A stretch of DNA of 64,000 nt from a bacterium. GTDB taxonomy: Bacteria > Patescibacteriota > Microgenomatia > Curtissbacterales > GWA2-41-24. Positions 1 through 64,000 of this stretch are shown here, piece by piece (the stretch's first letter is position 1; each line of letters begins with the position of its first letter). Both the position numbers and the translations under genes were made by a program. The DNA is taken from contig JAKAJD010000001.1 in assembly GCA_021813945.1 (NCBI GenBank), forward strand, positions 560,412-624,411. Direction: 5' to 3'. The notes beneath the pieces are model-generated. The model was not told the origin of the DNA and searched no databases. It saw only the letters and a list, made by a program, of their open reading frames with translations.

Positions 1-87
1 AGGAAAGTGCTTAAGACACATGTATATTATCTAAAATCTTAGGCATTTTTACAAAGGTCAGGCCCAAACTTAAACTAATCTTTTAAC

Positions 88-147
88 GAAGGTCAGGCCT
101 TGGCCTCGCCATTTCCAAGAAAAAGGCCTGACCTTGAGATAACGAAG
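88..147. repeat. Intergenic palindromic repeat (type 1): AAGGTCAGGCCTT ... AAGGCCTGACCTTGAGATAACGA
   Basis: Seen in sequence; a half-copy also lies at 53-66. Confidence 0.6.
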
Positions 148-437
148 GGTAAACACCCAAACATCGAGGCCTACCCTTAACCAATTTTAGCCTCGAATTG
201 ACTCAAATTCCTTGATTTTTGATATCCAAAAATGTCTATTCGATATAGATAATAGCAGATTGTTATAAGAATCAATCAAGTATTTTATCAGAAATCATTT
301 TATGGAAACGCTAGCCTTGCCTATTTTTACAGGTTTGGCAATTTTCCGGCAAAATAAAGCATCAATATTGCCCACCCCACCAAAGCCTCCAAAAAGCCCT
401 CGCCCGAAATTTATAGGTGATAGATCAGCAGATCTTA

Positions 438-497
438 ACGAAGGTCTGGCCTTTGTTGGAAAATTCTTTTGCCTAAGACCTGACCTTGAGATAACGG
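438..497. repeat. Intergenic palindromic repeat (type 1); spacer matches the copies at 11066 and 14458
   Basis: AAGGTCTGGCCTTTGTTGG ... CCTAAGACCTGACCTTGAGATAACG. Confidence 0.6.
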
Positions 498-571
498 TAG
501 TTAATCTGAAAACGCCACTAACGGAATTTAAACTAACCTTGAATTGAAGCTAAATTAAAGATAAGCCAAGT

Positions 572-694
572 TAAAGGCAGGCCTTAACTTGGAATTGCAG
601 CACAAAGGCCCGCCCTTTTGTCTGAAACCCTTACGACGGTCTGGCCTTAACCAAACCGTATCCAGGAAAAAGGCCAGACCTTGAGATAACGATG
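572..694. repeat. Two adjacent palindromic repeats, type 2 at 572-618 and type 1 at 634-694
   Basis: AAAGGCAGGCCTT ... AGGCCCGCCCTT; GGTCTGGCCTT ... AGGCCAGACCTTGAGATAACGA. Confidence 0.55.
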
Positions 695-712
695 GTTGAC
701 CAAAAAACGCTA

Positions 713-1588
713 CTATCTAAAGTATCCTGTGGGCACAAAATCGAAGAAGTCCTTAGTCTCAACCGGATTATCGGAAACATCATTGCTTTTCGCACCCTCA
801 ACTTTGTTCCTATCAAAATCAACGCTCTCCCAATATGGCCGCAAAATCGAGGCTAAATCCTCAACTAGACCACCCTTTTTTGCCTGAAATCCCGGAGTTT
901 GAACTCTAACAACAGCAGAAGCCGGACTTTCGTTTCCCCAGTTGTCAATCGCAGTTAAATAGTAAAATCTTTGCGAACCTGAAGCTAAATTCGTATTCAA
1001 AACATAAGATTCGGTTTGGGAAATCACATTAAAACTTCCATTTTCTCCAGTCTCAGAGGCCCACACCTTAAAAATTAACCCAGGACAATCGTTCCAAGTA
1101 AGGCTAACTATGTTGCCGTCAAGTTTGGCACTTACACTGTAGGGTGTTGAAACAGCAAAGTTATGAATTGAAACTGAACCTACTGGCGAATACTCCGATT
1201 TGTGGCCATACTCATCCAAAGCCTGAACGCGCACATACCAAACTCCATTGGCAAGCGAATTGGAATCATCGAAGCTAAACGAAGGTGAATCGGAATACAT
1301 CATGTTCTGGCTGCAACTGGAAAAATCGGCCTTTTTGCACCACTGGACCGAATAGTGGATTGTGCCTGAAATTTGCGACTTAGAAGCATCCCAAGCCCAT
1401 GTCGGTTTAAAGCTGTTTTCGCCCTTAGAAATGGTTGGAATTCCTGGTTGCGATAAGGTTGTTGTATTAACCCAATTGACCTGTTTTGCTTCACTGGCAA
1501 AAGCCTCATTTTGACTGCCAAAAAAAACTAGAATTGAAGCGGGTATCGCTATCGCCAAAAAAATTTTGCGCAGGCCAAAAATTTGCAT
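713..1588 (-). CDS. Secreted protein with a signal peptide (cleavage after AFA); beta-rich, FN3/Ig-like. Hypothetical.
   Basis: ORF; N-terminal hydrophobic signal MQIFGLRKIFLAIAIPASILVFFGSQNEAFA; no catalytic motifs. Confidence 0.45.
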   Translation of the reverse strand: MQIFGLRKIFLAIAIPASILVFFGSQNEAFASEAKQVNWVNTTTLSQPGIPTISKGENSFKPTWAWDASKSQISGTIHYSVQWCKKADFSSCSQNMMYSDSPSFSFDDSNSLANGVWYVRVQALDEYGHKSEYSPVGSVSIHNFAVSTPYSVSAKLDGNIVSLTWNDCPGLIFKVWASETGENGSFNVISQTESYVLNTNLASGSQRFYYLTAIDNWGNESPASAVVRVQTPGFQAKKGGLVEDLASILRPYWESVDFDRNKVEGAKSNDVSDNPVETKDFFDFVPTGYFR

Positions 1589-1751
1589 CTTTTGCCCGCC
1601 AAATTAAATTTGGGCAGGCCTAACTAAAATGTAGCATATCTCAAGATCTCTTGCCAGAAAAAAATTTATGTATTTTTGCAATTTTTTACCCAAATCCCCT
1701 TTTCTTCGACCTAAACGGACACAAAGTAGATCAAATTTTAGCGGAAAACTC

Positions 1752-1918
1752 GACGAAGGTCTGGCCTTGGAAAACTAAAAGGCCAGACCTTAAGATTAAG
1801 AAGATTGATCTGAAAACGCTAATTTCGCCTGACCTTGAGATAACGATAGTTGAGATTAAACCACGCTAAGGGCAGGTCTTTTTCGGTGAAAGGTCCATGC
1901 CAAGGCCTGCCCTTTCTC
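1752..1918. repeat. Cluster of three palindromic repeat copies: 1752-1797, partial copy 1828-1850, and 1867-1918
   Basis: GGTCTGGCCTT ... GGCCAGACCTT; CCTGACCTTGAGATAACGA; GGGCAGGTCTT ... AGGCCTGCCCTT. Confidence 0.55.
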
Positions 1919-2938
1919 CTATCTTTGATGCACAAACCTGCGCCAAGTCTCTATGTTCTCAAGCGCAATCCCCGTTCCGTAAACCACGCAGTGCAACGGA
2001 TCATCGGCAACGTGAGCAGAAACACCAATCTGACTGCTAATATACCTGTCGATATTTCGAAGCTGGCTGGAGCCGCCCGAAATGACGATTCCGCGGTCGA
2101 TAATGTCGGAAGAAAGTTCCGGCGGAGTTTGCTCCAAAACACCCTTAATACAGGCAATAATCGTCCCTAAAACAGGGTTTATTGCTTCTGTTACCTCGTT
2201 GGAATCAACCGTTATGGTTTTAGGCATGCCGGATATGGCATCGCGCCCTTTTATCTCCCATGTTTTTTTAGGTGAAATGGCAATCGCGCTTCCGACTTTT
2301 TGCTTCAACTCCTCTGCCATCTTCTCACCGATTACCAGATTGTGGATACGCCTGATATAGGAAATTATGGCCTCGTTGAACTTATCGCCCCCTGCGCGGG
2401 CACTGCCGGCCCCAACAATACCTCCCAAAGATACTACCGCCGCTCCAACCTGGCCTCCGCCGATATCGACAATCATCGACCCGTAAGGCGCATCAATCGG
2501 CAGTTTGGCGCCAATAGCAGCAGCCAACGGCTGGTCAATTAAATAGGCAGTCTTCGCTCCTGCAGAAAGCGTGGCTTCCAACACCGCCCGGCGTTCAACC
2601 TGAGTTATCCCGTATGGCACACATACCATCACTTCCGGTCTGGCGAAGCGTGAATAGCCTAAAACCTTGTCCATAAAATAGCGAAGCATTGCCTGGCAAA
2701 CCAGATAATCGGCAACCACCCCTTCCCTAACCGGCCTCTGAGCAACCAAATCCGTACCGGTCCTTCCCAGCATCTCATGCGCATTTGAACCAACAGACAC
2801 AACTTTACCCGTTACCGAATCAACAGCCACCACGCTTGGTTCGGAGAGCACTACGCCTTCACCGGAAACCCAAACAAGGCTGTTGGAAGTTCCCAAATCA
2901 ATTCCTAATCTTTTAGATGAAAAAAGAGGCAATCTCAT
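1919..2938 (-). CDS. mreB: Rod-shape determining protein MreB (actin-like ATPase)
   Basis: N-terminal GIDLGTSNSLVW phosphate-1 motif, DIGGG phosphate-2 motif, overall MreB/Mbl architecture, 339 aa. Confidence 0.9.
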   Translation of the reverse strand: MRLPLFSSKRLGIDLGTSNSLVWVSGEGVVLSEPSVVAVDSVTGKVVSVGSNAHEMLGRTGTDLVAQRPVREGVVADYLVCQAMLRYFMDKVLGYSRFARPEVMVCVPYGITQVERRAVLEATLSAGAKTAYLIDQPLAAAIGAKLPIDAPYGSMIVDIGGGQVGAAVVSLGGIVGAGSARAGGDKFNEAIISYIRRIHNLVIGEKMAEELKQKVGSAIAISPKKTWEIKGRDAISGMPKTITVDSNEVTEAINPVLGTIIACIKGVLEQTPPELSSDIIDRGIVISGGSSQLRNIDRYISSQIGVSAHVADDPLHCVVYGTGIALENIETWRRFVHQR

Positions 2939-2947
2939 GTAAGCTTG

Positions 2948-3003
2948 CGCAAAGGCCAGGCCTTTACATTGACCATTCCTAAGCTAAGGCCTGGCCTTAA
3001 CAG
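2948..3003. repeat. Palindromic repeat (type 2): AAAGGCCAGGCCTTT ... TAAGGCCTGGCCTTAAC
   Basis: Between the mreB start and the upstream gene's 3' end. Confidence 0.6.
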
Positions 3004-3103
3004 GGTGTGTTGGTCCTGCCGCATTTTAGAATCGGCACTAAAAAAGGGCAAGGGGTAAATCGGGTTTTATTGACCTAAAGGGAAACAAACTACATCAAAC
3101 TCT

Positions 3104-3136
3104 AAATCCTAAATTCTAAACTCTAATTTAGGATTT
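3104..3136 (-). terminator. Candidate terminator hairpin just downstream of the 1276-aa surface protein gene. It is a 12-bp perfect inverted repeat, AAATCCTAAATT / AATTTAGGATTT, with a 9-nt loop.
   Basis: Seen in sequence; immediately 3' of the stop codon at 3158 on the minus strand; AT-rich downstream. Confidence 0.4.
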
Positions 3137-3157
3137 CGAATTTCCGTAAGCAGCGGC

Positions 3158-6100
3158 TTACGGTGCCACTTCCTGCCAGGAGACTGCCGGGGAACCAATA
3201 AGCTGTGCTACCGCAGGAACCAGGTATTTTGCCTGAAAAACAACGTAATCGGACGGATTCAAGCTGTTTTTGCAAGCATCACCGCAAAGCGGGTCATCTG
3301 TCAAAAAGCTTCCTAAATCAAAAGCCTTAGCGTATATGCCACCATTTACAGTCAGATAATAATTGCCCGTCGGCGAAGCCCATTTCCTGCCTTTTCCATT
3401 TGTATTGTCATAATCATGGACCGTGCCTCCGGCAATGTAAACCCCGTCTGCCTGAGTGACATTTGTATTAAATGTTACGTCTCCTTTGACAACAAATACT
3501 ATGGTCGAATTACTACCTGTTGCAAAACCGAAATTTGAAGAAACAGTCAAATTTCCATCCACAAAAACGACCCAGTTGCCGGCCGTAGATATATTGAGAC
3601 CGCCAACGTCGGCATTTGAAGTGCACTGTACATATGACCAGGAATTAGACGCCCATACAGCTACCTGGACGGGATTTACCGTACAACTTGAAGGATTCGT
3701 CGCCTTATACCTGAACCTGCTTGCAAAATAGTTGTAAACTCCCCCTCCATCTGCCGGGAAAAGCGCTTTTGAATAATTATTAAGTTCCCATCTACCGCTT
3801 ACACTTGAATCAAGCGGATTACCAGCCAAAACGGCGGTTGACTGGGAGTTTACAGGTACACTTGTATTTGAAACCTGAATCTTGCCCCGACCCCCCACAT
3901 CTCCTCCTACTGTATTAAACCAGGTCTTTGCCGCCACAACATACAATAACTGGAAACTGTTATTACTCCAGTTTTTGTCATTGTTTGGCGAACAGTTGGG
4001 AAGGACATAAAAATTGGCCACATAAGAACCGGGCGTATTACTTACTGTAAATGAAAATGTAAAATCCTGATAGCTTGTTGGATTTAAATCATCGGTGTTG
4101 CGTAAAAGGGGTGTGACCGTTATCGCCTTTGAAGCCGAAGGTGTCTGTGGAACCGGCGGTGATGCACTACAATTCGGCAATGTAGTGCTTGTGGGCCAAA
4201 ATCCAACGGAACCCGGACCGGTAAAATCAACCTCCGCCTGTGACGTATTAAAAACACGCACTGTCAGGTTTGCAGTCGCTCCGGGATCATAAACCTGTTG
4301 ATTCCCAAGTGGGCTGTTTGCAACTTTAAGGTCAAACATACAAGTTGGCGTCGTGAAAGAAATACCGGGCGGTGTCGTTGTTGAGGTCGGGTAAATCTTA
4401 GCGCTTTGCTGAGTTAACGAATATGCTGTCACTCGCCAGTAGTAGGTAACTCCCTTCGCTGGAACAAGCGGCGTGTCGCCGATAGTAGAAACAGTCGCAC
4501 TTGCTACCGCTCCGCCTCCGCCTCCGCCGCTAAACGAAATTGAGGGTGCAGAAGTGTAATTCTTGCCACCATATGTTATGGCTATGCTTGTAACTTTTCC
4601 GGCCGAAATAGAAGCAACTGCCTGGGCGCCAACTCCCCCGCCGCCGGAGATAATAACTGCCGGCGCCGAAGTATAACCTGTACCGCCATTGGTAACATTA
4701 ATCGACGTAACATCCTTGCCCGTATAGGCATCTCCAAAATCTAATGCGCTTGTTGCACTCCAAGTGAAATTAACAGTTTTTGGAGGCGTGTGATCAGAAT
4801 AGGAAACAGCTTTAACTGCCCATTGGGAAGTTTGCCCTGCTAACGAAGCTACAGTCGAAGAGTCACCGGTGAAAGCATCGTGCGAAACATCCAACCAGAA
4901 ACCTGTTTCGGTAGTAGCATTGTTTTGCCAGCTGAATGACATAGTTGGAGTACCCCCGGTACAAGCAGTCGTTACGTTTAGATTAGTAGGGTTCGCCGGC
5001 GGCGGCGTACATGTTGCCGTAGTGATCGGATATAAATTAGATTCGTTCGGGTCAAAAGTGCCTCCGCTACTATGCACTTTCCAGTTATGGGAAACACCAG
5101 GGTCAGTCATGGTAACATCCCAAGACCGGTCAGTCCCTCCTAAGCTCGAAGGTATTCCGGTACTGGTAACGTTCGTTCCCGAACCCATAACAGCCGTACC
5201 GTCACGAAGTATCGAATAAGCCGTACCTCCCGAATTGGAAGTCCACCGCAAATGCACCTTTGGGTGTAACGCGTCGACGCAATCGGAAAAACCCGAAAGT
5301 GTAATAACAACCGGTTCCGGGGAAGGTGTCGGACCTTGCGTCGGGCAAGCAGTACAAGAACCACTAGTAAATGAGCTAGCAGTTGAATAAACGCCAACCT
5401 GGCAAGCGGGTGTGCAAAAAGTTATATCGTAGCTGGCACCGCTGTTTAGATTCGCAAAAGGGGTTTTGCTATCACAGCTGATAGACCCGTCATTACAAAA
5501 TGGATCATTGGAAGTTGAAGTCACCTTTCGGTTGTCACTCTGCGAACCTGCGCTTCCGTAACTATAACCGGTAAGATGAAGCTGGACTTCATACTGCCAT
5601 GTCCAATTAAGTTTCACTACGCCTGTGGAGGTATAGATTGTACCCCCATCACTCACCCAGCTACGTATGGCAACAAAGGTATTGCCAGATCCATCAGCCG
5701 GTTTGACTTCCCAATAAATGTATTCTCCAGCACAAAACAATTGATTTCCTGAATCTAAAGCGGCTGTGAACCCAGCTATATCACGCGCACCGCAAGGTCC
5801 TGTTCCGTCAGTCCACATATGCCACCAAGCGCTCGGCCTTGCGTAAGAATATGTCTTCGTCGGGGCGGTGCAACCGGCCGGACAAGGCTTTCCAACTTGC
5901 GGTGTCGCTACTGGAGTTGCGATTGGCAGTATTGCGTTTGGCGGACAGGTCGGGGTAGTAAACCTTCCTGTCACAGAAGGATACCAGTTGCCGCTAATGT
6001 AGTTATTAACCCGCCAGTAAAAAGTCACACCTTGCGGATACATTGGATATCCAGGAGGTGGAGCATTCAAACTGGAAGCGCCAGTCACAGGATAGTTACT

Positions 6101-6988
6101 AAAGGTTCCGGGTGCAAAATTGTTAGGCCAAATCGAGAAATCCAAATATTGCGGGTTACCCGCAGGGGAAGAGGGCGTCCAGCCATAGTTCACACCAACA
6201 ACATTTGCAGTTGTATCAGCTGTTTGTGAAGCACAATACGGGTTGGCGGAAAGATTTACCGCTGGGGTGATTACGACCCCTGGAGCGCACGTAAATTGCC
6301 CAATCGAAGACCAACTGCCTACTCCTTGCGGTGAAACAGCCCTAATGCGCACGTAATAGGGACTGGCCGAATCCGGCAAACTAAAATTATATGACCGCGT
6401 ACCTGGACTCAAACCGCTAGCAACTAAACTGCTAGGCACAGGGTCTCCTGGTCCTACATCGCCAGAATTTTGCGATTCATAGACCGAAAAGCTGGCAATA
6501 TTTGTCCCATCCACCCCAATTCCGGTTAGCCCCCATCCCACCGAGTTGCAAGCAGTATTGGTAATATAAGGAGTTGCATTAGGTGTCGTACAATGCACAT
6601 CCTGTGGGTCCGTTTGATAATCGGCTACTCCCCCAACACCCCATGTGCCAAAGTATCCCGCAGCGGTGCGAGGGTCTGAACAACTGGTACCCCATGTGAC
6701 ACTGTAAGGCGGACTATTCGTATTATCCAACCCCGAATAAAGCCAATAAACTGTCCCCACAGGAACCGTGTAAGTTCTTGGAGACGCACCGTTTAAAAGT
6801 TCGCCAAATGAGTTGTAATAATGTACAGTAACTGTTATCGGAATACTGGCTGCGGGACTGCTGTTATCTAGCGTTGCAGCTACAATAGCCTGTGCACCAG
6901 CCTGTGCCATAACCGGTTTTGGTCGGAAAGAGGCCAGCGAAACTAGGCCAATCAAAACTATTCCTGTCAGTACAATTCTTTTGATCAT
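3158..6988 (-). CDS. Giant secreted or cell-surface protein (1276 aa). N-terminal signal peptide. Gly/Ser/Thr-rich, with Ig/FN3-like repeats.
   Basis: Long ORF, signal peptide MIKRIVLTGIVLIGLVSLASF...AQA, poly-Gly tracts, repeated beta-strand-like segments; start overlaps the stop of the upstream gene (ATGA). Confidence 0.6.
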   Translation of the reverse strand: MIKRIVLTGIVLIGLVSLASFRPKPVMAQAGAQAIVAATLDNSSPAASIPITVTVHYYNSFGELLNGASPRTYTVPVGTVYWLYSGLDNTNSPPYSVTWGTSCSDPRTAAGYFGTWGVGGVADYQTDPQDVHCTTPNATPYITNTACNSVGWGLTGIGVDGTNIASFSVYESQNSGDVGPGDPVPSSLVASGLSPGTRSYNFSLPDSASPYYVRIRAVSPQGVGSWSSIGQFTCAPGVVITPAVNLSANPYCASQTADTTANVVGVNYGWTPSSPAGNPQYLDFSIWPNNFAPGTFSNYPVTGASSLNAPPPGYPMYPQGVTFYWRVNNYISGNWYPSVTGRFTTPTCPPNAILPIATPVATPQVGKPCPAGCTAPTKTYSYARPSAWWHMWTDGTGPCGARDIAGFTAALDSGNQLFCAGEYIYWEVKPADGSGNTFVAIRSWVSDGGTIYTSTGVVKLNWTWQYEVQLHLTGYSYGSAGSQSDNRKVTSTSNDPFCNDGSISCDSKTPFANLNSGASYDITFCTPACQVGVYSTASSFTSGSCTACPTQGPTPSPEPVVITLSGFSDCVDALHPKVHLRWTSNSGGTAYSILRDGTAVMGSGTNVTSTGIPSSLGGTDRSWDVTMTDPGVSHNWKVHSSGGTFDPNESNLYPITTATCTPPPANPTNLNVTTACTGGTPTMSFSWQNNATTETGFWLDVSHDAFTGDSSTVASLAGQTSQWAVKAVSYSDHTPPKTVNFTWSATSALDFGDAYTGKDVTSINVTNGGTGYTSAPAVIISGGGGVGAQAVASISAGKVTSIAITYGGKNYTSAPSISFSGGGGGGAVASATVSTIGDTPLVPAKGVTYYWRVTAYSLTQQSAKIYPTSTTTPPGISFTTPTCMFDLKVANSPLGNQQVYDPGATANLTVRVFNTSQAEVDFTGPGSVGFWPTSTTLPNCSASPPVPQTPSASKAITVTPLLRNTDDLNPTSYQDFTFSFTVSNTPGSYVANFYVLPNCSPNNDKNWSNNSFQLLYVVAAKTWFNTVGGDVGGRGKIQVSNTSVPVNSQSTAVLAGNPLDSSVSGRWELNNYSKALFPADGGGVYNYFASRFRYKATNPSSCTVNPVQVAVWASNSWSYVQCTSNADVGGLNISTAGNWVVFVDGNLTVSSNFGFATGSNSTIVFVVKGDVTFNTNVTQADGVYIAGGTVHDYDNTNGKGRKWASPTGNYYLTVNGGIYAKAFDLGSFLTDDPLCGDACKNSLNPSDYVVFQAKYLVPAVAQLIGSPAVSWQEVAP

Positions 6989-7800
6989 AACTTTATTTGG
7001 GGTGGCATAATATAATTTGGATAATTTTTTTCTATAAAACTCAAGAGCTCTTTGTACAAAGAAAGTACATTTGCATCCTTATTTTTGTCATAAAGACTTT
7101 TAACGCCGGAAAGCGCATTAATGTACATTGACCATTGAAAATTTTTATCGGAAGAGAGAGCCGCAGCTTCAAAACTTCTGTCGAGGTTTTGTATTAAACT
7201 TTTATCAAATGCCCCATTGTCAACCTCATCTTTTATTTTCTTAATCTCGGCAGGATAACTAGCCTTACCACAAGAAGCATCAAAGCACGGAACAGTATAA
7301 ATGCTTTCCTGTGCATGCTCCGGGTAATTGTTGATCATATATTGAGCATATTGCTCCAAAACTGCACGTGTTTTAGGATCATGATCACCACTATAAAAAC
7401 CTAAAAGCGTCGAATAGTTGTCTAATAGAAGTTTGTACCTAGCGGTATAATCAGTAGCCTTTGCAGCATCATGGAGCTTCTTTAAAAATAAATCGCGCTG
7501 AAGATCACCGGGAAATTTAACATCCGCAACATTTATAGGTGGTGCAAGTGGACCTATTTTTTGCGATGAACGGTTAGAAATTGATTTTTGGAAGCTTGAA
7601 ATTCCCACAAAAAATATCAATACCCCGATAACCGCAACAACCGCTGCCAAAAACAAAACATGGCCTATACCCGAAAATAAAGGCTCGACAGGAATTTTAA
7701 TAAAGCCGGACTTGCCGGAAGAAGCTGGTTTTTGACTAACGTTAGTGGCAGGCTGCGTGCCTGCGGCAGGCGAAACAGGCATAAACAGACCACGAACCAA
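6985..7800 (-). CDS. Single-pass membrane-anchored hypothetical protein
   Basis: ORF with one TM helix (HVLFLAAVVAVIGVLIFFVGI); translationally coupled to the downstream giant protein gene. Confidence 0.5.
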   Translation of the reverse strand: MVRGLFMPVSPAAGTQPATNVSQKPASSGKSGFIKIPVEPLFSGIGHVLFLAAVVAVIGVLIFFVGISSFQKSISNRSSQKIGPLAPPINVADVKFPGDLQRDLFLKKLHDAAKATDYTARYKLLLDNYSTLLGFYSGDHDPKTRAVLEQYAQYMINNYPEHAQESIYTVPCFDASCGKASYPAEIKKIKDEVDNGAFDKSLIQNLDRSFEAAALSSDKNFQWSMYINALSGVKSLYDKNKDANVLSLYKELLSFIEKNYPNYIMPPQIKL

Positions 7801-7855
7801 CCGGTCCGCGACCTAATTTAAGCTTAGAATAAATTGAAAGTGAGTGTCAAGGAAG

Positions 7856-8608
7856 TTACTGATCGTTTAAGTAGTAGATACGCGCCGCATTCGTCCACAG
7901 AGAAGGTGTAACCTTATCTGGCGCTTTTGCTCTAATTTCGTCAAAAATCTGCTTGTGGACAGGTTTCCAGTTCGCGTTTGCAGTCTTGAAATCCGGATTT
8001 CCGGTAGCTTCATATAAAACTTTTGATATGTTAGCAACCTCATTACAAGCTGTTAAGAAAACACTAAAGTAATCTCCTTCGGTTGGTGGAACCTGACGAG
8101 GTTCTTCCGGCGGCCCGAATGTTTCGCCCCACCTGTTTGGATCGCAAAGAGCCATCATTTGGCTCAAATATTTAGGGTCTAGCATCTCGTTGTGGGCATT
8201 TGAATCGTGGGCCTTGTTCAAATCAGCAGGCGTTAAGTGAGATTGCTCAAGAGCAGTAGTAATAGTTTGCGCCACTGATGTCTTTGCCTGAGTTAGCTGT
8301 TCTGGTGTAAGTTGCGCTTCAACTGTTGCTGTCGGCGCTTCAGAAACTACTGTAGGTGAAGCTTCACCAATAACAGTAACACCCTCCGGCCCAGTAGATG
8401 GCTGAGCTTTCGCTCCTGCTATTGCCTGACTTGTCTGGTTTGGGGTCAGATCGGATTTCTCTCCTCTTCCGGAACCACCACATGCGGCGATCAATGCCGC
8501 AGATCCTGCCAAAATAACGCCTCCAAAAACACCAACTCGTGCTGTTCTCTGTGTTTTTTTAGGAATTTCGCTTGAAACGTCTCTAGATCTATCTCTATCT
8601 TTGTCCAT
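7856..8608 (-). CDS. Putative lipoprotein (lipobox LIAAC), hypothetical
   Basis: ORF; signal plus lipobox ...ILAGSAALIAACGGSG; Thr/Ala-rich linker. Confidence 0.5.
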   Translation of the reverse strand: MDKDRDRSRDVSSEIPKKTQRTARVGVFGGVILAGSAALIAACGGSGRGEKSDLTPNQTSQAIAGAKAQPSTGPEGVTVIGEASPTVVSEAPTATVEAQLTPEQLTQAKTSVAQTITTALEQSHLTPADLNKAHDSNAHNEMLDPKYLSQMMALCDPNRWGETFGPPEEPRQVPPTEGDYFSVFLTACNEVANISKVLYEATGNPDFKTANANWKPVHKQIFDEIRAKAPDKVTPSLWTNAARIYYLNDQ

Positions 8609-8704
8609 TTATTGCTTACTTGCGCAGTAATAATACCACGCTTTAGCCTCAAAAACAATTATACTACTATAAGTTAGAGTTGTCAATTACTATGAGTCTA
8701 ACTT

Positions 8705-8760
8705 ATATCAGAGGAGCGCCATTGGCATGACTTAAAGGTGCCAAGGCGACCTGCTGATAT
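8705..8760. repeat. 56-nt structured element (copy of 46065..46120) in the 5' leader of the lipoprotein gene 7856..8608
   Basis: Near-identical sequence; substitutions fall in predicted loop and bulge positions. Confidence 0.6.
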
Positions 8761-8784
8761 AAATTCTTAGGCCTACAGCTTAGT

Positions 8785-8834
8785 CAAGGTCAGGCCTTAG
8801 GCTCAGAATCATCCAACAAAGGCCAGACCTTTTA
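8785..8834. repeat. Palindromic repeat (type 1)
   Basis: AAGGTCAGGCCTT ... AAGGCCAGACCTT. Confidence 0.6.
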
Positions 8835-8861
8835 GCTGAAACGGTCTGCTAATATCCAAAA

Positions 8862-10337
8862 TCATTCGCCAGAAGGCATCTCCCATGCCCTCAGAGCGGG
8901 ACTGGCGCCTGGCGTAAAAACCACTAAAGTGCTTCCCTTAAGGTCAAAGTCGTAAGCATTTACTACATCTGAGGTCGGCACCGTACCAGGCTTAAATGCA
9001 TTTGTAGGAGGCAACTCCCCAACAAATAGCGAAAAATCTTGAGTCTGGCCGGGCGAAATCTTAAGATCATAAGTTGTGGCAAGCGGAATCACTCTGCCGT
9101 CCTTAAGATACAATTGTCCCGAAAAAAAGGTAAACGGCTCCTTTACACCAACCGAATTGCTTGTTACTCGAAAGACAACGGCATCTCGCTCTTTTGAAGC
9201 TGGATCAGGCTTAACTTTTGTGAAACCTTCTACTTTATACTCAAGATCTGTAGCCAATTCGCCAGGGATCCGAACATGTAAAGTCTCGTTAAGATTGCTG
9301 TAATTAAGCTGTTCAGGAATTAAAGGATAATTTTGATCTATTTGCCTTTCCTCAACTGTTTGTCTCCCTCCAGTACCTTGGGAATCAAAAGCCAGTTTTA
9401 TATCTTTTGTGTCCTTAGATATTTCCAATACCAGTGCAATCGGTAATCCAAAACCAGGTGCCATAACAGAGTTGACTTTAGTCACACAATCTTTTTGATA
9501 ACCGTCAGCTACTGAGCTTAAAGTGCCAGCATTTGTGCTTACATACGGGTCATTAAATAAACCCCCACAACCATAGGGGTAATACACACTAGAACCATAA
9601 GGAACAGGGTTACCATTCTTATCTAAAACCAACATACTGTACCCTTCATTAAATTTTGGGGGAGGAAAGTTAAAGCCAATATATTTGTCAGTCTTATTTT
9701 GCAAAACTCCCTCCACAACAAGTGTTCGGCCAGACTTACGGGGCAAAACACCAAGATCCTGCCATTTTTTAATAGCAAAGTCATAAGTGTCTAAATGGAT
9801 TACTGCCCTCTCACCAACATCGGTTTCATCTCCAGGATTTACTTCAGGAGTACGCGTAGGTTCTGGCGTTGGGCTAGATTCTTTCTGATTCTGACCGTTT
9901 CCCAAAACACTTGGAACTGGGGTAATTTTTGCTGGTTCCACTGCCGCCTGGTGCTGGGCGTCAGGTGTCAAACTCGCTTTATCGTAACCGCCACATGCAG
10001 CAGCCCAACCAGCAGCCAAGGTAGTCGTGACCACCACAGCCGGGCGGCGCAACCTGCTGGGGAGCCGGATTGGGAAAGGTCTGGTCAAACGGTTAGAAGA
10101 ATCAGGGATATCGGAAATACTAAAAGAGGTAAAAAGGTCAGCCTTTAGGATTCTGGTCGCCTCAGCTTCCCTGAAAGCCTTAAGATTGGCAATTTTTGCG
10201 GCAATGGATTGATCTGCCCTTTTAGTGAAATCCCGGTCTAACATGTTAGGTCTTGTCTTGAGCTTCTGGGAGCAATTTTGGTATCGGAAGAGGAATTGAT
10301 CTAACAGCACCTTCGCTGGGAAAATCATGGGAAACAT
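8862..10337 (-). CDS. Putative lipoprotein, hypothetical. The real start is probably the TTG at ~10051, which gives MRRPAVVVTTTLAAGWAAAC.
   Basis: Lipobox AAAC GG about 95 codons into the ORF; starting at TTG 10051 yields a canonical lipoprotein signal and removes the overlap with the 10246..10779 ORF. Confidence 0.5.
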   Translation of the reverse strand: MFPMIFPAKVLLDQFLFRYQNCSQKLKTRPNMLDRDFTKRADQSIAAKIANLKAFREAEATRILKADLFTSFSISDIPDSSNRLTRPFPIRLPSRLRRPAVVVTTTLAAGWAAACGGYDKASLTPDAQHQAAVEPAKITPVPSVLGNGQNQKESSPTPEPTRTPEVNPGDETDVGERAVIHLDTYDFAIKKWQDLGVLPRKSGRTLVVEGVLQNKTDKYIGFNFPPPKFNEGYSMLVLDKNGNPVPYGSSVYYPYGCGGLFNDPYVSTNAGTLSSVADGYQKDCVTKVNSVMAPGFGLPIALVLEISKDTKDIKLAFDSQGTGGRQTVEERQIDQNYPLIPEQLNYSNLNETLHVRIPGELATDLEYKVEGFTKVKPDPASKERDAVVFRVTSNSVGVKEPFTFFSGQLYLKDGRVIPLATTYDLKISPGQTQDFSLFVGELPPTNAFKPGTVPTSDVVNAYDFDLKGSTLVVFTPGASPALRAWEMPSGE

Positions 10338-10779
10338 CTAGTCTCCAATTACCCAAATTCTCCGGAACAGACGCAACTATAACCAGATCAAAAGGTTCAC
10401 TACTTCCTGGTTCCTTTGGAAGCACGGAAAGTGTAGCGCCAAAAGTCTTGTCACCGGAAGCAATATCAAATTTCCAATCTTTTGAGTGAGACGAGGGATC
10501 CTCCGTAGAACGTCCTAAAATAGCCACATAATCTCCCTGGCCTTTCACAGGACTTTCTGTAACAGCTAAAAGCTGGATTTCTATTCCGTCTAGAGTAAAG
10601 TAGTCAAAATAATCTCTGTCTTGCTCTCCCTGGGTTGTAGACTGAAAATCCGGCCTCGGACCACCGCTATAAAACTGATTGGAAGCAATATAAAGCCCTG
10701 CAGCCGCAATTCCCGCAACAGCAACCCTAGTTACGCCGCCTGTAAACCTTAACCCTCGTCTGTCATCGTCAACTCTCAT
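10246..10779 (-). CDS. Membrane-anchored hypothetical protein
   Basis: ORF with an N-terminal TM (VAVAGIAAAGLYIA). Confidence 0.4.
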   Translation of the reverse strand: MRVDDDRRGLRFTGGVTRVAVAGIAAAGLYIASNQFYSGGPRPDFQSTTQGEQDRDYFDYFTLDGIEIQLLAVTESPVKGQGDYVAILGRSTEDPSSHSKDWKFDIASGDKTFGATLSVLPKEPGSSEPFDLVIVASVPENLGNWRLDVSHDFPSEGAVRSIPLPIPKLLPEAQDKT

Positions 10780-10905
10780 ACCCGCAAATTATACCACCAG
10801 GCCCATAATAAATGTAACAAAAGACATCATAAGGTGCGATTTAGAGATCAGTACCAGAAAGGTCAGTTCTAATTTAAAATTAAAAATTTGAAATTTAAAA
10901 TTGAA

Positions 10906-10986
10906 TCAGGCCTGCCCTTAAATCCTGGAGAAAGGTCAGGCCTTAACCTAAGCGAATCCCCCGAAAAAGGCCTGACCTTAACCTAA
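10906..10986. repeat. Palindromic repeat half-site at 10906-10922 plus a full type-1 copy at 10930-10986
   Basis: AGGCCTGCCCTTAA; AAAGGTCAGGCCTTAACC ... AAGGCCTGACCTTAACC. Confidence 0.6.
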
Positions 10987-11065
10987 GCAACTTTTGCCTT
11001 TTGAGATTTGAGTTTTGAGCTTTAAATCTGCTACAATCCGCACTAGTCTGGGAACAGTAAGCTTA

Positions 11066-11122
11066 ACAAAGGTCAGGCCTTTGTTGGGGAAGGTCTTGGC
11101 CTAAGACCTGACCTTGAGATCA
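11066..11122. repeat. Palindromic repeat (type 1) with a conserved spacer
   Basis: AAAGGTCAGGCCTTTGTTGGGGAAGGTCTTGGCCTAAGACCTGACCTTGAG. Confidence 0.6.
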
Positions 11123-11126
11123 AAAG

Positions 11127-12362
11127 TTGACTTTTGAGATCCTATTTATGAACCTTGCTAAACATAGAGAAACTTATTACGCCATAGTAATTGTCCTTCT
11201 TGCACTTTTTGCTCTGGCGGCCATTTTTTATGCGCGCGGTTTTAAACCTAATTTTCGAACCGGCCGAATTACACATACCGGCCTTATAGTTGCCGACTCT
11301 ATCCCAACAGGCGCACAGGTTTTTATAGACGACAGGCTAACTTCGGCCACCAACACCAACATTGCCTTTTTGGAACCCAAAACCTACAAAGTAAAAATCG
11401 CAAAAGACGGCTATACAACTTGGGAAAAAGAAATTGATGTCAAAGCCGACCTGGCAACCGAAATAAATGCCCTTCTCTTCCCTCTAGCGCCGCAAATATC
11501 CCCTTTGACAACAACAGGGGCAAACAGTCCTACTCTTTCGCCTGATGGCGGCAAAATCGTCTATGGTGTCTCAGGCATAAACGGCGGGGCCTACATCCTT
11601 CCAGTCGCGGATGGGCTCTTAGCTTTCAGGCAAAGCACAAAGCTGATTGCCCGAAACACTACTGCTTTTGACTTTTCAACGGCCCAATTCGTTTGGGGTC
11701 CGGATTCCAAACAGCTGATTGCCCGATTCCCCAAAAATGACGGCACAGTCACCGCCAATCTGATGCTCGACTCCGACACTTCGGACCAGCCACTTCGCGA
11801 CGTCACCGCCTCGCTAACCGCCACAATTTCCGACTGGCAACAGCAAATCAACACAAGCGCCCAAACTTTGGCGGTTTTGGCACCAGACGAAATTAAGTCT
11901 GCAACCCAGGCAGCAACACCTGCTTCACCATCCCCCTCAGCTCAACCTTCACCGGCAGCCAGCAACCAGTTACCAGCGACGAGTTACCAGTTACCCAGCT
12001 TGATCAACTACTATCCGACTGGTCTAACCTTTTCGCCGGACGAAGAAAAAGTTCTCTACATTGATAAAAACGGCAAACATCATGTTTATGATGTCAAAGC
12101 CAAAAAGCAGTACACTCTTCCCGATTTTTCGGATCTTGAAAATATCACCTGGTTTCCAGATTCGGCACATTTAGTTGTTGCCCAGAAAAACCAGATCTCG
12201 ATTATGGAATCAGACGGCGCAAACAAAATGGCAGTTTATTCCGGAAAGTTTGATTACGGATTCGTTTTTGCTCATCCGTCCGGCTCTAAATTGATAATTT
12301 TGACTACTCTCACCCAATCCGAAGGCACCCCCGACAACCTCTACGCAATCAATTTAAAGTAG
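11127..12362 (+). CDS. PEGA-domain protein with a TolB-like beta-propeller region
   Basis: N-terminal TM; PEGA-like segment PTGAQVFIDDRLTSATNTNIAFLEPKTYKVKIAKDGYTTWEKEIDV; SPDGGKIVYG and FSPDEEKVLY beta-propeller blades. Confidence 0.55.
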   Translation: MTFEILFMNLAKHRETYYAIVIVLLALFALAAIFYARGFKPNFRTGRITHTGLIVADSIPTGAQVFIDDRLTSATNTNIAFLEPKTYKVKIAKDGYTTWEKEIDVKADLATEINALLFPLAPQISPLTTTGANSPTLSPDGGKIVYGVSGINGGAYILPVADGLLAFRQSTKLIARNTTAFDFSTAQFVWGPDSKQLIARFPKNDGTVTANLMLDSDTSDQPLRDVTASLTATISDWQQQINTSAQTLAVLAPDEIKSATQAATPASPSPSAQPSPAASNQLPATSYQLPSLINYYPTGLTFSPDEEKVLYIDKNGKHHVYDVKAKKQYTLPDFSDLENITWFPDSAHLVVAQKNQISIMESDGANKMAVYSGKFDYGFVFAHPSGSKLIILTTLTQSEGTPDNLYAINLK

Positions 12363-12370
12363 AAAACTTT

Positions 12371-12426
12371 ACGAAGGTCTGGCCTTAACCTAAGCCGATT
12401 TATCGAAAAAGGCCTGACCTTAAGTA
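12371..12426. repeat. Palindromic repeat (type 1)
   Basis: ACGAAGGTCTGGCCTTAACC ... AAGGCCTGACCTTAAG. Confidence 0.6.
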
Positions 12427-12489
12427 CACAATTGGTTATTCGATCAAACCCAAAAGCCAACCTTAACCTGGTCGCTGATTGCCGGGCCC

Positions 12490-13602
12490 TTATTGATGCG
12501 AGGCCACGCAATAGTTGAACGCAACCGGCGCCCCAACTGGACGCGACAATTTGCATTTGGCAGACGAAGAAGTATTGGCCTGAGGGTCTGAGGAATCCTC
12601 AAGCATTGCCCATAATTCGTAATAAGAACCGGCTCCATCCGAATAATAACCGTAATAATAGTCTGTCGCACCACCCCCTGTTGGTGTTGGTGCCGGAGTC
12701 GGTGCTGGTGTCGGGGTTGCGGGAGGACATGGAATTGTAAGAGCTTCACCGGCAATATACGGTGTGGGGCCGGCAGAATGGTCGGCCGCTCTTGTCCAAA
12801 CTTGGGCATTTTCAGGCTGCCAAGCATTTTTAAAAGTGATATCCCAATTGATTGTCAAAGTCGTTCCGGACCCCGAATAAGAACTGGTCACACGGTCCAA
12901 ATCCGCATAACTGTTGCCACTGCCGCCTCCAGACCATTGCCAAGTTCCTGCATCATCTTTTACTCCGAAATCGTGGATGTCGTTGTTCAAAACAGCCAGA
13001 AACGCGCCTGTCGGAGCAGCGGCCACGTCGTAAGTATTTGTACTGTTGATCAAAATATATGCATAAAGTATGTCAGAGTACCCTGCGGTGTCTAGGTAAG
13101 TTGCCGTAAACCTATACTTTGTTCCATAGCTAACACAAGCTGGACCGGAAACTGTCCCGGTAGTCGGAGTAACAGCATAAACCGGCTTAGGACCAATGTC
13201 TTCCAGCATCTTAGATATCCACGTGGGCACACTCGCCAAAAATCTCAATGAAGATGCCTGTTTCGGGTCTTTTGGAATTGTTCGAAAATAGGGATTTAGG
13301 CCGGGAATCCAGTTATCACCGGACTGAGACGTGTGATTGCCGGAAATATAATGAAACCCATTGTCGTTGTAATATTGCTCCAATGCGCTTGCAATTTGCG
13401 CCAGATTTGCCTTCCTGCTGCCATCTCTTGCTTTGCTGGTGCCACTAACTAGCCTAAACGTAACCACCGAACCGACAATGCCGAGTATAGCAATTACAAT
13501 CAAAAGCTCAATTAGGGTGAAACCGAAGCGCTTGCTTTTCAGCAAAAAGAACTTATGTCGGACTACCCTAACAAGCCAACTGGTATGTAACTTTTTTTTC
13601 AA
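12490..13602 (-). CDS. Type IV pilin-like (GspG-like pseudopilin) protein with a large inserted domain and a Pro/Thr linker
   Basis: Prepilin motif KRFGFTLIELLIVIAILGIVG (G|FTLIE cleavage/methylation site); C-terminal Cys pair; ORF start is TTG; a second in-frame TTG (MLKSKRFGFTLIE) would give a typical short leader. Confidence 0.75.
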   Translation of the reverse strand: MKKKLHTSWLVRVVRHKFFLLKSKRFGFTLIELLIVIAILGIVGSVVTFRLVSGTSKARDGSRKANLAQIASALEQYYNDNGFHYISGNHTSQSGDNWIPGLNPYFRTIPKDPKQASSLRFLASVPTWISKMLEDIGPKPVYAVTPTTGTVSGPACVSYGTKYRFTATYLDTAGYSDILYAYILINSTNTYDVAAAPTGAFLAVLNNDIHDFGVKDDAGTWQWSGGGSGNSYADLDRVTSSYSGSGTTLTINWDITFKNAWQPENAQVWTRAADHSAGPTPYIAGEALTIPCPPATPTPAPTPAPTPTGGGATDYYYGYYSDGAGSYYELWAMLEDSSDPQANTSSSAKCKLSRPVGAPVAFNYCVASHQ

Positions 13603-13663
13603 ATATCTAATTTGATTGTGCAGCTATCAAGAAAATTAGTCAAACGCAAAGTAAACTTCTTAC

Positions 13664-13735
13664 GAATGTCAGGCCAAAGCAAAAGGACAGGCCTTTTGCT
13701 TGCACACACCCAAGTTAAGGCCTGTCCTTAACCTG
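13664..13735. repeat. Palindromic repeat (type 2 variant, GGACAGGCC)
   Basis: AAAAGGACAGGCCTTTT ... TTAAGGCCTGTCCTTAACC. Confidence 0.55.
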
Positions 13736-13746
13736 GTTGATAGTAG

Positions 13747-14430
13747 CTAATTTATGCTTGCCCCCGCTGCCGGTTCCGCAATAACCAAAAGCCTTTTCCA
13801 AGTTGTCCCCGGCGGATAACAAGTCTGCAAAACCAAAATTTGTTTGTCTGTTTTCATCGTAAAGTAGGAAACGTCCGATGGATCCGTAATTTTTGTTTGG
13901 CTGACAATATAGTCGTACCTTCTTCCTTGAAAGAAAATTACTACCCGATCCCCCGGCACCATGTCTTTCAAAAGATAAAAAACGGCATTAAATCTTGGCA
14001 CATTGAAAATGGTATCCGTGGAATGGGCAAAAAGATAAGTAACGCCAGGCTCGCCCGGAAAGGATGTGCCAAGGGCGTGGGCGACACCACGCCTCAAAGC
14101 TGCATCATAAGCATCCTTATTTGAAGCATCAACATTGGGAATAACCGGTGCATCTGCCCCAATTTTTTCAACAATTATTGAAAAATTAGAATCTTTCGGA
14201 ACCAAAACATTAACGTTTGACTCCCCTTTTCCCAGAAGCGACCCGAATGTTTGGGTGCTTGTCGCAGCAACCGGCGCCGCTTCAAACTTTTTCCCTATCA
14301 AGCTGTCAAAACTGTGCGCCACAAAAGCCTTGCCAACAGGCCAGAATGTATAACCCATTGCCAAAAGCGATCCCAAAACCAGAAAATTGCCGATAGTTCT
14401 TATCGCCAGAATTTTTTTATCGACGTACAT
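13747..14430 (-). CDS. Sortase-family transpeptidase
   Basis: N-terminal TM anchor; LFAHST (His) ... GDRVVIFF ... YDYIVSQ ... LVLQTCYPPGT (TLxTC Cys) ... WKRLLVIAEP (Arg). Confidence 0.7.
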   Translation of the reverse strand: MYVDKKILAIRTIGNFLVLGSLLAMGYTFWPVGKAFVAHSFDSLIGKKFEAAPVAATSTQTFGSLLGKGESNVNVLVPKDSNFSIIVEKIGADAPVIPNVDASNKDAYDAALRRGVAHALGTSFPGEPGVTYLFAHSTDTIFNVPRFNAVFYLLKDMVPGDRVVIFFQGRRYDYIVSQTKITDPSDVSYFTMKTDKQILVLQTCYPPGTTWKRLLVIAEPAAGASIN

Positions 14431-14457
14431 CTGTAACCTTATGTTAACAGTATTTTT

Positions 14458-14584
14458 AGCAAAGGTCAGGCCTTAGTTGGGAAAGTCTTGGCCTAAGACC
14501 TGACCTTGGGACGTAGAAATTATTTTACATGAACACTTTCCGAATGCCAGGCCTTTCAGTCTTCTAAGGCCTGGCCTTGAGATC
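14458..14584. repeat. Two palindromic repeats, type 1 at 14458-14512 and type 2 at 14541-14584
   Basis: AAAGGTCAGGCCTTAGTTGGGAAAGTCTTGGCCTAAGACCTGACCTT; TGCCAGGCCTTT ... AAGGCCTGGCCTT. Confidence 0.6.
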
Positions 14585-14619
14585 TAAAGTCGGTTACCAA
14601 GACCTGAGCTTAGAGCAAA

Positions 14620-14661
14620 GGCAAATTGACACCTCTGGACAAATATTAGATGATAGATTTA
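14620..14661 (+). promoter_or_regulatory. Conserved pilin upstream element, copy 1: GGCAAATTGACAC-N-ATATTAGATGATAGATTTAG
   Basis: About 45 nt collinear with 18741..18787; contains TTGACA; it overlaps the annotated ATG at 14650, which suggests the true start is the GTG at 14662. Confidence 0.4.
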
Positions 14662-15576
14662 GTGAATCTGCCCAAACGATCTAAAGGATTTACACTCATC
14701 GAGGTTTTGGTTGTCATTGGCATAATTGGTATGCTTTCGGGCATAACAAGCGTTTCTTACACCCAATCTCAAACCAAAGGAAGAGATACTAAAAGAAAAG
14801 CGGATCTGCAAGCAATTAAATCCGCACTCAACCTTTACTTCCAGCAAAACCAAAAATACCCGCCGGCAGATCCGCTAGCCACAACAAGCTATTATTCCTA
14901 CAGCGGCGGAGCCTGGATACCGGACCTTTCTCCAACCTTTATGAACACACAACCCAAAGACCCTGCACAAGCATTCAATTTTTGGCAAAACATGCTTGCC
15001 TCAATTGGAAACTTTAGTCTCATCAGCCCCGTCTTTGCCGGCGGTGGCGGAGGGGGTTGTTCAAGTCAAGCTGCAGCTATTGCTGCATACAATACTACTA
15101 CTCATAAAATCGATAGCGTTAGCATGATCTGCTATGGCTCCGGCTACTCAGTCGCTCCTTATGTAGTCTTCACCGGTTGTTCTGACGCAAGCACCGTTCA
15201 GGCAACAGCCACCGCCCATCTGGGCGGCGCTGCACCCCCAGACGGGGTCGGATCAATTACTATGGACACTCTCGGCTCCGGATACACCTGCACACCCACA
15301 GTCAATATCGGCCCCCCTCCTGGAACAGCTCCGCCCCCACCTCCTCCTCCGCCACCCTCAACACCTTATCCACTACCGGCTCCTGCCGTTGGCTGCGGTG
15401 CGGCAAGCCCGGTTCCATACTATTACTGCTATACGGTAAATTCTGCCAGGAGCCGTTTCAAATTATGGACCCGCCTCGAAAACACTAATGACCCACAAGT
15501 CAGCGGAAACTCAGGGGCCTCCTGCTACGACACTACTCCTCCGGCCTCACTTAACTACTGCCTGGACGCAGACTAA
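14650..15576 (+). CDS. Type IV pilin-like (GspG-like) protein with an inserted domain and a poly-Pro linker. The true start is likely the GTG at 14662.
   Basis: KGFTLIEVLVVIGIIGMLSG prepilin motif; PPPPPPPPPPSTP linker; C-terminal CYDTTPPASLNYC disulfide loop; paralogous to 12490..13602. Confidence 0.75.
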   Translation: MIDLVNLPKRSKGFTLIEVLVVIGIIGMLSGITSVSYTQSQTKGRDTKRKADLQAIKSALNLYFQQNQKYPPADPLATTSYYSYSGGAWIPDLSPTFMNTQPKDPAQAFNFWQNMLASIGNFSLISPVFAGGGGGGCSSQAAAIAAYNTTTHKIDSVSMICYGSGYSVAPYVVFTGCSDASTVQATATAHLGGAAPPDGVGSITMDTLGSGYTCTPTVNIGPPPGTAPPPPPPPPPSTPYPLPAPAVGCGAASPVPYYYCYTVNSARSRFKLWTRLENTNDPQVSGNSGASCYDTTPPASLNYCLDAD

Positions 15577-15581
15577 GCTTC

Positions 15582-16661
15582 ATGCCTAAAATCCCAAAGT
15601 TCACCAAAAAAGAACTTTTTCTAATTGCCGTAGGCTTAATACTTATAACTTTTGCTTTTTCTAAACCGGGAAGAACAATTTATAAAGTCATCCACATAAC
15701 AGCAAGACTTAACCCTTCGACAAGTTCATTTTCTGCAAGCCCCGATATTAAATCCGCACAAATCTTTTACGATGATGACGGCAAACAAACACCGGCGGTG
15801 ATTTTTCGAAAAGGCACTCAAAAACAAAGTGCAGTCATAATCTCAGCTGGAGTTGGTCTCACCGATTACAATTACAAACTTATCGACAGTTTTGCATCGA
15901 GCCTTGCCGACGTGGGGATAACGGTTATGATTCCCCAAACCCAAAGCATGAAAGACGATATTGTCAACGAAAGCTCAATTAGAAGTTATGTCAATGCCTT
16001 CCGTTATCTTGAAAATCAGGGTTCAGTCGACAAAAAGAAAATCGGCTATTTCGGCTTTTGTGCCGGTGCCAGCTTCCTGGCCCTGGCTGCAGAGGATCCG
16101 GATATCGCAAACAGAGTAGCATTTTTAGCCCTCTTTTCCCCTTACAACAATTTCGTGGATTATCTTGCCCAAACTTTTTCGCGTCAGGCACTAACCAAAG
16201 ACGGAACCCGCAACTGGCAACCACACCCACAAACAGTAGAACTTCTTCAAAAAAATCTAATGTTTCGTACTAATTTATTGATCGCCGGCTCCCCTAACAA
16301 AGCTGAAATAAGCCAAAAAGTAAACGACATCTTCACCAAGCAAGAAAACGCCGCATCCAAAAAAAGCGCTATTGAAAACTTAAGCTCCAAGGAGATGCTT
16401 TCAGAAGCCGCTCTTCTTTCCCCAGACCACGCCGCCAAAAACATTAAAGCCAAAACTTATATATTTCACGACTATAACGACACCTTTACCCCCAGGGAAG
16501 AATCCGAACGACTAAAGGCAGAAATACCAGGAGCAGAACTTATAGAACCGACTATTTTCGACCATACAATTTTTAGAAAAGACATATCACGTATGGCCTG
16601 GGCAACTCAAGGCACAAAAGTTCTCATCTACTTCTACAAAATTCTCTACCACGTTAGCTAA
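15582..16661 (+). CDS. Alpha/beta hydrolase, dienelactone-hydrolase-like (Cys nucleophile)
   Basis: GYFGFCAGASF (G-x-C-x-G nucleophile elbow), N-terminal TM, about 360 aa. Confidence 0.5.
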   Translation: MPKIPKFTKKELFLIAVGLILITFAFSKPGRTIYKVIHITARLNPSTSSFSASPDIKSAQIFYDDDGKQTPAVIFRKGTQKQSAVIISAGVGLTDYNYKLIDSFASSLADVGITVMIPQTQSMKDDIVNESSIRSYVNAFRYLENQGSVDKKKIGYFGFCAGASFLALAAEDPDIANRVAFLALFSPYNNFVDYLAQTFSRQALTKDGTRNWQPHPQTVELLQKNLMFRTNLLIAGSPNKAEISQKVNDIFTKQENAASKKSAIENLSSKEMLSEAALLSPDHAAKNIKAKTYIFHDYNDTFTPREESERLKAEIPGAELIEPTIFDHTIFRKDISRMAWATQGTKVLIYFYKILYHVS

Positions 16662-16667
16662 ACCTTA

Positions 16668-16686
16668 GCAAAGGCCAGGCCTTGAG
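16668..16686. repeat. Palindromic repeat half-site
   Basis: GCAAAGGCCAGGCCTTGAGG. Confidence 0.4.
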
Positions 16687-16765
16687 GCAAAAGATTGGTT
16701 ACCTCATCCAGCTCCGAACCTTGATTTAACCGCTTCTAGGTTTTAATCTTAAATCAGGGGGAAAT

Positions 16766-16918
16766 TTGAAAACTCACCTAAAACCGCAAGCGAAAAAGCA
16801 TCCGTACCACCACTTTTCTTACTATTTAGACGATCCTCTGGTTGCCTCACTTCTGGCGGTAATCGCCCTTCTGACTTTGATGTTTGCACTTATCCAGTTT
16901 GCCAAAACCGTTGCCTAA
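16766..16918 (+). CDS. Possible small tail-anchored membrane protein (50 aa, TTG start)
   Basis: GGGGGA Shine-Dalgarno 5 nt upstream of TTG; C-terminal hydrophobic helix; the stop sits 2 nt before the next ATG. Confidence 0.25.
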   Translation: MKTHLKPQAKKHPYHHFSYYLDDPLVASLLAVIALLTLMFALIQFAKTVA

Positions 16919-16920
16919 AA

Positions 16921-17316
16921 ATGAAGGAAAAAACAGTAACTAATACTTTTGATCTCACCATAAAAACCGCGATTATAATTCTGGCCCTTGCTCTTTTCTG
17001 GTTTGCTTTCGTTTACTACCCGCAAATTGTCAACAAGTTCCAAGCCCGCAAATCAAGTTTTGTAACAAATGTTCTGGCAAGCTCAACAGGACTTCCCTAT
17101 CAAAACAGTCACTTTAAAATTGAATATTCCCCTAAGCAAAATGCTTATAAAATCACCGTTTTTGCCCAGACTCTGGATCAATATGACCAGTACAAAGCCG
17201 AGTCCAGTTTGGCTTTGAAAAACATCCTTTCGCTGGACAAAACCTGTAATCTTAACATCATCTACCAGAGCAACTTCTCATTCGTTAGACAAAGCGCCTC
17301 CGAAAAAAGCTGTTAA
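16921..17316 (+). CDS. Membrane-anchored hypothetical protein
   Basis: ORF with an N-terminal TM (AIIILALALFWFAFVYY). Confidence 0.4.
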   Translation: MKEKTVTNTFDLTIKTAIIILALALFWFAFVYYPQIVNKFQARKSSFVTNVLASSTGLPYQNSHFKIEYSPKQNAYKITVFAQTLDQYDQYKAESSLALKNILSLDKTCNLNIIYQSNFSFVRQSASEKSC

Positions 17317-17371
17317 GCAGAGTTTGTCCAAATATTCCCATTGAGTTAAAATAATGACGATGTTTCCAAAG

Positions 17372-17425
17372 CAAAGGCCAGGCCTTTGCCCAAGATAGTC
17401 CCACGCTAAGGCCTAGCCTTATCGT
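17372..17425. repeat. Palindromic repeat (type 2) immediately upstream of tRNA-Arg
   Basis: AAAGGCCAGGCCTTTGCC ... TAAGGCCTAGCCTTATCG. Confidence 0.55.
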
Positions 17426-17431
17426 AAGCGC

Positions 17432-17504
17432 GCCGCTGTAGCTCAATGGATAGAGCAGTCCCGTCCTAAGGGAAAGGTTGGAGGTTCGACTCCTCTCAGC
17501 GGTA
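17432..17504 (+). tRNA. tRNA-Arg (anticodon CCT)
   Basis: Manual cloverleaf: 7-bp acceptor stem (G1-U72), D-arm GCTC/GAGC, anticodon loop GTCCTAA, T-loop TTCGACT, 5-nt variable loop. One 27:43 mismatch. No encoded CCA. Confidence 0.75.
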
Positions 17505-17629
17505 CATTGTTTACGCCGAATGAAAATGAGGCGGGGTGTAGTGTATCGGTATCGCGACTCCGTCCGCGTATTGTTACACTAACTACTGAAATCGTTGTTT
17601 CAGTAGTGTTCCGCAATATCACGCAAAGA

Positions 17630-17702
17630 CGGGGTGTGGCGCAGTTGGTAGCGCGCGTCGTTCGGGACGGCGAGGCCGTCGGTTCGAATCCGACCACCCC
17701 GA
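17630..17702 (+). tRNA. tRNA-Pro (anticodon CGG)
   Basis: Manual cloverleaf: acceptor CGGGGTG/CACCCCG with C1:G72 (typical of bacterial tRNA-Pro), D-arm GCGC/GCGC, anticodon loop TTCGGGA, T-arm GTCGG-TTCGAAT-CCGAC. Confidence 0.85.
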
Positions 17703-17731
17703 CTAGGGTTCACTTTTTGGCAAAGCCAAAA

Positions 17732-17765
17732 ATATCAGAGGAGTCCCGAAGGGAAGCTGCTGATA
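17732..17765 (+). repeat. Mini-variant of the ATATCAGAGGAG...CTGCTGATAT structured element, sitting just 3' of tRNA-Pro
   Basis: Shares both termini with the 8705 and 46065 elements; the core is replaced by TCCCGAAGGGAAG. Confidence 0.4.
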
Positions 17766-17836
17766 TTCCCAGCACCCCGACACAAAACAAAAACCCCCAA
17801 AATGGGGGCTTTTGAATTTAAAATCCTGTCTAGAAA

Positions 17837-18673
17837 TTATTTCCCTGCGTTGACGTTTGCTTCAACGAAACTTACACACGAACCCTGGTTCTTAAATACC
17901 GGATTGTTGAAATTCTGCCAACCGCCCTTCTTGCACTCGTCCTTATTAGTCGGAGTCGTCAAAACGATTGTGTTGTTTTCAAAATCGTAGGTCTTGGTAT
18001 TTGTCCCGTCAAATCCAAGCGTCGCATTATCAACATAGCCGACAAGTACGTCACTTATAGCATTTGGTCCAACCTGGAAACGTACTCCACCAGTTCCATC
18101 TGCTCTAGTCCTTACGGAGATTGACACAACATTACCCGGCAGACAATTCGCCAAATACTGTGCAAGTGTCCCAGGTCCGAAGGCACTACACGGGAGTGTT
18201 GAACCCCATTTTCCGTTCAGCGCATCCCAAGACTGCCATACACCTGCTACCGGAGCCTGTAATTGATCCCGAGGGTCAAAGGTAAGCTCATCGGGGATTG
18301 TTGTAGTTGTCGTATTTATGTTTACATCAACTATCAGCTTCGGATAAGAAGCATTAGAAGCTCCTACTGGAACATATGTTGCGTAGCTTGCAGCCGCGTT
18401 GGCAAAATTAGTCGTTGATTGTCCGTCATAGGCTGTCGTGTGAATTGCTGAGAAGTTCGATCCGTTTGAGCCTGAAGCCAGTTCCACACTTCCTGCACCC
18501 GCTGGAGGGGTTCCCGGCCCAGTCACAAATTGGCCAAGACCGTCTGCCGCATTTGTCTGGAAATCCCATGTACCTTTATTGGAAGGTGAAATAACTGTCG
18601 CAGCCAAAACGGGGCTGGCCAAAAGGGTGCTAACTGCCATAAACGAGGTAATTCCCAATATTAACTTTTTCAA
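17837..18673 (-). CDS. Secreted hypothetical protein (signal peptide)
   Basis: MKKLILGITSFMAVSTLLASPVLAATV signal; Thr/Asn-rich. Confidence 0.5.
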   Translation of the reverse strand: MKKLILGITSFMAVSTLLASPVLAATVISPSNKGTWDFQTNAADGLGQFVTGPGTPPAGAGSVELASGSNGSNFSAIHTTAYDGQSTTNFANAAASYATYVPVGASNASYPKLIVDVNINTTTTTIPDELTFDPRDQLQAPVAGVWQSWDALNGKWGSTLPCSAFGPGTLAQYLANCLPGNVVSISVRTRADGTGGVRFQVGPNAISDVLVGYVDNATLGFDGTNTKTYDFENNTIVLTTPTNKDECKKGGWQNFNNPVFKNQGSCVSFVEANVNAGK

Positions 18674-18740
18674 AAAATATCACCCCCTTTGGACAGAAGA
18701 TGTTTCCTAAGTTATCCCAAACCCCACAAACAGTCAAGAT

Positions 18741-18787
18741 AGGCAAATTGACACACTCCGCCAGATAATAGATCATAGAAATAGGTT
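18741..18787 (+). promoter_or_regulatory. Conserved pilin upstream element, copy 2: GGCAAATTGACAC-N-ATAATAGATCATAGAAATAG. Consensus -35 TTGACA.
   Basis: Collinear with 14620..14661; ends 1 nt before the ATG at 18788. Confidence 0.4.
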
Positions 18788-19351
18788 ATGACTCTGCCCA
18801 GAGAAAATTTTAAATTTAAAATTATAAATTTCAAATTAAGGAAAGGTTTTACCCTCATCGAGCTTCTGTTGGTAATTTCAATTATTGGCATATTAGCTGC
18901 GATCTCTTTCGCCTCTTTCACCCAAGCACAAACGAAAGCCCGTGACAGCAAACGGAAATCGGACTTAAAAGCCATTCAGCAGGCCCTGGAACAATATTAT
19001 CAGGCAAACAACATCTATCCCAACACAAACGGCGGAAAAATTCAGTGTAACACTACGAGCCCTGTTCCAGACGTAAACACAATCAATTGGGGATCTATTT
19101 TTCAATGCGCCGGCTTAATTTATCTGAACCCGCTTCCTAAAGACCCTGCATTTGACCCAAGCACCACCATAGACTATTACTACACTCCTCTTCCCGGCAA
19201 CCAAAAATATATGATAAGTGCAACAATCGAAAACAAAAATGACTCCGAAAATAAAGCCAACCCGTCATACATAACAGGTTCACTACCCTGCGATAACCCA
19301 ACATACAACGGGCCAACTTCTGGGAGAACCTACTGCGTAATAAACCCCTAA
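18788..19351 (+). CDS. Type IV pilin-like (GspG-like) protein, short form
   Basis: RKGFTLIELLLVISIIGILAAISFA prepilin motif; conserved LNPLPKDP segment shared with the two larger pilins. Confidence 0.75.
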   Translation: MTLPRENFKFKIINFKLRKGFTLIELLLVISIIGILAAISFASFTQAQTKARDSKRKSDLKAIQQALEQYYQANNIYPNTNGGKIQCNTTSPVPDVNTINWGSIFQCAGLIYLNPLPKDPAFDPSTTIDYYYTPLPGNQKYMISATIENKNDSENKANPSYITGSLPCDNPTYNGPTSGRTYCVINP

Positions 19352-19389
19352 ATTAAGTATTTTGTATCTGGTATTAAGCTATAAGCGAG

Positions 19390-19764
19390 TTATGTTCTTG
19401 GGGGAAACTTTTTCGCGCTTTTAATAAGTCCATTAATTAGCTTGCTAACGACAACAGATTGTTCAGACACCTGCTTATAATCCTCTAAGGATAAGTACTC
19501 CAAATCCCTCGAAATAATCACCTGATTCTGAACCTCAGTTAATGATCCGAGAGACATGTAATAAAACTGCACTTTCTCCTTTGCCCCGTTTCTGGAAAAT
19601 CCTTCAGCTATGTTACTTGTTATCGAGACGGCAGCTCTTCTAATCTGGTCAACGATACCAAATTTTTCGATACCAGGAAACTTCTTAGTAACTTGATAAC
19701 AAAGAAGCACCAGTTTGTGACCCTCTTTCCATGCTTCAAGCTCCGTAAACGACTTTATCCCCAT
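19390..19764 (-). CDS. Four-helix-bundle protein of the 23S rRNA intervening-sequence protein family
   Basis: Family hallmarks: FTELEAWKEGHKLVLLCY ... SITSNIAEGFSRNG ... SLGSLTEVQNQVIISRDLEYL. Confidence 0.8.
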   Translation of the reverse strand: MGIKSFTELEAWKEGHKLVLLCYQVTKKFPGIEKFGIVDQIRRAAVSITSNIAEGFSRNGAKEKVQFYYMSLGSLTEVQNQVIISRDLEYLSLEDYKQVSEQSVVVSKLINGLIKSAKKFPPRT

Positions 19765-19798
19765 ACTAAATACTTTATACTCGATACTTAATACTTAT

Positions 19799-20053
19799 TT
19801 ACGCCATCAGCACGAAAAAGCCGGCAAGAACGGCAATAAGGGCAATAAGAAGGTATTCCAAAAACAATCTGCCGGTTGCTTCCCTTTTGGCGTGATGATA
19901 CGAAAATCCCCAAACAATATAAAACGTTGCCAAAAGAACGATTATTAAAAACTGTTCTGTCGGGCTGTAGCGTGCCAAATAAATCGCAACCATTCCAACC
20001 CCAAATCCAAAATACAAAAACAGATGCGCCAATTTTTCCAGTTTTTTATTCAT
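19799..20053 (-). CDS. Small 3-TM membrane protein, hypothetical
   Basis: 84-aa ORF with three hydrophobic helices. Confidence 0.35.
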   Translation of the reverse strand: MNKKLEKLAHLFLYFGFGVGMVAIYLARYSPTEQFLIIVLLATFYIVWGFSYHHAKREATGRLFLEYLLIALIAVLAGFFVLMA

Positions 20054-20090
20054 TTAGTTTTGACTTTTGCCTTTGAACTTTGAGTTTTCA

Positions 20091-21059
20091 TCATATTATT
20101 GCTCCTTGTACCGCATACCAGATCACCAAAAGCACAAATCCCAACATACCCAAATGCGCCAAAACTCCGGGCCTAAGATGCAAATTATCGCGCCTTACAA
20201 CAAATAAAACTTCAATTGCAAACAAAAAGAAAATAAATCCTACAATTGCCAAAGTCACAATTTTTGAAATAGAAAATTGTCGGCTGGCAAGAACCGTCGC
20301 GCTGGCAGCCGGTGCAGCACCCTGTTCCAAATTTACATTATCGCCTGGGTTGATAACGGCAAGCGGCGCAGGACTTGGACTTGGGATAGGTGTGGTCTGC
20401 AAGGCAACTTGTTTTCCGGCAGTTTGCGGCGTTGGGCTGGGAATTGGGCTTGGTGCCTGAGCAAGAGTCGGTGCAACAGGCACTGCCGCAACCGGCGTAC
20501 CAAACATTTGCACCACCAAAATCCCGTCAACACCGGTTAATTTCCCCGAAGCAACGGCAACCCCGATTTCTTTAAAATTGGCATCCAGTATGTTTTCTCT
20601 GTGGGAAGGTGAATTCATCCAGGCATCAACAACCGAACCGGCATCATTAAAATCTCGGGCTAGATTTTCGCCTGCGTAAATGTACCTATATCCGGCGCCG
20701 GTTATAAAACTCCAAGGTGTTCTACCTAAAGGGGAATTATGAGCCCAGTAGTTAACAGAAAACATATCCTGTGCTTTGGCTGCTGCAGCAGCCGCCAACT
20801 GACCGTTGTAAGTTAAAGGGCCCAAACCGTTTTGCACCCGCTTGGCATTTGTTAAATCTATAATTTGCTGAGCGGAAAATGTAGCGACTCCCAAAACCTG
20901 AGGCGCCCTAAGTTTCACAAAATAAAGACCTGCAATTAAAAAGACAAAAATCTGGAAATAGGTAAAAAGTGCTGGAACTGTTAATGCGTGGGCATGATGC
21001 TGCTTGCCATCTTCGTGATGATGAGGAATAATTTGCCTGGCAATTTTCCGATGGATCAC
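20091..21059 (-). CDS. CAP/SCP/PR-1-like domain protein (YkwD-like) with a His-rich N-terminus, a Pro-rich linker and two TM anchors
   Basis: CAP motifs: GYRYIYAGENLA, WMNSPSHRENILD, NFKEIGVAVASG. Confidence 0.75.
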   Translation of the reverse strand: MIHRKIARQIIPHHHEDGKQHHAHALTVPALFTYFQIFVFLIAGLYFVKLRAPQVLGVATFSAQQIIDLTNAKRVQNGLGPLTYNGQLAAAAAAKAQDMFSVNYWAHNSPLGRTPWSFITGAGYRYIYAGENLARDFNDAGSVVDAWMNSPSHRENILDANFKEIGVAVASGKLTGVDGILVVQMFGTPVAAVPVAPTLAQAPSPIPSPTPQTAGKQVALQTTPIPSPSPAPLAVINPGDNVNLEQGAAPAASATVLASRQFSISKIVTLAIVGFIFFLFAIEVLFVVRRDNLHLRPGVLAHLGMLGFVLLVIWYAVQGAII

Positions 21060-21085
21060 ATCTTAAGTTTAAACGAGGGCCCAGA

Positions 21086-21163
21086 AAAAGGCCAGGCCTT
21101 TTTCCAGATTCGCCCAAGTTAAGGCCTGGCCTTAACCCAAGCAGCGTTAGACGTTAGACAACC
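21086..21163. repeat. Palindromic repeat (type 2) with an extended tail, CGTTAGACGTTAGAC, shared with the 41473 copy
   Basis: AAAAGGCCAGGCCTTTTT ... TTAAGGCCTGGCCTTAACCC-AAGCAGCGTTAGACGTTAGAC. Confidence 0.6.
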
Positions 21164-21197
21164 ATATCAATCTATATAATATAGTATGATCTTTGTA

Positions 21198-22292
21198 TCA
21201 ATCAGGCAGAATTGACAGTTTGTAAACATTGGCAATTTTCGTCACTGCCGGCTTGGCGGTTCCGTCATCTCTAAAGATGGCAGTCGAACCTCCAAACGAA
21301 GTCCAGTAATTCATCCCAGCCACATTAGGATCTTTAACAAGAAGCGCAAGCGCCGAATCAATCCACCCTGCTTGTTCATCTTCCGTCATATTGCCGTTAA
21401 TATCCGGAATCGGTACACCTGTCTCCCCTAAAAAGATCTTGGCATTTGCCTTTTTAGCCAAACTATCGATGTCACCCAATAACTTATCCGCCCTATCAAC
21501 ATAGTGGTCTATGGCCACTACTCCACCCATCTGCTCTGCAGTATCTGAATCCATCACAAGTTTGGCGATGTCATAGTTCATTGACCATAAACCGCAATCG
21601 ACTTTCTTCCCGATTTTGGAAAATTCCGAATCGCACAACTGCTTTTCATCTATCATAAAGTTTCGAAAACCCGAAACGTCGCCGTTATTTCTAGGATCAC
21701 CAGGCCCTCCGTTTTCGCATTCAGGGCAAGGGCTAAAAATATCGCCGTCGACAAAAAGGTTGGGATTTTTTCGGATAAAAGCCGCAAGTTTAGTTTTGTG
21801 TTCATCCCGGCTCAAATCAGCAGGAACTCCGAACCAACCTTCCCATCCTGAAAAGTTGCCCCGAAACCAGACGTGAAGGTTGTAGCGCCTGGCAGCCGCC
21901 ACCCATCTCGAAAGGATCGGCACAAAGCGGTCGTCATAAGGCGTAGCGATAGCTACAGTATTAGCACCGGTTGCCGCAATACTTTTAACCTGTGAATCAA
22001 TAACTGCGTCAAAACGAGGATCGGTAATAGCTTGCGCCGAAAGATCTCTGGAAAATTTCATCGTGTCGACAGATTTAACACTCCATGTACGCTCCTGGGG
22101 CGCAGTCGGTTGTGGACCTTGTTGCACGGTAAAAATTGGCTTTTTGTTAAACATTAAAAATCCTAAAACTGCCGCAAAAACCAAAAGCACAGCAGCCAAA
22201 ACCCCAACCCAAAGCTTACTTTTGCTTGCCCAAAACCGGTTCATAGTTAAGCCCTCCCAAATACTGTGGTTTGATCTCATAAATATCCGCAA
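21198..22292 (-). CDS. Glycoside hydrolase, TIM-barrel clan GH-A (GH5/GH113-like), membrane-anchored
   Basis: N-terminal TM; GNFSGWEGW and IFLGETGVP motifs are consistent with the acid/base and nucleophile Glu of clan GH-A; family assignment is uncertain. Confidence 0.5.
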   Translation of the reverse strand: MRIFMRSNHSIWEGLTMNRFWASKSKLWVGVLAAVLLVFAAVLGFLMFNKKPIFTVQQGPQPTAPQERTWSVKSVDTMKFSRDLSAQAITDPRFDAVIDSQVKSIAATGANTVAIATPYDDRFVPILSRWVAAARRYNLHVWFRGNFSGWEGWFGVPADLSRDEHKTKLAAFIRKNPNLFVDGDIFSPCPECENGGPGDPRNNGDVSGFRNFMIDEKQLCDSEFSKIGKKVDCGLWSMNYDIAKLVMDSDTAEQMGGVVAIDHYVDRADKLLGDIDSLAKKANAKIFLGETGVPIPDINGNMTEDEQAGWIDSALALLVKDPNVAGMNYWTSFGGSTAIFRDDGTAKPAVTKIANVYKLSILPD

Positions 22293-23847
22293 AAGGAAAA
22301 TGTTGGATTAAAGCGTAATCTTCCTTAAAACCTACAGTATTTTTAATAAGTTTATACGTCTGATCACTATCGTCATAAGTTCGCATTACAATCCATCTCG
22401 CCCAATGCTCCGGACCGGAAGTTGCACTGTCCCAATAGGCGCCTGTTCCCTCGTGAATAAATCGCTTCATTGGAAGCCCCGAGGAAAAAATTATCGCATC
22501 ATGTGAGGCCGCAGAAATCAGCACAAAGCCTTTTTTGTCCTTTGCATTGGCTCTAAGCCAACCAGCAACTTCCGAAACGTTCTTCTGGGAAGACCCGACA
22601 CGTGCATCGTCAATAGTAACAGCATCAAAATTCGTATACGAGAAAAACGTTGCAAATAATAGCAAACCGATAATAATAACCCTAAAATCCTTAATTTTAT
22701 CGATAAGGTATCCAACCAAAATTGCTATCGTTGGTACCATCATCACGCCATATCGGACATTAAACCAAGTATTTCCAGAAAGTCCTTGGATAAACAACAC
22801 GGAAAAGCCAAAGTAAAGCGCCAGGATATTAAAGATAAAAGGGGTCATAAGCGCGCTTGAGCTTATTTTGACGCTTCCCTTGACCCTATCGCTTACCCAA
22901 AAGTAAATTGCCCCAACTAAACCAAGAGTAAGTGGCAACAGTCCTGTGTTGTAAAGAAGCGCAAAAAAATAAATCTTCACTGAAAGCCACAGATTACTTT
23001 TAGTAGCCAAATTTCCAGCCTCCAGAAGCTGCTGTTGCTGGGCATGCGCAGAATACGGGCCTAACGCAAAATACAGTGGGTCGCCAAAGATTGCCAAGTT
23101 CCACAAAAACCACAATGCTGCCCCAATCGCCGCAAGCGTCGAAAAGAATATAAGCGTACCCTCAGCGGCCTTATAACCCTTCTTGCGGTAAACGTGCCAA
23201 ACTATTAAAACTCCTGCCCACAAAAGCAGAAACCAACCGTCGTAACGGACCAGCGTCGAAAGGGCTATCCAAAAAGCCGATTTAATAAGCCGAAAAATCT
23301 TATCGGAAACATGCCACATCACCAACTCGTAAACGCCCGCCGTCATGGTAAACAGAAGCAAAAGTTCGGTCATTGCCGTTGATTGCAAGTACAAAATATT
23401 CAAGTTGGAAGCAAAAACAAATACGCCTGTTAACCGTCCGAGATAACCAACCCCTAAGTTCTTTAAAAACCTGTATATCAAATACCCTGTGCCGACATAC
23501 GAAGCCATCGAAACAATAGCCCCCGCAAAACCGGAGTGCCACAAAAAGTCATTCCAGATAAAGGGAATCATCATAATGTGAGGAAGTGGCAGCCAAACTG
23601 AACCTAACTGGGCAAGCCCCGGCTTAAGACCCTCTACAACCCTTCTTCCAATATCCAAATGTGATCTTGCATCGTTATATGCCAAACCCAAACCGTTTTT
23701 ATAAAAATAGAAGTAAGTTGCAATGCTAACCGCCGTCAAACAAAAAAGGACGGCCCATGAGATATTTTTTTCAAGGTTAGCATTTGCCCTTTTTAATAAA
23801 TTATTCGAAAAAAGAAACTGGACTACTCCACCGCCAATTTTTATCAT
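22216..23847 (-). CDS. Polytopic GT-C fold glycosyltransferase (ArnT/PMT-like, GT83/GT39-like)
   Basis: More than 10 predicted TM helices; first-loop motif YNDARSHLDIGRRVVE resembles the DE-x-RY-A motif of ArnT/PMT. Confidence 0.5.
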   Translation of the reverse strand: MIKIGGGVVQFLFSNNLLKRANANLEKNISWAVLFCLTAVSIATYFYFYKNGLGLAYNDARSHLDIGRRVVEGLKPGLAQLGSVWLPLPHIMMIPFIWNDFLWHSGFAGAIVSMASYVGTGYLIYRFLKNLGVGYLGRLTGVFVFASNLNILYLQSTAMTELLLLFTMTAGVYELVMWHVSDKIFRLIKSAFWIALSTLVRYDGWFLLLWAGVLIVWHVYRKKGYKAAEGTLIFFSTLAAIGAALWFLWNLAIFGDPLYFALGPYSAHAQQQQLLEAGNLATKSNLWLSVKIYFFALLYNTGLLPLTLGLVGAIYFWVSDRVKGSVKISSSALMTPFIFNILALYFGFSVLFIQGLSGNTWFNVRYGVMMVPTIAILVGYLIDKIKDFRVIIIGLLLFATFFSYTNFDAVTIDDARVGSSQKNVSEVAGWLRANAKDKKGFVLISAASHDAIIFSSGLPMKRFIHEGTGAYWDSATSGPEHWARWIVMRTYDDSDQTYKLIKNTVGFKEDYALIQHFPFADIYEIKPQYLGGLNYEPVLGKQK

Positions 23848-25359
23848 TTATTTATTCCTTTCAAGGGAAAATAAGGTGAAACCGAAAACAGCAATTATTG
23901 AGACTAAAATCACTAAATAAAAGACATTGAGGGTTAATAAGTGATCTAAATAGGTATTGTAGAAAAAAGAACTGGTAACTCCTTTTTGAAAAACATCCCA
24001 ATTGAGCATGTAATTCCATTTCATACCAAGCGCTACTGCCTCAACCTGCGGGGGAACTTGATTTGTTGTTATTGCTCCTAAAAGGTTGACAGAGGCTCCA
24101 TAGCAAAAAAGTCCAAAAAGCATTAGATTAAACCAAATCTTCTTTCTGAAAAGATCTACCGCTTCTGAAATAAAAATTGCCGCGAAGGCAAAAATGGGAA
24201 CCAAGTACCTTGGCCCAAATGCCCAACCGCCATACGGGTCACCCCACATCGTGTATAAGACAAAAATGAAAAGTACTGTGCCGATTAGTGCGACCGATTG
24301 CTCATATCTTCGCCTGATAAGCTCCCCTATTCCTAAAACAGCTACAATTACTATTGGCGCGTAATATATGAATCCTCTATCTTCGCTGAAAACAAGAGTG
24401 GCGAAACCGTGGCCCATCCTTCGTGTATTAAAAAATCTTGAAGTATTTTTCTGAGTTGAGAGCGTCTTAATAATGGGAGCATTATTCTGATCAAAATCCT
24501 TAACAGACGTTAAAGTTCCCGCAAGCTGAAAAGGCTTGTTAAAAACCGTTAAGCTGTAAAGTGAGTAGGCTCCTAAAGCCAGGACTATACCTAAAACTGC
24601 CAGAAGGAAGCGGGCTTGGAAAAAGATTTTCGTATATCTGCTGTCCCTTTGTACTTTTATTACGGTTTGCACAGCATAAAAAATTAGCGGGATAAAAAAT
24701 ATCGGGTTTTGGGAATCTATCCAAAATGATAGTCCAACCAAAAAAGCGGCTATCCCCAACCTAATAACATTCCTTTTGGAAAACAGCAAAGCAGCTGTCG
24801 AAAGAAGCAAAAAAGTAGTCAGCTGATGCTGGTAATAGGAAACGCTATACGCAAATGACGTTGTGGCAAACAGATAGCTGAGCCCTCCAACAATAGATGC
24901 TTTAAAAGAAATTTTAAGCTGCTGGCAAATTTTCAAAATCAGAAGAAAGTTCAAAACCGCAAAAAATGCAGGCATCGCAAAAGTAGATACCTGAGCCAAG
25001 TTAAATGGTGCACCTAACAAATAAAATGGCACACCCAAAATAGACATCCCGGGTGATACGAGAAGTGTGTACTTACCACTAAAAAACCCCAAATCGGGTG
25101 TTACAATTTTTGCGATATCTTGCCTCAAAAAGAAGCTGTGATCTTGGGCAAGAGACATTGTTAGGGCGTACCTACCCCGCTCCGGAGATAACTCAAAAGG
25201 CTGACCCATCACCTTCTGCTCATTATAAATTTGCGAAGATGTCGGATTTCCGTAATTTCCTTTCAAGGTTAAAACAAAAATAAGCGAAATAAAAATTACA
25301 AAAAAAGCGACTAAGAATTTTTTCATACGAGGCTCTTTGTTGTTTTCGAAAGCTCCCAT
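23848..25359 (-). CDS. Polytopic membrane protein, putative GT-C glycosyltransferase (PMT_2-like)
   Basis: Many TM helices; N-terminal ERGRYALTMSLAQDHSFF segment; adjacent to the other GT-C gene. Confidence 0.4.
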   Translation of the reverse strand: MGAFENNKEPRMKKFLVAFFVIFISLIFVLTLKGNYGNPTSSQIYNEQKVMGQPFELSPERGRYALTMSLAQDHSFFLRQDIAKIVTPDLGFFSGKYTLLVSPGMSILGVPFYLLGAPFNLAQVSTFAMPAFFAVLNFLLILKICQQLKISFKASIVGGLSYLFATTSFAYSVSYYQHQLTTFLLLSTAALLFSKRNVIRLGIAAFLVGLSFWIDSQNPIFFIPLIFYAVQTVIKVQRDSRYTKIFFQARFLLAVLGIVLALGAYSLYSLTVFNKPFQLAGTLTSVKDFDQNNAPIIKTLSTQKNTSRFFNTRRMGHGFATLVFSEDRGFIYYAPIVIVAVLGIGELIRRRYEQSVALIGTVLFIFVLYTMWGDPYGGWAFGPRYLVPIFAFAAIFISEAVDLFRKKIWFNLMLFGLFCYGASVNLLGAITTNQVPPQVEAVALGMKWNYMLNWDVFQKGVTSSFFYNTYLDHLLTLNVFYLVILVSIIAVFGFTLFSLERNK

Positions 25360-26264
25360 CCAAATCTTGGACTCACATAAGGCTTAATAACTAGACTCAG
25401 CCTTACGAAAAGTTCCAAAGCAAAATAGCATAAAGCATATGCTGGTGATTTCACAAATCCCAAGACTATCGCTCTCATTTTGTAGCTTCTTGGAATTTTA
25501 TAAACCTCTAATACACCGTCTCCAAAATACTTTTCCAACCTGTGTTTTGCTGATAAATTTCGTCTATGTTGAAGTAAGTAATCAAAAAAGGTGCTCGGAT
25601 TCCTAAAATAAACAAAGGCATTTTCAGCAAACACAAAACCCAAACCAGCCTCTCTGTTTTTAACATAAACAAAATCGTCTGTTCCATAAAGCCCCTGCGG
25701 CATCCTCAAACAGGTAACAAGCTCATGCGACATGGCCGAAATAGACCCTTGATGGTTGTGAACGTTATCACCATTGTTTAAGTTTCGCTTGGTCGAATGC
25801 CATATGTAATCGCCCATTTTGTGAACTTTTTCGATAAAAGATTTGGGATTATCGGCTATCCGAAATCCGGCAACCAAACCAACACCTTTTGCAAAACCGG
25901 AAACGAGGCGGGAAATAACCTTATCACTTGAAAGTATTACGTCACCGTCAAATTTTATACAAACATCACTCTTAGATCTCAAAAAAACTTCGTTCAAACG
26001 TGCTGCCAACCCCATCCTTTGGCTATATTCTATAAGTTCAATCTCAGAATTTCTAAACGACTTTACTTTAGAAACCGTCGAATCGGTACTCCCGTCAGAT
26101 ACAACAATAATTTTCTTAATATAGAAATTTTCTCCCTTCTGGCTTATGATACTTTTCAAAAGTCGTTCAATATTTTCATCCTCATTGTAAGCACAAATTA
26201 CAACATCTACCGTTTTTTTATTCTTCATATAACCACCCTTTTTGAAGATTGAGCGATTTCCCAA
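25323..26264 (-). CDS. Glycosyltransferase family 2
   Basis: VDVVICAYNEDENIERLL ... VVSDGSTDSTV GT2 signature. Confidence 0.8.
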   Translation of the reverse strand: MGNRSIFKKGGYMKNKKTVDVVICAYNEDENIERLLKSIISQKGENFYIKKIIVVSDGSTDSTVSKVKSFRNSEIELIEYSQRMGLAARLNEVFLRSKSDVCIKFDGDVILSSDKVISRLVSGFAKGVGLVAGFRIADNPKSFIEKVHKMGDYIWHSTKRNLNNGDNVHNHQGSISAMSHELVTCLRMPQGLYGTDDFVYVKNREAGLGFVFAENAFVYFRNPSTFFDYLLQHRRNLSAKHRLEKYFGDGVLEVYKIPRSYKMRAIVLGFVKSPAYALCYFALELFVRLSLVIKPYVSPRFGWELSKTTKSLV

Positions 26265-28063
26265 CCTGTCTTATTAGCAAATCTCCTTTTTGCGAAAATT
26301 TCACCATACCAAAAAACCAGGGAGTAGCCTAAAAATGAAACTGGCGAACTCAACAGAAAACTTGCAACCATCCTCACTCGGTCAGATATTCCAATACGAA
26401 AGGCTGAAATCACACTTTCTTTTTTGCCAAATTTTTTAATCAAAAGTTCCCTGCCTCCCATAAAACGCTGGCTCTGCTTAAAATGGTCCGCAATATTCGA
26501 GGGTGATCTGAAAATAACCCTGGCATTTTCACTGAATACGAATTTGAAACCCTTCTTCCGCGCAAAAAGATATGAAAAAGAGTCTTCAGGAAGCAATGTC
26601 GGCCAAACAATCAGTTTATAAAATTTCTTTGAAAAAGCCCTGGCCCTTCCGTGACAAAGATATAAATTATCCCCTCCCGACATTCTCAAATACATTTTGT
26701 TCTTAAAATAATGACTATCCGAAATAATTTTCTCAAAAAAAGTCACTGGCCTTGCAGACACAGTATTTGCTCCCACCAAACCTACGTTAGGATCCGAAAG
26801 AATGGGTAAAATCAGATTATCCAAAAAATCCCGTTTCACAGGCAAAACGTCACCATCCAAAATGACTAAAATATCTCCTTTGGCAGCTTTGGTAATTTGA
26901 TTCTGAGCTTTTTCCACACCCAACCTTATGTTATTTTCAATAACCTTAATCCTGGAATCTTTTTTTGAACGACAAATCTGGACAGTTCCGTCATCTGAAC
27001 CATCGGAAACAATAATTATCTCCAAAAGTTTCCCGTGAACTAGCTTCTGTTTTAAAATTCTGTCTATCAACAAACCAATATTCGCTTCCTCATTATATGC
27101 TGGGATTCCAACCGACACGGTGGCATTTAAATCAACAGCCCCCGGCCCGGAGACAAGTTCTTTTGAAGATCCGTAGATTTCGTGCACAGCGGAAAAAGCT
27201 GACCTTCTTAAAACGGCTAGCCTGTTTGCTATAATTTCCGCAAAAAACAAAACAGTCCAAAAGGGATTCTCAGCAAAATTGGAAATTAACGACCTAGCCG
27301 CCAGAAGAGGAGGAATCTTATATTCCGAGTCCAAAATCTCTTTAGGAAAATATTTTTCAAGAGCTTTTTTACCACTCAAAAATTTTTTTACCTGACGCTT
27401 CCGATCGGAAAAGCTGCCGACATTGCGCATGTAAGCCTGAGCTTTAGGATTTCTGGCCATGGAAAATCCAAGTTGTTTTAATCTGAAATATGTATACGCA
27501 TCCTCTGGAACATTTATCGGCCACTCCAGTTTTTTCGAAAAAGCCCTCGAAATAACCTTCATTGAATGCCCGCCTGATGTGTAAACGTTTAGCCCTTTTT
27601 TCCAAGTTGAAAAAAGCTTCAATTTAACTAAAAGCCCATGATAGAGTACTCTTTCATAAAATTTCTTTGGTTTAAGTGGTACAGGTCTTCCGATAACCAT
27701 GCCCAAATTGGAAATATTAGAATCATAAAAAGGCTTTACCAACTCCGAAAGCGTTTTATCCGAAACAGGCAGAATATCACCCTCGATAATTGCCAGCAAA
27801 TCTCCGCGAAAAAGCTGTAAGAGCTGGTTCTGTCTTGCCTGTTGGCCTAACCTTGTCCTGCCTTCTATAAGAGTAATCAAAGGATTATTGATGCTTTTAA
27901 CTAACTCGCAAGTCGAATCATAACTACCATCGGAAACCACAATTATTTCTTCTAGCTTAAATCCTTCTTGCTTCTGTAAAAGCAAGACCTCGATTAATTG
28001 GCAAATGTTTTTTTCTTCGTTAAAAACCGGAATCCCAACAGTTAGTGTAAGTTTTTTCTTCAT
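26225..28063 (-). CDS. Tandem double-GT2 glycosyltransferase (two GT2 domains in one polypeptide)
   Basis: Two copies of the GIPxxNEExNI ... VVSDGSxDxT signature, at about aa 10 and aa 310. Confidence 0.8.
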   Translation of the reverse strand: MKKKLTLTVGIPVFNEEKNICQLIEVLLLQKQEGFKLEEIIVVSDGSYDSTCELVKSINNPLITLIEGRTRLGQQARQNQLLQLFRGDLLAIIEGDILPVSDKTLSELVKPFYDSNISNLGMVIGRPVPLKPKKFYERVLYHGLLVKLKLFSTWKKGLNVYTSGGHSMKVISRAFSKKLEWPINVPEDAYTYFRLKQLGFSMARNPKAQAYMRNVGSFSDRKRQVKKFLSGKKALEKYFPKEILDSEYKIPPLLAARSLISNFAENPFWTVLFFAEIIANRLAVLRRSAFSAVHEIYGSSKELVSGPGAVDLNATVSVGIPAYNEEANIGLLIDRILKQKLVHGKLLEIIIVSDGSDDGTVQICRSKKDSRIKVIENNIRLGVEKAQNQITKAAKGDILVILDGDVLPVKRDFLDNLILPILSDPNVGLVGANTVSARPVTFFEKIISDSHYFKNKMYLRMSGGDNLYLCHGRARAFSKKFYKLIVWPTLLPEDSFSYLFARKKGFKFVFSENARVIFRSPSNIADHFKQSQRFMGGRELLIKKFGKKESVISAFRIGISDRVRMVASFLLSSPVSFLGYSLVFWYGEIFAKRRFANKTGWEIAQSSKRVVI

Positions 28064-28064
28064 G

Positions 28065-28985
28065 TTAAATCACCTTTTTTGAAGAAGGAACTGTTTCCCA
28101 TAAGCCTTGCTTAATAAGGGGCTCATCCTTCGTCGGAATACTTCTAATAACGTAGTGAAAAATCAGCGCTAAGGGCACCCAGAAAGGATTCTTCAGAAAG
28201 GCGGTTATGGTTCCTTTAACTTCTGCACTCCGCGGAACTTTGTATAGACCATAAGTCCAATCGCCAAAATACTCGGCTATCTTTTTGTTCACATTAGTGA
28301 AACGGTTAAACTGCTTAAGACGGTCTGCTACATTATCTGGGGATCGGTAAAAAACGACGGAATTCTTTGCAAAGCGACAACTCCTTTCGCTTTTGTAAGC
28401 TTTAAAAAACAAGAATTTATTTAACGAAAAATCCCCCTCAGGGCACTTAGTTTTTCTAGCAAAATCCCCCCGCACGGCAAATGCACAGGAACTAAAGTTG
28501 TGAATATTATGACCATCTTCAAGATCCTTTCTTATCTCGTACCAAATCAAAAACCAGGTATTAATGAGCTTTTCAGTGATATTTCTGGCCGGAACCGGAA
28601 TTTTATTAAAACCCACCAAATTAACTTTTTCGTCTTTGAACCAGTCAACAGCGTTGCCCAAGGAATCTTCATTTTCCAAAACTACATCTCCATCCAAATA
28701 GACTAAAATGTCTCCCCTCCCGCCCGCAAAAAACTGATTAACCCTGGCTGTTTTCCCTAAACGTCTTCCATCTGATACTAGCGCCACTTTTCCCTCCTTT
28801 TGCGAAAATGCTCTTACTATCAAATCAGTTTTATCGGTTGACCCGTCGCTGTAAACATAAATCCTGTCGATTTGAAAATTTTCCTGCTTCTGACCACAGA
28901 TTGAATTCAAAATATTTTCGATATTTTCCTGCTCGTTGTAAGCGGAAATTCCAAGTGTAACTTTCGGCGTTTTAAATTTGCTCAT
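28065..28985 (-). CDS. Glycosyltransferase family 2
   Basis: LGISAYNEQENIENIL ... VYSDGSTDKTD. Confidence 0.8.
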   Translation of the reverse strand: MSKFKTPKVTLGISAYNEQENIENILNSICGQKQENFQIDRIYVYSDGSTDKTDLIVRAFSQKEGKVALVSDGRRLGKTARVNQFFAGGRGDILVYLDGDVVLENEDSLGNAVDWFKDEKVNLVGFNKIPVPARNITEKLINTWFLIWYEIRKDLEDGHNIHNFSSCAFAVRGDFARKTKCPEGDFSLNKFLFFKAYKSERSCRFAKNSVVFYRSPDNVADRLKQFNRFTNVNKKIAEYFGDWTYGLYKVPRSAEVKGTITAFLKNPFWVPLALIFHYVIRSIPTKDEPLIKQGLWETVPSSKKVI

Positions 28986-29946
28986 GTACTTTTGCTAATT
29001 TTGGTGAATCGTTTCGAGGCCAAAAATCGACAAACTTCAAAATAGGCCTGGCCGCAAACGCTAGTCGCATTTTGAAAATCATATAAAAAACAAACATCCA
29101 AGGATCGCTTACAAAAAACTTCCATGCGACTCTTAAATCGAAAATTAGGCTGTCTTTAAAAACGTTTTGGACAATCTCAGGTTTGAAATAATTGTTAACG
29201 ATTTTTTCAGCAGAAACGTTTTTTCTGTACTCACCCACAAAATCCCCGATGCTCGTTGGACATCGGAAAATTCGAACCGCAAAAGGCGCAAAAACCGTGT
29301 CGAAATTATGGACCTTGCACCACAAGTGGGCATAAACATCCTCGGGAACACCTGCCGGCCATTTCAGTTTGGAGTAAACTTGTTTCGAAAATAAACGACC
29401 GCCTCGCCCGCATGTGTACCATTTTCTTTTTGTATAATCGCTAATTTCAAAATAGTGATAAAGCCTCGATTGCATTGACAAAACCTTCTCCATAATGGTT
29501 TTTCCGGCCAAAGGTTTGGCGTTTCCTTGAACCAAACCAATAGATCTGTTGCGCGCATAAGGTTCGACTAAATAATTCAAGTAGTTTTTCCCGTCGGTTA
29601 ACGTATCAGCCTCAAGAATCACGACAGCATCACCTTTTGCCATAGAAAAAATTTTATTCTGACAAAAACTTTGACCTTTTCGGGTCTGGTTATCAACAAG
29701 TTTTACCCGATTGTCCTTATATGTCTTGACGATTTGGCCGGTCCTATCGTTGCTACCGTCACTAACAACGATAATTTCCTGCAAACTGAACCATGTTTGC
29801 TTCTGGTTCAAAGTTTCTCTCAGCAAACTCCTTATATTCGCTTCTTCGTTGTAAGCCGGTATACCAACCGTCAAATTTACTTTTCCTTTCATATTCTTGA
29901 ATTTCCTTTCAAAAAACCACTCATGATAATTTTCTGTTCTTTTCAA
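28972..29946 (-). CDS. Glycosyltransferase family 2
   Basis: TVGIPAYNEEANIRSLL ... VVSDGSNDRTG. Confidence 0.8.
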   Translation of the reverse strand: MKRTENYHEWFFERKFKNMKGKVNLTVGIPAYNEEANIRSLLRETLNQKQTWFSLQEIIVVSDGSNDRTGQIVKTYKDNRVKLVDNQTRKGQSFCQNKIFSMAKGDAVVILEADTLTDGKNYLNYLVEPYARNRSIGLVQGNAKPLAGKTIMEKVLSMQSRLYHYFEISDYTKRKWYTCGRGGRLFSKQVYSKLKWPAGVPEDVYAHLWCKVHNFDTVFAPFAVRIFRCPTSIGDFVGEYRKNVSAEKIVNNYFKPEIVQNVFKDSLIFDLRVAWKFFVSDPWMFVFYMIFKMRLAFAARPILKFVDFWPRNDSPKLAKVHEQI

Positions 29947-32900
29947 TTATTTTTTCTAAGGTCTCGGTGCTTTGTTCCCAGCTAAAGTTTTCCGCCCATC
30001 TAACGCTAAACTTCTCGAAATCCCGCCTTAGGCGGTCATCGCGAATAAGCAATGTGATTTTTTGTGCAAGTTCAGATGAATCTCCCCAAGGCACCAGAAA
30101 ACCGTTGTGCGGATTTTTGACTGAATCCCGAAGACCGGGAACGTTAGAAGCTACAACTGGAGTACCACTGGCATTAGCTTCAATCACTGTGATCCCCCAA
30201 CCCTCGACCATTGAAGGTTGTGCAAGAACCCACGATTTGGCTAGCAGATCTGTCTTTGTTTTTTCGGATATCTTCCCTAGAAACTGAACGGCGTCACCAA
30301 GCTTAAGCTCCTCTGCCAGCTCCTCAAGTGAAGACCTGCTTTCACCTTCGCCTGCAATAACAAGCTTTGCTTTCTGCATGTCCGCCTTTATAAGAGCAAA
30401 AGCCTTAATGAGAATATCTATAGATTTATAAGGTTTCAGTCTTCCAAGGTATAGAACCACTGGACTTTTAGCTTTGGGCATGGGTTTAAATTTGGTTAAA
30501 TCAACACCCGGATGAATAATATCGATTGGAATTTTCCTTCCCAAACCAATCTTTTCCATATCCAGCTTTGATGATTTGGAGACGGTAACCAGCTTCACAT
30601 TCTGATAAATGAATGGCATAAGAACCCCTTCTAGAAATTTTCCGAACTGCGCAAAAGGAAATCTCAACTTTGTGCGGAAAACGTCTTGATGAATATGATG
30701 GACCAGTCCGACAATCGGTTTGCCAACATAAAGGGGAGTAAAAAACGGAATTCCGTTTTCGCTGTCAATGACTAAATCAAAGTGCTTTCTAAGCTTTAAT
30801 AAATAGTAAAGAGGCGCCAGAAGGTAGATTGTGTAAAAACCGCCGCGCCTTATGATCTCCACCCCGTCTATACATTCATAAGTTGGATTTTTTCTGTCAT
30901 TCCCACAAAAAACAGTCACCTGATTGCCATTTTTGATAAGACCTTTGGCTATCTCGTGTATGTAAACCTCCGCTCCTCCCGCCCAAACATGACGAGTGTC
31001 CCTCCAGTTGAAAATAAGAATTCGCTTTTCTGCTTGCCACGCAGGTCTTTTCGGTAAATCAAACTTGAATAAATCAATGATGTCCTTAAAATTTGAACCC
31101 AAAGTTGCCAAATCATCTCTAAAGAAATGCAAAATCATAACCGCAACGAGATTGGCAATACCGGCGACTAGCATTACGTCAACAATCTGTGGAACGGAAT
31201 TATGAAAGATGAAAATCCCGCCAATTTGGCCTAAAGCCAAAACAAAACTAACTATCGGGAAAATATGTTGGTGTTTAACCTGGTAATAATTGACAATTCT
31301 GGCAGCTATCGTAAAAGCCAAAATTCCAAAGCCGTAATAAGGAATCAAGTGTTCGACAGGGTGAATCTTTTGTCCTATCAAAAGCTCGGCAACCTCAAAG
31401 CCTAAAAAGGAAACTCCTAAATAAACCATGGTGCTGGAAATAGCTGATGCCAAAAACAACTTGTAAAATGCCTTTCTGCTGTCTCTTTTTGCGCCTTCCT
31501 CACGGCTAATTATCGGTGTAATAAATTGACCGAAAAGTCCACCCATGAAAAAGATCATTTTGCCAAAAAGCGCGAGAACCGCGTATTCACCCGCCTCTTT
31601 GGGTGAAAGAAATACTTTTGCCAAAATCACATCAAAGCTTAAAAATGCCAGGATCGAAAATTCCGAAAAAGCCGAGGTCATAAAGAAATGGACAGGAAAT
31701 TTAATTGCTTTTTTTACATTAACAACTACCTCCTTCTCAGAAACTGCATTAACTGAAAGCCAAGCCAAAAGCGCGGCTATGCCAATAGACGCCGGAATTG
31801 CTGCATAAACGTATTGCGGAAGTCCTAAGCTCACTAAAATCCAGCTGATTACAAATTTGGAAATAGCACCCACAACCATCAACCCGGCATATATGACAAA
31901 TTTCATATTTCCGTACAAAAAGCCAACATCAATTGCTGAAATTAAGCCCAAATACCAAACCGGAGCAAAAAGCACAAAAGGTAAGATTGAATCCGATTTA
32001 AAAATAGGAGCAATAAAAGGACTCGCCCCAAGCCATAAACCTGTAAAAACAAGTCCAAAAACAATCGCTCTTTTTCTAACCTGTCGCCAAAATAATTTAA
32101 CCGGACTTCCGTATTCTCCTAAAAAATAGGCACTTCTATGGGTGACTGTTCGGGAAAGGCTGTTAAATGGGATAGTGACTATAAACAAAAAGCTTCCCAC
32201 AAGGCTAACCAAACCAAATTGCTCAATAGAAATCGTCCTTCCTAAATAGGCGTTATAAGCAAAATTGAAGAAGTTTCCGACAACTGAAGCCAAAATCAAA
32301 ATACCTCCTGCAGCCTTGCCAGATTTAGCCAGTAGGCGCAGTTTGGCTACGTCAAAAAGTCCTGTATACGCTGCCTTGGGAGCCGGAATCGGCTCGGTTT
32401 CGTCCTCAACAAATTCTTTCTCAAGATTTCTGTTTTCCAAATTAAGCCCGTGGACGGTCTTTTCCCAAAAGTGCGGTTTAAAAATAAGCTGGTATAGCGC
32501 CTTTACACCGGCAACTGAAACCAAAAGCCAGTAAAATGGCACCAGAAAGACATATCTCATTAGTCCCCATTGCTCCCTTTTGGCACAGCCAATCATGTAG
32601 TAGTAGACAAAAAGGAAGTTGCCAAAAACCAAAGAAGAAACAGCCATGTAGAAAATAAATGATGGAAAAAGAGCTTCAATTGTTGTTCCAACCGCGGCGT
32701 TAAGCACAAAGTAAGCAATTGTCAAAAGCCACAAAATCGGATTGATAAAAATGAAGGCAATCTTTCCGCCCACTATCAGCTGGAAAATAAACGCGTGGAT
32801 GCCGTTTTCGCGCACGAACTCCACCGGGTTTCGCGTATGAACCAGATAAGTCTGCATATAACCTTTAATCCAACGCGACCTCTGGCGGATCCAATTTCCG

Positions 32901-34570
32901 ATTTGGCTATTAGCTTCTTCTAAAGTTGTTGAGTCGATAATTGCCGTCTTGTAGCCGATCTTAAAAAGCCGAACTCCCAAATCGGCATCCTCGGTTACGT
33001 TGAAAGGGTCCCATCCTTCAAAACGCCTAAGGTCCTCTGTTCTAAAATGATTGCTGGTTCCCCCAAGAGGAATTGCAGTATTGATCGATTGCATTCCGGT
33101 TAACGTGAGGTCAAACCAAAGCGAATATTCTGCTGTAAAAAGCCTGGTTAAAAAGTTCTGATCCGGGTTAAAGTAGTTGAGCTTCGCCTGCAAACACACG
33201 ACCTCCCGGGGCAACTTCAAAAAGCCCAAATAAGCCTTTTTAAGCTGCTGCGGGTCGGGTATATCCTCGGCATCGTAAATAACCACGTATTCCCCTTTTG
33301 CAAGCGTTAAACCGTAGTTGCAAGCCTTAGGTTTCGTTTTGGGCAAGGAATGAGGAACAATAACTTTTTTGATATATTTCGGAAGCTTACTGTTATCCAG
33401 CGCTTTTATTGTCTCTTTGTCGTCTGCTTCCAAAAGCAGCAAGACATCCAGCTTTTCCTTTGGCCAGTCAATAGCCTCCAAAGCATCCAGAAAGTTAGGT
33501 AAAATGGCAGCTTCCCGATAAAGAGGGCACAAAACCGAATAAACGGGCAGCTCTTCATCGTCGAGTTTAGCAATTTGCGATGGTGTAAAAGTTATATCCG
33601 GCGGAGACTGAAGACTTCTTAAAACCAAAAAAAGATTGAAAACTACGTCAAAAAAATAGATCGTTGAAAGAACTGCAATGAATACTGCAACCGCTTGCAG
33701 CGGCCCTAAAAAAAATCCCAGCGCTGCTGCCCCAAAAATCGAAGCGAAAATGACTTTCTGCAAAAAAGTAAAGTTGATAACCGCCGATTTTCTGTGGCTC
33801 AAAGTTGTGTGGGTTATGAATTTTCGCCCTAAAAAACCGACTCCCGCGCCGCGCATCACTTCCCCTTCTTCGGGCCTAATATGAACAGGTGCTTGCCGTA
33901 GGGTTTTTAAAGCCAGCGCATTGGTTGCCAAATCCCAACCGTTTCTCAAAAAGCTTATTTTTGAATCCCCACCTTGGCGTTTTTCAAACGCAACATCCAC
34001 TTCACCAACTGAAAAACCGGCATTTTTAGCTCTCACCAAAAATTCCAAATCGAAAGACCAGGGTGATTTTGGACTAAACTTTACTGTTTCAAAAACTTGG
34101 CGCTTAAAAGCTTTAAGGCCGGACTGAACGTCACAGCCAATGCCGTGAAGCAGTCTGCCAAAGGCAAACTTAAAGATCTTGGAAAAAGTTTTTCGAAATA
34201 TTGGCGCTTTATATTCGCTTCTGTTGGCAACGACAATGTCAACTTCCGAAAGGCCTGAAACAAGATCGGCGATTGCTTCGGGCGGATACTGCAAATCCGC
34301 ATCTATCATCACCAAAATATTGCCGGAAGCTTTAGAAAAACCTTCAACGAGTGAGTAAGACTTACCTTTCTCGCCCTCTTTTCTAAAGACTCTGAGCGGG
34401 AATTTTTTCCGAAGTTTTAAAAGAAGTTCCCACGTGCCGTCGGTTGAAAAATCGTCAACAACTACAATCTCATGTGCTTTTGGGAACGCGAAAAGTGCCT
34501 TCTCGATACGCTCGAGCAGGCTTTCAACATTACTAACCTCGTTAAATGTCGGTACTACGACACTAACCAT
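29921..34570 (-). CDS. Four-module mega-glycosyltransferase (1549 aa). In order: a Dpm1/GtrB-like polyprenyl-phosphate sugar synthase GT2; a processive GT2 with the QxxRW motif; a polytopic membrane domain with about 12 helices; and a C-terminal GT4.
   Basis: Module 1 (about 33880-34570): VVVPTFNE, VVVDDFSTDGT, MIDADLQYPPE. Module 2 (about 32770-33550): YDAEDIP, FRTEDL, TEDADLG, QRSRW. Module 3 (about 31030-32770): multi-TM, MOP/flippase-like. Module 4 (29921-31030): EGWGITVIEANASGTPVVASN of GT4. Confidence 0.8.
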   Translation of the reverse strand: MVSVVVPTFNEVSNVESLLERIEKALFAFPKAHEIVVVDDFSTDGTWELLLKLRKKFPLRVFRKEGEKGKSYSLVEGFSKASGNILVMIDADLQYPPEAIADLVSGLSEVDIVVANRSEYKAPIFRKTFSKIFKFAFGRLLHGIGCDVQSGLKAFKRQVFETVKFSPKSPWSFDLEFLVRAKNAGFSVGEVDVAFEKRQGGDSKISFLRNGWDLATNALALKTLRQAPVHIRPEEGEVMRGAGVGFLGRKFITHTTLSHRKSAVINFTFLQKVIFASIFGAAALGFFLGPLQAVAVFIAVLSTIYFFDVVFNLFLVLRSLQSPPDITFTPSQIAKLDDEELPVYSVLCPLYREAAILPNFLDALEAIDWPKEKLDVLLLLEADDKETIKALDNSKLPKYIKKVIVPHSLPKTKPKACNYGLTLAKGEYVVIYDAEDIPDPQQLKKAYLGFLKLPREVVCLQAKLNYFNPDQNFLTRLFTAEYSLWFDLTLTGMQSINTAIPLGGTSNHFRTEDLRRFEGWDPFNVTEDADLGVRLFKIGYKTAIIDSTTLEEANSQIGNWIRQRSRWIKGYMQTYLVHTRNPVEFVRENGIHAFIFQLIVGGKIAFIFINPILWLLTIAYFVLNAAVGTTIEALFPSFIFYMAVSSLVFGNFLFVYYYMIGCAKREQWGLMRYVFLVPFYWLLVSVAGVKALYQLIFKPHFWEKTVHGLNLENRNLEKEFVEDETEPIPAPKAAYTGLFDVAKLRLLAKSGKAAGGILILASVVGNFFNFAYNAYLGRTISIEQFGLVSLVGSFLFIVTIPFNSLSRTVTHRSAYFLGEYGSPVKLFWRQVRKRAIVFGLVFTGLWLGASPFIAPIFKSDSILPFVLFAPVWYLGLISAIDVGFLYGNMKFVIYAGLMVVGAISKFVISWILVSLGLPQYVYAAIPASIGIAALLAWLSVNAVSEKEVVVNVKKAIKFPVHFFMTSAFSEFSILAFLSFDVILAKVFLSPKEAGEYAVLALFGKMIFFMGGLFGQFITPIISREEGAKRDSRKAFYKLFLASAISSTMVYLGVSFLGFEVAELLIGQKIHPVEHLIPYYGFGILAFTIAARIVNYYQVKHQHIFPIVSFVLALGQIGGIFIFHNSVPQIVDVMLVAGIANLVAVMILHFFRDDLATLGSNFKDIIDLFKFDLPKRPAWQAEKRILIFNWRDTRHVWAGGAEVYIHEIAKGLIKNGNQVTVFCGNDRKNPTYECIDGVEIIRRGGFYTIYLLAPLYYLLKLRKHFDLVIDSENGIPFFTPLYVGKPIVGLVHHIHQDVFRTKLRFPFAQFGKFLEGVLMPFIYQNVKLVTVSKSSKLDMEKIGLGRKIPIDIIHPGVDLTKFKPMPKAKSPVVLYLGRLKPYKSIDILIKAFALIKADMQKAKLVIAGEGESRSSLEELAEELKLGDAVQFLGKISEKTKTDLLAKSWVLAQPSMVEGWGITVIEANASGTPVVASNVPGLRDSVKNPHNGFLVPWGDSSELAQKITLLIRDDRLRRDFEKFSVRWAENFSWEQSTETLEKIIEKNRKLS

Positions 34571-34722
34571 TTGAACCTTTTTGGGCAGATTTAATTAAGC
34601 AGAAGTTTTAGGCAGTTCGATCAGAAATCGAAGGGTCATAATAACATATAGTAGTTGGAAAGACAATACTTAACCTTTTAAAGCTGAGGCTTATAGTTTT
34701 GAAGCTGAAAGGCGCAAAATCC

Positions 34723-36924
34723 CTAGAATAAGAAGTGTCTCAAGGCCATGGCGCTGGCGGCAAATCGGGAAAACAGCCTAGACACCAAAACCGAAGGCTT
34801 AGGAAAGGTGTATCCCCGAAGTCGCGTAACGTAGGCAACCACAACCCTCCAAGGTCTTGCAATTAACCTTTGGGCAATATAGAGAATCCCCAAGTAACCA
34901 AGAATCATAAATGCCGTCTCCAGCCAGTTTCTAGCGGATGCAATGTTAGACGCGCCCTCTAGTCCTTGCCCCGAACTGCTGCCCCCACTTGTCGAAGCCG
35001 CCAAAACGTCCGGCACAATGCCGCCTGTTGGAAATACCGAAACATACGATAGTCCTACCTGGAAACTTGTTTGTGAAGAAGAAGAAATTATGTCGTCACT
35101 TGGCCCGACCTTGCCCTGGGCATCGACTTCGGCAGAGTATGTACCCGCCGGTGCTTTTTCAGAAAGCACCAGGCCAAAGGAAATATTAGCTACATGTCCG
35201 GAATCCAGCTTGCCAACACCAAAACTTTGCTCGGAAGCCAAACTACCGTCCGGCGCCCACAGCTTGAAAGTTATATTGGTGTCGTAAACCGGTCCGGTCC
35301 CGCTGTTTTTGGCTGCAGCAAAGAAAGTTACCGTATCGCCTGGATTTACATAGCCTCCAACGTTAGTCGAAATTTTGGTCGAAAGCGCACCTCCGGGACC
35401 ATGCACATCCGGCTGACTCTGACTTTGACTCTGACTCTGACTTTCAGTAGCCGCAAACTGGCTAGCCCCGCCAATATCTCCATTTAAAGTCCCAAAAATG
35501 TTAATAATTCCAAAAAATCCCTTTACGTTTACAAAATTGGCATTGACAAAATTGATAATATTCACAACAGAAAAGGCCGAACCTGTTCTAATCGACCCGT
35601 TACCAATACTATTGCCACCTGTGTTAGCAGAAGAAACCACCCGGTTTGTTAAACTTACCGAGTTACTCTGCGTCAAATCACCGCAACCACAACTACCGCC
35701 TACCCCTCCTTGGCCTAAAGGCCCGAAATCAAAACTCATCAAGCCGTAAACTGGATCCGCCGCCCCAGCACTTCCCCAACCCAAAAACTTACCATTCCAA
35801 GTTCCTAAATTATTAATAAGAAGCTGGGCAAAACTGCCTCCAAAGATATTTAAATTGGCAAAATTGGAAACATTAACAGCCGTCGTTGCATTACCGGTCG
35901 ATGTATTTCCTCCGCCACTGGTATTTGATCCGCTATTTGATGTAGCTTCCACATTATTTTGGATGTTGGCACTATTTTGCTGGCTTACGCTCCCGCCTCC
36001 GCTTTGACTCTGACTTTGACTTTGACCTGACCCGCCTGTCCCTAAATTGTCCGGCAAAACAATATTGCCGGAAACATTCCCAAAAAGATTCAATACGACA
36101 AACTTAATGCTGGACCCGAAAAAGTTTGTATTAATAAAGTTCAAAAGGTTAACCGAAGAATAAGCATTTCCGGTCTGAACATTACCTGTACCCAAAACGC
36201 TGTTTTGTCCGCTATTGGCAGCAGCATATATAAGGTTAACAACTAGCGCATTGTTGCTTTGGTTTCCAACAACTACCATTGCCGAGGGAAGCAGCTGACC
36301 ATCGGCAAGCTGCGTCAAGTCAATATTGCCGTTTTCGTCGGCATAAACATTCTTGATGCTATAAGCATATGCAGAGTCGGCAATATTGCTGTTTGCCGAA
36401 TTGACTACAGTCACATCGGTTGTGGCGCCACCGGTGTTAATATTGCCGCCGACAGAGCCAGTATTATTAGTGGAAGGACTTGCTGACCCGCTTGCTTCGA
36501 CTGTAGCAGACTGTGTCGCTTGGTTACTTTCTATATCAGAAGGTGTACCTACTGTATTATTTCCGGTATTGGAAGTAGAAGAAACATTATTGCCAACTGT
36601 CGCGTTGTTCTGCTGGTTAACATCGCCGCCCGGGCAGCTTGAAGGACAAGGCGACGGTGATGGGCTTGGGTCAGGGCTTGGTGTCGGGCTTGAATCAACC
36701 GAAGTCGTTTGAGTCGTTGGTATGGGTGTTGGGGTTGGTGACGCTGATATCGAAGTATCAGATGCGGGTGTTGGACTCGGTGAATCCGAAGGGCTGGGCG
36801 TTGGAGTCGGTGTTGGATCAGTAGTAGTTGTACCAGTCGTCTGATCTGCCCACACCAACCTTCCGGGCAAAAACCCGATCGACAAAAATATTATTAGTGT
36901 AATCGCTGTAATTCTTTTAATCAT
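34723..36924 (-). CDS. Cell-surface protein with a signal peptide, a Thr/Pro/Ser-rich linker and Asn/Ser/Gly-rich repeats. (SQ)n tracts are encoded by hexanucleotide repeats. C-terminal hydrophobic anchor.
   Basis: MIKRITAITLIIFLSIGFLPG signal; [21 protein letters not shown] linker; GACTCT/GACTTT tandem tracts at 35414-35445 and 36003-36030. Confidence 0.55.
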   Translation of the reverse strand: MIKRITAITLIIFLSIGFLPGRLVWADQTTGTTTTDPTPTPTPSPSDSPSPTPASDTSISASPTPTPIPTTQTTSVDSSPTPSPDPSPSPSPCPSSCPGGDVNQQNNATVGNNVSSTSNTGNNTVGTPSDIESNQATQSATVEASGSASPSTNNTGSVGGNINTGGATTDVTVVNSANSNIADSAYAYSIKNVYADENGNIDLTQLADGQLLPSAMVVVGNQSNNALVVNLIYAAANSGQNSVLGTGNVQTGNAYSSVNLLNFINTNFFGSSIKFVVLNLFGNVSGNIVLPDNLGTGGSGQSQSQSQSGGGSVSQQNSANIQNNVEATSNSGSNTSGGGNTSTGNATTAVNVSNFANLNIFGGSFAQLLINNLGTWNGKFLGWGSAGAADPVYGLMSFDFGPLGQGGVGGSCGCGDLTQSNSVSLTNRVVSSANTGGNSIGNGSIRTGSAFSVVNIINFVNANFVNVKGFFGIINIFGTLNGDIGGASQFAATESQSQSQSQSQPDVHGPGGALSTKISTNVGGYVNPGDTVTFFAAAKNSGTGPVYDTNITFKLWAPDGSLASEQSFGVGKLDSGHVANISFGLVLSEKAPAGTYSAEVDAQGKVGPSDDIISSSSQTSFQVGLSYVSVFPTGGIVPDVLAASTSGGSSSGQGLEGASNIASARNWLETAFMILGYLGILYIAQRLIARPWRVVVAYVTRLRGYTFPKPSVLVSRLFSRFAASAMALRHFLF
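35414..35445 (-). repeat. In-frame hexanucleotide tandem repeat (GACTCT/GACTTT)n encoding (SQ)n
   Basis: Seen in sequence; second tract at 36003-36030. Confidence 0.6.
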
Positions 36925-36954
36925 TTTTTCTTGTGCATAGTTCTCTGTTCTCTA

Positions 36955-37012
36955 AGTTAAGGGCAGGCCTTAAGCTTTGTGTCCCCTGTGCAAAAGGCCT
37001 GCCCTTTGCCTG
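36955..37012. repeat. Intergenic palindromic repeat (type 2): GGGCAGGCCTT ... AAGGCCTGCCCTT
   Basis: Family member; followed at 37027-37100 by a second hairpin, GGAGAGGGAAG / CCTCCCCTCTCC. Confidence 0.6.
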
Positions 37013-37111
37013 GGAAAACTCCACCCTGGAGAGGGAAGCCTAACTCAAACTTTTGGCAACCGAATGTACTGCCAAAGGTTTTCCTCCCCTCTCCTAAGAT
37101 GAAGGGAAACG

Positions 37112-37576
37112 TTACTCGTCGTTGTGGTCTCCACCACCAAATCCGACGTTAACGTTTTTGTTGACGACGTTGCTCACAACAACGCCTGTTCCGGCATCAC
37201 CAGTAGAAGTTGATCCTTCCACCTCGCCGCGTACATTGTTGTTACCGGTGTTTGAACCAGCTACAACTGAATTTCCAATGAGGGCTACGTTTTTCTGGGA
37301 ATTTTTGCATCCACATGAAGAAACGTTCACATTCTTGTTGGCGATGTTTGATACCCCCACAACTGTTGTGGCATCGCCAGTCTTGGTTGAACCACCATGT
37401 TCTATTTCGCCTTTAACATTGTTGTTACCGGTGTTTGAACCAGCTACAATTGAATTTCTAATGCCGGCGAAATTGAACTGCCCGCCACCAAAATGGCCTG
37501 CAAAAGCTGGTACTGCTGTTGCCGCAAAAAGTGCCGCAGCTGCACCGATAGTTACTAATTTTTTGGTTGAAATCAT
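37112..37576 (-). CDS. Secreted protein with an internal duplication (154 aa, counted from ATG 37576). The ORF-track start at 37705 is probably too far upstream.
   Basis: Strong SD GGAGGTG 8 nt upstream of ATG (MISTKKLVTIGAAAALFAATAVPAFA signal peptide); two roughly 60-aa repeats VAGSNTGNNNV(K/R)GE...NKNVNV. Confidence 0.55.
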   Translation of the reverse strand: MISTKKLVTIGAAAALFAATAVPAFAGHFGGGQFNFAGIRNSIVAGSNTGNNNVKGEIEHGGSTKTGDATTVVGVSNIANKNVNVSSCGCKNSQKNVALIGNSVVAGSNTGNNNVRGEVEGSTSTGDAGTGVVVSNVVNKNVNVGFGGGDHNDE

Positions 37577-37652
37577 TATTATTTTCACCTCCTTCCCTAA
37601 AAAGGATATTTCCGCTAGGTTGTCCAAAAAAACAAAAAGCGGAGGCTCATTG

Positions 37653-37669
37653 CCTAGCAAATTGCTAGG
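37653..37669. promoter_or_regulatory. Perfect 17-bp palindrome CCTAGCAA-A-TTGCTAGG nested in a longer inverted repeat, about 80 nt upstream of the 37576 start. Candidate operator.
   Basis: Seen in sequence; flanked by GCGGAGG ... CCTCCG arms. Confidence 0.3.
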
Positions 37670-37852
37670 AAACAAACCTCCGTTTGCGGCCGGTTTACCC
37701 TCCAAAACTTTAGTGAAGAAGGGTTAAATATTAAAATTTTGGACAGAAAAGCGAAAGTTTCGGGGCAGAAAACTGAAACTATAAACACACTACCACCGAA
37801 AATTTACCCTGTCAAGTGCCCTCATTCAGCCTCAAAAACGATCAATTTGAAA

Positions 37853-38437
37853 TCAAAATATCTTTTTGAAAAGACCAAAAATTACCCGCCAAACTGCCGA
37901 AAAAACATTGACTTTGTGGGCTTTGGTCCCGGGTTCAGGACTCAAACCTGGCGAAGGTAAAGCTGAAGGTGAACCGGAAACCTTATCAAAACCCGAACTC
38001 CCGGCACCAACCAAGTTTTCAACTTTCACATTGCTACTTGAGTTTCCTCCGCCAACCGTAATTGTTTTAACCAGGCTTAAATTTGACCCGGAAGACTCTA
38101 TATCGGCTTCCAAAGAATATGTCCCCTCAGCCTTTGGGGCCGCAAAATCAACTGTAAACACGTCTCCGGATCGCCTCATTTGGTAGGTCGAAAGCACATT
38201 GTATTCACTGTCGTGAACATTGAGGTTGTGCTTGCCAGATCCATCATTACCGGTTGTAATGCGCACATAAACAGTCTGGCCTTGGCCAAAATTTTGGGTC
38301 TTTTGAGAAAAACCGGGATCAGTTGCTATCTCCATCGGCACGTTGGCACCTGCCGAATCTACAATTTTCGAAACATCAACATTTGGGCTTAAATTGGAAA
38401 AATTTAAGGAGGAAAAGAGCAAAATCGCGCCAATCAT
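37853..38437 (-). CDS. Secreted hypothetical protein
   Basis: ORF with an N-terminal hydrophobic signal. Confidence 0.4.
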   Translation of the reverse strand: MIGAILLFSSLNFSNLSPNVDVSKIVDSAGANVPMEIATDPGFSQKTQNFGQGQTVYVRITTGNDGSGKHNLNVHDSEYNVLSTYQMRRSGDVFTVDFAAPKAEGTYSLEADIESSGSNLSLVKTITVGGGNSSSNVKVENLVGAGSSGFDKVSGSPSALPSPGLSPEPGTKAHKVNVFSAVWRVIFGLFKKIF

Positions 38438-38438
38438 A

Positions 38439-38687
38439 CTAAGCAGAATCCGAAAGCGCTTTGTTTGTCGTTATTGGTACTTCCCGGCTCTTCCTGCTAT
38501 CTGCAAGTTTATTGATCACCCTTTCTGTTATTTGGGTAACCGTATAGTTGGAAATATAAATCTCCACAGAACCGTAGGCTTTATTCCTTATTGCCTCAAT
38601 AATCTGCGAGACAAGCTGGGGTGAAATATGCTGCGTCGAAAACGCGTCGTCCTTTTGGCTCATTTTCTTCTGGGCAGTGCAGGCCAA
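38439..38687 (-). CDS. Small hypothetical protein
   Basis: ORF only; abuts the downstream gene. Confidence 0.3.
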   Translation of the reverse strand: MACTAQKKMSQKDDAFSTQHISPQLVSQIIEAIRNKAYGSVEIYISNYTVTQITERVINKLADSRKSREVPITTNKALSDSA

Positions 38688-38722
38688 AAAAGGGGGCAGT
38701 CAGTTCGACAACCCATTATAAC

Positions 38723-40354
38723 CTAATTGACAAGTAGGCTTGATGTAGTCTGGGAGTTGCCGATATCATAGGTATAACTCGTCTTGGCAACGTTTGTAAC
38801 AGCGGATTTATAGGTTCCGGTTTGCGACGATCGCAACCTGAATGTGATAGTCCCGTCCGTTGCTGTCGTGCCGGAACCGGAAGATTTACCCCCGGAAGGT
38901 TGTGTCACCATAACTGAAACTGTAGCGCCAGAAACCGGATTGCCGCCGGCATCCAGAACCGTCACCTTTGTGTAAACATTTCGAGTCCAAAACGATTTTG
39001 TGAACCACATCGAGATATTAGAAACGTGCATCACCAAACTCGGAACAGGTGTTGGCGTCGGTGTCGGAGTCGGGCTGGGTGTGGGTGTTGGTGTAGGAGT
39101 TGGGGTTGGGGTAGGTGTTGGACTTGGGGTAGGTGTGGGTGTCGGACTTGGAGCCGGTGATCCTCCACCAACTGCCCTGTACGCATTAATGCGCCCATGT
39201 GCCCATAAAGTACCAGTCCCACCAATTGAGTCGGCAGTATTTTCAATCTGGGCCTTCACGCAACTATTGGTAGAACATAAACCGCTTGCCCAAACCAAAG
39301 CTGCAAGGCCGGCAACATGAGGCGTCGCCATCGACGTTCCCGAAAGGGTTCCATAGTCTGTTTGACCAATCGAATTTGTATGGGTCGGCAAAGTCGAAAA
39401 AATGTTAACTCCTGGCGCCGCTACGTCCACCCAGGATCCATAGCTTGACCAGCTCGGCTTAACATCATTACTATCCGTCGCCGCAACCGACATCACATTA
39501 GGGTAGAAAGCCGGGTAAACCGGTGAAGAGTTGCCGTTGTTGCCGGCTGCCGCAACCACCACTACTCCGTGACTCCAGGCATAACTGACAGCATTGGCCA
39601 AAGTCGAAGAGCTGCTAGAACCGCCAAGACTCATGCTTATTACCTTGGCACCGTTATCCGTTGCCCAAATAATCCCATTGGCAACCCAAGAGTAGTATCC
39701 CGAACCGTTATCATCCAGAACCTTAACATTCATAAGCGAAGACTTGTAGCCGACTCCGGCAACACCAACATTGTTATTGGTCACAGCCGCTGCAATTCCG
39801 GCAACATGAGTGCCGTGTCCGTAAAGGTCATCAACGGTTGAGCTGGTTGTGAAGTTTTGGTTAGCCACAATTTTGGAAGACACATCCGGATGGTTCTGGT
39901 CAATACCGGTATCCAAAATGGCAATGTTAACCGCAGAACTGCCGGTATTTAAATCCCAAGCGCTTTGCGCACTGGTGTTTGCAGCCTGGATTTTAAACAT
40001 TCCCCACTGCTGTGAAAGATAAGTATCATTTGTAGCTGTCATAGCTTTGGCTACAAAATCCGGTTCCGCAAATTCAACGGACGGCAATTTCAAAAATGTA
40101 GAAGAAAATCCGTCTTCCAAACCTTGTGGAACTTCAAGCGCCAGCACATTAATTTTATCCAGCCTATCTTTTACCCTCACCCCAAACCTGGAAACGGTTG
40201 AATTTATTTCGTCCTGTGATGTGCCCATCCTAAACTTAACCAGGACTCTTCCTGTGGTGTGCTCGCCAAAATTCGGCCCGGAAGCCAAGGTATTAGCTGA
40301 AAGAGGCAGAAACAAAAGGAGTGAAATTAGGCAAGATGTAAAAAATCTTCTCAT
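38723..40354 (-). CDS. Subtilisin-like serine protease (peptidase S8) with a signal and propeptide, a PT-repeat linker and a C-terminal beta domain
   Basis: Catalytic triad motifs ILDTGID (Asp), [11 protein letters not shown] (His), [11 protein letters not shown] (Ser); (PT)n linker encoded by a GGTGTN repeat at 39038-39150. Confidence 0.9.
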
Positions 40355-40372
40355 TTAGGGTGTAACAGACCA

Positions 40373-40400
40373 GTCTAAGAAATGAGTAAGGTGCGGTCAA
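40373..40400 (-). promoter_or_regulatory. Candidate sigma70-type promoter for the subtilisin gene. -35 TTGACC at 40395-40400 and -10 TAGACT at 40373-40378, with a 16-nt spacer, preceded by a tandem TTTGACTTTGAC tract.
   Basis: Seen in sequence on the minus strand 20-45 nt upstream of ATG 40354. Confidence 0.3.
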
Positions 40401-40441
40401 GATAGCAAAAAGTCAAAGTCAAAGTGTAAAGGGACAGTCCT

Positions 40442-40858
40442 TTAGCGAAGTTTCGCAATAAGGCCGGTTAACATAGCAATTATTTCCTGAAGATCACCTC
40501 TAATTCGACTGCCTGCTTCTTCCTTAATCTGATTAGTTTCAACTAAAATGTAAGTCCAGTAATCTGTTTCTCCGGCAGAACCTCGTGCAATTTCCAAATG
40601 GGAAGCATAACTCTTGCCTCTATGACTATGAAAACCCTCAGCTATATTTGCCGGAACCGAGAAACCTGCAGCCAGCGCCTGCTTCCAGATTTCCCAATCG
40701 GAAAAACCTTTCTTACCTGCTTTTGAAAGCTTGTAAATCTCCAATGCAACCGAATTTGCCTTTTGCCAAACTATTAAATCTTGATAGCTGGTTATCTTCT
40801 GTGGGGTATTAAATTTATCGCTTTGAGTCTTGCCGTTATTATGACTTTGACTTTCCAC
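40442..40858 (-). CDS. Four-helix-bundle protein, 23S rRNA intervening-sequence protein family (second paralog)
   Basis: YQDLIVWQKANSVALEIYKL ... PANIAEGFHSHRGKSY ... ARGSAGETDYW. Confidence 0.8.
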   Translation of the reverse strand: MESQSHNNGKTQSDKFNTPQKITSYQDLIVWQKANSVALEIYKLSKAGKKGFSDWEIWKQALAAGFSVPANIAEGFHSHRGKSYASHLEIARGSAGETDYWTYILVETNQIKEEAGSRIRGDLQEIIAMLTGLIAKLR

Positions 40859-40871
40859 TTTTCACTCTGAC

Positions 40872-41333
40872 TTACAGTTCGTCTTCGCCGTAGATGGAAG
40901 GCAAAATTATTCTTTCCCAATCGTGGATATCCGCTTCCTCAAAAAATCTGTGCAGCTCTTCCTTTGCTGCTTCAGCAGAATCCGAAACGTGGACAATATT
41001 GTTAGACTGCGAAACCGAAAAATCACCGCGAATCGTGCCATATTCCGCTTCCCTTCCGTTTGTCACCCCGGCCATTTTGCGAACGACAGATATTGCGTCT
41101 TTGCCTTCCAAAACCATACAAACCAAAGGCGAAGACATCATGAATTTTTTAAGTCCGGCAAAAAATGGCTTGTCCTTGTGGTGGGAATAATGTTCTTCGA
41201 TAATTGCGTCCGAAGCCTTAATCATCTTGAGCGCAACCAGTTTTAATCCCTTACGCTCAAATCTGTGGATTATTTCTCCAACAAGCCCCCGCTGAAGGGC
41301 ATCCGGTTTTAACAAAACTACAGTCTTTTCCAT
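40872..41333 (-). CDS. ndk: Nucleoside diphosphate kinase
   Basis: EKTVVLLKPDALQRGLVGEII ... NIVHVSDS active-site His region; 153 aa. Confidence 0.9.
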   Translation of the reverse strand: MEKTVVLLKPDALQRGLVGEIIHRFERKGLKLVALKMIKASDAIIEEHYSHHKDKPFFAGLKKFMMSSPLVCMVLEGKDAISVVRKMAGVTNGREAEYGTIRGDFSVSQSNNIVHVSDSAEAAKEELHRFFEEADIHDWERIILPSIYGEDEL

Positions 41334-41393
41334 GGTTCTATTTTCGTTGACAGCTTATCTAAATGTCAATCTCCCTCAGCGCCAAAACACTTA

Positions 41394-41552
41394 ACAAAGG
41401 TCAGGCCTTAACGACCGCCATTTCCAAGCAGAAGACCTGACCTTGGGACAAAAGATGGGTCATCACTCAAGAAAAAGGGCAGGCCTTTCTCTTGCGTGTC
41501 ATAGGTTAAGGCCTGCCCTTAACCCTTGCGTTAGTCGTTAGACGTTAGACGT
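41394..41552. repeat. Two palindromic repeats, type 1 at 41394-41447 and type 2 with a GTTAGACGTTAGAC tail at 41473-41552
   Basis: The spacer GCCATTTCCAAG is shared with the copy at 88-147; the tail is shared with 21141-21163. Confidence 0.6.
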
Positions 41553-42013
41553 TCACTCTTTTCCCTTTCATTCACCTCAGCCCTCTGTGTCTGGTACCTT
41601 TCTAACTGGCCTTGGAACACAGCTTCCTGAGTAGGAGTCGTAGAAAATAATAGCCAGTTAATCCTGTTAACCCTGCCCGGGCTTAAGTTTCCGCCTAAAT
41701 CACCTTCAATTAAATCTCTAATCGTTTGGTCAGTCACCAGCTGGGGATATCTTGGCAGGTGAAAAACAAATTCTCTCTCATCAAGGGGTACTGTTGGCAA
41801 ATAACCTAAACCGTAAACATAAAGGCCGTGTTCCTCATCCCTGGGGTCGTCCTGGATTTTCAAAACGTGGCCCGATCCAAAAAGAAAGATCTTGCGAAAT
41901 TTGCCCCGCTCTCCGGAAACCTGCCTTAGGCGGTTCGATGCCAAACGGATCAAACCTTGCACCGGTTCTCTTAGCGCTGCGACTTCTTCCGAGTGCAAAA
42001 CCGCCTCGACCAT
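41531..42013 (-). CDS. Hypothetical protein (160 aa)
   Basis: ORF only; no recognisable motifs (I considered a Pth-like call and rejected it). Confidence 0.35.
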   Translation of the reverse strand: MVEAVLHSEEVAALREPVQGLIRLASNRLRQVSGERGKFRKIFLFGSGHVLKIQDDPRDEEHGLYVYGLGYLPTVPLDEREFVFHLPRYPQLVTDQTIRDLIEGDLGGNLSPGRVNRINWLLFSTTPTQEAVFQGQLERYQTQRAEVNEREKSERLTSND

Positions 42014-42059
42014 GCACCCAATTTAGCACTTTTTAAATGATGAGAAAAGTCTTTATGAA

Positions 42060-42638
42060 TCAAGCTGCCTGCTCATCAACTAACATATAACCAACATTTC
42101 TTTGAGTCCGAATAATTTCAGGTGCGTCTTTCCTTCCTCCATTCAAAATTTTCCTCAGCCTGGCAATATGCACATTTACAGTACCGACAGAAGCATGACC
42201 TCCCCACACTTTTTCAACTAATTCTGTCCTTTCAGCTACTTTATTTTTCCTCAAGACCAGATAGCGCAATAACTCACAATTTAATTTGGTTAAATGAACT
42301 CTTTCCCCACAAACCACAACAGATTGGGCGTCCATGTCAAATTCGAAATACTTATTCACATAAACGCCACTATCAACATGGCCAGTTTCGCTGACCGAAT
42401 CTCTTGCTGTTCTGGACAATCTTCCGTTTCTTACCAGAAAGCCAGCAAAATCACCAAGTTCTTGCCAGCCGTTTGCATGTTCGGGGTCTGCCTCCTTCAT
42501 ACGGCCAACCAGTTCTTGGAGCTTATAAAAACCCGTATTTCTTCTTTCCGGCATAAATAAGCATTCTAGCCGAAAGGTCACCTGTTTGCAATTATAGGAT
42601 AAAGTATAGCGCTGTAAGGGCAGACCTTTGTTCAGCAA
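42060..42638 (-). CDS. Winged-helix OmpR/PhoB-type DNA-binding protein with no receiver domain
   Basis: C-terminal trans_reg_C signature: LTKLNCELLRYLVLRKNKVAERTELVEKVWGG ... VHIARLRKIL ... IRTQRNVGYML. Confidence 0.65.
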   Translation of the reverse strand: MLNKGLPLQRYTLSYNCKQVTFRLECLFMPERRNTGFYKLQELVGRMKEADPEHANGWQELGDFAGFLVRNGRLSRTARDSVSETGHVDSGVYVNKYFEFDMDAQSVVVCGERVHLTKLNCELLRYLVLRKNKVAERTELVEKVWGGHASVGTVNVHIARLRKILNGGRKDAPEIIRTQRNVGYMLVDEQAA

Positions 42639-42668
42639 AAACCTTATGTTAAGGCCTGCCCTTAACCT
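42615..42668. repeat. Palindromic repeat (type 2) followed by a GGTCTCTGG tail shared with the 44672 copy
   Basis: TAAGGGCAGACCTTTG ... TTAAGGCCTGCCCTTAACC. Confidence 0.6.
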
Positions 42669-42709
42669 AGTACCTGGTCTCTGGTGACTGGTAACTAGTT
42701 ACTAATCTC

Positions 42710-44662
42710 TTGTTTCCTGTTTCAACTTTATGGTTTATTGTTGCCATGGCAGCTAAGTTAAACTTTTTGATAATTGGTGTCTTCGCCATTCTTGCGATCT
42801 TTTTTGCAATCTCAATCAAAACCAGCGCCGACACCTACTGGCACCTGGCAGTTGGTCGTCAAATTCTTGAAACTAAATCAATTCCCCATACAGATACCTT
42901 CATTTATGGCCCGATAGACAAAACTTTTAATTCAGTAGAATGGCTGTTTGATATATTTTTATATAGTTTTGAAAACCTTTTCGGAATGCTTGGGGTCACT
43001 CTACTTCGAGTTCTAATCGGGATAACCAGCATTTATCTTTTCTACCTGACAATCTCACTTATTACTAAAAACAATATCCTCAAAGGCTTTCTTGCTGCCT
43101 TAACCGGCTACATGCTTGCCTATCGTCTCTATGACAGGCCGGAAATTACCAGCTTCCTTTTGCTTTCTATCGTCAACTACACCTGCATCTACTATTTTCT
43201 TAAAAAGAAACTACCGGTCACAATTTATCTGCTACCTTTCGTTTTCCTGATTTGGCCCAACACCCATCCGTTTGGAATAATCGGCCTAGCAGTTTTTAGC
43301 TTCTTTTTCTTTTTATTTTTATTTGAAAAATTTGTAAAAAGAATCGAATACAAGAATTTAAACCAGATTGTGTTACTCTACGCTGCTTCGATTATCCTCT
43401 CTTTTGTCCAATTCAAAAAGCTATTTGTTTTTCTGGAACTTGGAGGATTAAATTCGCACAATCTTACCGAATTTTATTCCCTGCCACAGCGCTTTTGGTT
43501 AACCAAAGGATATGATATTTTCAATCAAACTTCGTATGACATCTATATCTACTTCATTTCGGCCGTAATATTGATTGGCTCAATCGCCCTACTTGCCAAA
43601 AACTGGCGCAAAAACCTAACCCTAATCTTAATGGGCTTTTTTTATCTGGCGCTTTTTTTGACACCTTTTAAGCTTTACAGAATTTTGCCATCAGTGTTTC
43701 TGATATCTGCCCCCATAATTCTTCTAGTTTGCAAAGATGCTTTACCAAAAATACCTGCCTATACAAACAAAATCGCTGGTGCCTGCTTTACGGTTATTTT
43801 GCTGATCATTGTTATATCCATCGGCCAGCAAAGGATAGCAGGCATTCGCGATTTTGCAATCGTACTTTACCGAGGCACAGATCCTTCCAATTACAAACCA
43901 GCCGGTGTTATCAATTTGCTTTGGAACCCGACTTTTCCCCAAAAAGAGCCGGAAATAATCTCCAAATACCTAAATACTAAACACCTTTTTACTTCGACTC
44001 CCTGGGATGAATACTTTCTTTGGAAAAACTACGGCATCAAAGTCTTCGCCGACGCCCTCTTTTACAACCGCGCCCAAAACGATTATGGAGATGAAGCAGC
44101 CCTAACACACGGAACAGGCAACTGGCAGCAGCTTTTGGAAAAATACGACATCGACACAGTCGTAAATAGCCAGCCCGGCTCCTATTGGCCGGTTAGCGTA
44201 CCTGTCTATACCTTGCCCAACTGGAAGCTCATCTACGCCAACGACGTGGCCTTTGTCTACGCCAGAGATGATGTTATAAAAAACCGTCCAGTTGACCTTT
44301 CTGCTATCAATGAGGGCCTTCAAAATGTCCTCAAAATTGAAGATAAAAATGCAGACTTAGCAATAAAACAACTTCAGGATTTACTAACGTTTGATCCGCA
44401 AAACGCCTTTGCCAGAAGCCAGCTGGCAACCTATTACATAAAAAAAGACACCGAAAAAGCCCGCCAAATTTCTGAAGATTCTCGCCAGATTTACCCCAAA
44501 AATCCGCTTTTCAGCTTGATTCTGGCCGCCTATTACCAGCAGAAAAACCAGTGCACTCAAGCCATAAACTTTGCCGATGAAGCAACCCGAAAAGCCCTAA
44601 ACGACGATTCAATAACCCCCGAAGCCCAAAACATCAAAGACGGTTGCAAATCGAATCTCTGA
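42710..44662 (+). CDS. Polytopic membrane protein with a C-terminal soluble (TPR-like) region; hypothetical
   Basis: About 12 predicted TM helices in the first 400 aa; divergent from the regulator gene. Confidence 0.45.
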   Translation: MFPVSTLWFIVAMAAKLNFLIIGVFAILAIFFAISIKTSADTYWHLAVGRQILETKSIPHTDTFIYGPIDKTFNSVEWLFDIFLYSFENLFGMLGVTLLRVLIGITSIYLFYLTISLITKNNILKGFLAALTGYMLAYRLYDRPEITSFLLLSIVNYTCIYYFLKKKLPVTIYLLPFVFLIWPNTHPFGIIGLAVFSFFFFLFLFEKFVKRIEYKNLNQIVLLYAASIILSFVQFKKLFVFLELGGLNSHNLTEFYSLPQRFWLTKGYDIFNQTSYDIYIYFISAVILIGSIALLAKNWRKNLTLILMGFFYLALFLTPFKLYRILPSVFLISAPIILLVCKDALPKIPAYTNKIAGACFTVILLIIVISIGQQRIAGIRDFAIVLYRGTDPSNYKPAGVINLLWNPTFPQKEPEIISKYLNTKHLFTSTPWDEYFLWKNYGIKVFADALFYNRAQNDYGDEAALTHGTGNWQQLLEKYDIDTVVNSQPGSYWPVSVPVYTLPNWKLIYANDVAFVYARDDVIKNRPVDLSAINEGLQNVLKIEDKNADLAIKQLQDLLTFDPQNAFARSQLATYYIKKDTEKARQISEDSRQIYPKNPLFSLILAAYYQQKNQCTQAINFADEATRKALNDDSITPEAQNIKDGCKSNL

Positions 44663-44671
44663 GGCCATGCA

Positions 44672-44740
44672 AAGGGCAGGCCTTTGTGCGGCAATAATCT
44701 TAGGTTAAGGCCTGCCCTTAACCCTGGTCTCTGGGTACTG
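44672..44740. repeat. Palindromic repeat (type 2) with a shared tail CCTGGTCTCTGG
   Basis: AAAGGGCAGGCCTTTG ... TTAAGGCCTGCCCTTAACCCTGGTCTCTGGGTACTG. Confidence 0.6.
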
Positions 44741-44767
44741 TAGACTGGATACTGGAGCTGGGAACTA

Positions 44768-46045
44768 CTATACTTTCAGAAGCTTTTGGAACCTATCTTC
44801 ATCCTTAAATGGTCCTATCACAGCAAGATTAAGTTTGCTGTCTGTCACTAAAAACTGGGCCAGTCGATGAACATCATCTGCCGTAACTCCATCTATTAAC
44901 TTCAAATACTCGCTTAAGGATCTTACCCTTCCCTCCATCAGCTCGTCCGACCCGTAGGAAAGTGCGACCGTTCTGGAATCTTCCCACGAAAGAATCACCT
45001 TACCCTTGATATACTCTTTTGCTTTTTTCAACTCCTTTTCGCTTACTTTTTCACTGGCAACTTCGCCAAATTCCGCCAAAATCACCTTGATTGCTTCATC
45101 AATTCGCTTTAAATCCACTCCTGCCGAAGCCACCAAAGTACCCGTATCGTGGTACGATTCGTGATCCGCCCGAATGTAATAACAAAGACCGCGCTTTTCG
45201 CGAACGTTTATAAAAAGCCGCGAAGACATCCCGCCGCCCAAAATTGTTCCCAAAACAGCAGCCGTATAACGGTCCGGATCTGTAAGTCTTAACCCCCTAA
45301 AGCCAACTACTAAATGAGCCTGGTCTGTCTTTTTATAAGAAATGAGGCAACCCGGTTTTCTTTGATCTTCCTCTACCGGCAAAAATCCGCTTACCGCTTT
45401 TTCTTCTTCTTTGCCGAAATGCTCCGAAATGGCATGATAAGCCTTGTCACGGTCAAAATTACCGGCAACTGCAACAACCATGTTGTTTGGCGCATAGCGC
45501 TCGTTGATGTATTCTTTAAAATCCTTGCGGGTAATTTTGCGAATAACATCTTTTAAGCCTCCGATATCCCAACCCAGCGGCTGGTCTCCCCACAAAAGGT
45601 GTTCGTATATTTCGGAAACCCGCCTCATCGGCGTGTCCTCGTACATGTTCAGTTCCTCAATAATTACCCCGCGTTCTTTTTCAATTTCCGCCTCGTCAAA
45701 TTTTGAATTCCAAACCATATCGGAAAGCATGTCCAAAGCAAGGGGCAAATGCTTAGAAGCAGCTTTAATGTGGTAAGCCGTTACCTCTTTGGAAGTAAAA
45801 GCGTTGTAATCCGCGCCAATTTCGTCTAGGGCGTGTGAAATATCAGAAGCCGTCGGCCTTCTTTTTGTGCCTTTAAAAAACATATGCTCCAGAAAGTGGG
45901 AAATCCCGTTGGTTTCTTTTCGTTCATATCTGGATCCGGCACCGCACATGACAATTGCCGTTGCCGAAAGTACGGAAGAAAGCGGGGCAAAAATTACCCT
46001 TAGCCCGTTTTTTAATGTGACTTTTTCAAAATCAGATGGTTCCAT
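44768..46045 (-). CDS. M16 family zinc peptidase (pitrilysin/insulinase-like)
   Basis: Inverted zincin motif HFLEHMFFKGT (HxxEH) near the N-terminus; 425 aa. Confidence 0.85.
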   Translation of the reverse strand: MEPSDFEKVTLKNGLRVIFAPLSSVLSATAIVMCGAGSRYERKETNGISHFLEHMFFKGTKRRPTASDISHALDEIGADYNAFTSKEVTAYHIKAASKHLPLALDMLSDMVWNSKFDEAEIEKERGVIIEELNMYEDTPMRRVSEIYEHLLWGDQPLGWDIGGLKDVIRKITRKDFKEYINERYAPNNMVVAVAGNFDRDKAYHAISEHFGKEEEKAVSGFLPVEEDQRKPGCLISYKKTDQAHLVVGFRGLRLTDPDRYTAAVLGTILGGGMSSRLFINVREKRGLCYYIRADHESYHDTGTLVASAGVDLKRIDEAIKVILAEFGEVASEKVSEKELKKAKEYIKGKVILSWEDSRTVALSYGSDELMEGRVRSLSEYLKLIDGVTADDVHRLAQFLVTDSKLNLAVIGPFKDEDRFQKLLKV

Positions 46046-46064
46046 TTTTGAGTCCCTCGAAAAA

Positions 46065-46120
46065 ATATCCGAGGAGCGCCTTTGGCATGACTGAAAGGTG
46101 CCAAGGCGACCTGCTGATAT
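46065..46120. repeat. 56-nt structured element, ATATCCGAGGAGCGCCTTTGGCATGACTGAAAGGTGCCAAGGCGACCTGCTGATAT, in the 5' leader of the M16 peptidase gene
   Basis: 53 of 56 nt identical to 8705..8760 while the flanks are unrelated; nested imperfect hairpin (TTGGCA/TGCCAA, GCGCC/GGCGAC, outer ATATCAG/CTGATAT). Confidence 0.6.
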
Positions 46121-46122
46121 TT

Positions 46123-46977
46123 TTACCTTATCTCGACATCGTTAACTTCCCAAGAATAGTCATTATAAACTGTGACTGTCGCAAACCGTGGCCCTTGGAA
46201 ATTGCGATCTGAATCGACCGCGCCGACAGTTGTGATTTTAACATTACCTGATGGCGATTTGTACTCGGCAAAAAAATGCAAATCACCGCTAAAAAAACCG
46301 TCGGCTTTTGAACTTTCCATAAGATCCATAAACTGCTTTGCCTGTTTCGCCACCTCAGCGTTATCTTCTCCCATCACATGACCCGACTGGGGATGAAACG
46401 GTGTCTTATGCGCAAACACAAAGGTAAGTTTTGCCTTTTGACTTTTGAGTTTTGAATTTACTTCTTGCCACTCCTCAGGACTAATACCTTTATATATATC
46501 ACTATTATCTACTATAACAAACTGTACCTCATTTTCCTCAAAATCCCTGCTTGGCTGACCAAAAATTTGTTTGTAATTGGTAAGCGCATCATCGCCGCGG
46601 TTTCTGCTATCCCACAAATCATGGTCCCCCGACGTTAAATAATAAGTCAGACCGGATTTATCAAAAACCTGCTTTACAGAAGTTAACTGGTCAACTGTCC
46701 CAATACTCGACCAATCCCCAAGGCCAATCACAAAATTCACACCGGAACCTTTTGCCTGATCTAGGGCTTTGACCAAAAGATCGTTATCGTTTTCGGAATC
46801 CGCAACTAAAGCAAACCTCAAAATCGGCTTTTTAGCTGCTACCTTTTCACCTTGCACCCTATCGATCCCTCCGGCCGGCTCAAAAACCGAAATATGCCCG
46901 AAAACTTTACCTTTTATATAAAAAAACGCCAAAACAGCCAGTGCAACCAAAATCAAAACCACCAAAATCTTCTTCAC
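46123..46977 (-). CDS. Calcineurin-like metallophosphoesterase, membrane-anchored
   Basis: GLGDWSS, GDHDLW and GDLHFF metal-binding motifs; N-terminal TM. Confidence 0.7.
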   Translation of the reverse strand: MKKILVVLILVALAVLAFFYIKGKVFGHISVFEPAGGIDRVQGEKVAAKKPILRFALVADSENDNDLLVKALDQAKGSGVNFVIGLGDWSSIGTVDQLTSVKQVFDKSGLTYYLTSGDHDLWDSRNRGDDALTNYKQIFGQPSRDFEENEVQFVIVDNSDIYKGISPEEWQEVNSKLKSQKAKLTFVFAHKTPFHPQSGHVMGEDNAEVAKQAKQFMDLMESSKADGFFSGDLHFFAEYKSPSGNVKITTVGAVDSDRNFQGPRFATVTVYNDYSWEVNDVEIR

Positions 46978-47025
46978 GGTCGGTATATTCTAGCAAAATC
47001 ATTGGAGTATGAAATTAAACTAAGC

Positions 47026-50000
47026 CTACTCTTCGGGTGCCACCAGTCCCAGAACCGGAAACACAATGCTCGTCTTTGGCTGGTAATAGGTCCCTCCGGA
47101 AACGTTATAGACAACATACGGGAAGACCAAACTTACAGCCGGCACGACCCCGCCGAAAAACACCGCTTCGTCGGAATAATCACTTGGCAAAACCGCGCTT
47201 CCAGAATACGCATTATCTCCCGGAAAAATCTTGGAAATCGCGCTTTGATATTGGGAACTGCTGCTGTAGGAATTCTCCTGATTCAAATATATAAACGAAG
47301 GTGAAATCGCATCCTCCATCAAATACGAATAGACATAATTGTTGTGGTTTTTGCCGGTAGGAGTTTGGTATTTGCTGAATATATTGTTGCCGGAAATTAC
47401 AACGGCGCCGGATTTTCCCATTTCAACAGAAGATACCGTATCGCCTGTTGAAAGGTCCTTAAACGAACGTTTTAGGTTTATGTCGATAACCTTTGCCTCA
47501 CTTGCTATGCTTTCGTTTTTGAGGCTCAAAGATTTTTTAACAGAGTTAAAAGAAAACGCCTTATTTCCTGAATCTGGGGGAACTTGCTTTTGGTCGTAGT
47601 TAGTCTCCAAAATCGTAGTGTAAACAGGTATATCGCCGCTCGTTTTTACTTCAACGGAAACTTTGCCGTCTTTATAATTTTTCGCAAGAATTGTTTTACC
47701 AAACTGGTTATACTCTTTATCCTGCTTCGCCTCGTAGACTGTTTTTCCATTAACCGCCACGCTTATTTTGGGCTCTTCTATATACAAATTATTTCTTTGA
47801 GCATACATCAAACCGGCAAGCAGGCTAAACAGCGACTGAGAATACCCGGCTTGACTAAACGATAAGCCCTTTATCGCCCGATTGGCATCCTCGTTTGTGC
47901 CTTTTTCGATCATCGCAAGTGCCGGCAAAACAGAAGCAAACTGAGTATCACCGTCCCAAACGTACCTGTCGTCTGCACTATTAAGAGCCAGATTACGCAA
48001 TGTCGAAAGGGCCGCCTTATCACCATTCATAGCCCTTATTGCCACGGATTCGGGCGTATTTTTATAAATTGGATCACTCACTTCATCGCCCAAAACCCAT
48101 TGCCTTGCAATTTTTTCTTCCGGCGTGCCGGACCCTACTTGTACCTCGAAATTCTGCGCCAAACCTTGCGGAAGATTAGCAATATTCAAATTACTAATCG
48201 GTTTATTGGCCTTGCCATTAAGAGATTTTACGTACTGCTTCGTCGCTTCCACGACAGAAGGCATGTTGCTAACCTCATCAATCATATGGAGCCCTGCAGC
48301 CTGGTCCAAACCCGCAGCAAGCCAAAGATTAACAACTTGCTGCGATTCCTGACTATAATTGGCATTGACATTCCAATGATCTCCGGACCGAATTTCCAAA
48401 AGATGAGAAACAGTTTCCAGAAAAGAATTTCTTAATTTTGCATACTGGTAAGACGTTGGCGACACTAAACCGTCGCGGGTCATAGCCATTGCATTAGAAT
48501 ACACGTATAAATTTCGCCCCACCTCGCTCGAATCATAACCAAAAGTTGGATAGTTGTTATGAAAAAGAGCACTAACTACATTTGGTGCAACCCACATATC
48601 CATTTTGTTGAAATCTAAATCGGGGTAACTCGCTTCATATGAAATCTTTTTTGAACCCTCAAAAGATTGCCAAAAAGAATTAATGTTTCCTTGCGGCAAA
48701 ATTGGCCGTTTGGAAGAAACGGAATCAAGTGTATTTCCCTGCTTGTCTTTGGCTTCAAATGTAAAAGACAGATCCTTGCTTTGCCGTCCGGCATCTAGAG
48801 GAAATTTGACCTCTCCAAAACCACTGCTTGCCACCTTAAGCGGCTGACTTTTGGAAAACCCAATCTCTTTTATTGTGAGCGAAACGTCTGCCTCAACATC
48901 TTGCTGCGTTGAATTCTGGACAAGTGCGGAAACAACCGGCTGATCAGCTTGATAGTAAAAATTGGAAACAACCGGAATAATGTTGATGCCCTTTTGCGAA
49001 ATAAACTCGCCGGTAGTCTGGCCGAATTGGGAATTTTTGGTGTTGGAAAATACCTGTGCTGTAAATGTCGTTAAATTATCCGGAAGCTTAAATGTTACAG
49101 TCGCCCGCCCGCTGGCATCAGTTTGTAGGTGGGGATTCCAATAAGCGGTGTCGGCAAAATTTTCTCTCGGGCCCATTCCCTTTTCGTTGTGAACATAAAA
49201 CCCATTGGCAAAAAATGTGTGGTACTCAAAGGTCGTTAAGTTGTAAACGACAAACTGCCCGACATGCTTCTCTATCGATATAATCTTGACAGAATTACCG
49301 TTTTCATCCAAAAGTGTATCACCAATTTCGGCCTCCCCGGCTTCATGCCAAGCATTGTTTAAAAATATGCGGTGAACCCAGGTCACATTAAGAGTGCCGT
49401 TAATCGTTAAATAGTCGGAAACTGCATGCCGGAAAGTCTTGGAAACCGTATCGGGAACGAGCGAAGATAAACGCTCGGAAGAACGCGTCTTTATCTTGTC
49501 TCCAATTCTAATATCTTCAATATTGCGTGCTGTGCCGTCTTCCATCAAAATTTTCGTCCCGGCTAAAAAGCAGCCTCCGCCCCCACCGCCCATGAAGGCT
49601 TCTACACCCGTAGTAGAACTAAAACTCGAAACGGCAGAGGTTGGCGTGTAATTGTAAAAATTGTCATAAATATTTTCGTTGAACTGCCCGATTTGCAAAA
49701 TCGAAGCATCGATAACCGAAAGCGAATTGTCGGCAGACACCGGATTTCCAGCCTCATCCTGGGTTGTAATCGCTGCCGAAACCGAATCTCCAGGTTTATA
49801 AATCTGCTTATCAAAAGCGATTTTGGTCGTTAATTTGCGACTCCCTTTGTCAACTAAAAGATTTATGTGGTTCGAAATAACCTGGCCGGCGTTAACGGTA
49901 AACACATCTACCCCAATTCCTCGCCCAAAACTCTCTACAATCTCAATTGGTAAATTCCAACTGCCGCTTCCCAAGTTATTTTTCGAAAGCGAAACGATGT

Positions 50001-52386
50001 TTGAAGAAGTTCCGCTGTTTTGCGTAATAACCACTATTGCATCATTGACCCCAAAAGTTGCCGAAACACCAATATTGGCTGTTTCGCCGACTTTATATAA
50101 GTTTTTTGAGGAAGTTAAAGTTATTGCGTCTTGTGGCTTGTTATAGGTGTATTGCTGCACTTCTCCTACATAAACCTGCGCCCGGCCCGTTACCGTATTT
50201 CCCCTAGAATCACCCGCTTGCGCAGCAACTTCATAGCTTCCTTTGCCAAGATTAGCAAAGGCAAATGAAGCAGTTCCGTCTGCACCGGAAACGGCGTTCT
50301 GGCTGGCAATCAGTTGCTTATCGCTGTAACTTACAACCTTATAAAGGGAAATCACCAAAGGTTTTGCCGCTACTACCTTTCTTGGAGTGTTGTGGTCCAA
50401 AACCGCTATATTGCCGCTTATTCCCTTTTCTGTATCGCCGCTTAAATTATCAACAAAAAGCGCAAATTCACCTCTGTGAATAAGCTTTGCTATTTTGCCA
50501 AATGAAGGGGTTGCGCCAATATTGGGTGTCACCTCAAGCGTTGCTATCTGGCTTAGCTCAAATTTGTCGGCAAGCTTAGTTGAAAATGTGATCTGTGCTG
50601 TCCCTTTTTCGTCAAATTTCCCATTTCCCGTTATAAGCTCTTGGCCTGCACCGTAATAACCGCTTACAACTCCGCCAACATCCTCGGCCGTTCTGTCTTT
50701 TATTTCTGTAAAATCCGTCAAAAGGACCCTGTAGGTGAATTCGATATTGGAAAGCGGTTGGCCAAAATTAGTCTTGGCAGTGACATTAACATGCGAGTCG
50801 TCACCGCTCACATACTCTTTTTCCAAAGCTGTTGCCGAAATGTCCATATCGGGCTTTCTGTAAGCCTGAACCGACAAGGGCAGCGAATCGATTTGCTGAT
50901 AATCTCCTTTATCATTTTTTACAGAAAGAATTATCTGCGGATAATTCCCCTCAACCATCGAGGGCAAATCTATGTCGGCATAAACGGTGCCGTTTTCGTC
51001 TGCCTCCAAGGCTGTGTAATTATCTTGGTCTTGCAAATTGTAATCGAGCTGAAGTTTGGCAAAGAAAGCTCCCTTGGCAACGCTAAAATCACCATTTTCC
51101 CTCTTTCTTAAAACTGCCTTATAGTGAACTTTATCTCCGGCCCGATAAACCGGCCTGTCAGAATAAGAAAAGACCTGATAATTTGCTCGGCCATATTGTG
51201 CATAATAGTAAACCTTCGTAAAAGTGACCGCTATGTCGCCATTGGAATGGGTTATCACAAAGTCCACGGCATCCTCACCATGCGCGCTTTTGGCAATTCC
51301 ATCTGCGCCCGTGGTAACCTTATCGACCAAAACCGGTGGCCCTTTAACCTTATACAATTCTGCTTCGACTCCGCTTATACTTTTGCCGGTATTTTGCTCA
51401 GACGCCCAAACGTAGGTGTTGTTTGCATCGTTAAACACCTGATTGATGTGCCCAGATGCAACCACGAACAAATCTTCACTCCAGCTATCGTTTTCTAGTT
51501 TTACGTAATATATGCCGGGCTTGGGAAAGTTATCTGCAGGTAGACTTAGGTTGTACGAATTAGCTCCACTACTTTGCTTTATAACACGCTGCATTTGCTT
51601 CATTGCCAAACTTGCCGCATCCTCAAAATAATAAAGGGAATTTTTGCCTCCCTTGTAGCTAAAATATTCAATCAGTTGCTTTTCATTTGCTTGGCCTATG
51701 CTTACATTTACCGACGTTCCAATATAGGAATTCATGCTATTTTCCCCGCCGCTGGAATAGCTATTAAACGAAACCTCAACAGGTTTGGCAGAATCTGTGG
51801 CAATCAACTTCTTGTTTGTTTGTAGTGTAAAATCCGGATTTTGCTTTGTCCTGAAGGCAACTGTAATATCTTCCGGCAATTTCTGTTTATCGGTAGAATA
51901 GAAACTTTTATCAATAGTTATCGTATAAACCGAGTTGTAGGAAAAGTTGGCCGGCAAACCGTCTGATTTTGTTTTGTTGGATGAAAAATAAACGACTTGG
52001 CCATTTTTTTCTAAATGCCATGATCCGGAAACTTCGGGGGTCAAATGGAAATAATTGCCAAGATTTGCTTCGGTTACACCGATCGGTTTGGAAAAAACAA
52101 AGGTCGGCTGCCCTACAACCGCAAATGAATCGCTTTGGTCTTCAGGTGAACTTTCCTTGAGTTCGAATTTTTGGGCTAGGGTCTTATGGCTTTTTTTCGC
52201 CAATCTGCTTTGGGCAAACCATAAACCGCCTCCCAAAAGGCCCAAAAACACCAATATTAAAACTAACAGTTTAATGTGCTTTCGAATTTTAGAAAAAAGC
52301 CTGGAAATTTTACTTTTCGACTGGGGCACCTCCACCGCCGGTCCGGAAATCGGCGGGGGCGGATCAACAGGCAGGCTGGGGTCCAT
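47026..52386 (-). CDS. Membrane-anchored alpha-2-macroglobulin-like giant protein (1786 aa) with an embedded Hint (intein-like/BIL) domain at the bait-region position and no thioester motif
   Basis: N-terminal TM; MG-like repeats; RENFADTAYWNPHLQTDASGRATVTFKLPDNLTTF matches the A2M FPETWLW/VPDSITTW hallmark; the poly-Gly plus CFLAGTKILMEDG ... FYVHN module lies immediately before it. Confidence 0.55.
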   Translation of the reverse strand: MDPSLPVDPPPPISGPAVEVPQSKSKISRLFSKIRKHIKLLVLILVFLGLLGGGLWFAQSRLAKKSHKTLAQKFELKESSPEDQSDSFAVVGQPTFVFSKPIGVTEANLGNYFHLTPEVSGSWHLEKNGQVVYFSSNKTKSDGLPANFSYNSVYTITIDKSFYSTDKQKLPEDITVAFRTKQNPDFTLQTNKKLIATDSAKPVEVSFNSYSSGGENSMNSYIGTSVNVSIGQANEKQLIEYFSYKGGKNSLYYFEDAASLAMKQMQRVIKQSSGANSYNLSLPADNFPKPGIYYVKLENDSWSEDLFVVASGHINQVFNDANNTYVWASEQNTGKSISGVEAELYKVKGPPVLVDKVTTGADGIAKSAHGEDAVDFVITHSNGDIAVTFTKVYYYAQYGRANYQVFSYSDRPVYRAGDKVHYKAVLRKRENGDFSVAKGAFFAKLQLDYNLQDQDNYTALEADENGTVYADIDLPSMVEGNYPQIILSVKNDKGDYQQIDSLPLSVQAYRKPDMDISATALEKEYVSGDDSHVNVTAKTNFGQPLSNIEFTYRVLLTDFTEIKDRTAEDVGGVVSGYYGAGQELITGNGKFDEKGTAQITFSTKLADKFELSQIATLEVTPNIGATPSFGKIAKLIHRGEFALFVDNLSGDTEKGISGNIAVLDHNTPRKVVAAKPLVISLYKVVSYSDKQLIASQNAVSGADGTASFAFANLGKGSYEVAAQAGDSRGNTVTGRAQVYVGEVQQYTYNKPQDAITLTSSKNLYKVGETANIGVSATFGVNDAIVVITQNSGTSSNIVSLSKNNLGSGSWNLPIEIVESFGRGIGVDVFTVNAGQVISNHINLLVDKGSRKLTTKIAFDKQIYKPGDSVSAAITTQDEAGNPVSADNSLSVIDASILQIGQFNENIYDNFYNYTPTSAVSSFSSTTGVEAFMGGGGGGCFLAGTKILMEDGTARNIEDIRIGDKIKTRSSERLSSLVPDTVSKTFRHAVSDYLTINGTLNVTWVHRIFLNNAWHEAGEAEIGDTLLDENGNSVKIISIEKHVGQFVVYNLTTFEYHTFFANGFYVHNEKGMGPRENFADTAYWNPHLQTDASGRATVTFKLPDNLTTFTAQVFSNTKNSQFGQTTGEFISQKGINIIPVVSNFYYQADQPVVSALVQNSTQQDVEADVSLTIKEIGFSKSQPLKVASSGFGEVKFPLDAGRQSKDLSFTFEAKDKQGNTLDSVSSKRPILPQGNINSFWQSFEGSKKISYEASYPDLDFNKMDMWVAPNVVSALFHNNYPTFGYDSSEVGRNLYVYSNAMAMTRDGLVSPTSYQYAKLRNSFLETVSHLLEIRSGDHWNVNANYSQESQQVVNLWLAAGLDQAAGLHMIDEVSNMPSVVEATKQYVKSLNGKANKPISNLNIANLPQGLAQNFEVQVGSGTPEEKIARQWVLGDEVSDPIYKNTPESVAIRAMNGDKAALSTLRNLALNSADDRYVWDGDTQFASVLPALAMIEKGTNEDANRAIKGLSFSQAGYSQSLFSLLAGLMYAQRNNLYIEEPKISVAVNGKTVYEAKQDKEYNQFGKTILAKNYKDGKVSVEVKTSGDIPVYTTILETNYDQKQVPPDSGNKAFSFNSVKKSLSLKNESIASEAKVIDINLKRSFKDLSTGDTVSSVEMGKSGAVVISGNNIFSKYQTPTGKNHNNYVYSYLMEDAISPSFIYLNQENSYSSSSQYQSAISKIFPGDNAYSGSAVLPSDYSDEAVFFGGVVPAVSLVFPYVVYNVSGGTYYQPKTSIVFPVLGLVAPEE
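49186..49572 (-). other. Hint domain (mini-intein-like, about 129 aa) running from Cys939 (GGGGGG-CFLAGTKIL) to His-Asn1067 (FEYHTFFANGFYVHN). The +1 residue is Glu, so canonical splicing is not possible and the domain is BIL-like.
   Basis: Intein block A (C-F-x-x-G-T-x-I-L) and block G (V-Y-N-L-T ... H-N) recognised by eye; no homing-endonuclease domain. Confidence 0.6.
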
Positions 52387-52448
52387 ATATTTATACTACC
52401 CCTAATTAGCCTGTTGTAGCAATCATTATAAACTTAAAACGAGAGAGC

Positions 52449-52808
52449 TTAAATTTCTACTTTGTCGAGGTTCTTTTTCGAGGGTCCCCTAAAAACTGCC
52501 CCCTCTGCCTTATACCTGGAACCATGGCAAGGGCAATCCCAAGTCTTTTCTTTACCGTTCCAATCAACCACACACCCCAGGTGCTTACAAACAGGTGACA
52601 AAGTGACCATCTTACCCTGTTCGGATTTAAAAGCGGCAACCTTTTTCCCGCCAACTTCCACGATTGCACCTTCTCCGTTTTTTAGCGAATCTATGGTTTT
52701 ATTAGTTTTTTTGAACCTGCCCTCAAGAAAACGCTTCGGATAAAGTACGCTTTGCGAAACCTGTTTTCCTATATCCGTCATTATTAGATGATACAACACA
52801 AGGCTCAA
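52449..52808 (-). CDS. Rieske [2Fe-2S] domain protein of the b6f/bc1 high-potential type (boxes CxHLGC and CPCHGS)
   Basis: CKHLGCVVDWNGKEKTWDCPCHGSRYKAEGAVFRGP closely resembles the PetC/QcrA cluster-binding loops; no N-terminal TM anchor. Confidence 0.75.
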   Translation of the reverse strand: MSLVLYHLIMTDIGKQVSQSVLYPKRFLEGRFKKTNKTIDSLKNGEGAIVEVGGKKVAAFKSEQGKMVTLSPVCKHLGCVVDWNGKEKTWDCPCHGSRYKAEGAVFRGPSKKNLDKVEI

Positions 52809-52810
52809 AT

Positions 52811-54397
52811 CTACATCTTCTCCGGCGCGGAGATACCTAGGAGTCCTAAAGTATTTTCCAGGGCAATTTTTGTGGCGGTTATAAGCGCAATTCTCGCTTC
52901 CTCAACTTCTTTTTTCTCCCCTACGACCCTGCAGTTTTCGTAAAATTTATGGAAAGAATCTGCAAGGGATATCGCATATGTTGTCAGCTGGTTTACAGCA
53001 AAATTTCTAGAAATATCTTCAACTAACTCTGGCAACTTTGTAATCTGTTTGATTAAGTTGAGTTCATATTCAGTAGCCAATAGTTCGTAATTCACATTTG
53101 ATTTTTGATCTTTGACTTTTGACTTCGCAAGAATCGAGCAGATTCTTGCGTGTGCGTACTGCACATAATAAACCGGGTTTTTCGCTGATTTTTCCTTTGC
53201 CAAATCCAAATCAAAATCAATAGGACTGTTTGCATCATGCATCAGAATAAAAAACCGTAGTGCATCGCGGCCGATTTCATCCAGAACCTCCCTTGCAGTC
53301 ACAAAAGTCCCCGCACGCTTGCTCATTTTGACTAGTTCTCCGCCGCGTTTGAACCTTACCCACTGGTACAAAATTACATGGAAACGCGAAACATCATAAC
53401 CAAGCACCTTGATAACCGCCTGCAGCCTCGGCACATGACCATGGTGGTTTGCCCCTAAAATATCGATAACCAAATCGGGATCTTTTGAAAACTTAAGGTT
53501 GTGATAAGCAATATCATTGGCAAAATACGTATAATCGCCACCTGACTTTTTGACTACCGTTTCCCTATCTTTCAAAAACTCATCGCTTGGCGCAAACCAA
53601 ACCGCCCCCTCTTTTTTCTTCAAGAATCCTTTAACCTCAAGTTCGCTAATGGCTTTTTCTGTCTTTCCGGAATCTGTTAATTCGCTTTCAGAATAAACCT
53701 CATCGAATTTAATTCCAATTGCGCTACAGTCGGAAAGAATTTCTTTAAGAAGAACCTCAACCGCCTTCTTTCCTGCCTCTTTTGAGTCTGCAGTCTTCGA
53801 AACGTTCGTCGCCAAATCCCTAACATATTCCCCTTTATATTCCTGATCTTCCAGCTTTTTACCATTGGCAACATTGACGATCGATTCTCCCAGTTTTTCA
53901 ATCTGCCCACCTAAATCATTGTGATAATATTCCCGAATTACTTTGTAGCCGGAAAATTCTAAAACCGAAGCTAAAACGTCGCCGATCGGGCCCCCTCGCG
54001 CATTCCCAAAGTGCAACGGTCCGGTCGGGTTTGCGCTCACAAATTCCACTCTGGCTTTTTTGCCCTTGTTTAGGTCATTCGACCCATACTGATCACCCTG
54101 TTTGAGTACTTTTTCTACCTCATTTGCTAAAAACTGCGGTTTTACGAAGAAATTCAAAAAACCAGGTTCCTTAACCTCTAGTTTTTCGATGTATGCCTGA
54201 TCTTTCAAACTATCAGCCAGTATTTTAGCAAACCCCATTGGCGATTGCTTAACCTCGTGGCTAACTTTAAGAGCCATATTTGTGGAATAATCGCCATTTT
54301 TTGGGTCAGCCGGCCTGGTTAACTCAAGCTTTTGTGCTTTTACACCTAACTTGTGGGAAGCTTTAAGGACATCGTCCCTAACCAGATCACGAATCAT
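52811..54397 (-). CDS. argS: Arginine--tRNA ligase
   Basis: Class I HIGH region FVSANPTGPLHFGNARG; C-terminal DALR anticodon-binding region; 528 aa. Confidence 0.9.
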   Translation of the reverse strand: MIRDLVRDDVLKASHKLGVKAQKLELTRPADPKNGDYSTNMALKVSHEVKQSPMGFAKILADSLKDQAYIEKLEVKEPGFLNFFVKPQFLANEVEKVLKQGDQYGSNDLNKGKKARVEFVSANPTGPLHFGNARGGPIGDVLASVLEFSGYKVIREYYHNDLGGQIEKLGESIVNVANGKKLEDQEYKGEYVRDLATNVSKTADSKEAGKKAVEVLLKEILSDCSAIGIKFDEVYSESELTDSGKTEKAISELEVKGFLKKKEGAVWFAPSDEFLKDRETVVKKSGGDYTYFANDIAYHNLKFSKDPDLVIDILGANHHGHVPRLQAVIKVLGYDVSRFHVILYQWVRFKRGGELVKMSKRAGTFVTAREVLDEIGRDALRFFILMHDANSPIDFDLDLAKEKSAKNPVYYVQYAHARICSILAKSKVKDQKSNVNYELLATEYELNLIKQITKLPELVEDISRNFAVNQLTTYAISLADSFHKFYENCRVVGEKKEVEEARIALITATKIALENTLGLLGISAPEKM

Positions 54398-54467
54398 GAC
54401 CTAATTTTCAAGCCAAGACCACCTAAAAGTCAAACTCTAATCGCCTTAGCGGGAAAGAAATAGAAGG

Positions 54468-55703
54468 TTATTGGCAAGTCTTGCCAATGTAGGAATGAAC
54501 CTTTTGTGCGTCTTGTGCGCTGATTACCCCGTTGCCGTCCATGTCATATCGTGCATTGTAATTCTTGTTTGCATAAGCCTGAAATACAAGCTGGGATTCG
54601 GCGTAGGTCACCGTACCGTCCCCATTAAGGTCAGGTGGCCAGGCATTGATTCCAAATGGTGTCCTGCAACTGTAATTAGGATCTACCCCCATCACATTTT
54701 CGGCAGCGTTTGTAAAGCCGTCGACATCCGAATCGTAAGTTGCAGGCTCAATAGTAATACTGTCGGAAACCCCAGTATCGGTCTGTGCATTCGTTAACGA
54801 AGATGCAGCATAAACTTTCCCCTTATAAATACCAAATGGCTGGCCAGCCCCTGCTTTTACGTATATTGGAATCGTCTCCCCTGGTGCAATGCTACCCTCG
54901 GAAGGCGAAAACGTTATTCCTAAAGAACTGGTTGGCGCATAAAGCGAAAACCTTGTCGCGCCGGTACTTGTTAGATAAATTGCTTTTTTGCCTACCCCAC
55001 CCGCGGCCATTTTCAATCCAAAATATGTAGTTGAAAAACTTAGACCCAAACCCGGCGCTGGCGTTGGGGTCGGCATCGGTGTTGGTGGAGGGGTTGGGGT
55101 AGATCCGTCGGATATTGTAACTTTCAATTGGCTTGCTCCACCGTTCACATTTCCATTTACATCCTGGACTCTCAAACCTACAGTGTAAGTTCCGGCTGGA
55201 ATATTTGTTGCCGTTAGAGCCCTGCTGTAAGGCGTGGAACCTGAAGAGTGGGTATTTTTGTCCCAAACTATCTGGTAATTGTTGCCAGGGTTTGAAGATT
55301 CCGAAATATCATATGTAAAAGTTCCGCAATTGTTATTCAAATCATCGTAAGTGGGTGCTGCAGGCTGTGTATAATTTGAATTTGCGCACCAATCTGCTTT
55401 CCCCCAATTATTCCCCACTGCCAACTGCGGATTCAGAAGATAGTAGCGCACATTGTCAACCTGCACCCCATTTGCACCTTCAACGCCTGTGGCAGTCAAT
55501 GTAAACGAACCGCCGTTAAAACCGGAAGTAGGATTAACGGTCAAATTACCCAAAGGTATAGGAGAAGCAGCTTTCGCAAGCCTTTCATTTCTGGTGACAA
55601 AAAACACAATTGCTCCGGAAACCGCAAGAACCAGAAGAATAATAAGAATGTGGACGAATCCCTTGTTTTGACGCACTAATCCATTATGTGACGAAGCGAA
55701 CAC
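54468..55703 (-). CDS. Secreted or TM-anchored Ig-like protein with a PT linker and a C-terminal dockerin-type double Ca-binding repeat
   Basis: N-terminal TM; PTPPPTPMPTPTP linker; C-terminal DLNGDGTVTYAESQLV ... DMDGNGVISAQDAQKV. Confidence 0.5.
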   Translation of the reverse strand: MFASSHNGLVRQNKGFVHILIILLVLAVSGAIVFFVTRNERLAKAASPIPLGNLTVNPTSGFNGGSFTLTATGVEGANGVQVDNVRYYLLNPQLAVGNNWGKADWCANSNYTQPAAPTYDDLNNNCGTFTYDISESSNPGNNYQIVWDKNTHSSGSTPYSRALTATNIPAGTYTVGLRVQDVNGNVNGGASQLKVTISDGSTPTPPPTPMPTPTPAPGLGLSFSTTYFGLKMAAGGVGKKAIYLTSTGATRFSLYAPTSSLGITFSPSEGSIAPGETIPIYVKAGAGQPFGIYKGKVYAASSLTNAQTDTGVSDSITIEPATYDSDVDGFTNAAENVMGVDPNYSCRTPFGINAWPPDLNGDGTVTYAESQLVFQAYANKNYNARYDMDGNGVISAQDAQKVHSYIGKTCQ

Positions 55704-55921
55704 TAAATGTCAATGGGGTTTATCCTGTCAGATTGTAGATTTTCAAAAGATACAAAAGGCCAAGCATACAAAGGGTCAAAATCGGTATGGAACAAACAAT
55801 TACAATTAAGTAATCGAAAAGGCTTTTATGGTCAAACGGCCGGTTTAGCCGCTGCTTTAAATTAGAATAGCGCCTGCTGGGCATATTAAAATATTACTAT
55901 TACTTTTGGGATTTTACAAAG

Positions 55922-58900
55922 CTAATTACAATTACTTCCACCGTTTTTGAAAATGGCAAATTCAAGTTGGGCATCATTAGCACCGACTACCCCATCAGGC
56001 GGGCCGACTTTCCAAAATTGGTTTACCGGATCAACAGGGTTGGGCGTCCTGTCGTAAAACATCCCGTCGGTAAAGTTAGGATCGTTTGTTAAACCCATTT
56101 TATAACCGTAATGTGAATCGTAGGATATCCCATTCTTTACCTGCATTCCTGCCTTTGCCCCAGCCTTATAGTAGGTAAATATAGCCTGTGCATCAGCAGC
56201 ACCTATATTGTGATCCATTTTTGGCCTTCCGGGATCTCCAACAGGTAGATTCCAATTTGTCGAAGTTATTGCAGGCACGGGCACGTCCCAAAAATCCCAC
56301 CTGTTTTCCGGATCGCGCTGTCCGCCTTTTTTCCAGTCCGAACCCAATTCCTTTACATCAGGACATCCGTCAGAGTCTGTATCGACTGAAGCAACAAAAG
56401 GATCTGTCTCAAAAAAGCTTGGTCCTCCGGCGTCCCCACTGGACGGAACGATAATCGGTGGGTAAAAAAGATACGTATTGCCATTTGACTGGTCACAAGT
56501 AAAGGCGCAAACCAAGAAGTTATAGTTGGTGTTGGGAGTAAGCCCAACAAAGCGCAAGCTGTAAGCAGGACCGTTAGCATCGTAGAGATCCTGCGCCAGG
56601 CATTGCCCCCCCGCCGCGGCGGCTGCCATACAATCGCTGTACCCTGCGGTATATATTAGCGCACGGTAATTCCAACCCCATCCATTGCTGTAGCTTCCAT
56701 CAGCGAATGCAAGCGCCGATTTTGTACCTGAGATGTTATACCCGGTTTCGTTTCCTACTCTCACTGAATATAAAATCGGCTCATACCCAACAAAAGAAAA
56801 CATAGGTATCGTACATCTCGTGTCATTATTTGTTGAACAGCTTCTAAAATAATTCTCCGATTGTCCCAAGTCGTTGTAAATTCTAATCGTATGGTTTGTG
56901 TTGGAAAAATCAGTTGTGTACAAAAATCCTGAAAAATTAACTCCCGTCGGCAAACCTCTGAACATAAAGCTTGTGTCATCCTGAATGGACTCGAAGCTTC
57001 TTACACAACCCACTTTAAGCCCCGGTATTTGCATCCTTAGGCATGGATCAATATCCGTCCCTTTTTCAAAAATAATTCCTTTATAAGTTACTTTTGGCCA
57101 CGAGATCGTTGTAGTACAAGTGTTTGGCCCGTTACAGTTTGTAGAAGCATCCGTCTCCCCTTTCCACGAATAAGCATGAATTTGAGTATGAGTCGGATCG
57201 TTATCATCTAAGGTGATAATCGAAACGCGGTAAGTGTATGTATAACCAAGCGAGGAAGAGCCCACATTGAGGGTAAGCGATGTGTCCGTAGTATCGATTG
57301 GCGGGCAAAGATTATCAGGTGAAATTCCCATACAATCTCCACTCCACTGATTCCAATCACCCGTACAATAAGGCCCCGTACATTTAACGTCTACCAAATA
57401 ATGCATCTTCGGCCATGTCATGTCCTTTTTCTGCCCCATGGCCACCAGATAACCGGTTCCCCGACCCCAGCTGACATTAGCAGTGGCACTACCGGACGCC
57501 TTGGGACCAAACTCAATCGCCAGTGTTGCCGAATTAAAGGTATGGCTAATACCCTTGAAGGTAATTCCGTTATAAGGATCGGTAACATTTTGTCCGTCTC
57601 TCAAATAACCATCGTTAATATCATCAATAGTTGAAGACTTTGAAGCAGGTGTAGTATCTAAAAGATACGTCAGTCTGTAAGGGGCAACAGTCCCCGAGGC
57701 CAGCTCAATAACAGGACCTTCCGGAGGATTTGTTGTATTTGCTCTTCGATAATAAACATAATAGGCCGGACCTCCCGAAAATGTACTTACTTTTAGGACT
57801 TTTGTGGGAAAACTTGGCCCTGGGCTACTTGGCCATTCTTCATACTGCTCAAGTGTAAACGTCCCGTTTGTTGAAACATTGGCAATTTGCGTCCCCTGAA
57901 GCCAACCTAAAGATTCCTTCGCGTAAGCTCCATAATCACCGTTATCTTCATTTTGAGTACCCATAATATCATTCCTATTCCCATATTTAATTACCGTGCA
58001 ACCCTTAAAAACAAAGGCTGTACTACATTCATAACCCTGACTGTGCGCTATGTTTAAAAGGTGGCCATATTCATGCGAAAAAGCACCTAATCCCACAGAA
58101 TAGGCCCAACGAAGCCCGATAAATGCCATCCCCGGCGCACTACAGTTAGTAACCGATGGGTCAAAAATCACCATTTTATCAACTGAAGCAGGATCCGGAT
58201 TCCACGGCCACTTATATTGGTATAAAATCTCCTTCACCAAAGGAGAATCGTATGTATATATACCTGAAGGATCGTTAGAGTCCACAGAAAAATTGCAAGT
58301 CTGGTCTATATCAAGGTCCAACATATATACATTGCCTGTTATCGTAAATAAATTATTAGATGATTTTTTTAGAAAATTATTGTAGCTTGAAAAAGCATAG
58401 CTTCTTATATCTGATTCCGCCAGGCTCCTAGTCCGGTTATTTTTAAAGGAAATATAAAGCACTGCCACTTCTCTTGAACCGGTTATTTGGGAAGTTACCG
58501 CAGAAGAAAGCAAGGTTGTGTTTTGGGAAACCGGATACCAAAGCAGATTATCCACCTGGTAACCTGAAACTGTAACCTCACTACCGACGAGGCTAGCATC
58601 GATTTTGCCTTTATCTGACTCAGGAACCAAGACCACACTCGAACTTTTAATATCTTTTTGGGAAAACAATAAATCCTTTTCTTCTTCGTTATCTTTGAAA
58701 TCCGAAACCTGCCTGACAAAATAGCCTTTATGCTCGCCCTTTTTCTCTATTTGATCTTGAACTTCCACTGGATATTTGGAGACATCGTCAACAACAACAC
58801 TTCCGACTTTTGATGGATCTTCTTTAATCAGCTTTTTTAATGCGTCTTTCCTTTTTTGGGAAACTTTCTTAAGTTCGTCTAGCCTTAAACCTTTTGTCAA

Positions 58901-59098
58901 AAAGCTTGCATTTTTAAAATCATCGGATGCTTTGTCCAGCTCTCCGTTAAGCGTTTTAACTTCATCCGCGGGAGTTGGACTAGTCTTATCGGTTGCGGCA
59001 CTCGAAACCGGAATTACATTAAAAGAGTTAAAAAGTAGTGGGAGTGTAAAAATTATGGGCAAAACTTTGGCAAATAGCTTTTTTGCCCACTTTTTCAT
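55922..59098 (-). CDS. Large secreted zinc metalloprotease (HEXXH zincin) with a C-terminal dockerin-like module
   Basis: Signal peptide; AFSHEYGHLLNIAHS zinc-binding motif; C-terminal roughly 140 aa homologous to the C-terminus of 60079..61248. Confidence 0.6.
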   Translation of the reverse strand: MKKWAKKLFAKVLPIIFTLPLLFNSFNVIPVSSAATDKTSPTPADEVKTLNGELDKASDDFKNASFLTKGLRLDELKKVSQKRKDALKKLIKEDPSKVGSVVVDDVSKYPVEVQDQIEKKGEHKGYFVRQVSDFKDNEEEKDLLFSQKDIKSSSVVLVPESDKGKIDASLVGSEVTVSGYQVDNLLWYPVSQNTTLLSSAVTSQITGSREVAVLYISFKNNRTRSLAESDIRSYAFSSYNNFLKKSSNNLFTITGNVYMLDLDIDQTCNFSVDSNDPSGIYTYDSPLVKEILYQYKWPWNPDPASVDKMVIFDPSVTNCSAPGMAFIGLRWAYSVGLGAFSHEYGHLLNIAHSQGYECSTAFVFKGCTVIKYGNRNDIMGTQNEDNGDYGAYAKESLGWLQGTQIANVSTNGTFTLEQYEEWPSSPGPSFPTKVLKVSTFSGGPAYYVYYRRANTTNPPEGPVIELASGTVAPYRLTYLLDTTPASKSSTIDDINDGYLRDGQNVTDPYNGITFKGISHTFNSATLAIEFGPKASGSATANVSWGRGTGYLVAMGQKKDMTWPKMHYLVDVKCTGPYCTGDWNQWSGDCMGISPDNLCPPIDTTDTSLTLNVGSSSLGYTYTYRVSIITLDDNDPTHTQIHAYSWKGETDASTNCNGPNTCTTTISWPKVTYKGIIFEKGTDIDPCLRMQIPGLKVGCVRSFESIQDDTSFMFRGLPTGVNFSGFLYTTDFSNTNHTIRIYNDLGQSENYFRSCSTNNDTRCTIPMFSFVGYEPILYSVRVGNETGYNISGTKSALAFADGSYSNGWGWNYRALIYTAGYSDCMAAAAAGGQCLAQDLYDANGPAYSLRFVGLTPNTNYNFLVCAFTCDQSNGNTYLFYPPIIVPSSGDAGGPSFFETDPFVASVDTDSDGCPDVKELGSDWKKGGQRDPENRWDFWDVPVPAITSTNWNLPVGDPGRPKMDHNIGAADAQAIFTYYKAGAKAGMQVKNGISYDSHYGYKMGLTNDPNFTDGMFYDRTPNPVDPVNQFWKVGPPDGVVGANDAQLEFAIFKNGGSNCN

Positions 59099-60021
59099 TT
59101 TATGTCGCAGAAAGCAACCTTGCCGCCACCTTCAATGTTTGTGGTTGTAATTGGAAAATCGGAAAGTTTGTCCATATCCGGCGGACTTTCTGTTGTATTG
59201 GCCGTAACTCGCAACCCTTGTACTCCTGCCTGCCCAGAATAAGAATCAATGCTCATTCTCCATAAATCGACAGAAATTTTAACTTGTCGCGGTGCTAACC
59301 TTACTCTTTGGCCTTCGAACTGGGAAACAGCAAAACCATCCCTTGCCAAGGCCAAAGCCAAAATTAATTCTGAATCTTCTGGTTTTACCCTTTGGAATGG
59401 ATAATAGGCCGGGTTATTCGGGTCGTCCGGAAAAAGGCTCTCAAACATCACTTCTCCGACAGTCTCCGGATCCCTAATTTCCAGCGTTTCGCCGGTTTGT
59501 AGATCTTCTCGAACCAAATACCGGCCGGAGCCCCCATGAGTGTCGGGATATGTGTCGAGATACTTTGCTCGGTTACCGCCGGGGTACTGTATAATCTCCG
59601 AAACTTCCTTAAATTTGTATTTTCCGGCTAAGGCATCGTTTACAACATCCGTCCAGTTCTTGCCGTCAATTTGCCTTAGCGTATTTAATTTTTCGTACGT
59701 GACATCACAAGCATAAGGAAGTTCAACAGGAGTCGATGTCGGCTCTGGTGCCTTAGTCCTTTCCGTTGTCACCGACCCAAACGTCTCTGTTGGTGTTTTG
59801 GAACCTTCAGCACGCCCATCTCTACAGGCTACGGAAAGAAATAGTAAAGCAAAACCACCTAAAGCAACTGCACCGACAGCCCTTGGTCCTCTTATGTGTT
59901 CCTGATGAGAATTTCTTGTTATCTTTGGTTCCCTATTTGTAGAATTTTGCCCAACATTTCCAGGCCTATCTGAAGGTTCTTGTGGGAGTACTGACTGGCC
60001 TGCCTCAACCTGCCAACTCAT
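59095..60021 (-). CDS. Putative lipoprotein, hypothetical
   Basis: LLFLSVAC lipobox-like; Thr/Pro-rich linker. Confidence 0.4.
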   Translation of the reverse strand: MSWQVEAGQSVLPQEPSDRPGNVGQNSTNREPKITRNSHQEHIRGPRAVGAVALGGFALLFLSVACRDGRAEGSKTPTETFGSVTTERTKAPEPTSTPVELPYACDVTYEKLNTLRQIDGKNWTDVVNDALAGKYKFKEVSEIIQYPGGNRAKYLDTYPDTHGGSGRYLVREDLQTGETLEIRDPETVGEVMFESLFPDDPNNPAYYPFQRVKPEDSELILALALARDGFAVSQFEGQRVRLAPRQVKISVDLWRMSIDSYSGQAGVQGLRVTANTTESPPDMDKLSDFPITTTNIEGGGKVAFCDIK

Positions 60022-60078
60022 TTAAGATTGATAAATTATACTACCGCATTGCAAGTAGTCAAAAATTGAAAGAAAAAT

Positions 60079-61248
60079 CTACCTTAGAGTGCAGTTATCA
60101 CCCAGTTTAAAACTGGCAAAAGCTTCCTGAGCGTCGGATGCACCAATAACCCCATCCGCCGGCCCCGGAAGCCATGGTTTTGAAGGATCCGGCAAAGGGC
60201 CGCGGTCATATTCCAAACCGTCTTTAATTCCATTTTTGTTTAAATCCTGTTCATATTCCGCAGATCCATTCTTCGCTGCCTTTTTAAAATATGCATAAAC
60301 AGCATCGGCATCCGCCGCGCTTATGGCGCTGTCAGCAAATACTTTTGTCGGGTCCGGCGCAGCAAACAATGCAGGCACCGGCACACTGTAAAAATCCCAT
60401 TTATTTTTATAGTCCCGCTGACCACCTAATTTATGGTCGGGGCCAAGTTCCTTAACATCTGTACAGGCATCACCGTCGGTATCAACTCTCCTAAAAACAT
60501 CGGCAATTACACCATGACCTGTTTGACTTGGGTGAAGACCGTCTGTCTGGATATACCCCTTTGCCACCGGATCTTCCGTCCCGCTTGCCCCATTGAAAGC
60601 TTTATGAACATCTGCCACGCCAAGACCCAAAGAAGTGCTTCGGGTAGCAATATAGCTGTTCATCAGCTGCAAATACTGGTCCCGCGCAGGATAAGCCGTG
60701 TCCACAGCAACATAAGGATTGTATAAATTCATAACCGAGATGTATAAATTGCTTTTGGTATTTAGTGTTCTAATCTCGGAAATAATCGCGTCAAAATTGG
60801 ATTTGTAAGTTGCAAGTACCGGGTCAAAACATACAGAGCTTGAACAGCCGTTCCACCTAGCAACCCACCAATCAACCGTACCGGTATCTATCGTAATAAA
60901 ATCTGCACTCGAAATCGCCGACCGGAAAACAGTATCCGTTTTGACTTTATTAAGAAGATCACTACTGGGAAGACTCGGAATTGCCAAATTGTTAAGGTTT
61001 GTCGAAACCGCCTCATCATTTGCGATATTGCCGTTGAAAGTAGAAACCCAACCGTGGGAAGAATCCGGCAAACCGTATCCTGCTGAAATGGAATCACCCA
61101 GCGCCACATAGTTAACGGAACCGGCCGCGCCAATCACCATCTTTTGGGTGGCAAAATAAACGAAAGCGATAAAGGCAGGAATAACCAAAAGAATGAATAA
61201 AACGGAAAGCAGCAGATTTGTCTTATGCCGGTTTCGCTTGCTGGACAT
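60079..61248 (-). CDS. SGNH/GDSL hydrolase (esterase/lipase) with a C-terminal dockerin-like module
   Basis: N-terminal TM; YVALGDSISAGYG (GDS-x motif); DGLHPSQTGH (DxxH); C-terminal VDTDGDACTDVKELG ... DGVIGASDAQEAF. Confidence 0.75.
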   Translation of the reverse strand: MSSKRNRHKTNLLLSVLFILLVIPAFIAFVYFATQKMVIGAAGSVNYVALGDSISAGYGLPDSSHGWVSTFNGNIANDEAVSTNLNNLAIPSLPSSDLLNKVKTDTVFRSAISSADFITIDTGTVDWWVARWNGCSSSVCFDPVLATYKSNFDAIISEIRTLNTKSNLYISVMNLYNPYVAVDTAYPARDQYLQLMNSYIATRSTSLGLGVADVHKAFNGASGTEDPVAKGYIQTDGLHPSQTGHGVIADVFRRVDTDGDACTDVKELGPDHKLGGQRDYKNKWDFYSVPVPALFAAPDPTKVFADSAISAADADAVYAYFKKAAKNGSAEYEQDLNKNGIKDGLEYDRGPLPDPSKPWLPGPADGVIGASDAQEAFASFKLGDNCTLR

Positions 61249-61289
61249 ACTTAAATTCTAATAACAAATCATGCCCATAGTCAAAATTT

Positions 61290-61739
61290 TCACTTTGGGC
61301 TGATTACAAAACCGTTTAAAAGATATTCACCGCAACCTGTATTTTGGATTAAAGCCTGAGCCTTGTAAGGTAGCTTTTTGTGGTCAAAACTTGCGAACAA
61401 ATTCCCGTCTGCACCCTCCATTACTTTGGCAATATCCTCTTTTCCGGAAATATAGCCGAGGCTTGCCAAAAGATTAACGGCAAAATAATTTCTCGCCTTG
61501 AATCTTCGTGCCGGTGATAATTCGCTTATTTTCACCGGATCAACAATCAGAATGTCCCTCAAGCTTCTTTTCTTAGACCCGTTCTCCTCGTCTGGAACAA
61601 ACATTCTAGGAAACCGAATTGCCCGCGGACTCAAAGCTACGCCCAACCTACCAGCTATCTGTTCAGCCTCATTCGCAACGAGATCTTTGTATTCAAAGCT
61701 AATTTCCTTTGACATCGCCGCGAAATATAGCAGAATCAA
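61290..61739 (-). CDS. Hypothetical protein
   Basis: ORF only. Confidence 0.3.
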   Translation of the reverse strand: MILLYFAAMSKEISFEYKDLVANEAEQIAGRLGVALSPRAIRFPRMFVPDEENGSKKRSLRDILIVDPVKISELSPARRFKARNYFAVNLLASLGYISGKEDIAKVMEGADGNLFASFDHKKLPYKAQALIQNTGCGEYLLNGFVISPK

Positions 61740-61803
61740 ATCTAAAAATCAAACTATCGGGTTAAATTTTAGCAGTAACTGGTCTTGATTGATAGCTAAT
61801 ACC

Positions 61804-62655
61804 CTAGTTGTAAATTAGCTTGCCTTTTGAGTCCAAATCTACCTCAATATCCCCCATTTTGTCGGTTCTAAGAATTTTTACCCCAACCGCATCCAGAATA
61901 TCCAAAACCTCTTTGTTTGGATGGCCAAACTTGTTATTTTGCCCAACCGAAATCAAGGCCACGGAAGGCTTGACCTCATCAAGCACTCTTTGGTTTGTAC
62001 CTGTCTTTGATCCGTGATGTGCAACCTTTAGAATATCGCACTTCCCGTTTACTACGAGTTCCAAAATTTCTTTAGGTATATCGCCCGTAAAATATGCACA
62101 TTTGCCCGCGTAGTTTAGCTTCAGAATCACCGACGACTCGTTAACGTCTGTTGGTGGTTTGGCTTGCCATATTTCGTAACGCGACTTGGCAGGCCACAAA
62201 ACATCGAAACTTACTCCGCCCACGCTAATTGCATCCCCTGCCATTGGTTTGTAAACTTTCGAGCCCTCATTAACTAGTGCTTTCTGCCATTCTCTATAAA
62301 GCTCTGTATCATTCTCGACGCCTGTAGTCACCATATTTTCAACCTCATAATTGGCAAAAACTGCCATCTGCCCCTCCATATGATCCTGCTGCGGATGCGT
62401 CAAAACCATCATTTCCACTTTTCTATCCCAAAAAGGCATGTAGCGCGAAAGGCAGTCTGCAATCTTTGTTCCCGGCCCGGCGTCAATAACAACATCATCA
62501 CCTTTTGGAGTAATAACTAATAGCCCGTCACCCTGCCCGACGTCGCAGGCAATAATCCTAAGCTTCCCGAGTTTAAAAGAAGCAGACGCCGCGAGAATCC
62601 CGAGAACAAAAAGGCAAATGGAAACACCTAAAATCGCTTTGTTTTTACCATCCAT
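61804..62655 (-). CDS. comEC: ComEC C-terminal metallo-beta-lactamase-fold domain protein, encoded as a separate ORF
   Basis: ACDVGQGDGLLVI, LTHPQQDHMEG (HxHxDH variant), KVAHHGSKTG ComEC signature; own N-terminal TM. Confidence 0.7.
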   Translation of the reverse strand: MDGKNKAILGVSICLFVLGILAASASFKLGKLRIIACDVGQGDGLLVITPKGDDVVIDAGPGTKIADCLSRYMPFWDRKVEMMVLTHPQQDHMEGQMAVFANYEVENMVTTGVENDTELYREWQKALVNEGSKVYKPMAGDAISVGGVSFDVLWPAKSRYEIWQAKPPTDVNESSVILKLNYAGKCAYFTGDIPKEILELVVNGKCDILKVAHHGSKTGTNQRVLDEVKPSVALISVGQNNKFGHPNKEVLDILDAVGVKILRTDKMGDIEVDLDSKGKLIYN

Positions 62656-63965
62656 AAGAAAGTTAATAAAACGATATAGGCAGATATTACCAAAATCCAG
62701 TTACCTTGACCAAAGCTATATTGGCCAAACGGCAAAGCAGCAAAACACCGAACGACCTGCGAAAAATAAAACGCAGGAACAAAGGCAAAGTAAGCAAAAA
62801 GCTGCGCCACCGGTATAAATACGAGGCTAGCGGCAGCCGTAACAAAACCCAAAACCATAATCGGAAAAACCGCCTCGGCAACCAGTAAATTTGCAAGCGG
62901 TGCCAAAGGTGAAATCCGGCCGAAATAAAAAATAATAACTGGCGCCGTAAACAAATAGGCGCTTGTTGCAATGGCTGCATTTTGGACTAACGATTCTTTC
63001 AACCAGGAATGTCGCGAAGGAGCTCTCGAGGGAGTGATCTCCGAGTTTTGACTGCGATGCACATCATGGAGATTTAAAACCGACCGTTGATCACGACCGA
63101 GAGAGTGACTGAGCGAAATCAAAGGTAGGCTGACGGGATTCCCTCGCAAAAGCGCACTCAAAACACCATCCAACCATTTTCCCAACGTCAGAATCCCTAA
63201 TGTTGCCGCAAAAGTTAGCTGAAAAGAAACTTCAAAAAGCGACTGCGGGAAAAGAAAAACGATGATAAAAGCAGCCATGCCCAAAGTCCACAAAACATTC
63301 ACTTCCCTGCCAAAAAACATAGCGAGAGTCACTGCAAAAACCATCACCGCCGCCCGCAAAACCGGCGGTTCGAATCCTGCCAAAAACGCATAAGCTACAA
63401 CTGCAAAAGTCGCCAAAACAAGGCTTTTCCTCCGGCCAATATAAGGCGCAAGCGCCATTAAAATTCCGGAAACTATCATAAGGTTTTGGCCTGAAACTAC
63501 AACTACGTGGATTGTGCCCGTTTTGGTGAGTTCATCGCGGAATTGCTGCCCGATATTATCAACCCCCAAGACCGAACCAACTACCAAAGTTGCTTCCCTG
63601 GCAGGCAGCATTGCGCCTATATTTCTGCTAATTTTGTCCCGAAGTCTTGTGCGCAGCAATCCAAATCCGCCTGCTTCCCCAACTTTCTCAACCTTAGCCG
63701 AAAACATTTTGCCGCTATCATTAATTTTCCCCGAAACCAAAATTCTATCCCCAACCCTATATTTTGGATAAAGACCCGTATAGATTTTGGCGTCTGCAAT
63801 AGATATCACCTGTCCGGTTTCGTATATTTTAGGCTCGCTTTTTACCGTCGCTTCAAATTTCAAATCGACATTTCTAGGCAAAGATTGGGGTTTATTAAGC
63901 CACAACCTAATACCGATTGATAAGATTAAAAAAGCAAGAAGGATTATATAGGCAGACCTCGGCAC
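62628..63965 (-). CDS. comEC: ComEC N-terminal part: DUF4131 OB-fold plus the Competence membrane channel domain
   Basis: Multi-TM; GTIHVVVVSGQNLMIVSGIL competence-domain motif; the stop overlaps the start of the MBL ORF by 28 nt in another frame. Confidence 0.7.
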   Translation of the reverse strand: MPRSAYIILLAFLILSIGIRLWLNKPQSLPRNVDLKFEATVKSEPKIYETGQVISIADAKIYTGLYPKYRVGDRILVSGKINDSGKMFSAKVEKVGEAGGFGLLRTRLRDKISRNIGAMLPAREATLVVGSVLGVDNIGQQFRDELTKTGTIHVVVVSGQNLMIVSGILMALAPYIGRRKSLVLATFAVVAYAFLAGFEPPVLRAAVMVFAVTLAMFFGREVNVLWTLGMAAFIIVFLFPQSLFEVSFQLTFAATLGILTLGKWLDGVLSALLRGNPVSLPLISLSHSLGRDQRSVLNLHDVHRSQNSEITPSRAPSRHSWLKESLVQNAAIATSAYLFTAPVIIFYFGRISPLAPLANLLVAEAVFPIMVLGFVTAAASLVFIPVAQLFAYFAFVPAFYFSQVVRCFAALPFGQYSFGQGNWILVISAYIVLLTFLWMVKTKRF

Positions 63966-64000
63966 TAGTAGGTTATTTTATCTTTGATTTTTTCAAAGAC

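Follow-up and report, generated by a model that had tools for sequence, protein, structure and literature searches.

The minus-strand genes between positions 21198 and 34570 of the window (the 64,000-nucleotide stretch of DNA analysed here) form one tightly packed glycosylation unit, arranged like a single operon. To judge from sequence and fold comparisons, this block is a widely conserved sugar-polymer assembly line of the Microgenomates, a class-level group of the Patescibacteria (CPR), and its most likely role is the making and decoration of a cell-envelope glycan rather than the decoration of surface proteins. With slightly more confidence than doubt, we propose that it is one operon for the core envelope-glycan assembly machine of these bacteria. 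No description of such a system was found in the literature searched. The catalytic identities of the modules, their membrane topology, the conserved gene order and the gene fusions that underlie this proposal come from homology or fold.

Table 1. Predicted features of the island and its upstream neighbour (positions in the window).
Feature	Position	Strand	Size	Assignment
GH	21198..22292	-	348 aa from probable start 22244	Membrane-anchored extracytoplasmic clan GH-A-like glycoside hydrolase or transglycosylase
GT-C A	22216..23847	-	543 aa	Divergent PMT_2/PMT-superfamily transferase; conserved C-terminal soluble domain
GT-C B	23848..25359	-	492-503 aa	Transferase, almost wholly membrane-embedded
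Variable cassette	25323..29946	-	four genes	Five paralogous ~300-aa GT2 modules
Mega-GT	29921..34570	-	1549 aa	Four modules
Mega-GT module 1	33791..34570	-	aa 1-260	DPMS/ArnC/GtrB-like polyprenyl-phosphate sugar synthase
Mega-GT module 2	32471..33562	-	aa 337-700	PgaC/BcsA-like processive GT2 with flanking TM helices
Mega-GT module 3	31016..32458	-	aa 705-1185	12-TM MOP/Wzx-like flippase block
Mega-GT module 4	29921..31015	-	aa 1186-1549	Cytoplasmic GT4, retaining, EX7E motif
Promoter-like site	34638..34666	-		-35/-10, TTGTCT-17-TATTAT, extended TG; in the 152-nt gap 5' of the mega-GT
PT-rich protein	34723..36924	-	733 aa	C-terminally anchored surface protein; upstream neighbour, not a conserved part of the island

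All ten open reading frames listed in an earlier note on this DNA were found on the minus strand where it had placed them. That note read 25323-34570 as one operon; the tight packing holds and extends from the mega-GT through GH, with adjacent genes overlapping by 4-29 nt or lying 0-1 nt apart if gene starts are taken from the database proteins (492, 348 and 301 aa). The site ahead of the mega-GT is a weak promoter candidate, and promoter-like sites in the region show no excess over the shuffled expectation.

In the mega-GT, Pfam places GT2 domains at residues 3-162 and 344-627, Polysacc_synt at 756-1007 and GT4 at 1198-1538. The N-terminus is of the Dpm1/DPMS type, as previously suggested: the best PDB sequence matches of module 1 are P. 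furiosus DPMS (5mlz, E 5e-29), ArnC (1e-21) and GtrB (3e-14), and its D90-A-D92 motif is invariant across 29 mega-GT orthologues. Module 2, with two predicted TM helices ahead of it and four behind, matches BcsA in the PDB sequence search (E 6e-17) and the NCBIfam model PgaC_IcaA (TIGR03937) over nearly the full model length (E 1.5e-27); D433-A-E-D436 (DxD), T526-E-D528 (TED) and Q563-R-S-R-W567 (QRSRW) are invariant in 29 orthologues. Module 3 is marginally assigned to the MOP flippases: scanned by itself, this stretch of twelve predicted TM helices scores 29.1 bits against PF01943, just past the cut-off of 28.2, and among 29 homologues seven match Polysacc_synt, three Polysacc_synt_3 (best 1.5e-10) and two MatE. 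Module 4 matches PF00534 (E 5.6e-45) and PF13439, has MshA, PimA, PimB and PglH as PDB relatives, and keeps the EX7E residues E1456 and E1464 in all 29 orthologues. The predicted arrangement of 2+4+12 TM helices would thus leave all three GT domains in the cytoplasm.

Next come the GT2 genes, four in number and including a tandem double, that had been recognised earlier and that Pfam (PF00535/PF13641) confirms at 25323-26264, 28065-28985 and 28972-29946, with two PF00535 stretches in 26225-28063. Their modules share 26-36% pairwise identity, and GC drops to 0.38-0.40 across the cassette. In relatives the same interval measures 952-9323 nt and its gene set differs, with GT2, GT4, methyltransferase, CE4 deacetylase, acetyltransferase, APH kinase, CDP-alcohol transferase and cytidylyltransferase genes; dTDP-rhamnose and UDP-sugar genes adjoin it in one locus (L001). 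Conserved ends around so hypervariable and GC-poor a cassette are reminiscent of polysaccharide loci, and the cassette's methyl-, acetyl-, deacetyl- and phospho-alcohol-type tailoring genes argue for a glycan acceptor.

The island is kept in 263 species-level genomes, and the order in 80 related loci is mega-GT, variable cassette (1-9 kb), B, A and GH. Of the 47 loci whose downstream sequence reaches 9.9 kb or more, 42 have B, 41 have A and 32 have GH. B lies directly ahead of A in most related loci, and the two are fused in P0361.

Neither A nor B has a Pfam match of its own, and neither matches the PMT, PMT_4TMC, MIR, YfhO or STT3 models. In the PDB, the only matches of their AlphaFold models are GT-C enzymes (ArnT, AglB, PglB, Emb, AftB, ALG9, Pmt4 and STT3), which bears out the earlier description of two ArnT/PMT-like GT-C transferases. 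A is, by transitive homology, a member of the PMT_2/PMT superfamily, since its remote homologues match PF13231 (53/83) and PF02366 (11/83); among remote members D59, W85, E161 and R201 do not vary. Its model is of moderate confidence (pLDDT 73.6, falling below 50 in the most conserved loop, residues 58-98). The B model (pLDDT 95) has ArnT, AglB, PglB, EmbA, ALG9 and AftB as top PDB matches, with PimE also among its fold matches, and B falls short of the cut-off in its match to NCBIfam NF047440 (LA_3751/LA_3752 putative GT family; E 9e-16).

The GH protein, with one predicted N-terminal TM helix, belongs to a family of more than 2100 members (50-65% identity) that carries no Pfam domain. The earlier call of a clan GH-A glycosidase stands on less direct support than a domain match, as the protein's own hit to PF11790 is not significant (E 0.15). 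It draws instead on the family, in which 31 of 65 members match PF11790 weakly, below threshold, and two match GH5; on the invariant residues C189-P-E191-C-E193, D262-H-Y264, E290 in GE[FT]G and W330, which fit the clan GH-A pattern; and on other lineages, where a GH5, GH113 or window-type GH occupies the same position, fused to A. Across 149 representatives, A is fused to a clan GH-A hydrolase in 17 and to a processive GT2 in 10 (A-GH5, 12; A-GH of the window type, 4; GT2b-A, 7; GT2b-A-GH113, 1; GT2a-GT2b-A, 1), and two of 83 remote homologues carry LysM. A minimal version, GT2a-GT2b followed by A-GH5, occurs in locus L087. No protein-binding module was seen among the fusions to A; its partners (GH, processive GT2 and LysM) handle glycans, which favours a glycan over a protein acceptor.

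We propose the following route, in which the flipping step, the assignment of modules to bonds and the identities of the sugars are inferred. The processive GT2 of the PgaC/BcsA type would work with the GT4 module and the GT2 paralogues of the cassette at the cytoplasmic face to make a glycan whose backbone chemistry may be conserved and whose decorations would be lineage-specific, set by the variable cassette. The DPMS-like module would load a sugar onto polyprenyl phosphate, and the fused Wzx-like block would carry the lipid-linked sugar to the outer face. B and A, probably as a pair, would pass the sugar from the lipid to the exported glycan, the more likely acceptor, and the membrane-anchored GH-A-like enzyme, coupled to A, would trim or transglycosylate the polymer. 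It counts against this route that the island encodes no initiating phosphoglycosyl transferase, Wzy, ABC exporter or LCP ligase to prime and anchor the polymer.

The earlier note had instead read the island as a lipid-linked O-glycosylation system for Thr/Ser/Pro-rich envelope proteins. The DPMS-type N-terminus and the GT-C folds point to extracytoplasmic transfer of lipid-linked sugars, so its general logic is retained; the protein acceptor is the part that we find unlikely. In that scheme the DPMS-like module makes the polyprenyl-phosphate sugar, A and/or B glycosylate Ser/Thr of PT-rich linkers, and the cytoplasmic GTs elaborate the glycan. It draws on the donor synthase, the GT-C folds, the PMT_2 and PMT matches of remote A homologues, and a streptococcal precedent in which GtrB/PgtC2 and PgfS/PgfM1 (GT-C) glycosylate Ser/Thr-rich extracytoplasmic disordered regions, from an operon (Pgf) with two GT-C genes (PMC12041528). 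PT-rich linkers are confirmed in the subtilase, a pilin and the 54468 protein named earlier. In the window, 6 of 41 large ORFs have such linkers, including the immediate 5' neighbour of the island, and so does the CAP protein on its 3' side. The 733-aa protein combines a signal-like N-terminus with a C-terminal TM helix and has a PT-rich stretch in which S/T/P reach 90% of a 20-aa window; on the minus strand it lies 5' of the mega-GT, not downstream as the earlier note had it. The co-occurrence of such islands with PT-linker proteins, which the earlier note had put forward as a check, is rare among upstream neighbours: just 5 of 55 related loci have a homologue of the 733-aa protein ahead of the mega-GT, and the first gene upstream is PT-rich in just 3 of 69. 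Protein acceptors are further disfavoured by the missing PMT, MIR, YfhO and STT3 matches, by partners of A that comprise GH5, GH113, a GH128-like domain, LysM and processive GT2 with no peptide-binding modules, by a cassette like that of polysaccharide loci, and by known O-mannosylation-type systems, which give a processive synthase and a GH no role.

Somewhat less probable again is an en-bloc transfer, in which the DPMS-like module primes a polyprenyl phosphate, the processive GT2 assembles the complete polymer on it, A acts like a ligase or oligosaccharyltransferase that moves the chain to peptidoglycan, a lipid anchor or protein, and GH sets chain length or transglycosylates. The very high conservation of A (more than 3700 homologues, 62-83% identity over the best 120) beside a variable cassette would fit an enzyme that always recognises the same lipid-linked reducing end and the same acceptor. 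The GT2a-GT2b-A and GT2b-A-GH fusions agree with this, as does an island that encodes no Wzy, ABC exporter or LCP ligase. Foldseek places STT3-type oligosaccharyltransferases (E 4.7e-4 to 3e-3) and ArnT at the top for A, but with TM-scores of ~0.45-0.5 from a moderately confident model; A lacks the WWDYG and DK/MI motifs and any STT3 Pfam match, the YW[DE]SA motif of its C-terminal domain is not kept in remote members, and synthases of the BcsA/PgaC type normally carry out export of the polymer on their own, with no lipid carrier.

The mycobacterial route to lipoglycans (LM/LAM) uses Ppm1 with the GT-C enzymes PimE/MptA/MptB, and a similar scheme, with GT4 and processive GT2 glycosylating a membrane lipid at the cytoplasmic face and B and A extending it with polyprenyl-phosphate sugars after flipping, is improbable here: the parallel of one DPMS-like module and two GT-C enzymes, the MshA, PimA and PimB relatives of the GT4 module, the lack of a large soluble domain in B (like PimE-/ALG-type GT-C, with ALG9, PimE and AftB among its fold matches) and the CDP-alcohol phosphatidyltransferase genes of some cassettes speak for it, whereas the conserved core has no lipid-anchor enzyme, and the QRSRW/TED synthase and GH partner indicate a long β-glycan, not stepwise lipid mannosylation.

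Several known systems share parts with the assembly line that we favour. N-glycosylation in Haloferax volcanii (AglJ/AglD, AglR, AglS, AglB) employs Dpm1-like GT2 enzymes that act on polyprenol monophosphate, together with a flippase of the Wzx kind and a pair of GT-C enzymes, of which one transfers a glycan and the other adds the final lipid-linked sugar. The part list is similar, and the island gives weak NCBIfam matches to AglJ (1.6e-16) and Agl16 (3.9e-25), but it has no STT3/AglB signature (WWDYG; PF02516) and does have a processive synthase and a GH. The ArnC/ArnT lipid A aminoarabinose pathway is echoed by the ArnC match of module 1, by ArnT as the best or near-best structural match for A and B, and by remote A homologues in PF13231, the family of ArnT; however, a monoderm CPR cell has no lipid A, the island has no Arn sugar-modification genes, and sequence identity with ArnT stands at 9-13%.

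PgaC/PgaB (PNAG) and BcsA/BcsZ (cellulose) likewise pair a membrane-embedded processive GT2 (D,D,D,QxxRW and TED, flanking TM helices) with a hydrolase of the same operon, and CE4 deacetylases occur both in pga/ica operons and in several related cassettes. The island differs in its GH-A-like hydrolase, not GH8 or GH153, in its coupled GT-C enzymes, which those systems lack, and in having no PilZ/c-di-GMP module, BcsB/PgaD-type partner or outer-membrane porin. With actinobacterial protein O-mannosylation by Ppm1/Pmt and with streptococcal GtrB/PgtC2 and PgfS/PgfM1 it shares a Dpm1-like lipid-sugar synthase and GT-C enzymes that act outside the membrane, two of them as in the Pgf operon, in a genome rich in Ser/Thr/Pro linkers; yet A and B are not PMT (PF02366/PF16192) or YfhO members by sequence, the core adds a processive synthase, GT4, GH and variable cassette, the partners of A are glycan-active, and the PT-rich neighbours are not conserved.

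A glycan acceptor is favoured, too, by the precedent of systems in which a GT-A C55-P-sugar synthase, a GtrA- or Wzx-type flippase and a GT-C decorate LTA, WTA and rhamnose polysaccharides (PMC8035078; 10.1101/180810; PMC11127046). GtrB/GtrA/GtrC, CsbB/GtcA/YfhO and GacI/GacJ/GacK/GacL share with the island a GT2 polyprenyl-phosphate sugar synthase, a flippase (Wzx-type in the case of GacK) and a polytopic GT-C acting outside the membrane, and their known acceptor is a cell-wall polymer (PMC8035078; 10.1101/180810; PMC11127046). In contrast to these three-component systems, the synthase and flippase of the island are modules of one protein that also holds a processive GT2 and a GT4, its two GT-C enzymes come from unannotated families rather than YfhO or GtrC, and a GH-A-like enzyme is their partner.

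Ten minus-strand ORFs lie in the interval, at exactly the positions that the earlier note had given them, and Pfam agrees with its count of three single GT2 genes and one tandem double GT2. These genes form a cassette between the mega-GT and the GT-C gene B, and their five GT2 modules are paralogues with 26-36% mutual identity. Using the start codons of the database copies of these proteins, we found that from the mega-GT to the glycosidase-like gene GH neighbouring genes overlap by 4-29 nt or stand 0-1 nt apart at every junction, except between the mega-GT and the GT2 next to it, where they either overlap by 26 nt or are separated by about 28 nt, depending on the start. The tight operon packing described earlier thus stands, and its limits of 25323-34570 were too narrow, since the packing continues from the mega-GT as far as GH. 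The gene for a 733-aa protein with a Ser/Thr/Pro-rich (PT-rich) linker had been placed downstream of the island; being on the same, minus strand, it is in fact 5' of the mega-GT, across a gap with a promoter-like site (weak evidence). We rejected it as an operon member because it lies 5' of the operon, 152 nt away, in a position that is not conserved. Promoter and terminator scans were uninformative overall, with counts equal to the shuffled expectation. GC content is 0.38-0.40 over 24001-30000 (cassette and B), the window minimum, against about 0.44-0.45 for the window, and such low GC is typical of surface-polysaccharide gene clusters.

Features of the island and of neighbouring genes (nucleotide positions in the window; residues for modules of the mega-GT)
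Feature	Position	Strand	Description or closest match
CAP/YkwD protein	20091-21059	-	
GH	21198-22292	-	putative clan GH-A-like
A	22216-23847	-	GT-C
B	23848-25359	-	GT-C
Single GT2 genes	25323-26264, 28065-28985, 28972-29946	-	Pfam
Tandem double GT2	26225-28063	-	Pfam
Mega-GT	29921-34570	-	1549 aa
Module 1 (GT2a)	residues 2-206		P. furiosus DPMS 5mlz, E 5e-29 (PDB sequence search)
Module 2 (GT2b)	residues 337-653		BcsA, 6e-17
Module 3 (MOP/Wzx-like block)	residues 705-1185		twelve predicted TM helices
Module 4	residues 1198-1538		GT4, closest to MshA, PimA, PimB
733-aa PT-rich protein	34723-36924	-	
197-aa ORF	37112-37705	-	
650-aa TM/TPR protein	42710-44662	+	
Alpha-2-macroglobulin	47026-52386	-	1786 aa; MG2, A2M_BRD, A2M

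The window lies on a 976-kb metagenomic contig, and the locus recurs in relatives with conserved ends. Scanning one genome per species, we found relatives of the mega-GT in at least 263 species-level genomes, mostly full-length and at 41-72% identity; named homologues come from Amesbacteria, Curtissbacteria, Woesebacteria, Gottesmanbacteria, Levybacteria, Roizmanbacteria and Daviesbacteria, all of them Microgenomates/Patescibacteria. For 80 of these loci we annotated the genes using the A, B and GH profiles together with the window proteins, and the order mega-GT, cassette, B, A, GH recurs among them. At the 47 loci with at least 9.9 kb downstream, B is present in 42, A in 41 and GH in 32. The interval from mega-GT to B is 952-9323 nt long, with a median of about 5 kb, and holds differing mixes of ~300-aa GT2, GT4, methyltransferases, CE4 deacetylases, hexapeptide acetyltransferases, APH-type kinases, CDP-alcohol transferases and cytidylyltransferases; in one relative, dTDP-rhamnose and UDP-sugar genes follow the locus. 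Even the nearest relative (L009, 71% identity) is already without one of the window's GT2 genes. A is mostly 62-83% identical among the 120 best of more than 3700 homologues, and despite this has no Pfam family or name; B is far less conserved than A, most of its listed homologues being near 35-40%. At three loci (L025, 18888-22208; L042, 15602-19249; L038, 22857-25841), B forms a continuous ORF with cassette enzymes, and such ORFs are of the types GT2 + CE4 deacetylase + B, GT2 + GT4 + B, and APH kinase + deacetylase + B. Many MAG records with a Microgenomates-type locus (L012, L014, L019 and more) are titled 'uncultured Gammaproteobacteria', 'Bdellovibrionales' or 'Pseudomonadales', and Bathyarchaeia is the label of one A homologue; mislabelling of the bins is the probable cause.

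We then considered the modules of the mega-GT. In the PDB, GT2a also matches ArnC (E 1e-21, residues 2-259) and GtrB (3e-14, residues 2-167), and its D90-A-D92 is invariant in 29 aligned orthologues. With a GT2 domain, a DxD motif and an alignment over its length to characterised members, GT2a is predicted to be a polyprenyl-phosphate sugar synthase. GT2b matches PgaC_IcaA in NCBIfam (1.5e-27, positions 35-393 of a 407-position model), its motifs DAED (433-436), TED (526-528) and QRSRW (563-567) are invariant in the 29 orthologues, and TM helices are predicted on both sides of it (270-311 and 591-689). This signature and the flanking helices suggest a processive membrane GT2 synthase of the kind represented by BcsA, PgaC/IcaA, NodC and HAS. 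Taken alone, the MOP block scores 29.1 bits against PF01943 (Polysacc_synt; cut-off 28.2), and a minority of the 29 orthologues match MOP models (PF01943 in 7, PF13440 (Polysacc_synt_3) in 3, MatE in 2). In their alignment this flippase-like block is poorly conserved, whereas the catalytic motifs DAD, DAED, TED, QRSRW and EX7E are invariant. Sequence-profile searches of the PDB returned no solved relative of the block, only GPCR chimeras that we regard as compositional noise. A predicted helix count of 2+4+12 would put all three catalytic domains of the mega-GT in the cytoplasm.

A, B and GH have no significant match in Pfam and no solved relative by sequence in the PDB; single-sequence and profile matches to PDB entries (oligo-alginate lyase, FliY and others) were dismissed as chance. 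The only NCBIfam match of B is to NF047440 (a putative GT family of Leptospira; E 9e-16), and it stays under the model cut-off. AlphaFold models were made from homologue alignments (pLDDT 95 for B and 73.6 for A). With Foldseek, all 12 PDB matches of the B model at E<=1e-3 are GT-C enzymes (ArnT, AglB, PglB, EmbA/C, ALG9/ALG3, AftB, Pmt4 and STT3; TM-scores 0.39-0.50), as are all of the top 24 matches of the A model. Because the significant matches are to GT-C enzymes only, at TM-scores of about 0.4-0.5 and identities of at most about 15%, the models confirm the GT-C fold of A and B, but no specific family. Candidates for the conserved acidic residue that GT-C enzymes carry in their first extracytoplasmic loop follow TM1 in both proteins: D59 of A, invariant even in members at 27-41% identity, and in B the invariant E56 and D89 together with E60, which at least 90% of members share.

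Used as a search profile, the A family gathered 2727 clusters at 50% identity. Among 83 remote full-length homologues, 53 match PF13231 (PMT_2; best 5e-11) and 11 match PF02366 (PMT), and since they do so, A is best read as a branch that has diverged within the ArnT/PMT superfamily, in line with what the earlier note had proposed. Fused members of A score 27-35 bits against PF13231 (cut-off 26.1); the window A and B do not match it, and it is present in 2 of 120 listed B homologues. Enzymes of the PMT family (GT39; Ppm1/Pmt) are defined by PF02366 and PF16192 (PMT_4TMC) and, in eukaryotic PMTs, by luminal-loop MIR domains, whereas A and B lack all of these: neither Pfam model matches them at E<=10, MIR domains gave no match in either, and PF16192 is absent among the families matched by remote A homologues. 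A and B likewise match neither YfhO (Pfam and NCBIfam) nor STT3 (PF02516). With the defining models unmatched, membership of STT3/OST, PMT or YfhO was ruled out for both. The C-terminal soluble domain of A contains an invariant G-x-Y-W-[DE]-S-A (residues 469-475), a faint echo of the oligosaccharyltransferase WWDYG, and YW[DE]SA (471-475) is not conserved in remote family members. Direct BLASTP of A against B is not significant and hhalign finds weak homology (E 7e-4, probability 26%), so we treat them as two distinct GT-C families with weak mutual similarity and reject recent paralogy. No other gene in the window matches the profiles of A, B or GH.

GH is putatively clan GH-A-like. PF11790 matches the window protein at E 0.15 and 31 of 65 members below threshold (best 4.7e-4), and GH5 is matched in 2 of 65; P0370, a member fused to A, reaches 26.2 bits against PF11790 (cut-off 21). 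E191/E193, H263-Y264, E290 and W330 are invariant and would fall on clan GH-A strands (two catalytic Glu, the acid/base on beta4 and the nucleophile on beta7; H-x-Y on beta6; W on beta8); the Y-to-E spacing is 26 residues, which we take to be that of GH5. We base the assignment on the sub-threshold PF11790 matches, this residue set, a predicted single N-terminal anchor helix and fusions of A to GH, the most telling point being that bona fide GH5, GH113 or window-type domains appear elsewhere fused C-terminally to A.

We surveyed such fusions in the 149 best cluster representatives of the A family. A is fused to GH5 in 12 and to a GH of the window type in 4; GT2b-A occurs in 7, GT2a-A in 2, and GT2a-GT2b-A in 1. 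One protein (P0466, from Ktedonobacteraceae, Chloroflexota) is GT2b-A-GH113, and another is B-A, its B part 33% identical to the window B over 514 residues. LysM is carried by 2 of the 83 remote A members. In a Paceibacterota locus (L087), the N-terminal half of the mega-GT (GT2a-GT2b) stands immediately before an A-GH5 fusion, which amounts to the system in minimal form. Because independent fusions join them, all core components are tied together, and the partners of A are all, as annotated, glycan-making, glycan-cutting or glycan-binding modules.

The neighbourhood contains other genes of interest. The CAP/YkwD protein just 3' of GH combines a linker rich in Pro, Ser and Thr (…PSPIPSPTPQ…TTPIPSPSPAP…) with TM helices at its C-terminus, and CAP genes lie near the island in several relatives at varying positions. 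The 197-aa ORF shares the repeat SNTGxN…TGxA…VxVxNxxNxNV with the 733-aa protein, and homologues of the two occur together in L009, L023, L028 and L041; together they resemble a small family of surface proteins that are built from repeats and lack Pfam annotation. The alpha-2-macroglobulin, of bacterial type, carries a Hint/intein-like insert at about residues 937-1067 (PT-HINT 1e-9; Hom_end_hint and Intein_splicing matches). In the 650-aa protein, nine or more TM helices are predicted within the first 375 residues, ahead of a soluble middle part and, at the C-terminus, TPR repeats; the protein matches no GT model in Pfam and is unrelated in sequence to A or B. Its architecture resembles GT-C-plus-TPR proteins (TMTC/PMT_2-TPR), and it would be a more natural protein glycosyltransferase candidate.

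What does the island make? The earlier proposal of lipid-linked O-glycosylation holds on its donor side, where a Dpm1-like synthase and GT-C transferases argue for transfer of lipid-linked sugar on the outer face. Its acceptor side, the PT-rich proteins, is not upheld, because A and B are not PMT, YfhO or STT3 proteins, PT-rich neighbours are not conserved and the core includes a processive synthase and a hydrolase. At only 5 of 55 loci does a homologue of the 733-aa protein lie upstream, and at only 3 of 69 is the nearest gene on that side PT-rich; among flanking ORFs of relatives 2.1% are PT-rich, versus 6 of 41 in the window. A processive synthase with a hydrolase is typical of polysaccharide systems (PgaC/PgaB, BcsA/BcsZ), and to our knowledge the pair has no role in O-mannosylation-type pathways.

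With moderate confidence, we favour an envelope glycopolymer machine. The cytoplasmic modules and the cassette would build a lineage-specific glycan, the DPMS-like and flippase modules would provide a lipid-linked sugar that B and A would attach on the outside, and GH would process the polymer. A flippase role is known from GacK-type systems, and the Wzx-like block fused into the mega-GT would fit such a role (PMC8035078). We consider a protein O-glycosylation system unlikely: streptococcal GtrB/PgtC2 and Pgf are real precedents (PMC12041528), against which stand the unconserved PT-rich neighbours and the glycan-active fusion partners of A. A ligase-like role for A, acting en bloc, seems less likely still. 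Equally doubtful is a broader proposal, that the GT2b-A-GH triad, found as single fused proteins in some CPR and Chloroflexota lineages, is an unrecognised wall-polysaccharide route in monoderm bacteria, in which GT2b would make a beta-glycan on polyprenyl phosphate, A would ligate it en bloc to wall or proteins, and GH would transglycosylate or set chain length; if so, the cassette would be a lineage surface serotype relevant to host recognition by episymbionts and to phage attack. A lipoglycan pathway of LM/LAM type is the least probable of these readings.

Next to nothing is known of the envelope chemistry of Microgenomates, which are ultrasmall and uncultured bacteria. Conserved ends with a hypervariable middle are the signature of a surface antigen under diversifying selection, and this layout makes the locus a strong candidate for the source of the main surface glycan, which would mediate host attachment and phage recognition. 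Since the synthase-GT-C-hydrolase unit also occurs in Chloroflexota (Ktedonobacteraceae), which have cultivated members, laboratory testing is possible. Three large families annotated so far as 'hypothetical protein' can be given the labels GT-C, GT-C and GH-A-like. In the literature searched on glycosyltransferases, GT-C proteins, cellulose synthases and cell walls of Patescibacteria/CPR, we found no earlier account of the locus or of the families of A, B and GH. The modules all fall into established enzyme classes, and the logic of the whole joins multi-component transmembrane glycosylation to synthase-type polysaccharide synthesis; the apparent novelty lies in a mega-GT of four modules, in an obligate pair of GT-C enzymes that has a GH-A partner, and in a layout of conserved ends and variable middle that extends across a whole CPR lineage.

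Follow-up and report, generated by a model that had tools for sequence, protein, structure and literature searches.

Synthases of the BcsA and hyaluronan synthase (HAS) type move their own product across the membrane, and we are not aware of any BcsA-type synthase with a product decorated via polyprenyl-phosphate sugars and GT-C enzymes. In M. tuberculosis Ppm1 (Rv2051c), the DPMS catalytic domain is anchored via fusion to an unrelated, Lnt-like polytopic membrane domain, and the mycobacterial PIM/LM/LAM pathway leads from a cytoplasmic GT4 enzyme (PimA) through flipping to GT-C elongation with polyprenyl-phosphate mannose. The E. coli synthase NfrB is regulated through MshEN and has a ManNAc polymer as its proposed product (PMC8669469). 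The closest precedents for transmembrane glycosylation are the Lactococcus PSP system, where WpsA/B, cytoplasmic glycosyltransferases, the Wzx-type WpsG and finally the GT-C enzymes WpsH and WpsJ work in succession, these last acting on rhamnan, and GacI/J/K/L of streptococci; in both (WpsA/B, WpsC-F, WpsG, WpsH/I and WpsJ; S. pyogenes GacI/J/K/L) every part is a protein of its own, and a different pathway supplies the rhamnan that serves as acceptor (PMC10821137). In the locus described here, three such parts are fused together and to a BcsA-type synthase, so that one gene, conserved in ultrasmall Patescibacteria, codes for three glycosyltransferases together with a predicted lipid flippase. 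The mycobacterial proteins are similar to it in logic only, through DPMS anchoring by fusion and pathway order, and have neither a synthase nor a MOP fusion.

The gene is a single uninterrupted ORF, with an ATG start and a stop codon, exactly where the first-pass annotation of the window (the whole 64,000-nucleotide stretch analysed) had placed it (Table 1); the longest ORF in the other reading frames over this interval measures 106 aa. Independent assemblies contain the same protein unchanged on seven contigs, and NCBI, ENA, JGI and Logan supplied more than 120 full-length homologues with collinear modules (48-71% identity, Microgenomates and other Patescibacteria), with lengths of 1527-1922 aa, all except five being between 1530 and 1610 aa. 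Conservation continues unbroken across all module junctions in the family alignment. A few relatives (L007, L015) show overlapping ORFs at module boundaries that could be frameshifts, as would be expected if the modules were in reality separate genes joined by an assembly chimera or a missed frameshift, yet the identical copies and the collinear homologues make this reading practically negligible. The ORF is not misassembled, and encodes a genuine conserved protein with 16 TM helices, whose family carries just the name "glycosyltransferase" in databases.

The four modules stand in the order initially proposed, as backed by HMM, fold and motif evidence. Pfam recovers distinct GT2, GT2 and GT4 modules: Glycos_transf_2 at aa 3-162 (3e-39), Glyco_tranf_2_3 and Glyco_trans_2_3 at aa 344-627 (4e-31 and 3.5e-20), and Glyco_transf_4 and Glycos_transf_1 at aa 1198-1520 (5.6e-45). 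Between the latter two lies a Polysacc_synt match (aa 756-1007) which, at 26.0 bits on the whole protein, stays under the cut-off of 28.2 and rises to 29.0 bits when the MOP domain is scanned alone. All motifs quoted earlier were found again, namely VVVDDFSTDGT (aa 36-46), MIDADLQYPPE (aa 88-98), QRSRW (aa 563-567) and, in the GT4 module, EGWGITVIEANASGTPVV (aa 1456-1473). Each of the four modules retains its catalytic signature, the respective residues varying little or not at all when 100 full-length homologues are aligned. AlphaFold (AF2) models of the protein reach pLDDT values of 88.9 and 86.4, with a pTM of only 0.65 for the C-terminal 1200 aa.

Module 1 is predicted from sequence and fold to be a polyprenyl-phosphate glycosyltransferase. 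Its best PDB sequence matches are without exception enzymes of this kind (PfDPMS 5mlz, E 2e-30), and Foldseek superposes it on PfDPMS (rmsd 3.0 Å over 230 columns) and ArnC (2.6 Å); identities to PfDPMS, ArnC and GtrB are 33%, 30% and 26%, with rmsd values of 2.6-3.4 Å and a shared DADLQx motif (DADLQY at aa 90-95). In PfDPMS, donor, metal and acceptor phosphate are bound by E12, D89/D91/Q93, R117, R131, S135, R202 and K208, among them the acceptor-phosphate triad R117/R131/S135 and the A-loop residues R202/K208/E12 (PMC5526996). The aligned residues E11, D90/D92/Q94, R117, R126, S130, R198 and K204 are conserved in module 1, including those of the acceptor phosphate and the A-loop. The sugar contacts of PfDPMS differ here (His94 is replaced by an invariant Tyr95, Lys178 by Ser172), and sugar specificity cannot be read from the sequence; the residue following DADLQ is Tyr in module 1, but His in DPMS, Asn in ArnC and Asp in GtrB. 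Equivalents of the interface helices are present (aa 124-142 and 207-223), whereas, unlike in these enzymes, a TM domain of its own is lacking.

Module 2 (SYN) is the best-conserved part of the protein (column conservation averages 0.78 over the catalytic domain and 0.75 over the TM region). As in BcsA, hyaluronan synthase and NfrB, a GT-A domain (aa 344-552, with E381/D384, D433-A-E-D436 and T526-E-D528, and with the shared D, DxD and TED motifs) is set between TM helices (TM1 aa 269-288, TM2 290-321, TM3 591-622, TM4 637-664), and the QxxRW motif sits on an interface helix, a second helix (aa 668-697) being IF3-like. Foldseek aligns SYN with BcsA (4p00, rmsd 5.1 Å over 446 columns) and CvHAS (9yq5, 5.2 Å over 454), while identity to this group is only 21-22%, four TM helices plus interface helices stand against eight in BcsA, and neither a PilZ nor an MshEN domain is present. 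With NfrB it also shares TEDxD, RQxSRW and W-D/E-K-T-x-H after the last membrane helices, the W-D-K-T-T-H of NfrB aligning with the invariant P699..W702-E-K-T705-x-H707-G708 of SYN.

The third module had been described as about 580 aa with roughly 12 TM helices, which lumps together three things, the C-terminal membrane helices of the synthase (aa 591-697), a linker and the MOP domain proper, which comprises 12 helices in about 400 aa (aa 752-1149). Accordingly, the junction proposed at about 32770 falls inside the synthase, and the actual synthase/MOP junction lies at window positions 32336-32446; AlphaFold places a disordered stretch of about 40 aa at aa 703-740 (pLDDT <50). The MOP domain, predicted to be a flippase for a polyprenyl-phosphate-linked glycan, is modelled by AF2 with 12 helices at pLDDT mostly >85; within its family, 8 of 24 members match PF01943 and two match MatE, and hhalign relates it to E. 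coli WzxC (Prob 85%, E 6e-6, 322 columns). Module 4 matches PF00534 (5.6e-45) and PF13439 (3e-15), adopts the fold of MshA, BshA and PimA (MshA 3c4q, target-normalised TM-score 0.81, rmsd 2.6 Å), and keeps E1456-x7-E1464, R1377/K1382 and G1198-G-A-E1201 invariant.

The positive-inside pattern alternates cleanly and gives the MOP domain a 12-TM, N-in/C-in topology; the linker is therefore cytoplasmic, which makes aa 668-697 an interface helix and puts the invariant WEKTxHG motif in the cytoplasm. The three GT domains all lie on the cytoplasmic side. This conflicts with the pathway initially imagined, in which a lipid-sugar donor is synthesised, polymerised and translocated by the MOP domain before a final GT4 step, all within a self-contained surface-glycan synthase. 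Although the four modules are all present and, judging by their motifs, apparently active, a cytoplasmic GT4 cannot act after export, BcsA/HAS-class synthases export their own product, inverting GT2 synthases take NDP-sugars rather than polyprenyl-phosphate sugars as donors, and eight other genes are conserved alongside; we consider such a linear pathway very improbable.

Table 1. Modules of the 1549-aa protein and genes of the cluster, with positions in the window
Feature	Position	Strand	Size or residues	Description
Whole ORF	29921..34570	-	1549 aa	four-module membrane glycosyltransferase, gene 1 of cluster
Module 1	33806..34570	-	aa 1-255	DPMS/ArnC/GtrB-like GT2, predicted polyprenyl-phosphate sugar synthase
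Module 2 (SYN)	32435..33805	-	aa 256-712	processive GT2 synthase; Pfam and NCBIfam PgaC/CelA-like matches
Linker	32336..32434	-	aa 713-745	poorly conserved, K/R- and D/E-rich, cytoplasmic by topology argument
Module 3	31061..32335	-	aa 746-1170	12-TM MOP superfamily (PST/Wzx-type), N-in, C-in
Module 4	29924..31060	-	aa 1171-1549	GT4 retaining GT-B glycosyltransferase
GT2 gene	28972..29946	-		no TM segment; elsewhere called 306 aa from 29892; orthologues in 26 loci
GT2 gene	28065..28985	-	306 aa	no TM segment
Two-GT2-domain gene	26225..28063	-	612 aa	
GT2 gene	25323..26264	-	301-313 aa	one hydrophobic helix, C-terminal
W503	23848..25359	-		GT-C-like polytopic membrane protein with 10 or more TM helices
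W543	22216..23847	-		predicted PMT_2-type GT-C membrane glycosyltransferase
W364	21198..22292	-		single N-terminal TM anchor and extracytoplasmic domain
CAP-domain membrane protein	20091..21059	-		cluster end; Pfam CAP 3e-21; P/S/T-rich linker

Rather than being self-contained, the protein is encoded by the first gene of a conserved, tightly packed nine-gene cluster or operon which probably builds a decorated surface polysaccharide. Downstream follow five more GT2 domains, two GT-C-like (PMT_2-like) membrane transferases and one membrane-anchored extracytoplasmic protein. Profile comparisons predict that W543 and W503 are GT-C enzymes. W543, with an invariant D59 directly past TM1 and a soluble C-terminal domain, aligns with the PMT_2 proteins adjoining SYN in Paenibacillus and others (hhalign Prob 100%, E 6e-53, 479 columns), and 11 of 33 members of its family match PMT_2; it is 62-83% identical across Patescibacteria, where among the top 120 all names given by the source are "hypothetical protein" and most entries are nameless. 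W503, present in 26 loci, relates to the W543 family (hhalign Prob 91.7%) and to NCBIfam NF047440 (LA_3751/LA_3752 putative glycosyltransferase, 8.9e-16), with 3 of 28 family members matching PMT_2. W364, found in 21 loci, might possibly be a glycoside hydrolase, as hinted by weak Glyco_hydro_cc matches in 4 of 19 family members (best 4e-4) and by invariant acidic residues (E151, E191, E193, D262-H263, E290). PDB sequence searches with W543, W503 and W364 gave no match. No phosphoglycosyl transferase is on record between 5.5 and 62 kb of the window, which fits initiation on polyprenyl monophosphate.

The fusion had been considered unusual; it belongs to a large family, and across 80 species-level loci the same modules are met in nearly every combination, split or fused. 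Fused forms include GT2a-SYN-MOP-GT4, SYN-MOP-GT4 and SYN-GT4, and adjacent ones GT2a-SYN next to MOP-GT4, GT2a-SYN-GT4 next to MOP, and SYN next to MOP. GT2a-SYN, the top sub-fusion, and MOP-GT4 are the commonest pairs among relatives, and MOP-GT4 and stand-alone MOP are common among 136 representatives at E<=1e-30. Downstream of the synthase gene, W543, W503, W364 and the GT2 genes recur in the majority of the 37 Patescibacteria-type loci (approximately 15-25 by gene, several of these loci ending early at contig ends). W543 is the best-conserved partner of SYN (52 of 80 loci) and is fused to it in L046 and L047, a W543-like domain being joined to the SYN C-terminus in Chloroflexi. By the Rosetta-stone argument, these fusions and adjacencies tie the modules functionally to one another and to the GT-C genes downstream. 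Four patescibacterial loci (L005, L006, L013, L016) combine SYN-MOP-GT4, W543 and W503 with no DPMS-like module within 10 kb, so module 1 is not always encoded locally.

Beyond Patescibacteria, GT2 synthases fused to MshEN domains (L038-L080; Paenibacillus, Cohnella, Nocardioides, Solirubrobacterales, Chloroflexi, Mucilaginibacter and others) are orthologues of module 2, and the orthology extends to its two TM helices at the N-terminus (45-56% identity; common motifs PKTKPKACN, PLGGTSNHF, NVTEDxDLG, RQRSRW and WEKTxHG). The same PMT_2-type GT-C family adjoins them: W543 belongs with the PMT_2 proteins that neighbour SYN in Paenibacillus, Cohnella, Sporolactobacillus, Oscillospiraceae and Chloroflexi, and the neighbour in L048 matches Pfam PMT_2 above cut-off. 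A DPMS-like GT2 is adjacent in some, as in P. foliorum, where a GT2 directly 3' of the synthase gene carries, unlike module 1, its own GtrA_DPMS_TM domain. Where the patescibacterial protein has module 1, these synthases carry MshEN domains (c-di-GMP receptors, one to six of them) at the N-terminus, and no MOP or GT4 is fused to them.

We favour, at a probability slightly better than even (roughly 0.55), a model in which a nine-gene operon for glycan assembly in Patescibacteria (Microgenomates-type) centres on the 1549-aa protein, which joins the half of a GacIJKL/WpsA-J-type system that covers the cytoplasmic steps and flipping to a synthase-dependent exporter, known machinery in a new fusion. 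The BcsA/HAS/NfrB-like module 2 would use a nucleotide sugar to polymerise a backbone polysaccharide, extruding it via its own membrane helices. Module 1, held by the two N-terminal TM helices of the synthase, would charge polyprenyl phosphate with a sugar, which GT4, together with the five GT2 domains encoded downstream, may lengthen on the cytoplasmic side as a lipid-monophosphate-linked glycan, and the Wzx-type MOP module would flip the lipid-linked sugar or oligosaccharide. Outside the cell, W543 and W503 would transfer, and perhaps polymerise, the flipped glycan onto the backbone as it emerges, or onto a different acceptor in the envelope; fusion and synteny suggest the SYN polymer as the acceptor. 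A WpsB/GacJ-like activator was not seen here.

The prevalence of GT2a-SYN, the DPMS-like gene 3' of SYN in Paenibacillus and the fused W543-like domain of Chloroflexi could also be accommodated if the polyprenyl-phosphate sugar of module 1 were a primer, to which GT4 may add a second sugar before SYN elongates it, the MOP domain moving the lipid-linked end across the membrane and W543 ligating the finished polymer onto its final acceptor, as proposed for WpsJ; GT-C ligation of lipid-linked polymers has been proposed in lactococci (PMC10821137). This scheme seems rather unlikely, as it leaves no role for the five extra GT2 domains, some loci do without module 1, and MOP pairs most tightly with GT4 and not SYN. 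Moreover, to our knowledge no BcsA/HAS-type synthase uses a polyprenyl-phosphate primer.

A somewhat more doubtful alternative to decoration of the SYN polymer is that W543 and W503 move the flipped glycan onto S/T/P-rich surface proteins, by O-glycosylation of the actinobacterial Ppm1/Pmt kind, or else onto a membrane lipid, yielding a lipoglycan by the PimA/Ppm1/GT-C logic of mycobacterial LM/LAM, the SYN polymer being separate and the fusion serving co-regulation only. PMT_2 is indeed the protein O-mannosyltransferase family, GT4 resembles PimA and PimB', and the CAP protein at the cluster end has a P/S/T-rich linker. Whether this protein is part of the system is uncertain, its orthologues in three related loci (L018, L024, L033) lying several kb upstream of the synthase gene and not at the cluster end. 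The W543 family, however, accompanies SYN across many phyla, with the two physically fused in Chloroflexi, and this is hard to explain if their targets were unrelated.

The fusion protein and the genes downstream of it are best read as a system in which the backbone made by a fused synthase would be decorated with a flipped lipid-linked glycan through GT-C enzymes, a reading to which we assign a probability of about 0.55. The fusion gene is a single open reading frame of 1549 codons with an ATG start (ORFs in the other frames reach at most 106 aa there), and every motif quoted in the first-pass annotation was found in its product. The four modules are here called GT2a (module 1), SYN (module 2), MOP (module 3) and GT4 (module 4). 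Pfam supports each of the proposed GT2/GT2/GT4 modules: PF00535 in module 1 (aa 3-162, 3e-39), the processive-type GT2 families Glyco_tranf_2_3 (4e-31) and Glyco_trans_2_3 (3.5e-20) in module 2 (aa 344-627), and Glycos_transf_1 (PF00534, 5.6e-45) plus PF13439 in module 4 (aa 1198-1520). Matches to NCBIfam were below threshold throughout and of the expected kinds, with ArnC, AglJ and PgfS for module 1, PgaC, CelA and an XrtG-associated GT for module 2, and MshA, BshA, EpsE, PglH and PglJ for module 4.

Seven contigs from independent assemblies, including two ENA runs and GCA_027349345.1, encode an identical 1549-aa protein (the longest contig has 975,962 bp), and a search of 5.8 billion proteins gave at least 120 collinear homologues (1527-1922 aa, 48-71% identity). 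Together these rule out a chimeric misassembly, and the chance that the modules are really separate genes, joined by an assembly artefact, is practically nil. The homologues are called 'glycosyltransferase' where named, and belong to Curtiss-, Beckwith-, Gottesman- and Levybacteria, Microgenomates and Patescibacteria; Curtissbacteria lie within the Microgenomates group of Patescibacteria. In an alignment of 100 of these collinear homologues, from which residue conservation was read, the catalytic signatures of the four modules are invariant or nearly so. Among the related loci of Patescibacteria type (L001-L037), many MAGs carrying this typically patescibacterial gene are titled 'uncultured Gammaproteobacteria', 'Bdellovibrionales' or 'Verrucomicrobiia'; these titles are probably wrong, or the bins contaminated.

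Coordinates of the fusion gene, its neighbours and two segments of related loci (window positions unless a locus is named)
Feature	Position	Strand	Content
Fusion gene	29921-34570	-	GT2a-SYN-MOP-GT4
W503	23848-25359	-	cluster gene
W543	22216-23847	-	cluster gene
W364	21198-22292	-	cluster gene
Promoter-like site	34666-34638	-	in the gap upstream of the fusion gene
Gene for 733-aa protein	34723-36924	-	directly upstream of the fusion gene; weak MG2 match only
Segment just downstream of the cluster	13747-21059		sortase, PEGA-domain protein, type IV pilin (N_methyl), CAP-domain protein with P/S/T-rich linker
Subtilase gene	38723-40354		S8 subtilase with Ig-like domains
Gene for 1786-aa protein	47026-52386	-	precomputed Pfam MG2, A2M_BRD and A2M, plus PT-HINT and Hom_end_hint
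Two small genes	~40.4-40.9 kb; 19.4-19.8 kb		Pfam 23S_rRNA_IVP; one also weak bAvd
Chloroflexi MAG (L038)	7511-11386		synthase orthologue with six tandem MshEN domains (E 2e-90)
Paenibacillus foliorum (L048)	14285-18641		GH92 (alpha-mannosidase family) and GH26-CBM35 (beta-mannanase family) between two PMT_2 genes

Module 1 (aa 1-255) is predicted, from sequence and model, to be a polyprenyl-phosphate glycosyltransferase of the DPMS/GtrB/ArnC type. Its closest solved structures by sequence are all polyprenyl-phosphate glycosyltransferases (Pyrococcus furiosus DPMS, E 2e-30; ArnC; GtrB), and in an AlphaFold model of aa 1-745 (pLDDT 88.9, pTM 0.85) it superimposes on DPMS with an rmsd of 3.0 A (33% identity) and on ArnC with 2.6 A. 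In the P. furiosus enzyme, 89-DADLQH-94 binds the metal and the donor, E12, R202 and K208 form the A-loop network, and R117, R131 and S135 the dolichyl-phosphate site (PMC5526996). A HMMER alignment places these at D90-A-D-L-Q-Y95, at E11, R198 (both invariant) and K204 (conserved), and at R117 (invariant), R126 and S130 (both in at least 90% of sequences); D90 and D92 of the DxD site are invariant, and Q94 is kept in at least 90%. Module 1 thus has the GT-A fold and DxD site of a polyprenyl-phosphate glycosyltransferase and, by alignment, its acceptor-phosphate site and A-loop. Modelled helices at aa 124-142 and 207-223 lie at the positions of IFH1 and IFH2 and may be interface helices. Two sugar-contacting positions are unlike those of the P. 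furiosus enzyme, His94 being replaced by the invariant Tyr95 and Lys178 by Ser172, so that the sugar is not necessarily mannose. The module has no transmembrane domain of its own. The two helices that follow it are part of the synthase, whose stand-alone orthologues in other phyla start immediately ahead of these helices.

Module 2 (aa 256-712), the best conserved part of the protein, is predicted on the same two grounds to be a processive, membrane-embedded GT2 synthase that would polymerise and translocate a polysaccharide. It shows the D, DxD, TED and QxxRW signature (E381/D384, D433-A-E435-D436, T526-E527-D528 and Q563-R-S-R-W567), invariant or nearly so in the 100 sequences (T526 in at least 90%), and a BcsA/HAS-like fold framed by transmembrane and interface helices; Foldseek aligned it to BcsA (4p00) with an rmsd of 5.1 A over 446 columns and to the Chlorella virus hyaluronan synthase (9yq5) with 5.2 A over 454. 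An invariant W702-E-K-T-x-H-G stands 139 residues past the Q of QxxRW. In known synthases the last interface helix is followed by a gating-loop motif, which reads FxVTxK in BcsA and WGTR in HAS, and the segment P699..W-E-K-T-x-H-G708 presumably occupies the position of the BcsA gating loop; we infer that the W702 motif is its equivalent. Escherichia coli NfrB has W-D-K-T-T-H at the aligned position and is only a distant relative of module 2 (22% identity).

In a second AlphaFold model (aa 350-1549; pLDDT 86.4, pTM 0.65), aa 703-740 form a disordered linker, which is followed by twelve confidently modelled helices (aa 752-1149) and a GT-B domain. The first-pass annotation had proposed a flippase-like (MOP) domain of roughly 12 helices: Polysacc_synt (PF01943) matches aa 756-1007 with 26.0 bits within the whole protein, and the membrane domain scanned alone scores 29.0, with a cut-off of 28.2, and hhalign relates the domain to E. 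coli WzxC (Prob 85%, E 6e-6, 322 columns), while RfbX reached a Prob of only 29%. Among 24 members of the MOP family, eight match Polysacc_synt (best 4e-11) and two match MatE. Module 3 is, by these profiles, a borderline and divergent member of the MOP superfamily, predicted to be a flippase of the Wzx (PST) type. In module 4, the GT-B domain has a target-normalised TM-score of 0.81 to MshA (3c4q) and also matches BshA, PimA and PglA; with two Rossmann-like domains, the EX7E pair E1456/E1464 and R1377/K1382, all four residues invariant, it has the features of a retaining GT4 enzyme.

Topology was read from loop charges averaged over the fusion family. K/R-rich and K/R-poor loops alternate along the MOP domain, giving it 12 transmembrane helices with both ends cytoplasmic, and the linker at aa 709-751 lies inside. 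Therefore only aa 591-622 and 637-664 would span the membrane after the QxxRW helix, which makes the helix at aa 668-697 an interface helix and places P699..G708 in the cytoplasm; the fusion protein would thus have 16 transmembrane helices, and its three GT domains would all face the cytoplasm.

Related loci were collected with the motifs PLGGTSNHF and QRSRW[IL]KGY, taking one genome per GTDB species, which gave at least 596 loci; for the 80 that were retained, architectures were assigned by module-wise phmmer on the ORFs. The comparison with relatives that had been proposed shows both situations, the same fusion in some loci and other combinations elsewhere. The full four-module fusion occurs in L001-L004, L009, L010, L017 and L030; other loci have SYN-MOP-GT4, GT2a-SYN adjoining MOP-GT4 (L022, L027), GT2a-SYN-GT4 adjoining MOP (L020), GT2a-SYN-GT4, SYN-GT4, SYN adjoining MOP, or GT2a-SYN alone, and some are without module 1. 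Searching exhaustively with just the MOP domain gave 136 representatives at E ≤ 1e-30, among which, as classed by length and match position, stand-alone MOP and MOP-GT4 are both common, next to SYN-MOP-GT4 and full fusions. The basic pairs are GT2a-SYN and MOP-GT4. Fusions that recur in different arrangements, as here, are classical Rosetta-stone evidence for joint action of the modules. A linear pathway contained in one polypeptide, as the first-pass annotation had it, appears very improbable beside the further enzymes of the operon.

Downstream of the fusion gene, on the same strand and with tiny gaps or overlaps, follow four genes with five GT2 domains, then W503 and W543, both polytopic membrane proteins, W364, a membrane-anchored extracytoplasmic protein, and a CAP-domain protein. 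The operon totals ten glycosyltransferase domains. Homologues of W543 are found in 52 of the 80 loci, those of W503 in 26, of W364 in 21 and of the GT2 genes in about 25. W543 is better conserved than the fusion protein (62-83% identity across Patescibacteria), and all source-given names of its best 120 homologues are 'hypothetical protein'; the 543-aa protein itself has no Pfam match. It has at least 3712 relatives at E ≤ 1e-5, 11 of 33 family members match PMT_2, and hhalign aligns the family with proteins adjoining the synthase in Paenibacillus, Cohnella, Sporolactobacillus, Oscillospiraceae and Chloroflexi (Prob 100%, E 6e-53, 479 columns), of which those of P. foliorum are above the PMT_2 cut-off. 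Chloroflexi and Ktedonobacteria have a W543-like domain joined to the synthase C-terminus. W503 is remotely related to W543 (Prob 91.7%) and matches NCBIfam NF047440 (LA_3751/LA_3752 putative glycosyltransferase). Because of these profile matches and the linkage to the synthase, W543 and W503 are best read as GT-C enzymes that would take polyprenyl-phosphate-linked donors outside the membrane; by profile, the operon thus encodes GT-C enzymes together with GT2 enzymes and a flippase, and a large family of 'hypothetical proteins' (at least 3700 members) gains a likely role. Searches of PDB profiles with the W543, W503, W364 and MOP families gave nothing meaningful. W364 has weak matches to Glyco_hydro_cc, a hint only, and hhalign shows no relation to the Paenibacillus GH26 enzyme.

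In its parts, the operon corresponds to the multicomponent transmembrane glycosylation systems known from Gram-positive bacteria. The lactococcal pathway begins with GlcNAc-P-C55, which is made by WpsA/B and lengthened by cytoplasmic GTs. The Wzx-type WpsG then flips the product, and two GT-C enzymes, WpsH and WpsJ, polymerise the flipped glycan and attach it to rhamnan; GacI/J/K/L of Streptococcus pyogenes are a monosaccharide version of such a system (PMC10821137). By analogy, the acceptor backbone would be made and exported by module 2, while a lipid-linked glycan would be started by module 1, extended by the GT4 and the five GT2 domains and flipped by the MOP module, and W543 and W503 would attach it outside; gene content points to this transfer from donor to acceptor polymer. 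The same genes could be read with a lipid-primed synthase and W543 as its ligase, which we consider unlikely, and a reading in which the GT-C enzymes act on a protein or a lipid seems less likely still. None of the modules is of a new kind, and there are precedents for the logic. In the open-access literature we found no description of a synthase fused to that half of a polyprenyl-phosphate glycosylation system which works in the cytoplasm and flips the product, nor of this synthase family being paired across phyla with a PMT_2-type GT-C, nor, in that on Patescibacteria/CPR, of the 1549-aa protein or its cluster. The variable fusions argue, with a directness unusual for genomic evidence, for joint action of a BcsA-type synthase, a polyprenyl-phosphate sugar synthase, a Wzx-type flippase, a GT4 and a PMT_2-type GT-C, and the searchable literature yielded no account of these five in combination.

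Beyond Patescibacteria, synthase cores with 45-56% identity occur in Chloroflexi, Nocardioides, Solirubrobacterales, Paenibacillus, Mucilaginibacter, Ignavibacterium, Planctomycetota and others, where they have between one and six MshEN domains at the N-terminus. This c-di-GMP receptor has been described in fusions with glycosyltransferases (PMC5013675), and it activates the E. coli synthase NfrB (PMC8669469). The six copies on one glycosyltransferase in a Chloroflexi MAG form a c-di-GMP-sensing array of unusual size. In P. foliorum the gene order is GT4, GT2, MshEN-SYN, GT2 fused to GtrA_DPMS_TM, PMT_2, GH92, GH26-CBM35, PMT_2. By this comparison, module 1 occupies the place of MshEN in Patescibacteria, and the MOP domain occurs where the DPMS-like enzyme is without a GtrA/DPMS membrane domain. 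The two glycoside hydrolase genes hint at a mannan in P. foliorum; among the related loci GH26 recurs only in L053 and GH92 in no other, and for this reason we claim no sugar identity from them. Since the core of synthase and GT-C is present in cultured Paenibacillus, Cohnella, Nocardioides and Mucilaginibacter, the model can be tested genetically and chemically without culturing the candidate phyla radiation.

With genomes of about 1 Mb, Patescibacteria have few biosynthetic pathways. Because an operon with ten GT domains is conserved in many of their lineages all the same, its product is probably central to the patescibacterial envelope, and perhaps to host attachment. More tentatively, two polysaccharide routes that textbooks treat as alternatives may be coupled in one polypeptide, acting with the unannotated, highly conserved GT-C W543 to produce the principal envelope glycopolymer of these ultrasmall episymbionts, and the same core under c-di-GMP (MshEN) control may constitute a widespread exopolysaccharide system of Firmicutes, Actinobacteria and Chloroflexi that has yet to be described.

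From ~5.5 to 62 kb, the records for the window show no phosphoglycosyl transferase. Scanned for promoters and terminators, the operon gave sites no more frequent than in shuffled sequence; one promoter-like site precedes the fusion gene. The gene for a 733-aa protein directly upstream, with a homologue in a single related locus (L018), appears to lie outside the conserved cluster. With a sortase, a pilin and a subtilase nearby, the gene neighbourhood as a whole looks envelope-related. The 1786-aa protein further upstream appears to be a bacterial alpha-2-macroglobulin-like protein that carries a Hint/intein-like insertion, and the two small 23S_rRNA_IVP genes could encode four-helix-bundle proteins of the kind that accompanies diversity-generating retroelements.

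Follow-up and report, generated by a model that had tools for sequence, protein, structure and literature searches.

The locus examined here raises the question of why nearly the same 56-nt palindrome stands in front of two unrelated minus-strand genes, one for a lipoprotein and one for an M16 peptidase, within a single 64-kb stretch of DNA (the window). A sequence-only reading had offered two answers, a small mobile structured element or a cis-regulatory RNA motif in the leaders of these genes. The whole window was searched, with filters off, using a covariance model built from 56-nt relatives, and only three copies were matched, all on the + strand:

8705..8760, + strand: element copy 1, 56 nt (covariance model 86.2 bits, E = 2e-23)
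46065..46120, + strand: element copy 2, 56 nt (covariance model 79.4 bits, E = 2.5e-21)
17732..17766, + strand: element copy 3, a mini-variant of 35 nt (covariance model 39.6 bits, E = 3e-9)

Apart from the reverse strands of these three copies, no further match in the window was better than E = 1, and three matches obtained with the filters off exclude chance. A repeat search of the window likewise returned copies 1 and 2 as a two-copy family of 95% identity. Their near-identity had been read correctly from the letters: 53 of 56 nt are the same, and the mismatches are those of positions 6, 17, and 29 in the element. Copy 3 is also present, with its ends kept, and it extends one base beyond the 17732 to 17765 first given for it. 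It shares the ends ATATCAGAGGAG...CTGCTGATAT with copies 1 and 2 and has a short core, TCCCGAAGGGAAG, which corresponds to UCCC-GAA-GGGA on the same foot and internal loop as in the longer copies.

On folding, the nested hairpin read from the letters is recovered, with energies of −26.5 to −29.8 kcal/mol and z scores of −5.1 to −7.1; none of 200 shuffled controls folded as well as the element. The parts of copy 2 are as follows:

46065..46071, + strand: 5′ arm of the foot stem P1, ATATCCG (family consensus ATATCAG); P1 pairs are invariant in 105 to 106 of 106 distinct copies
46072..46076, + strand: 5′ half of the internal loop, AGGAG, Shine-Dalgarno-like; invariant, AGGAG having been required by the retrieval pattern
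46077..46108, + strand: variable part, with changes on both sides in 10 of 10 pairs
46077..46080 with 46105..46108, + strand: stem P2, CGCC/GGCG
46081, + strand: bulge
46082..46087 with 46099..46104, + strand: stem P3, TTGGCA/TGCCAA
46088..46098, + strand: apical loop, TGACTGAAAGG
46109..46113, + strand: 3′ half of the internal loop, A-N-CTG (here ACCTG)
46114..46120, + strand: 3′ arm of P1, CTGATAT

Two of the three substitutions between copies 1 and 2 are indeed unpaired, one in the bulge and one in the apical loop. The third, at position 6 (A to C in copy 2), lies within the outer stem and breaks a pair, leaving C at 46070 in a C·T mismatch with 46115. The AGG/CCT part of the outer stem as first drawn makes more sense as a conserved internal loop (5x5), since the third of its “pairs” uses a position that is open to any base family-wide.

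The surroundings of the three copies contain several signals of their own:

8658..8686, − strand: sigma-70-type promoter, TTGACA-17-TATAAT, a 12/12 match, between copy 1 and ORF 7856..8608
17630..17703, + strand: tRNA-Pro(CGG), 28 nt upstream of copy 3
17788..17814, no strand assigned: canonical bidirectional intrinsic terminator with a 12-bp GC-rich stem and A/T tracts
46046..46064, no strand assigned: AT-stemmed mini-hairpin, TTTT-GAGTCCCTCG-AAAAA, between copy 2 and the M16 start codon

Copy 2 occupies the space between the stop of a Metallophos ORF (46123, 2 nt away) and the ATG of the M16 peptidase (46045, 19 nt away). Both long copies had been placed 20 to 60 nt upstream of start codons; copy 1 is in fact 96 nt from the ATG (8608) of ORF 7856..8608. 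The promoter stands between copy 1 and this ORF and so puts the likely transcription start downstream of copy 1. Copy 3 lies close behind tRNA-Pro, as had been noted, and the terminator separates it from the convergent ORF 17837..18673; the presence of a canonical terminator beside copy 3 shows that ordinary terminators are in use in this organism and that the element is not among them. Two of the copies are probably transcribed, copy 2 as part of the Metallophos-M16 junction and copy 3 within the trailer of tRNA-Pro. Many other loci have units of the form TTTTGAG..CGAAAA, like the mini-hairpin at 46046 to 46064, on this side of the element, and two loci (L036 and L047) have the mini-hairpin in common and otherwise unrelated flanks; the mini-hairpin travels with the element.

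A pattern scan of one genome per species, using ATATCMGAGGAG-N8-38-CTGCTGATAT, returned 102 loci. Four of these (L018, L037, L081, and L099) are matches inside genes of unrelated bacteria, about the number expected by chance, and the other 98 come from ~32 CPR MAGs labelled Candidatus Curtissbacteria, Daviesbacteria, or “Patescibacteria group.” Some loci belong to TPA bins labelled “uncultured Gammaproteobacteria,” a label that is evidently wrong since their flanks are 76 to 89% identical to Curtissbacteria contigs. A covariance-model search of relatives, which the earlier reading had proposed as a check, yielded 113 hits with only ~2 degenerate copies among them. The family thus amounts to ~110 copies of the same architecture in ~32 Curtissbacteria, Daviesbacteria, and related Patescibacteria MAGs, with 1 to 10 exact-terminus copies per MAG and element lengths of 33 to 76 nt.

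Across the family the foot P1 is a 7-bp stem, ATATCAG/CTGATAT, and ATATCAG is found in 105 of 106 distinct copies, a conservation of the foot that is partly an ascertainment effect, as the retrieval pattern demanded exact termini. The foot leads into an asymmetric 5x5 internal loop with AGGAG opposite A-N-CUG, in which N is any base and AGG/CCT pairing is unconserved. The covarying 4-bp stem P2 is usually CGCC/GGCG, with CAAC/GTTG, CCGC/GCGG, CTTC/GAAG, and others as variants, and is usually followed by a one-base bulge. The apical hairpin is exchangeable, highly variable in length, and drawn from a small repertoire of modules, namely ...TTGGCATGACTGAAAGGTGCCAA..., ...TTGAAACGAAGTTTCAA..., ...CCCGCACTGCGGG..., module d with its tandem G·A mismatches (...CTGAGCGAAGTCGAAG...), ...GCGAGGACTTTAGTCTCGC..., and a bare CGCGAAGCG. 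The two ends form imperfect terminal inverted repeats that differ by a 1-nt indel (ATATCAGAGG versus ATATCAGCAGG). The alignment of the 113 hits was model-based and fitted to the structure; pairing is found in 97.5% of its stem cells, and shifting the partner by 1 to 3 columns lowers pairing to 28 to 56%. Covariation is strong, all 10 P2/P3 pairs varying on both sides in this alignment; the covariation of P2 is independent of the alignment because P2 is anchored by invariant flanks. The conserved sequence is kept almost base for base between species and across two candidate phyla.

The copies are intergenic, have tRNAs and unrelated housekeeping genes as neighbors, and stand in either orientation. 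The flanking genes are oriented −− in 33 cases, ++ in 21, −+ in 22, and +− in 6, and at least 80 unrelated housekeeping contexts are represented by ordinary genes such as tuf, efp, lepA, prfA, pth, rplJ, gyrA, and those of glycosyltransferases. The 665 flanking ORFs form almost no orthologous clusters and include no recurrent neighboring gene, the largest adjacent context being common to 3 genomes; the 148 nearest ORFs contain 164 Pfam families, none of which occurs in more than 2 members. A tRNA lies within 200 nt on either side of 15 of the 108 copies, which by a rough estimate is an enrichment of at most about twofold. We considered 23S-rRNA-IVP/bAvd-like genes, the largest ORF cluster (9 loci), as a partner and rejected them as mostly kilobases away; they are roughly estimated to occur near copies about as frequently as expected for CPR.

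Occupancy of one junction could be followed in detail. The window resembles Curtissbacteria DNA: its M16 peptidase has hundreds of 70 to 93% identical homologues, the named ones mostly from Curtissbacteria, and a Metallophos gene followed by an M16 peptidase gene is a conserved pair with copy 2 at its junction. The element is present at this junction in 2 of 13 lineages (the window and L050) and absent in 11. The closest M16 relative (L103/L104, 93% amino acid identity) has an unrelated 41-nt spacer without the element, the spacers of L105, L106, and L107 (19, 13, and 112 nt) also lack it, and so do the junctions of six relatives of 70 to 77% identity (L111 to L116). More distant M16 loci (421 kb) and syntenic DNA of Curtissbacteria (69 kb) were likewise free of copies. 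The copy in L050, a more distant member of the Curtissbacteria (~72% nucleotide identity), has the same orientation and a different apical module. For copy 1 the ORF homologues (at most 44% identity) are too distant for a comparison of its junction.

Other loci show the same turnover. Identical 47-mers occur in two different genomes (L038 and L093), with similarity bounded exactly by the T before ATATCAG and the A after CTGATAT. Two copies on one contig (L051 and L053) have unrelated flanks, differ by 1 mismatch, and carry a module found in no other genome; copies 1 and 2 of the window are the same kind of near-identical pair in unrelated flanks. In L071 two operon genes abut where L039 has a block of ~140 nt including the element, and L015 is without a copy that L063 has; at another shared site (L015:6544-6582) a decayed copy, ATACCAGAGAAG..., is present. 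At least eight orthologous sites keep the position and orientation of the element with different apical modules, among them L014/L071 (downstream of tuf), L094/L101, L040/L096, L012/L029, L015/L093, L053/L085, and L072/L082. Judging from these sequences, such module swaps could result from gene conversion or copy-choice acting through the 16-nt arms, which are identical, or from repeated insertion at a hot spot. The base at −1 is T in 76% and the base at +1 is A in 68% of copies, which is compatible with TA or AT. No target-site duplication is definable, as the ends are palindromic and the whole spacer differs at the empty sites compared.

Some elements are composite. A second class of hairpin, ATATCAG-CC-stem-loop-Y-CTGATAT, has the same foot as the class described so far (class 1) and adjoins its 5′ side in 22 of 23 cases, with CTGATATATCAG as the common junction. 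Class 2 has TTC-type loops (GAA on the opposite strand) and class 1 GAA-type loops, so that the two hairpins are of opposite polarity. Triloops of the C(GNA)G type have an exceptional stability in DNA that is less marked in RNA. Closed GNA triloops (C-GAA-G, T-GTA-A) are found on the AGGAG strand in 57 of 101 cases and on the other strand in 16, and DNA parameters make the AGGAG strand the more stable of the two in 90 of 101 cases (p = 4e-13), against only 55 of 101 with RNA parameters. Modeled in this way, the asymmetry points weakly to a hairpin that may act in single-stranded DNA. The AGGAG strand is the C-rich, gene-antisense strand by 66:31 in 97 loci, a bias in GC skew that, in pieces of 8 kb, cannot be told apart from gene orientation. 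Where selection acts on the RNA of one strand, G·U should be tolerated far more than A·C; the stem mismatches comprise 18 of the G·U type and 19 of the A·C type and therefore carry no strand-specific RNA signature.

These properties invite comparison with known repeats. Like the REP, BIME, and REPIN sequences of proteobacteria, the elements are small, imperfect extragenic palindromes found in either orientation beside unrelated genes, with stems maintained by paired changes, apparent concerted evolution within genomes, and mosaic clusters of two hairpin types of opposite polarity (here class 2 plus class 1, at 22 loci). Unlike REPs, they begin with ATATCAG rather than the GTAG head, contain a conserved asymmetric 5x5 internal loop and a modular apical part (33 to 76 nt in total), number 1 to 10 rather than hundreds per genome of ~1 Mb, and have a sequence common to different candidate phyla, and no RAYT/Y1 gene was found near any copy in the loci examined. 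With MITEs such as the Correia elements of Neisseria they share imperfect terminal inverted repeats, ATATCAG(C)AGG, sharp boundaries at T/A-rich sites, presence or absence at gene junctions with insertion polymorphism among related genomes, ends able to form −10-like hexamers, and a hairpin in any RNA that covers them. In contrast to Correia elements, they are much shorter and without demonstrable target duplication, their body is all hairpin with interchangeable cores rather than the deletion derivative of an IS, and no parent IS with the same ends was seen within the loci examined.

HUH enzymes recognize hairpins with a conserved foot in single-stranded DNA. The subterminal hairpins of IS200/IS605 elements and their PATE derivatives resemble the element in being DNA hairpins with strand asymmetry and conserved foot bases; the element differs in consisting of one hairpin instead of two different ends, in having no TnpA/TnpB gene nearby, and in a strand bias opposite to the lagging-strand-template rule. 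Integron attC sites are also folded single-strand substrates with a sequence-conserved foot, an unpaired central region, a strand-marking asymmetry, and a “variable terminal structure” whose length varies greatly, and some copies of the element, like attC sites, directly follow a stop codon. Against this likeness, the element has no RYYYAAC/GTTRRRY core sites, no cassette arrays, and no integrase nearby, and its copies are dispersed around the chromosome in both orientations. TIGR arrays, which occur in CPR bacteria and phages, consist of 5 to 15 tandem units with alternating 8- to 12-nt edge and loop repeats, 9-nt spacers, and an adjacent gene for a Nop-domain protein (PMC12045711); we rejected TIGR-Tas arrays on architecture, since the present loci hold single or double hairpins with self-complementary “spacers” and no arrays.

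Searches for known families gave no assignment. Rfam 15 left the element unmatched at gathering score and at E ≤ 10, and at gathering score it reported only two tRNAs in the window. A resemblance to the PyrR site (CAGAGAGG) was dismissed, there being no Rfam match, and we judged the consensus of the internal loop not to fit K-turns, loop E, or tetraloop receptors. The protelomerase site telRL (TATCAGCACACAA...), which requires a fixed center, has only ~8 nt in common with the minus-strand end of the element, a similarity judged to be chance. The element pattern was absent from 2.9 million viral contigs. A literature search returned no paper with the element sequence and none connecting REP/RAYT or MITEs with CPR.

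Several readings have to be weighed against this body of evidence. A cis-regulatory leader RNA of the lipoprotein and M16 peptidase genes, be it an attenuator, a riboswitch-like structure, or a translational operator, would account for a stable, covariation-supported hairpin, for a Shine-Dalgarno-like AGGAG, for the end of copy 2 just ahead of the M16 ATG, and for the ~14 of 46 copies that end 5 to 15 nt before a start codon on the same strand. It is at odds with several other findings. Transcribed from the minus strand, the two window genes would give RNAs that carry the complement (CUCCU) and not AGGAG; copy 1 is upstream of a perfect sigma-70 promoter; M16 orthologues of 93% amino acid identity and 10 further lineages do without the element; the adjoining genes are unrelated, and the copies, which occur in both orientations, take no fixed sense orientation in the 5′ UTRs of a coherent gene set; and neither a G·U excess nor an Rfam match is seen. 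The leader part of the earlier reading is thus not supported: a gene-specific leader or attenuator is essentially refuted and in our estimate very improbable.

A portable transcription signal, in which the hairpin would terminate or insulate and the TGATAT end with a flanking AAT would supply an extended −10 box (TGnTATAAT) as in Correia elements, is attractive in single loci. The sequence TGATATAAT is followed by an ATG lacking a Shine-Dalgarno sequence 5 to 9 nt on (L078, L069, and L043) or by a tRNA ~20 nt on (L045 and L059), strong −35 boxes often lie 0 to 20 nt from an end (L033, L071, L014, and window copy 1), and a two-tRNA operon in L003 has one copy on either side. Taken over the family, however, the key T at the sixth position of the putative −10 box stands at background frequency (34%), and the real promoters are separate from the element. 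As an intrinsic terminator the element was likewise rejected: the 3′ flank is A-rich and without a U-tract, and the terminator scan calls none at elements and canonical ones nearby. Individual copies may act as promoters or terminators, a role without statistical support across the family, and as a general explanation we hold it improbable.

The main rival is a hairpin maintained by the host, in which foot and loop form the binding or cleavage site of a CPR protein and the apical stem need only be stable. An endoribonuclease site, an mRNA 3′-end protector, an operon insulator, or a nucleoid protein site would be examples, with selection keeping a few sites per genome. Such a site would explain why foot and loop are invariant and apical modules vary even at orthologous sites of fixed position and orientation, and it agrees with the low copy number per MAG, the scarcity of degenerate copies, the many copies next to tRNAs and to strongly expressed genes of translation (tuf, efp, lepA, prfA, pth, and rplJ; the 15 of 108 near tRNAs), the excess of divergent (22) over convergent (6) spacers, and the retention of the tandem G·A mismatches by module d. 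The evidence against it is that the copies stand in both orientations to transcription with G·U equal to A·C, that some lie outside likely transcripts (copy 1 upstream of its promoter, L014/L071 between the tuf terminator and the next −35 box), that occupancy of the Metallophos-M16 junction is sporadic and contexts are nearly all lineage-specific, and that the search pattern exaggerates how conserved the foot appears. We regard this possibility as rather unlikely, and still as the one to be taken most seriously beside a dispersed repeat.

The other half of the earlier reading, the small mobile structured element, is borne out by dispersal, sharp boundaries, presence or absence at junctions, and near-identical copies in unrelated flanks. 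On balance we favor the view that the element represents an apparently undescribed family of REP/BIME- or MITE-like dispersed palindromic DNA repeats in CPR of the Microgenomates type. It behaves like a genomic repeat rather than a switch for adjoining genes, and the best-supported description is of an element functionally similar to REPs, BIMEs, and MITEs that fits none of them fully, having no GTAG head and, within the loci examined, no RAYT gene, parent IS, or demonstrable target duplication. Several observations tell against a dispersed repeat. No mobilizing enzyme was found: no transposase or integrase was among the 25 most frequent Pfam families listed for the 148 nearest ORFs; in 750 kb of loci there were no solo 5′ termini, the mark of a longer autonomous element or parent IS; and tblastn with one IS200 TnpA query detected no IS200-type TnpA (Y1) in 1.25 Mb. 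There is also no clean pair of empty and filled sites with a definable target-site duplication, and the copy number is low for a REP or MITE. Identical 56-mers between species and a foot kept across two candidate phyla could equally reflect purifying selection, the 66:31 bias of the AGGAG strand is not that expected for HUH transposition on the lagging-strand template, and DNA palindromes can show covariation without selection via template switching.

The comparisons show copies gained, lost, or replaced at gene junctions. If the family does consist of dispersed DNA repeats, its behavior might be explained as follows. It would be propagated and homogenized at the DNA level. The invariant foot and loop could serve as the recognition site of a putative trans-acting DNA enzyme or binding protein, which may work on the AGGAG strand when this is extruded as a single-stranded hairpin, in the way that HUH enzymes handle REPs and IS200/IS605 ends. 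Modules at the apex would be traded among copies through copy-choice or gene conversion over the identical arms, and any influence on adjoining genes would be incidental, transcribed copies merely giving the RNA a stable stem-loop. As a more speculative and rather doubtful proposal, the element may be the cognate substrate of a putative CPR-specific protein that reads the foot and the purine-rich loop on one strand of the extruded hairpin. Such a protein would belong either to a cassette-swapping system of single-stranded DNA transposition or recombination without a linked transposase or to a small structured-site regulon across Curtissbacteria and Daviesbacteria; if so, the element would be a new class of structured motif absent from Rfam.

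CPR/Patescibacteria genomes measure ~1 Mb and are thought to be streamlined and poor in repeats, and our literature search found no description of REP-like repeats in them. The invariant foot and exchangeable tips suggest that dispersed copies recombine and that there is a putative trans-acting factor, either a binding protein or a transposase-like enzyme, and the element offers a defined substrate for seeking the partner protein by phyletic profiling. The family also supplies a covariance model and a sequence that is diagnostic of Curtissbacteria-type genomes, and it advises caution in annotation, as such hairpins should not be named leaders or riboswitches. Three copies in a 64-kb window are a local excess over the family's otherwise low density. 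Next to copy 1 lies a member of a different and more abundant palindromic repeat:

8786..8831, no strand assigned: palindromic repeat with the inverted 13-mers AAGGTCAGGCCTT ... AAGGCCAGACCTT

At least three families of intergenic palindromes are present in the window.

Apart from the hairpin element, the window contains a second intergenic palindrome, which is far commoner. Its 13-nt arms, AAGGNCWGNCCTT, form inverted pairs with a spacing of about 33 to 35 nt and covary (TCAGG/CCTGA, GCAGG/CCTGC, and ACAGG/CCTGT). In the 64 kb of the window, 33 arms were counted versus an expected 0.03, and one pair is located 26 nt from copy 1 of the hairpin element. Examples from the 33 sites are as follows:

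89-135, second palindrome
8786-8831, second palindrome
10932-10979, second palindrome
21088-21133, second palindrome
41475-41520, second palindrome
44672-44719, second palindrome

The spacers at hairpin element sites and their surroundings are packed with repeats of short words that are specific to the lineage (ATTAG, TCAGA/TCGGA, GTCAGT, and CAGTAA), and no alignment of these spacers is possible even for neighbors that are 93% identical. Such spacers were found at the element-free Metallophos-M16 peptidase junctions of relatives and in the flanks of other loci:

L103, 3960-4000
L107, 9889-10000
L112, upstream of 628
L039, L044, L050, L084, and L013, flanks

Two loci from other genomes were compared over the following regions:

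L063 (CAYMGH010000051.1), around 558-597, element between two convergent genes
L015, 7110-7440, element absent

In L063, a flank of about 45 to 70 nt, ACTGACCAGATCTAGTATCAACTCG...GTTTTAAT, is present in two copies of ~75% identity, one on each side of the element, whereas it is single-copy in L015. The gene end in L063 appears to have been duplicated together with the insertion of the element.

Several TPA metagenome bins named “uncultured Gammaproteobacteria bacterium” (L001, L002, L008, L011, L012, and others; accessions CAYMGH, CAYMIE, CAZLVB, CAZBKB, CAYTEJ, etc.) contain genes of CPR type. The flanks in these bins are 76 to 89% identical to Curtissbacteria contigs, and their organism label looks wrong.

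An unusual arrangement was observed in another genome:

L070 (JAUSJC010000004.1), about 2990-3290, minus strand, split tRNA-like locus

Here a tRNA-like sequence is split into a 5' half, GGATCCGTAGTTTAACGGTAAAACGGGACTCTTAAAT, and the 3' half that matches it, GGTCTTGTCGATGGTTCGACTCCATCCGGATCCACA. The interval of about 190 nt between the halves holds one hairpin element copy and a complete tRNA-Ile(UAU) framed by the inverted repeat AAGTGGCAAGTG/CACTTGCCCTTAT. ARAGORN with intron search made no call for the split halves. The arrangement could be a tRNA gene that has been disrupted, or the insertion could be an unusual one resembling an intron.

The largest ORF cluster across the loci, found in 9 of the 98 CPR genome loci, comprises small genes for four-helix-bundle proteins (PF05635) of the “23S rRNA intervening sequence protein”/bAvd-like type. 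For two of these genes an element lies no more than about 210 nt away, and the rest are kilobases distant. Examples are as follows:

L042, 5769-6206, PF05635 gene
L017, 3951-4307, PF05635 gene
L007, 6423-6779, PF05635 gene

Two further features of the window concern an ORF and a recurrent motif at an apparent -10 region:

47026-52386, minus strand, alpha-2-macroglobulin-like ORF (1786 aa; MG2, A2M_BRD, and A2M domains)
8658-8686, minus strand, GTAGTATAA(T/A) motif
90-nt stretches upstream of ORF starts 52386 and 60021, GTAGTATAA(T/A) motif

Residues about 938 to 1067 of the ORF, between the bait-region and A2M domains, give Hint/intein-type matches (PT-HINT, Hom_end_hint, and Vint). One instance of the motif lies within a perfect TTGACA-17-TATAAT promoter. 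Another is placed just 3 nt upstream of an ATG, a position that suggests a leaderless mRNA for that gene.
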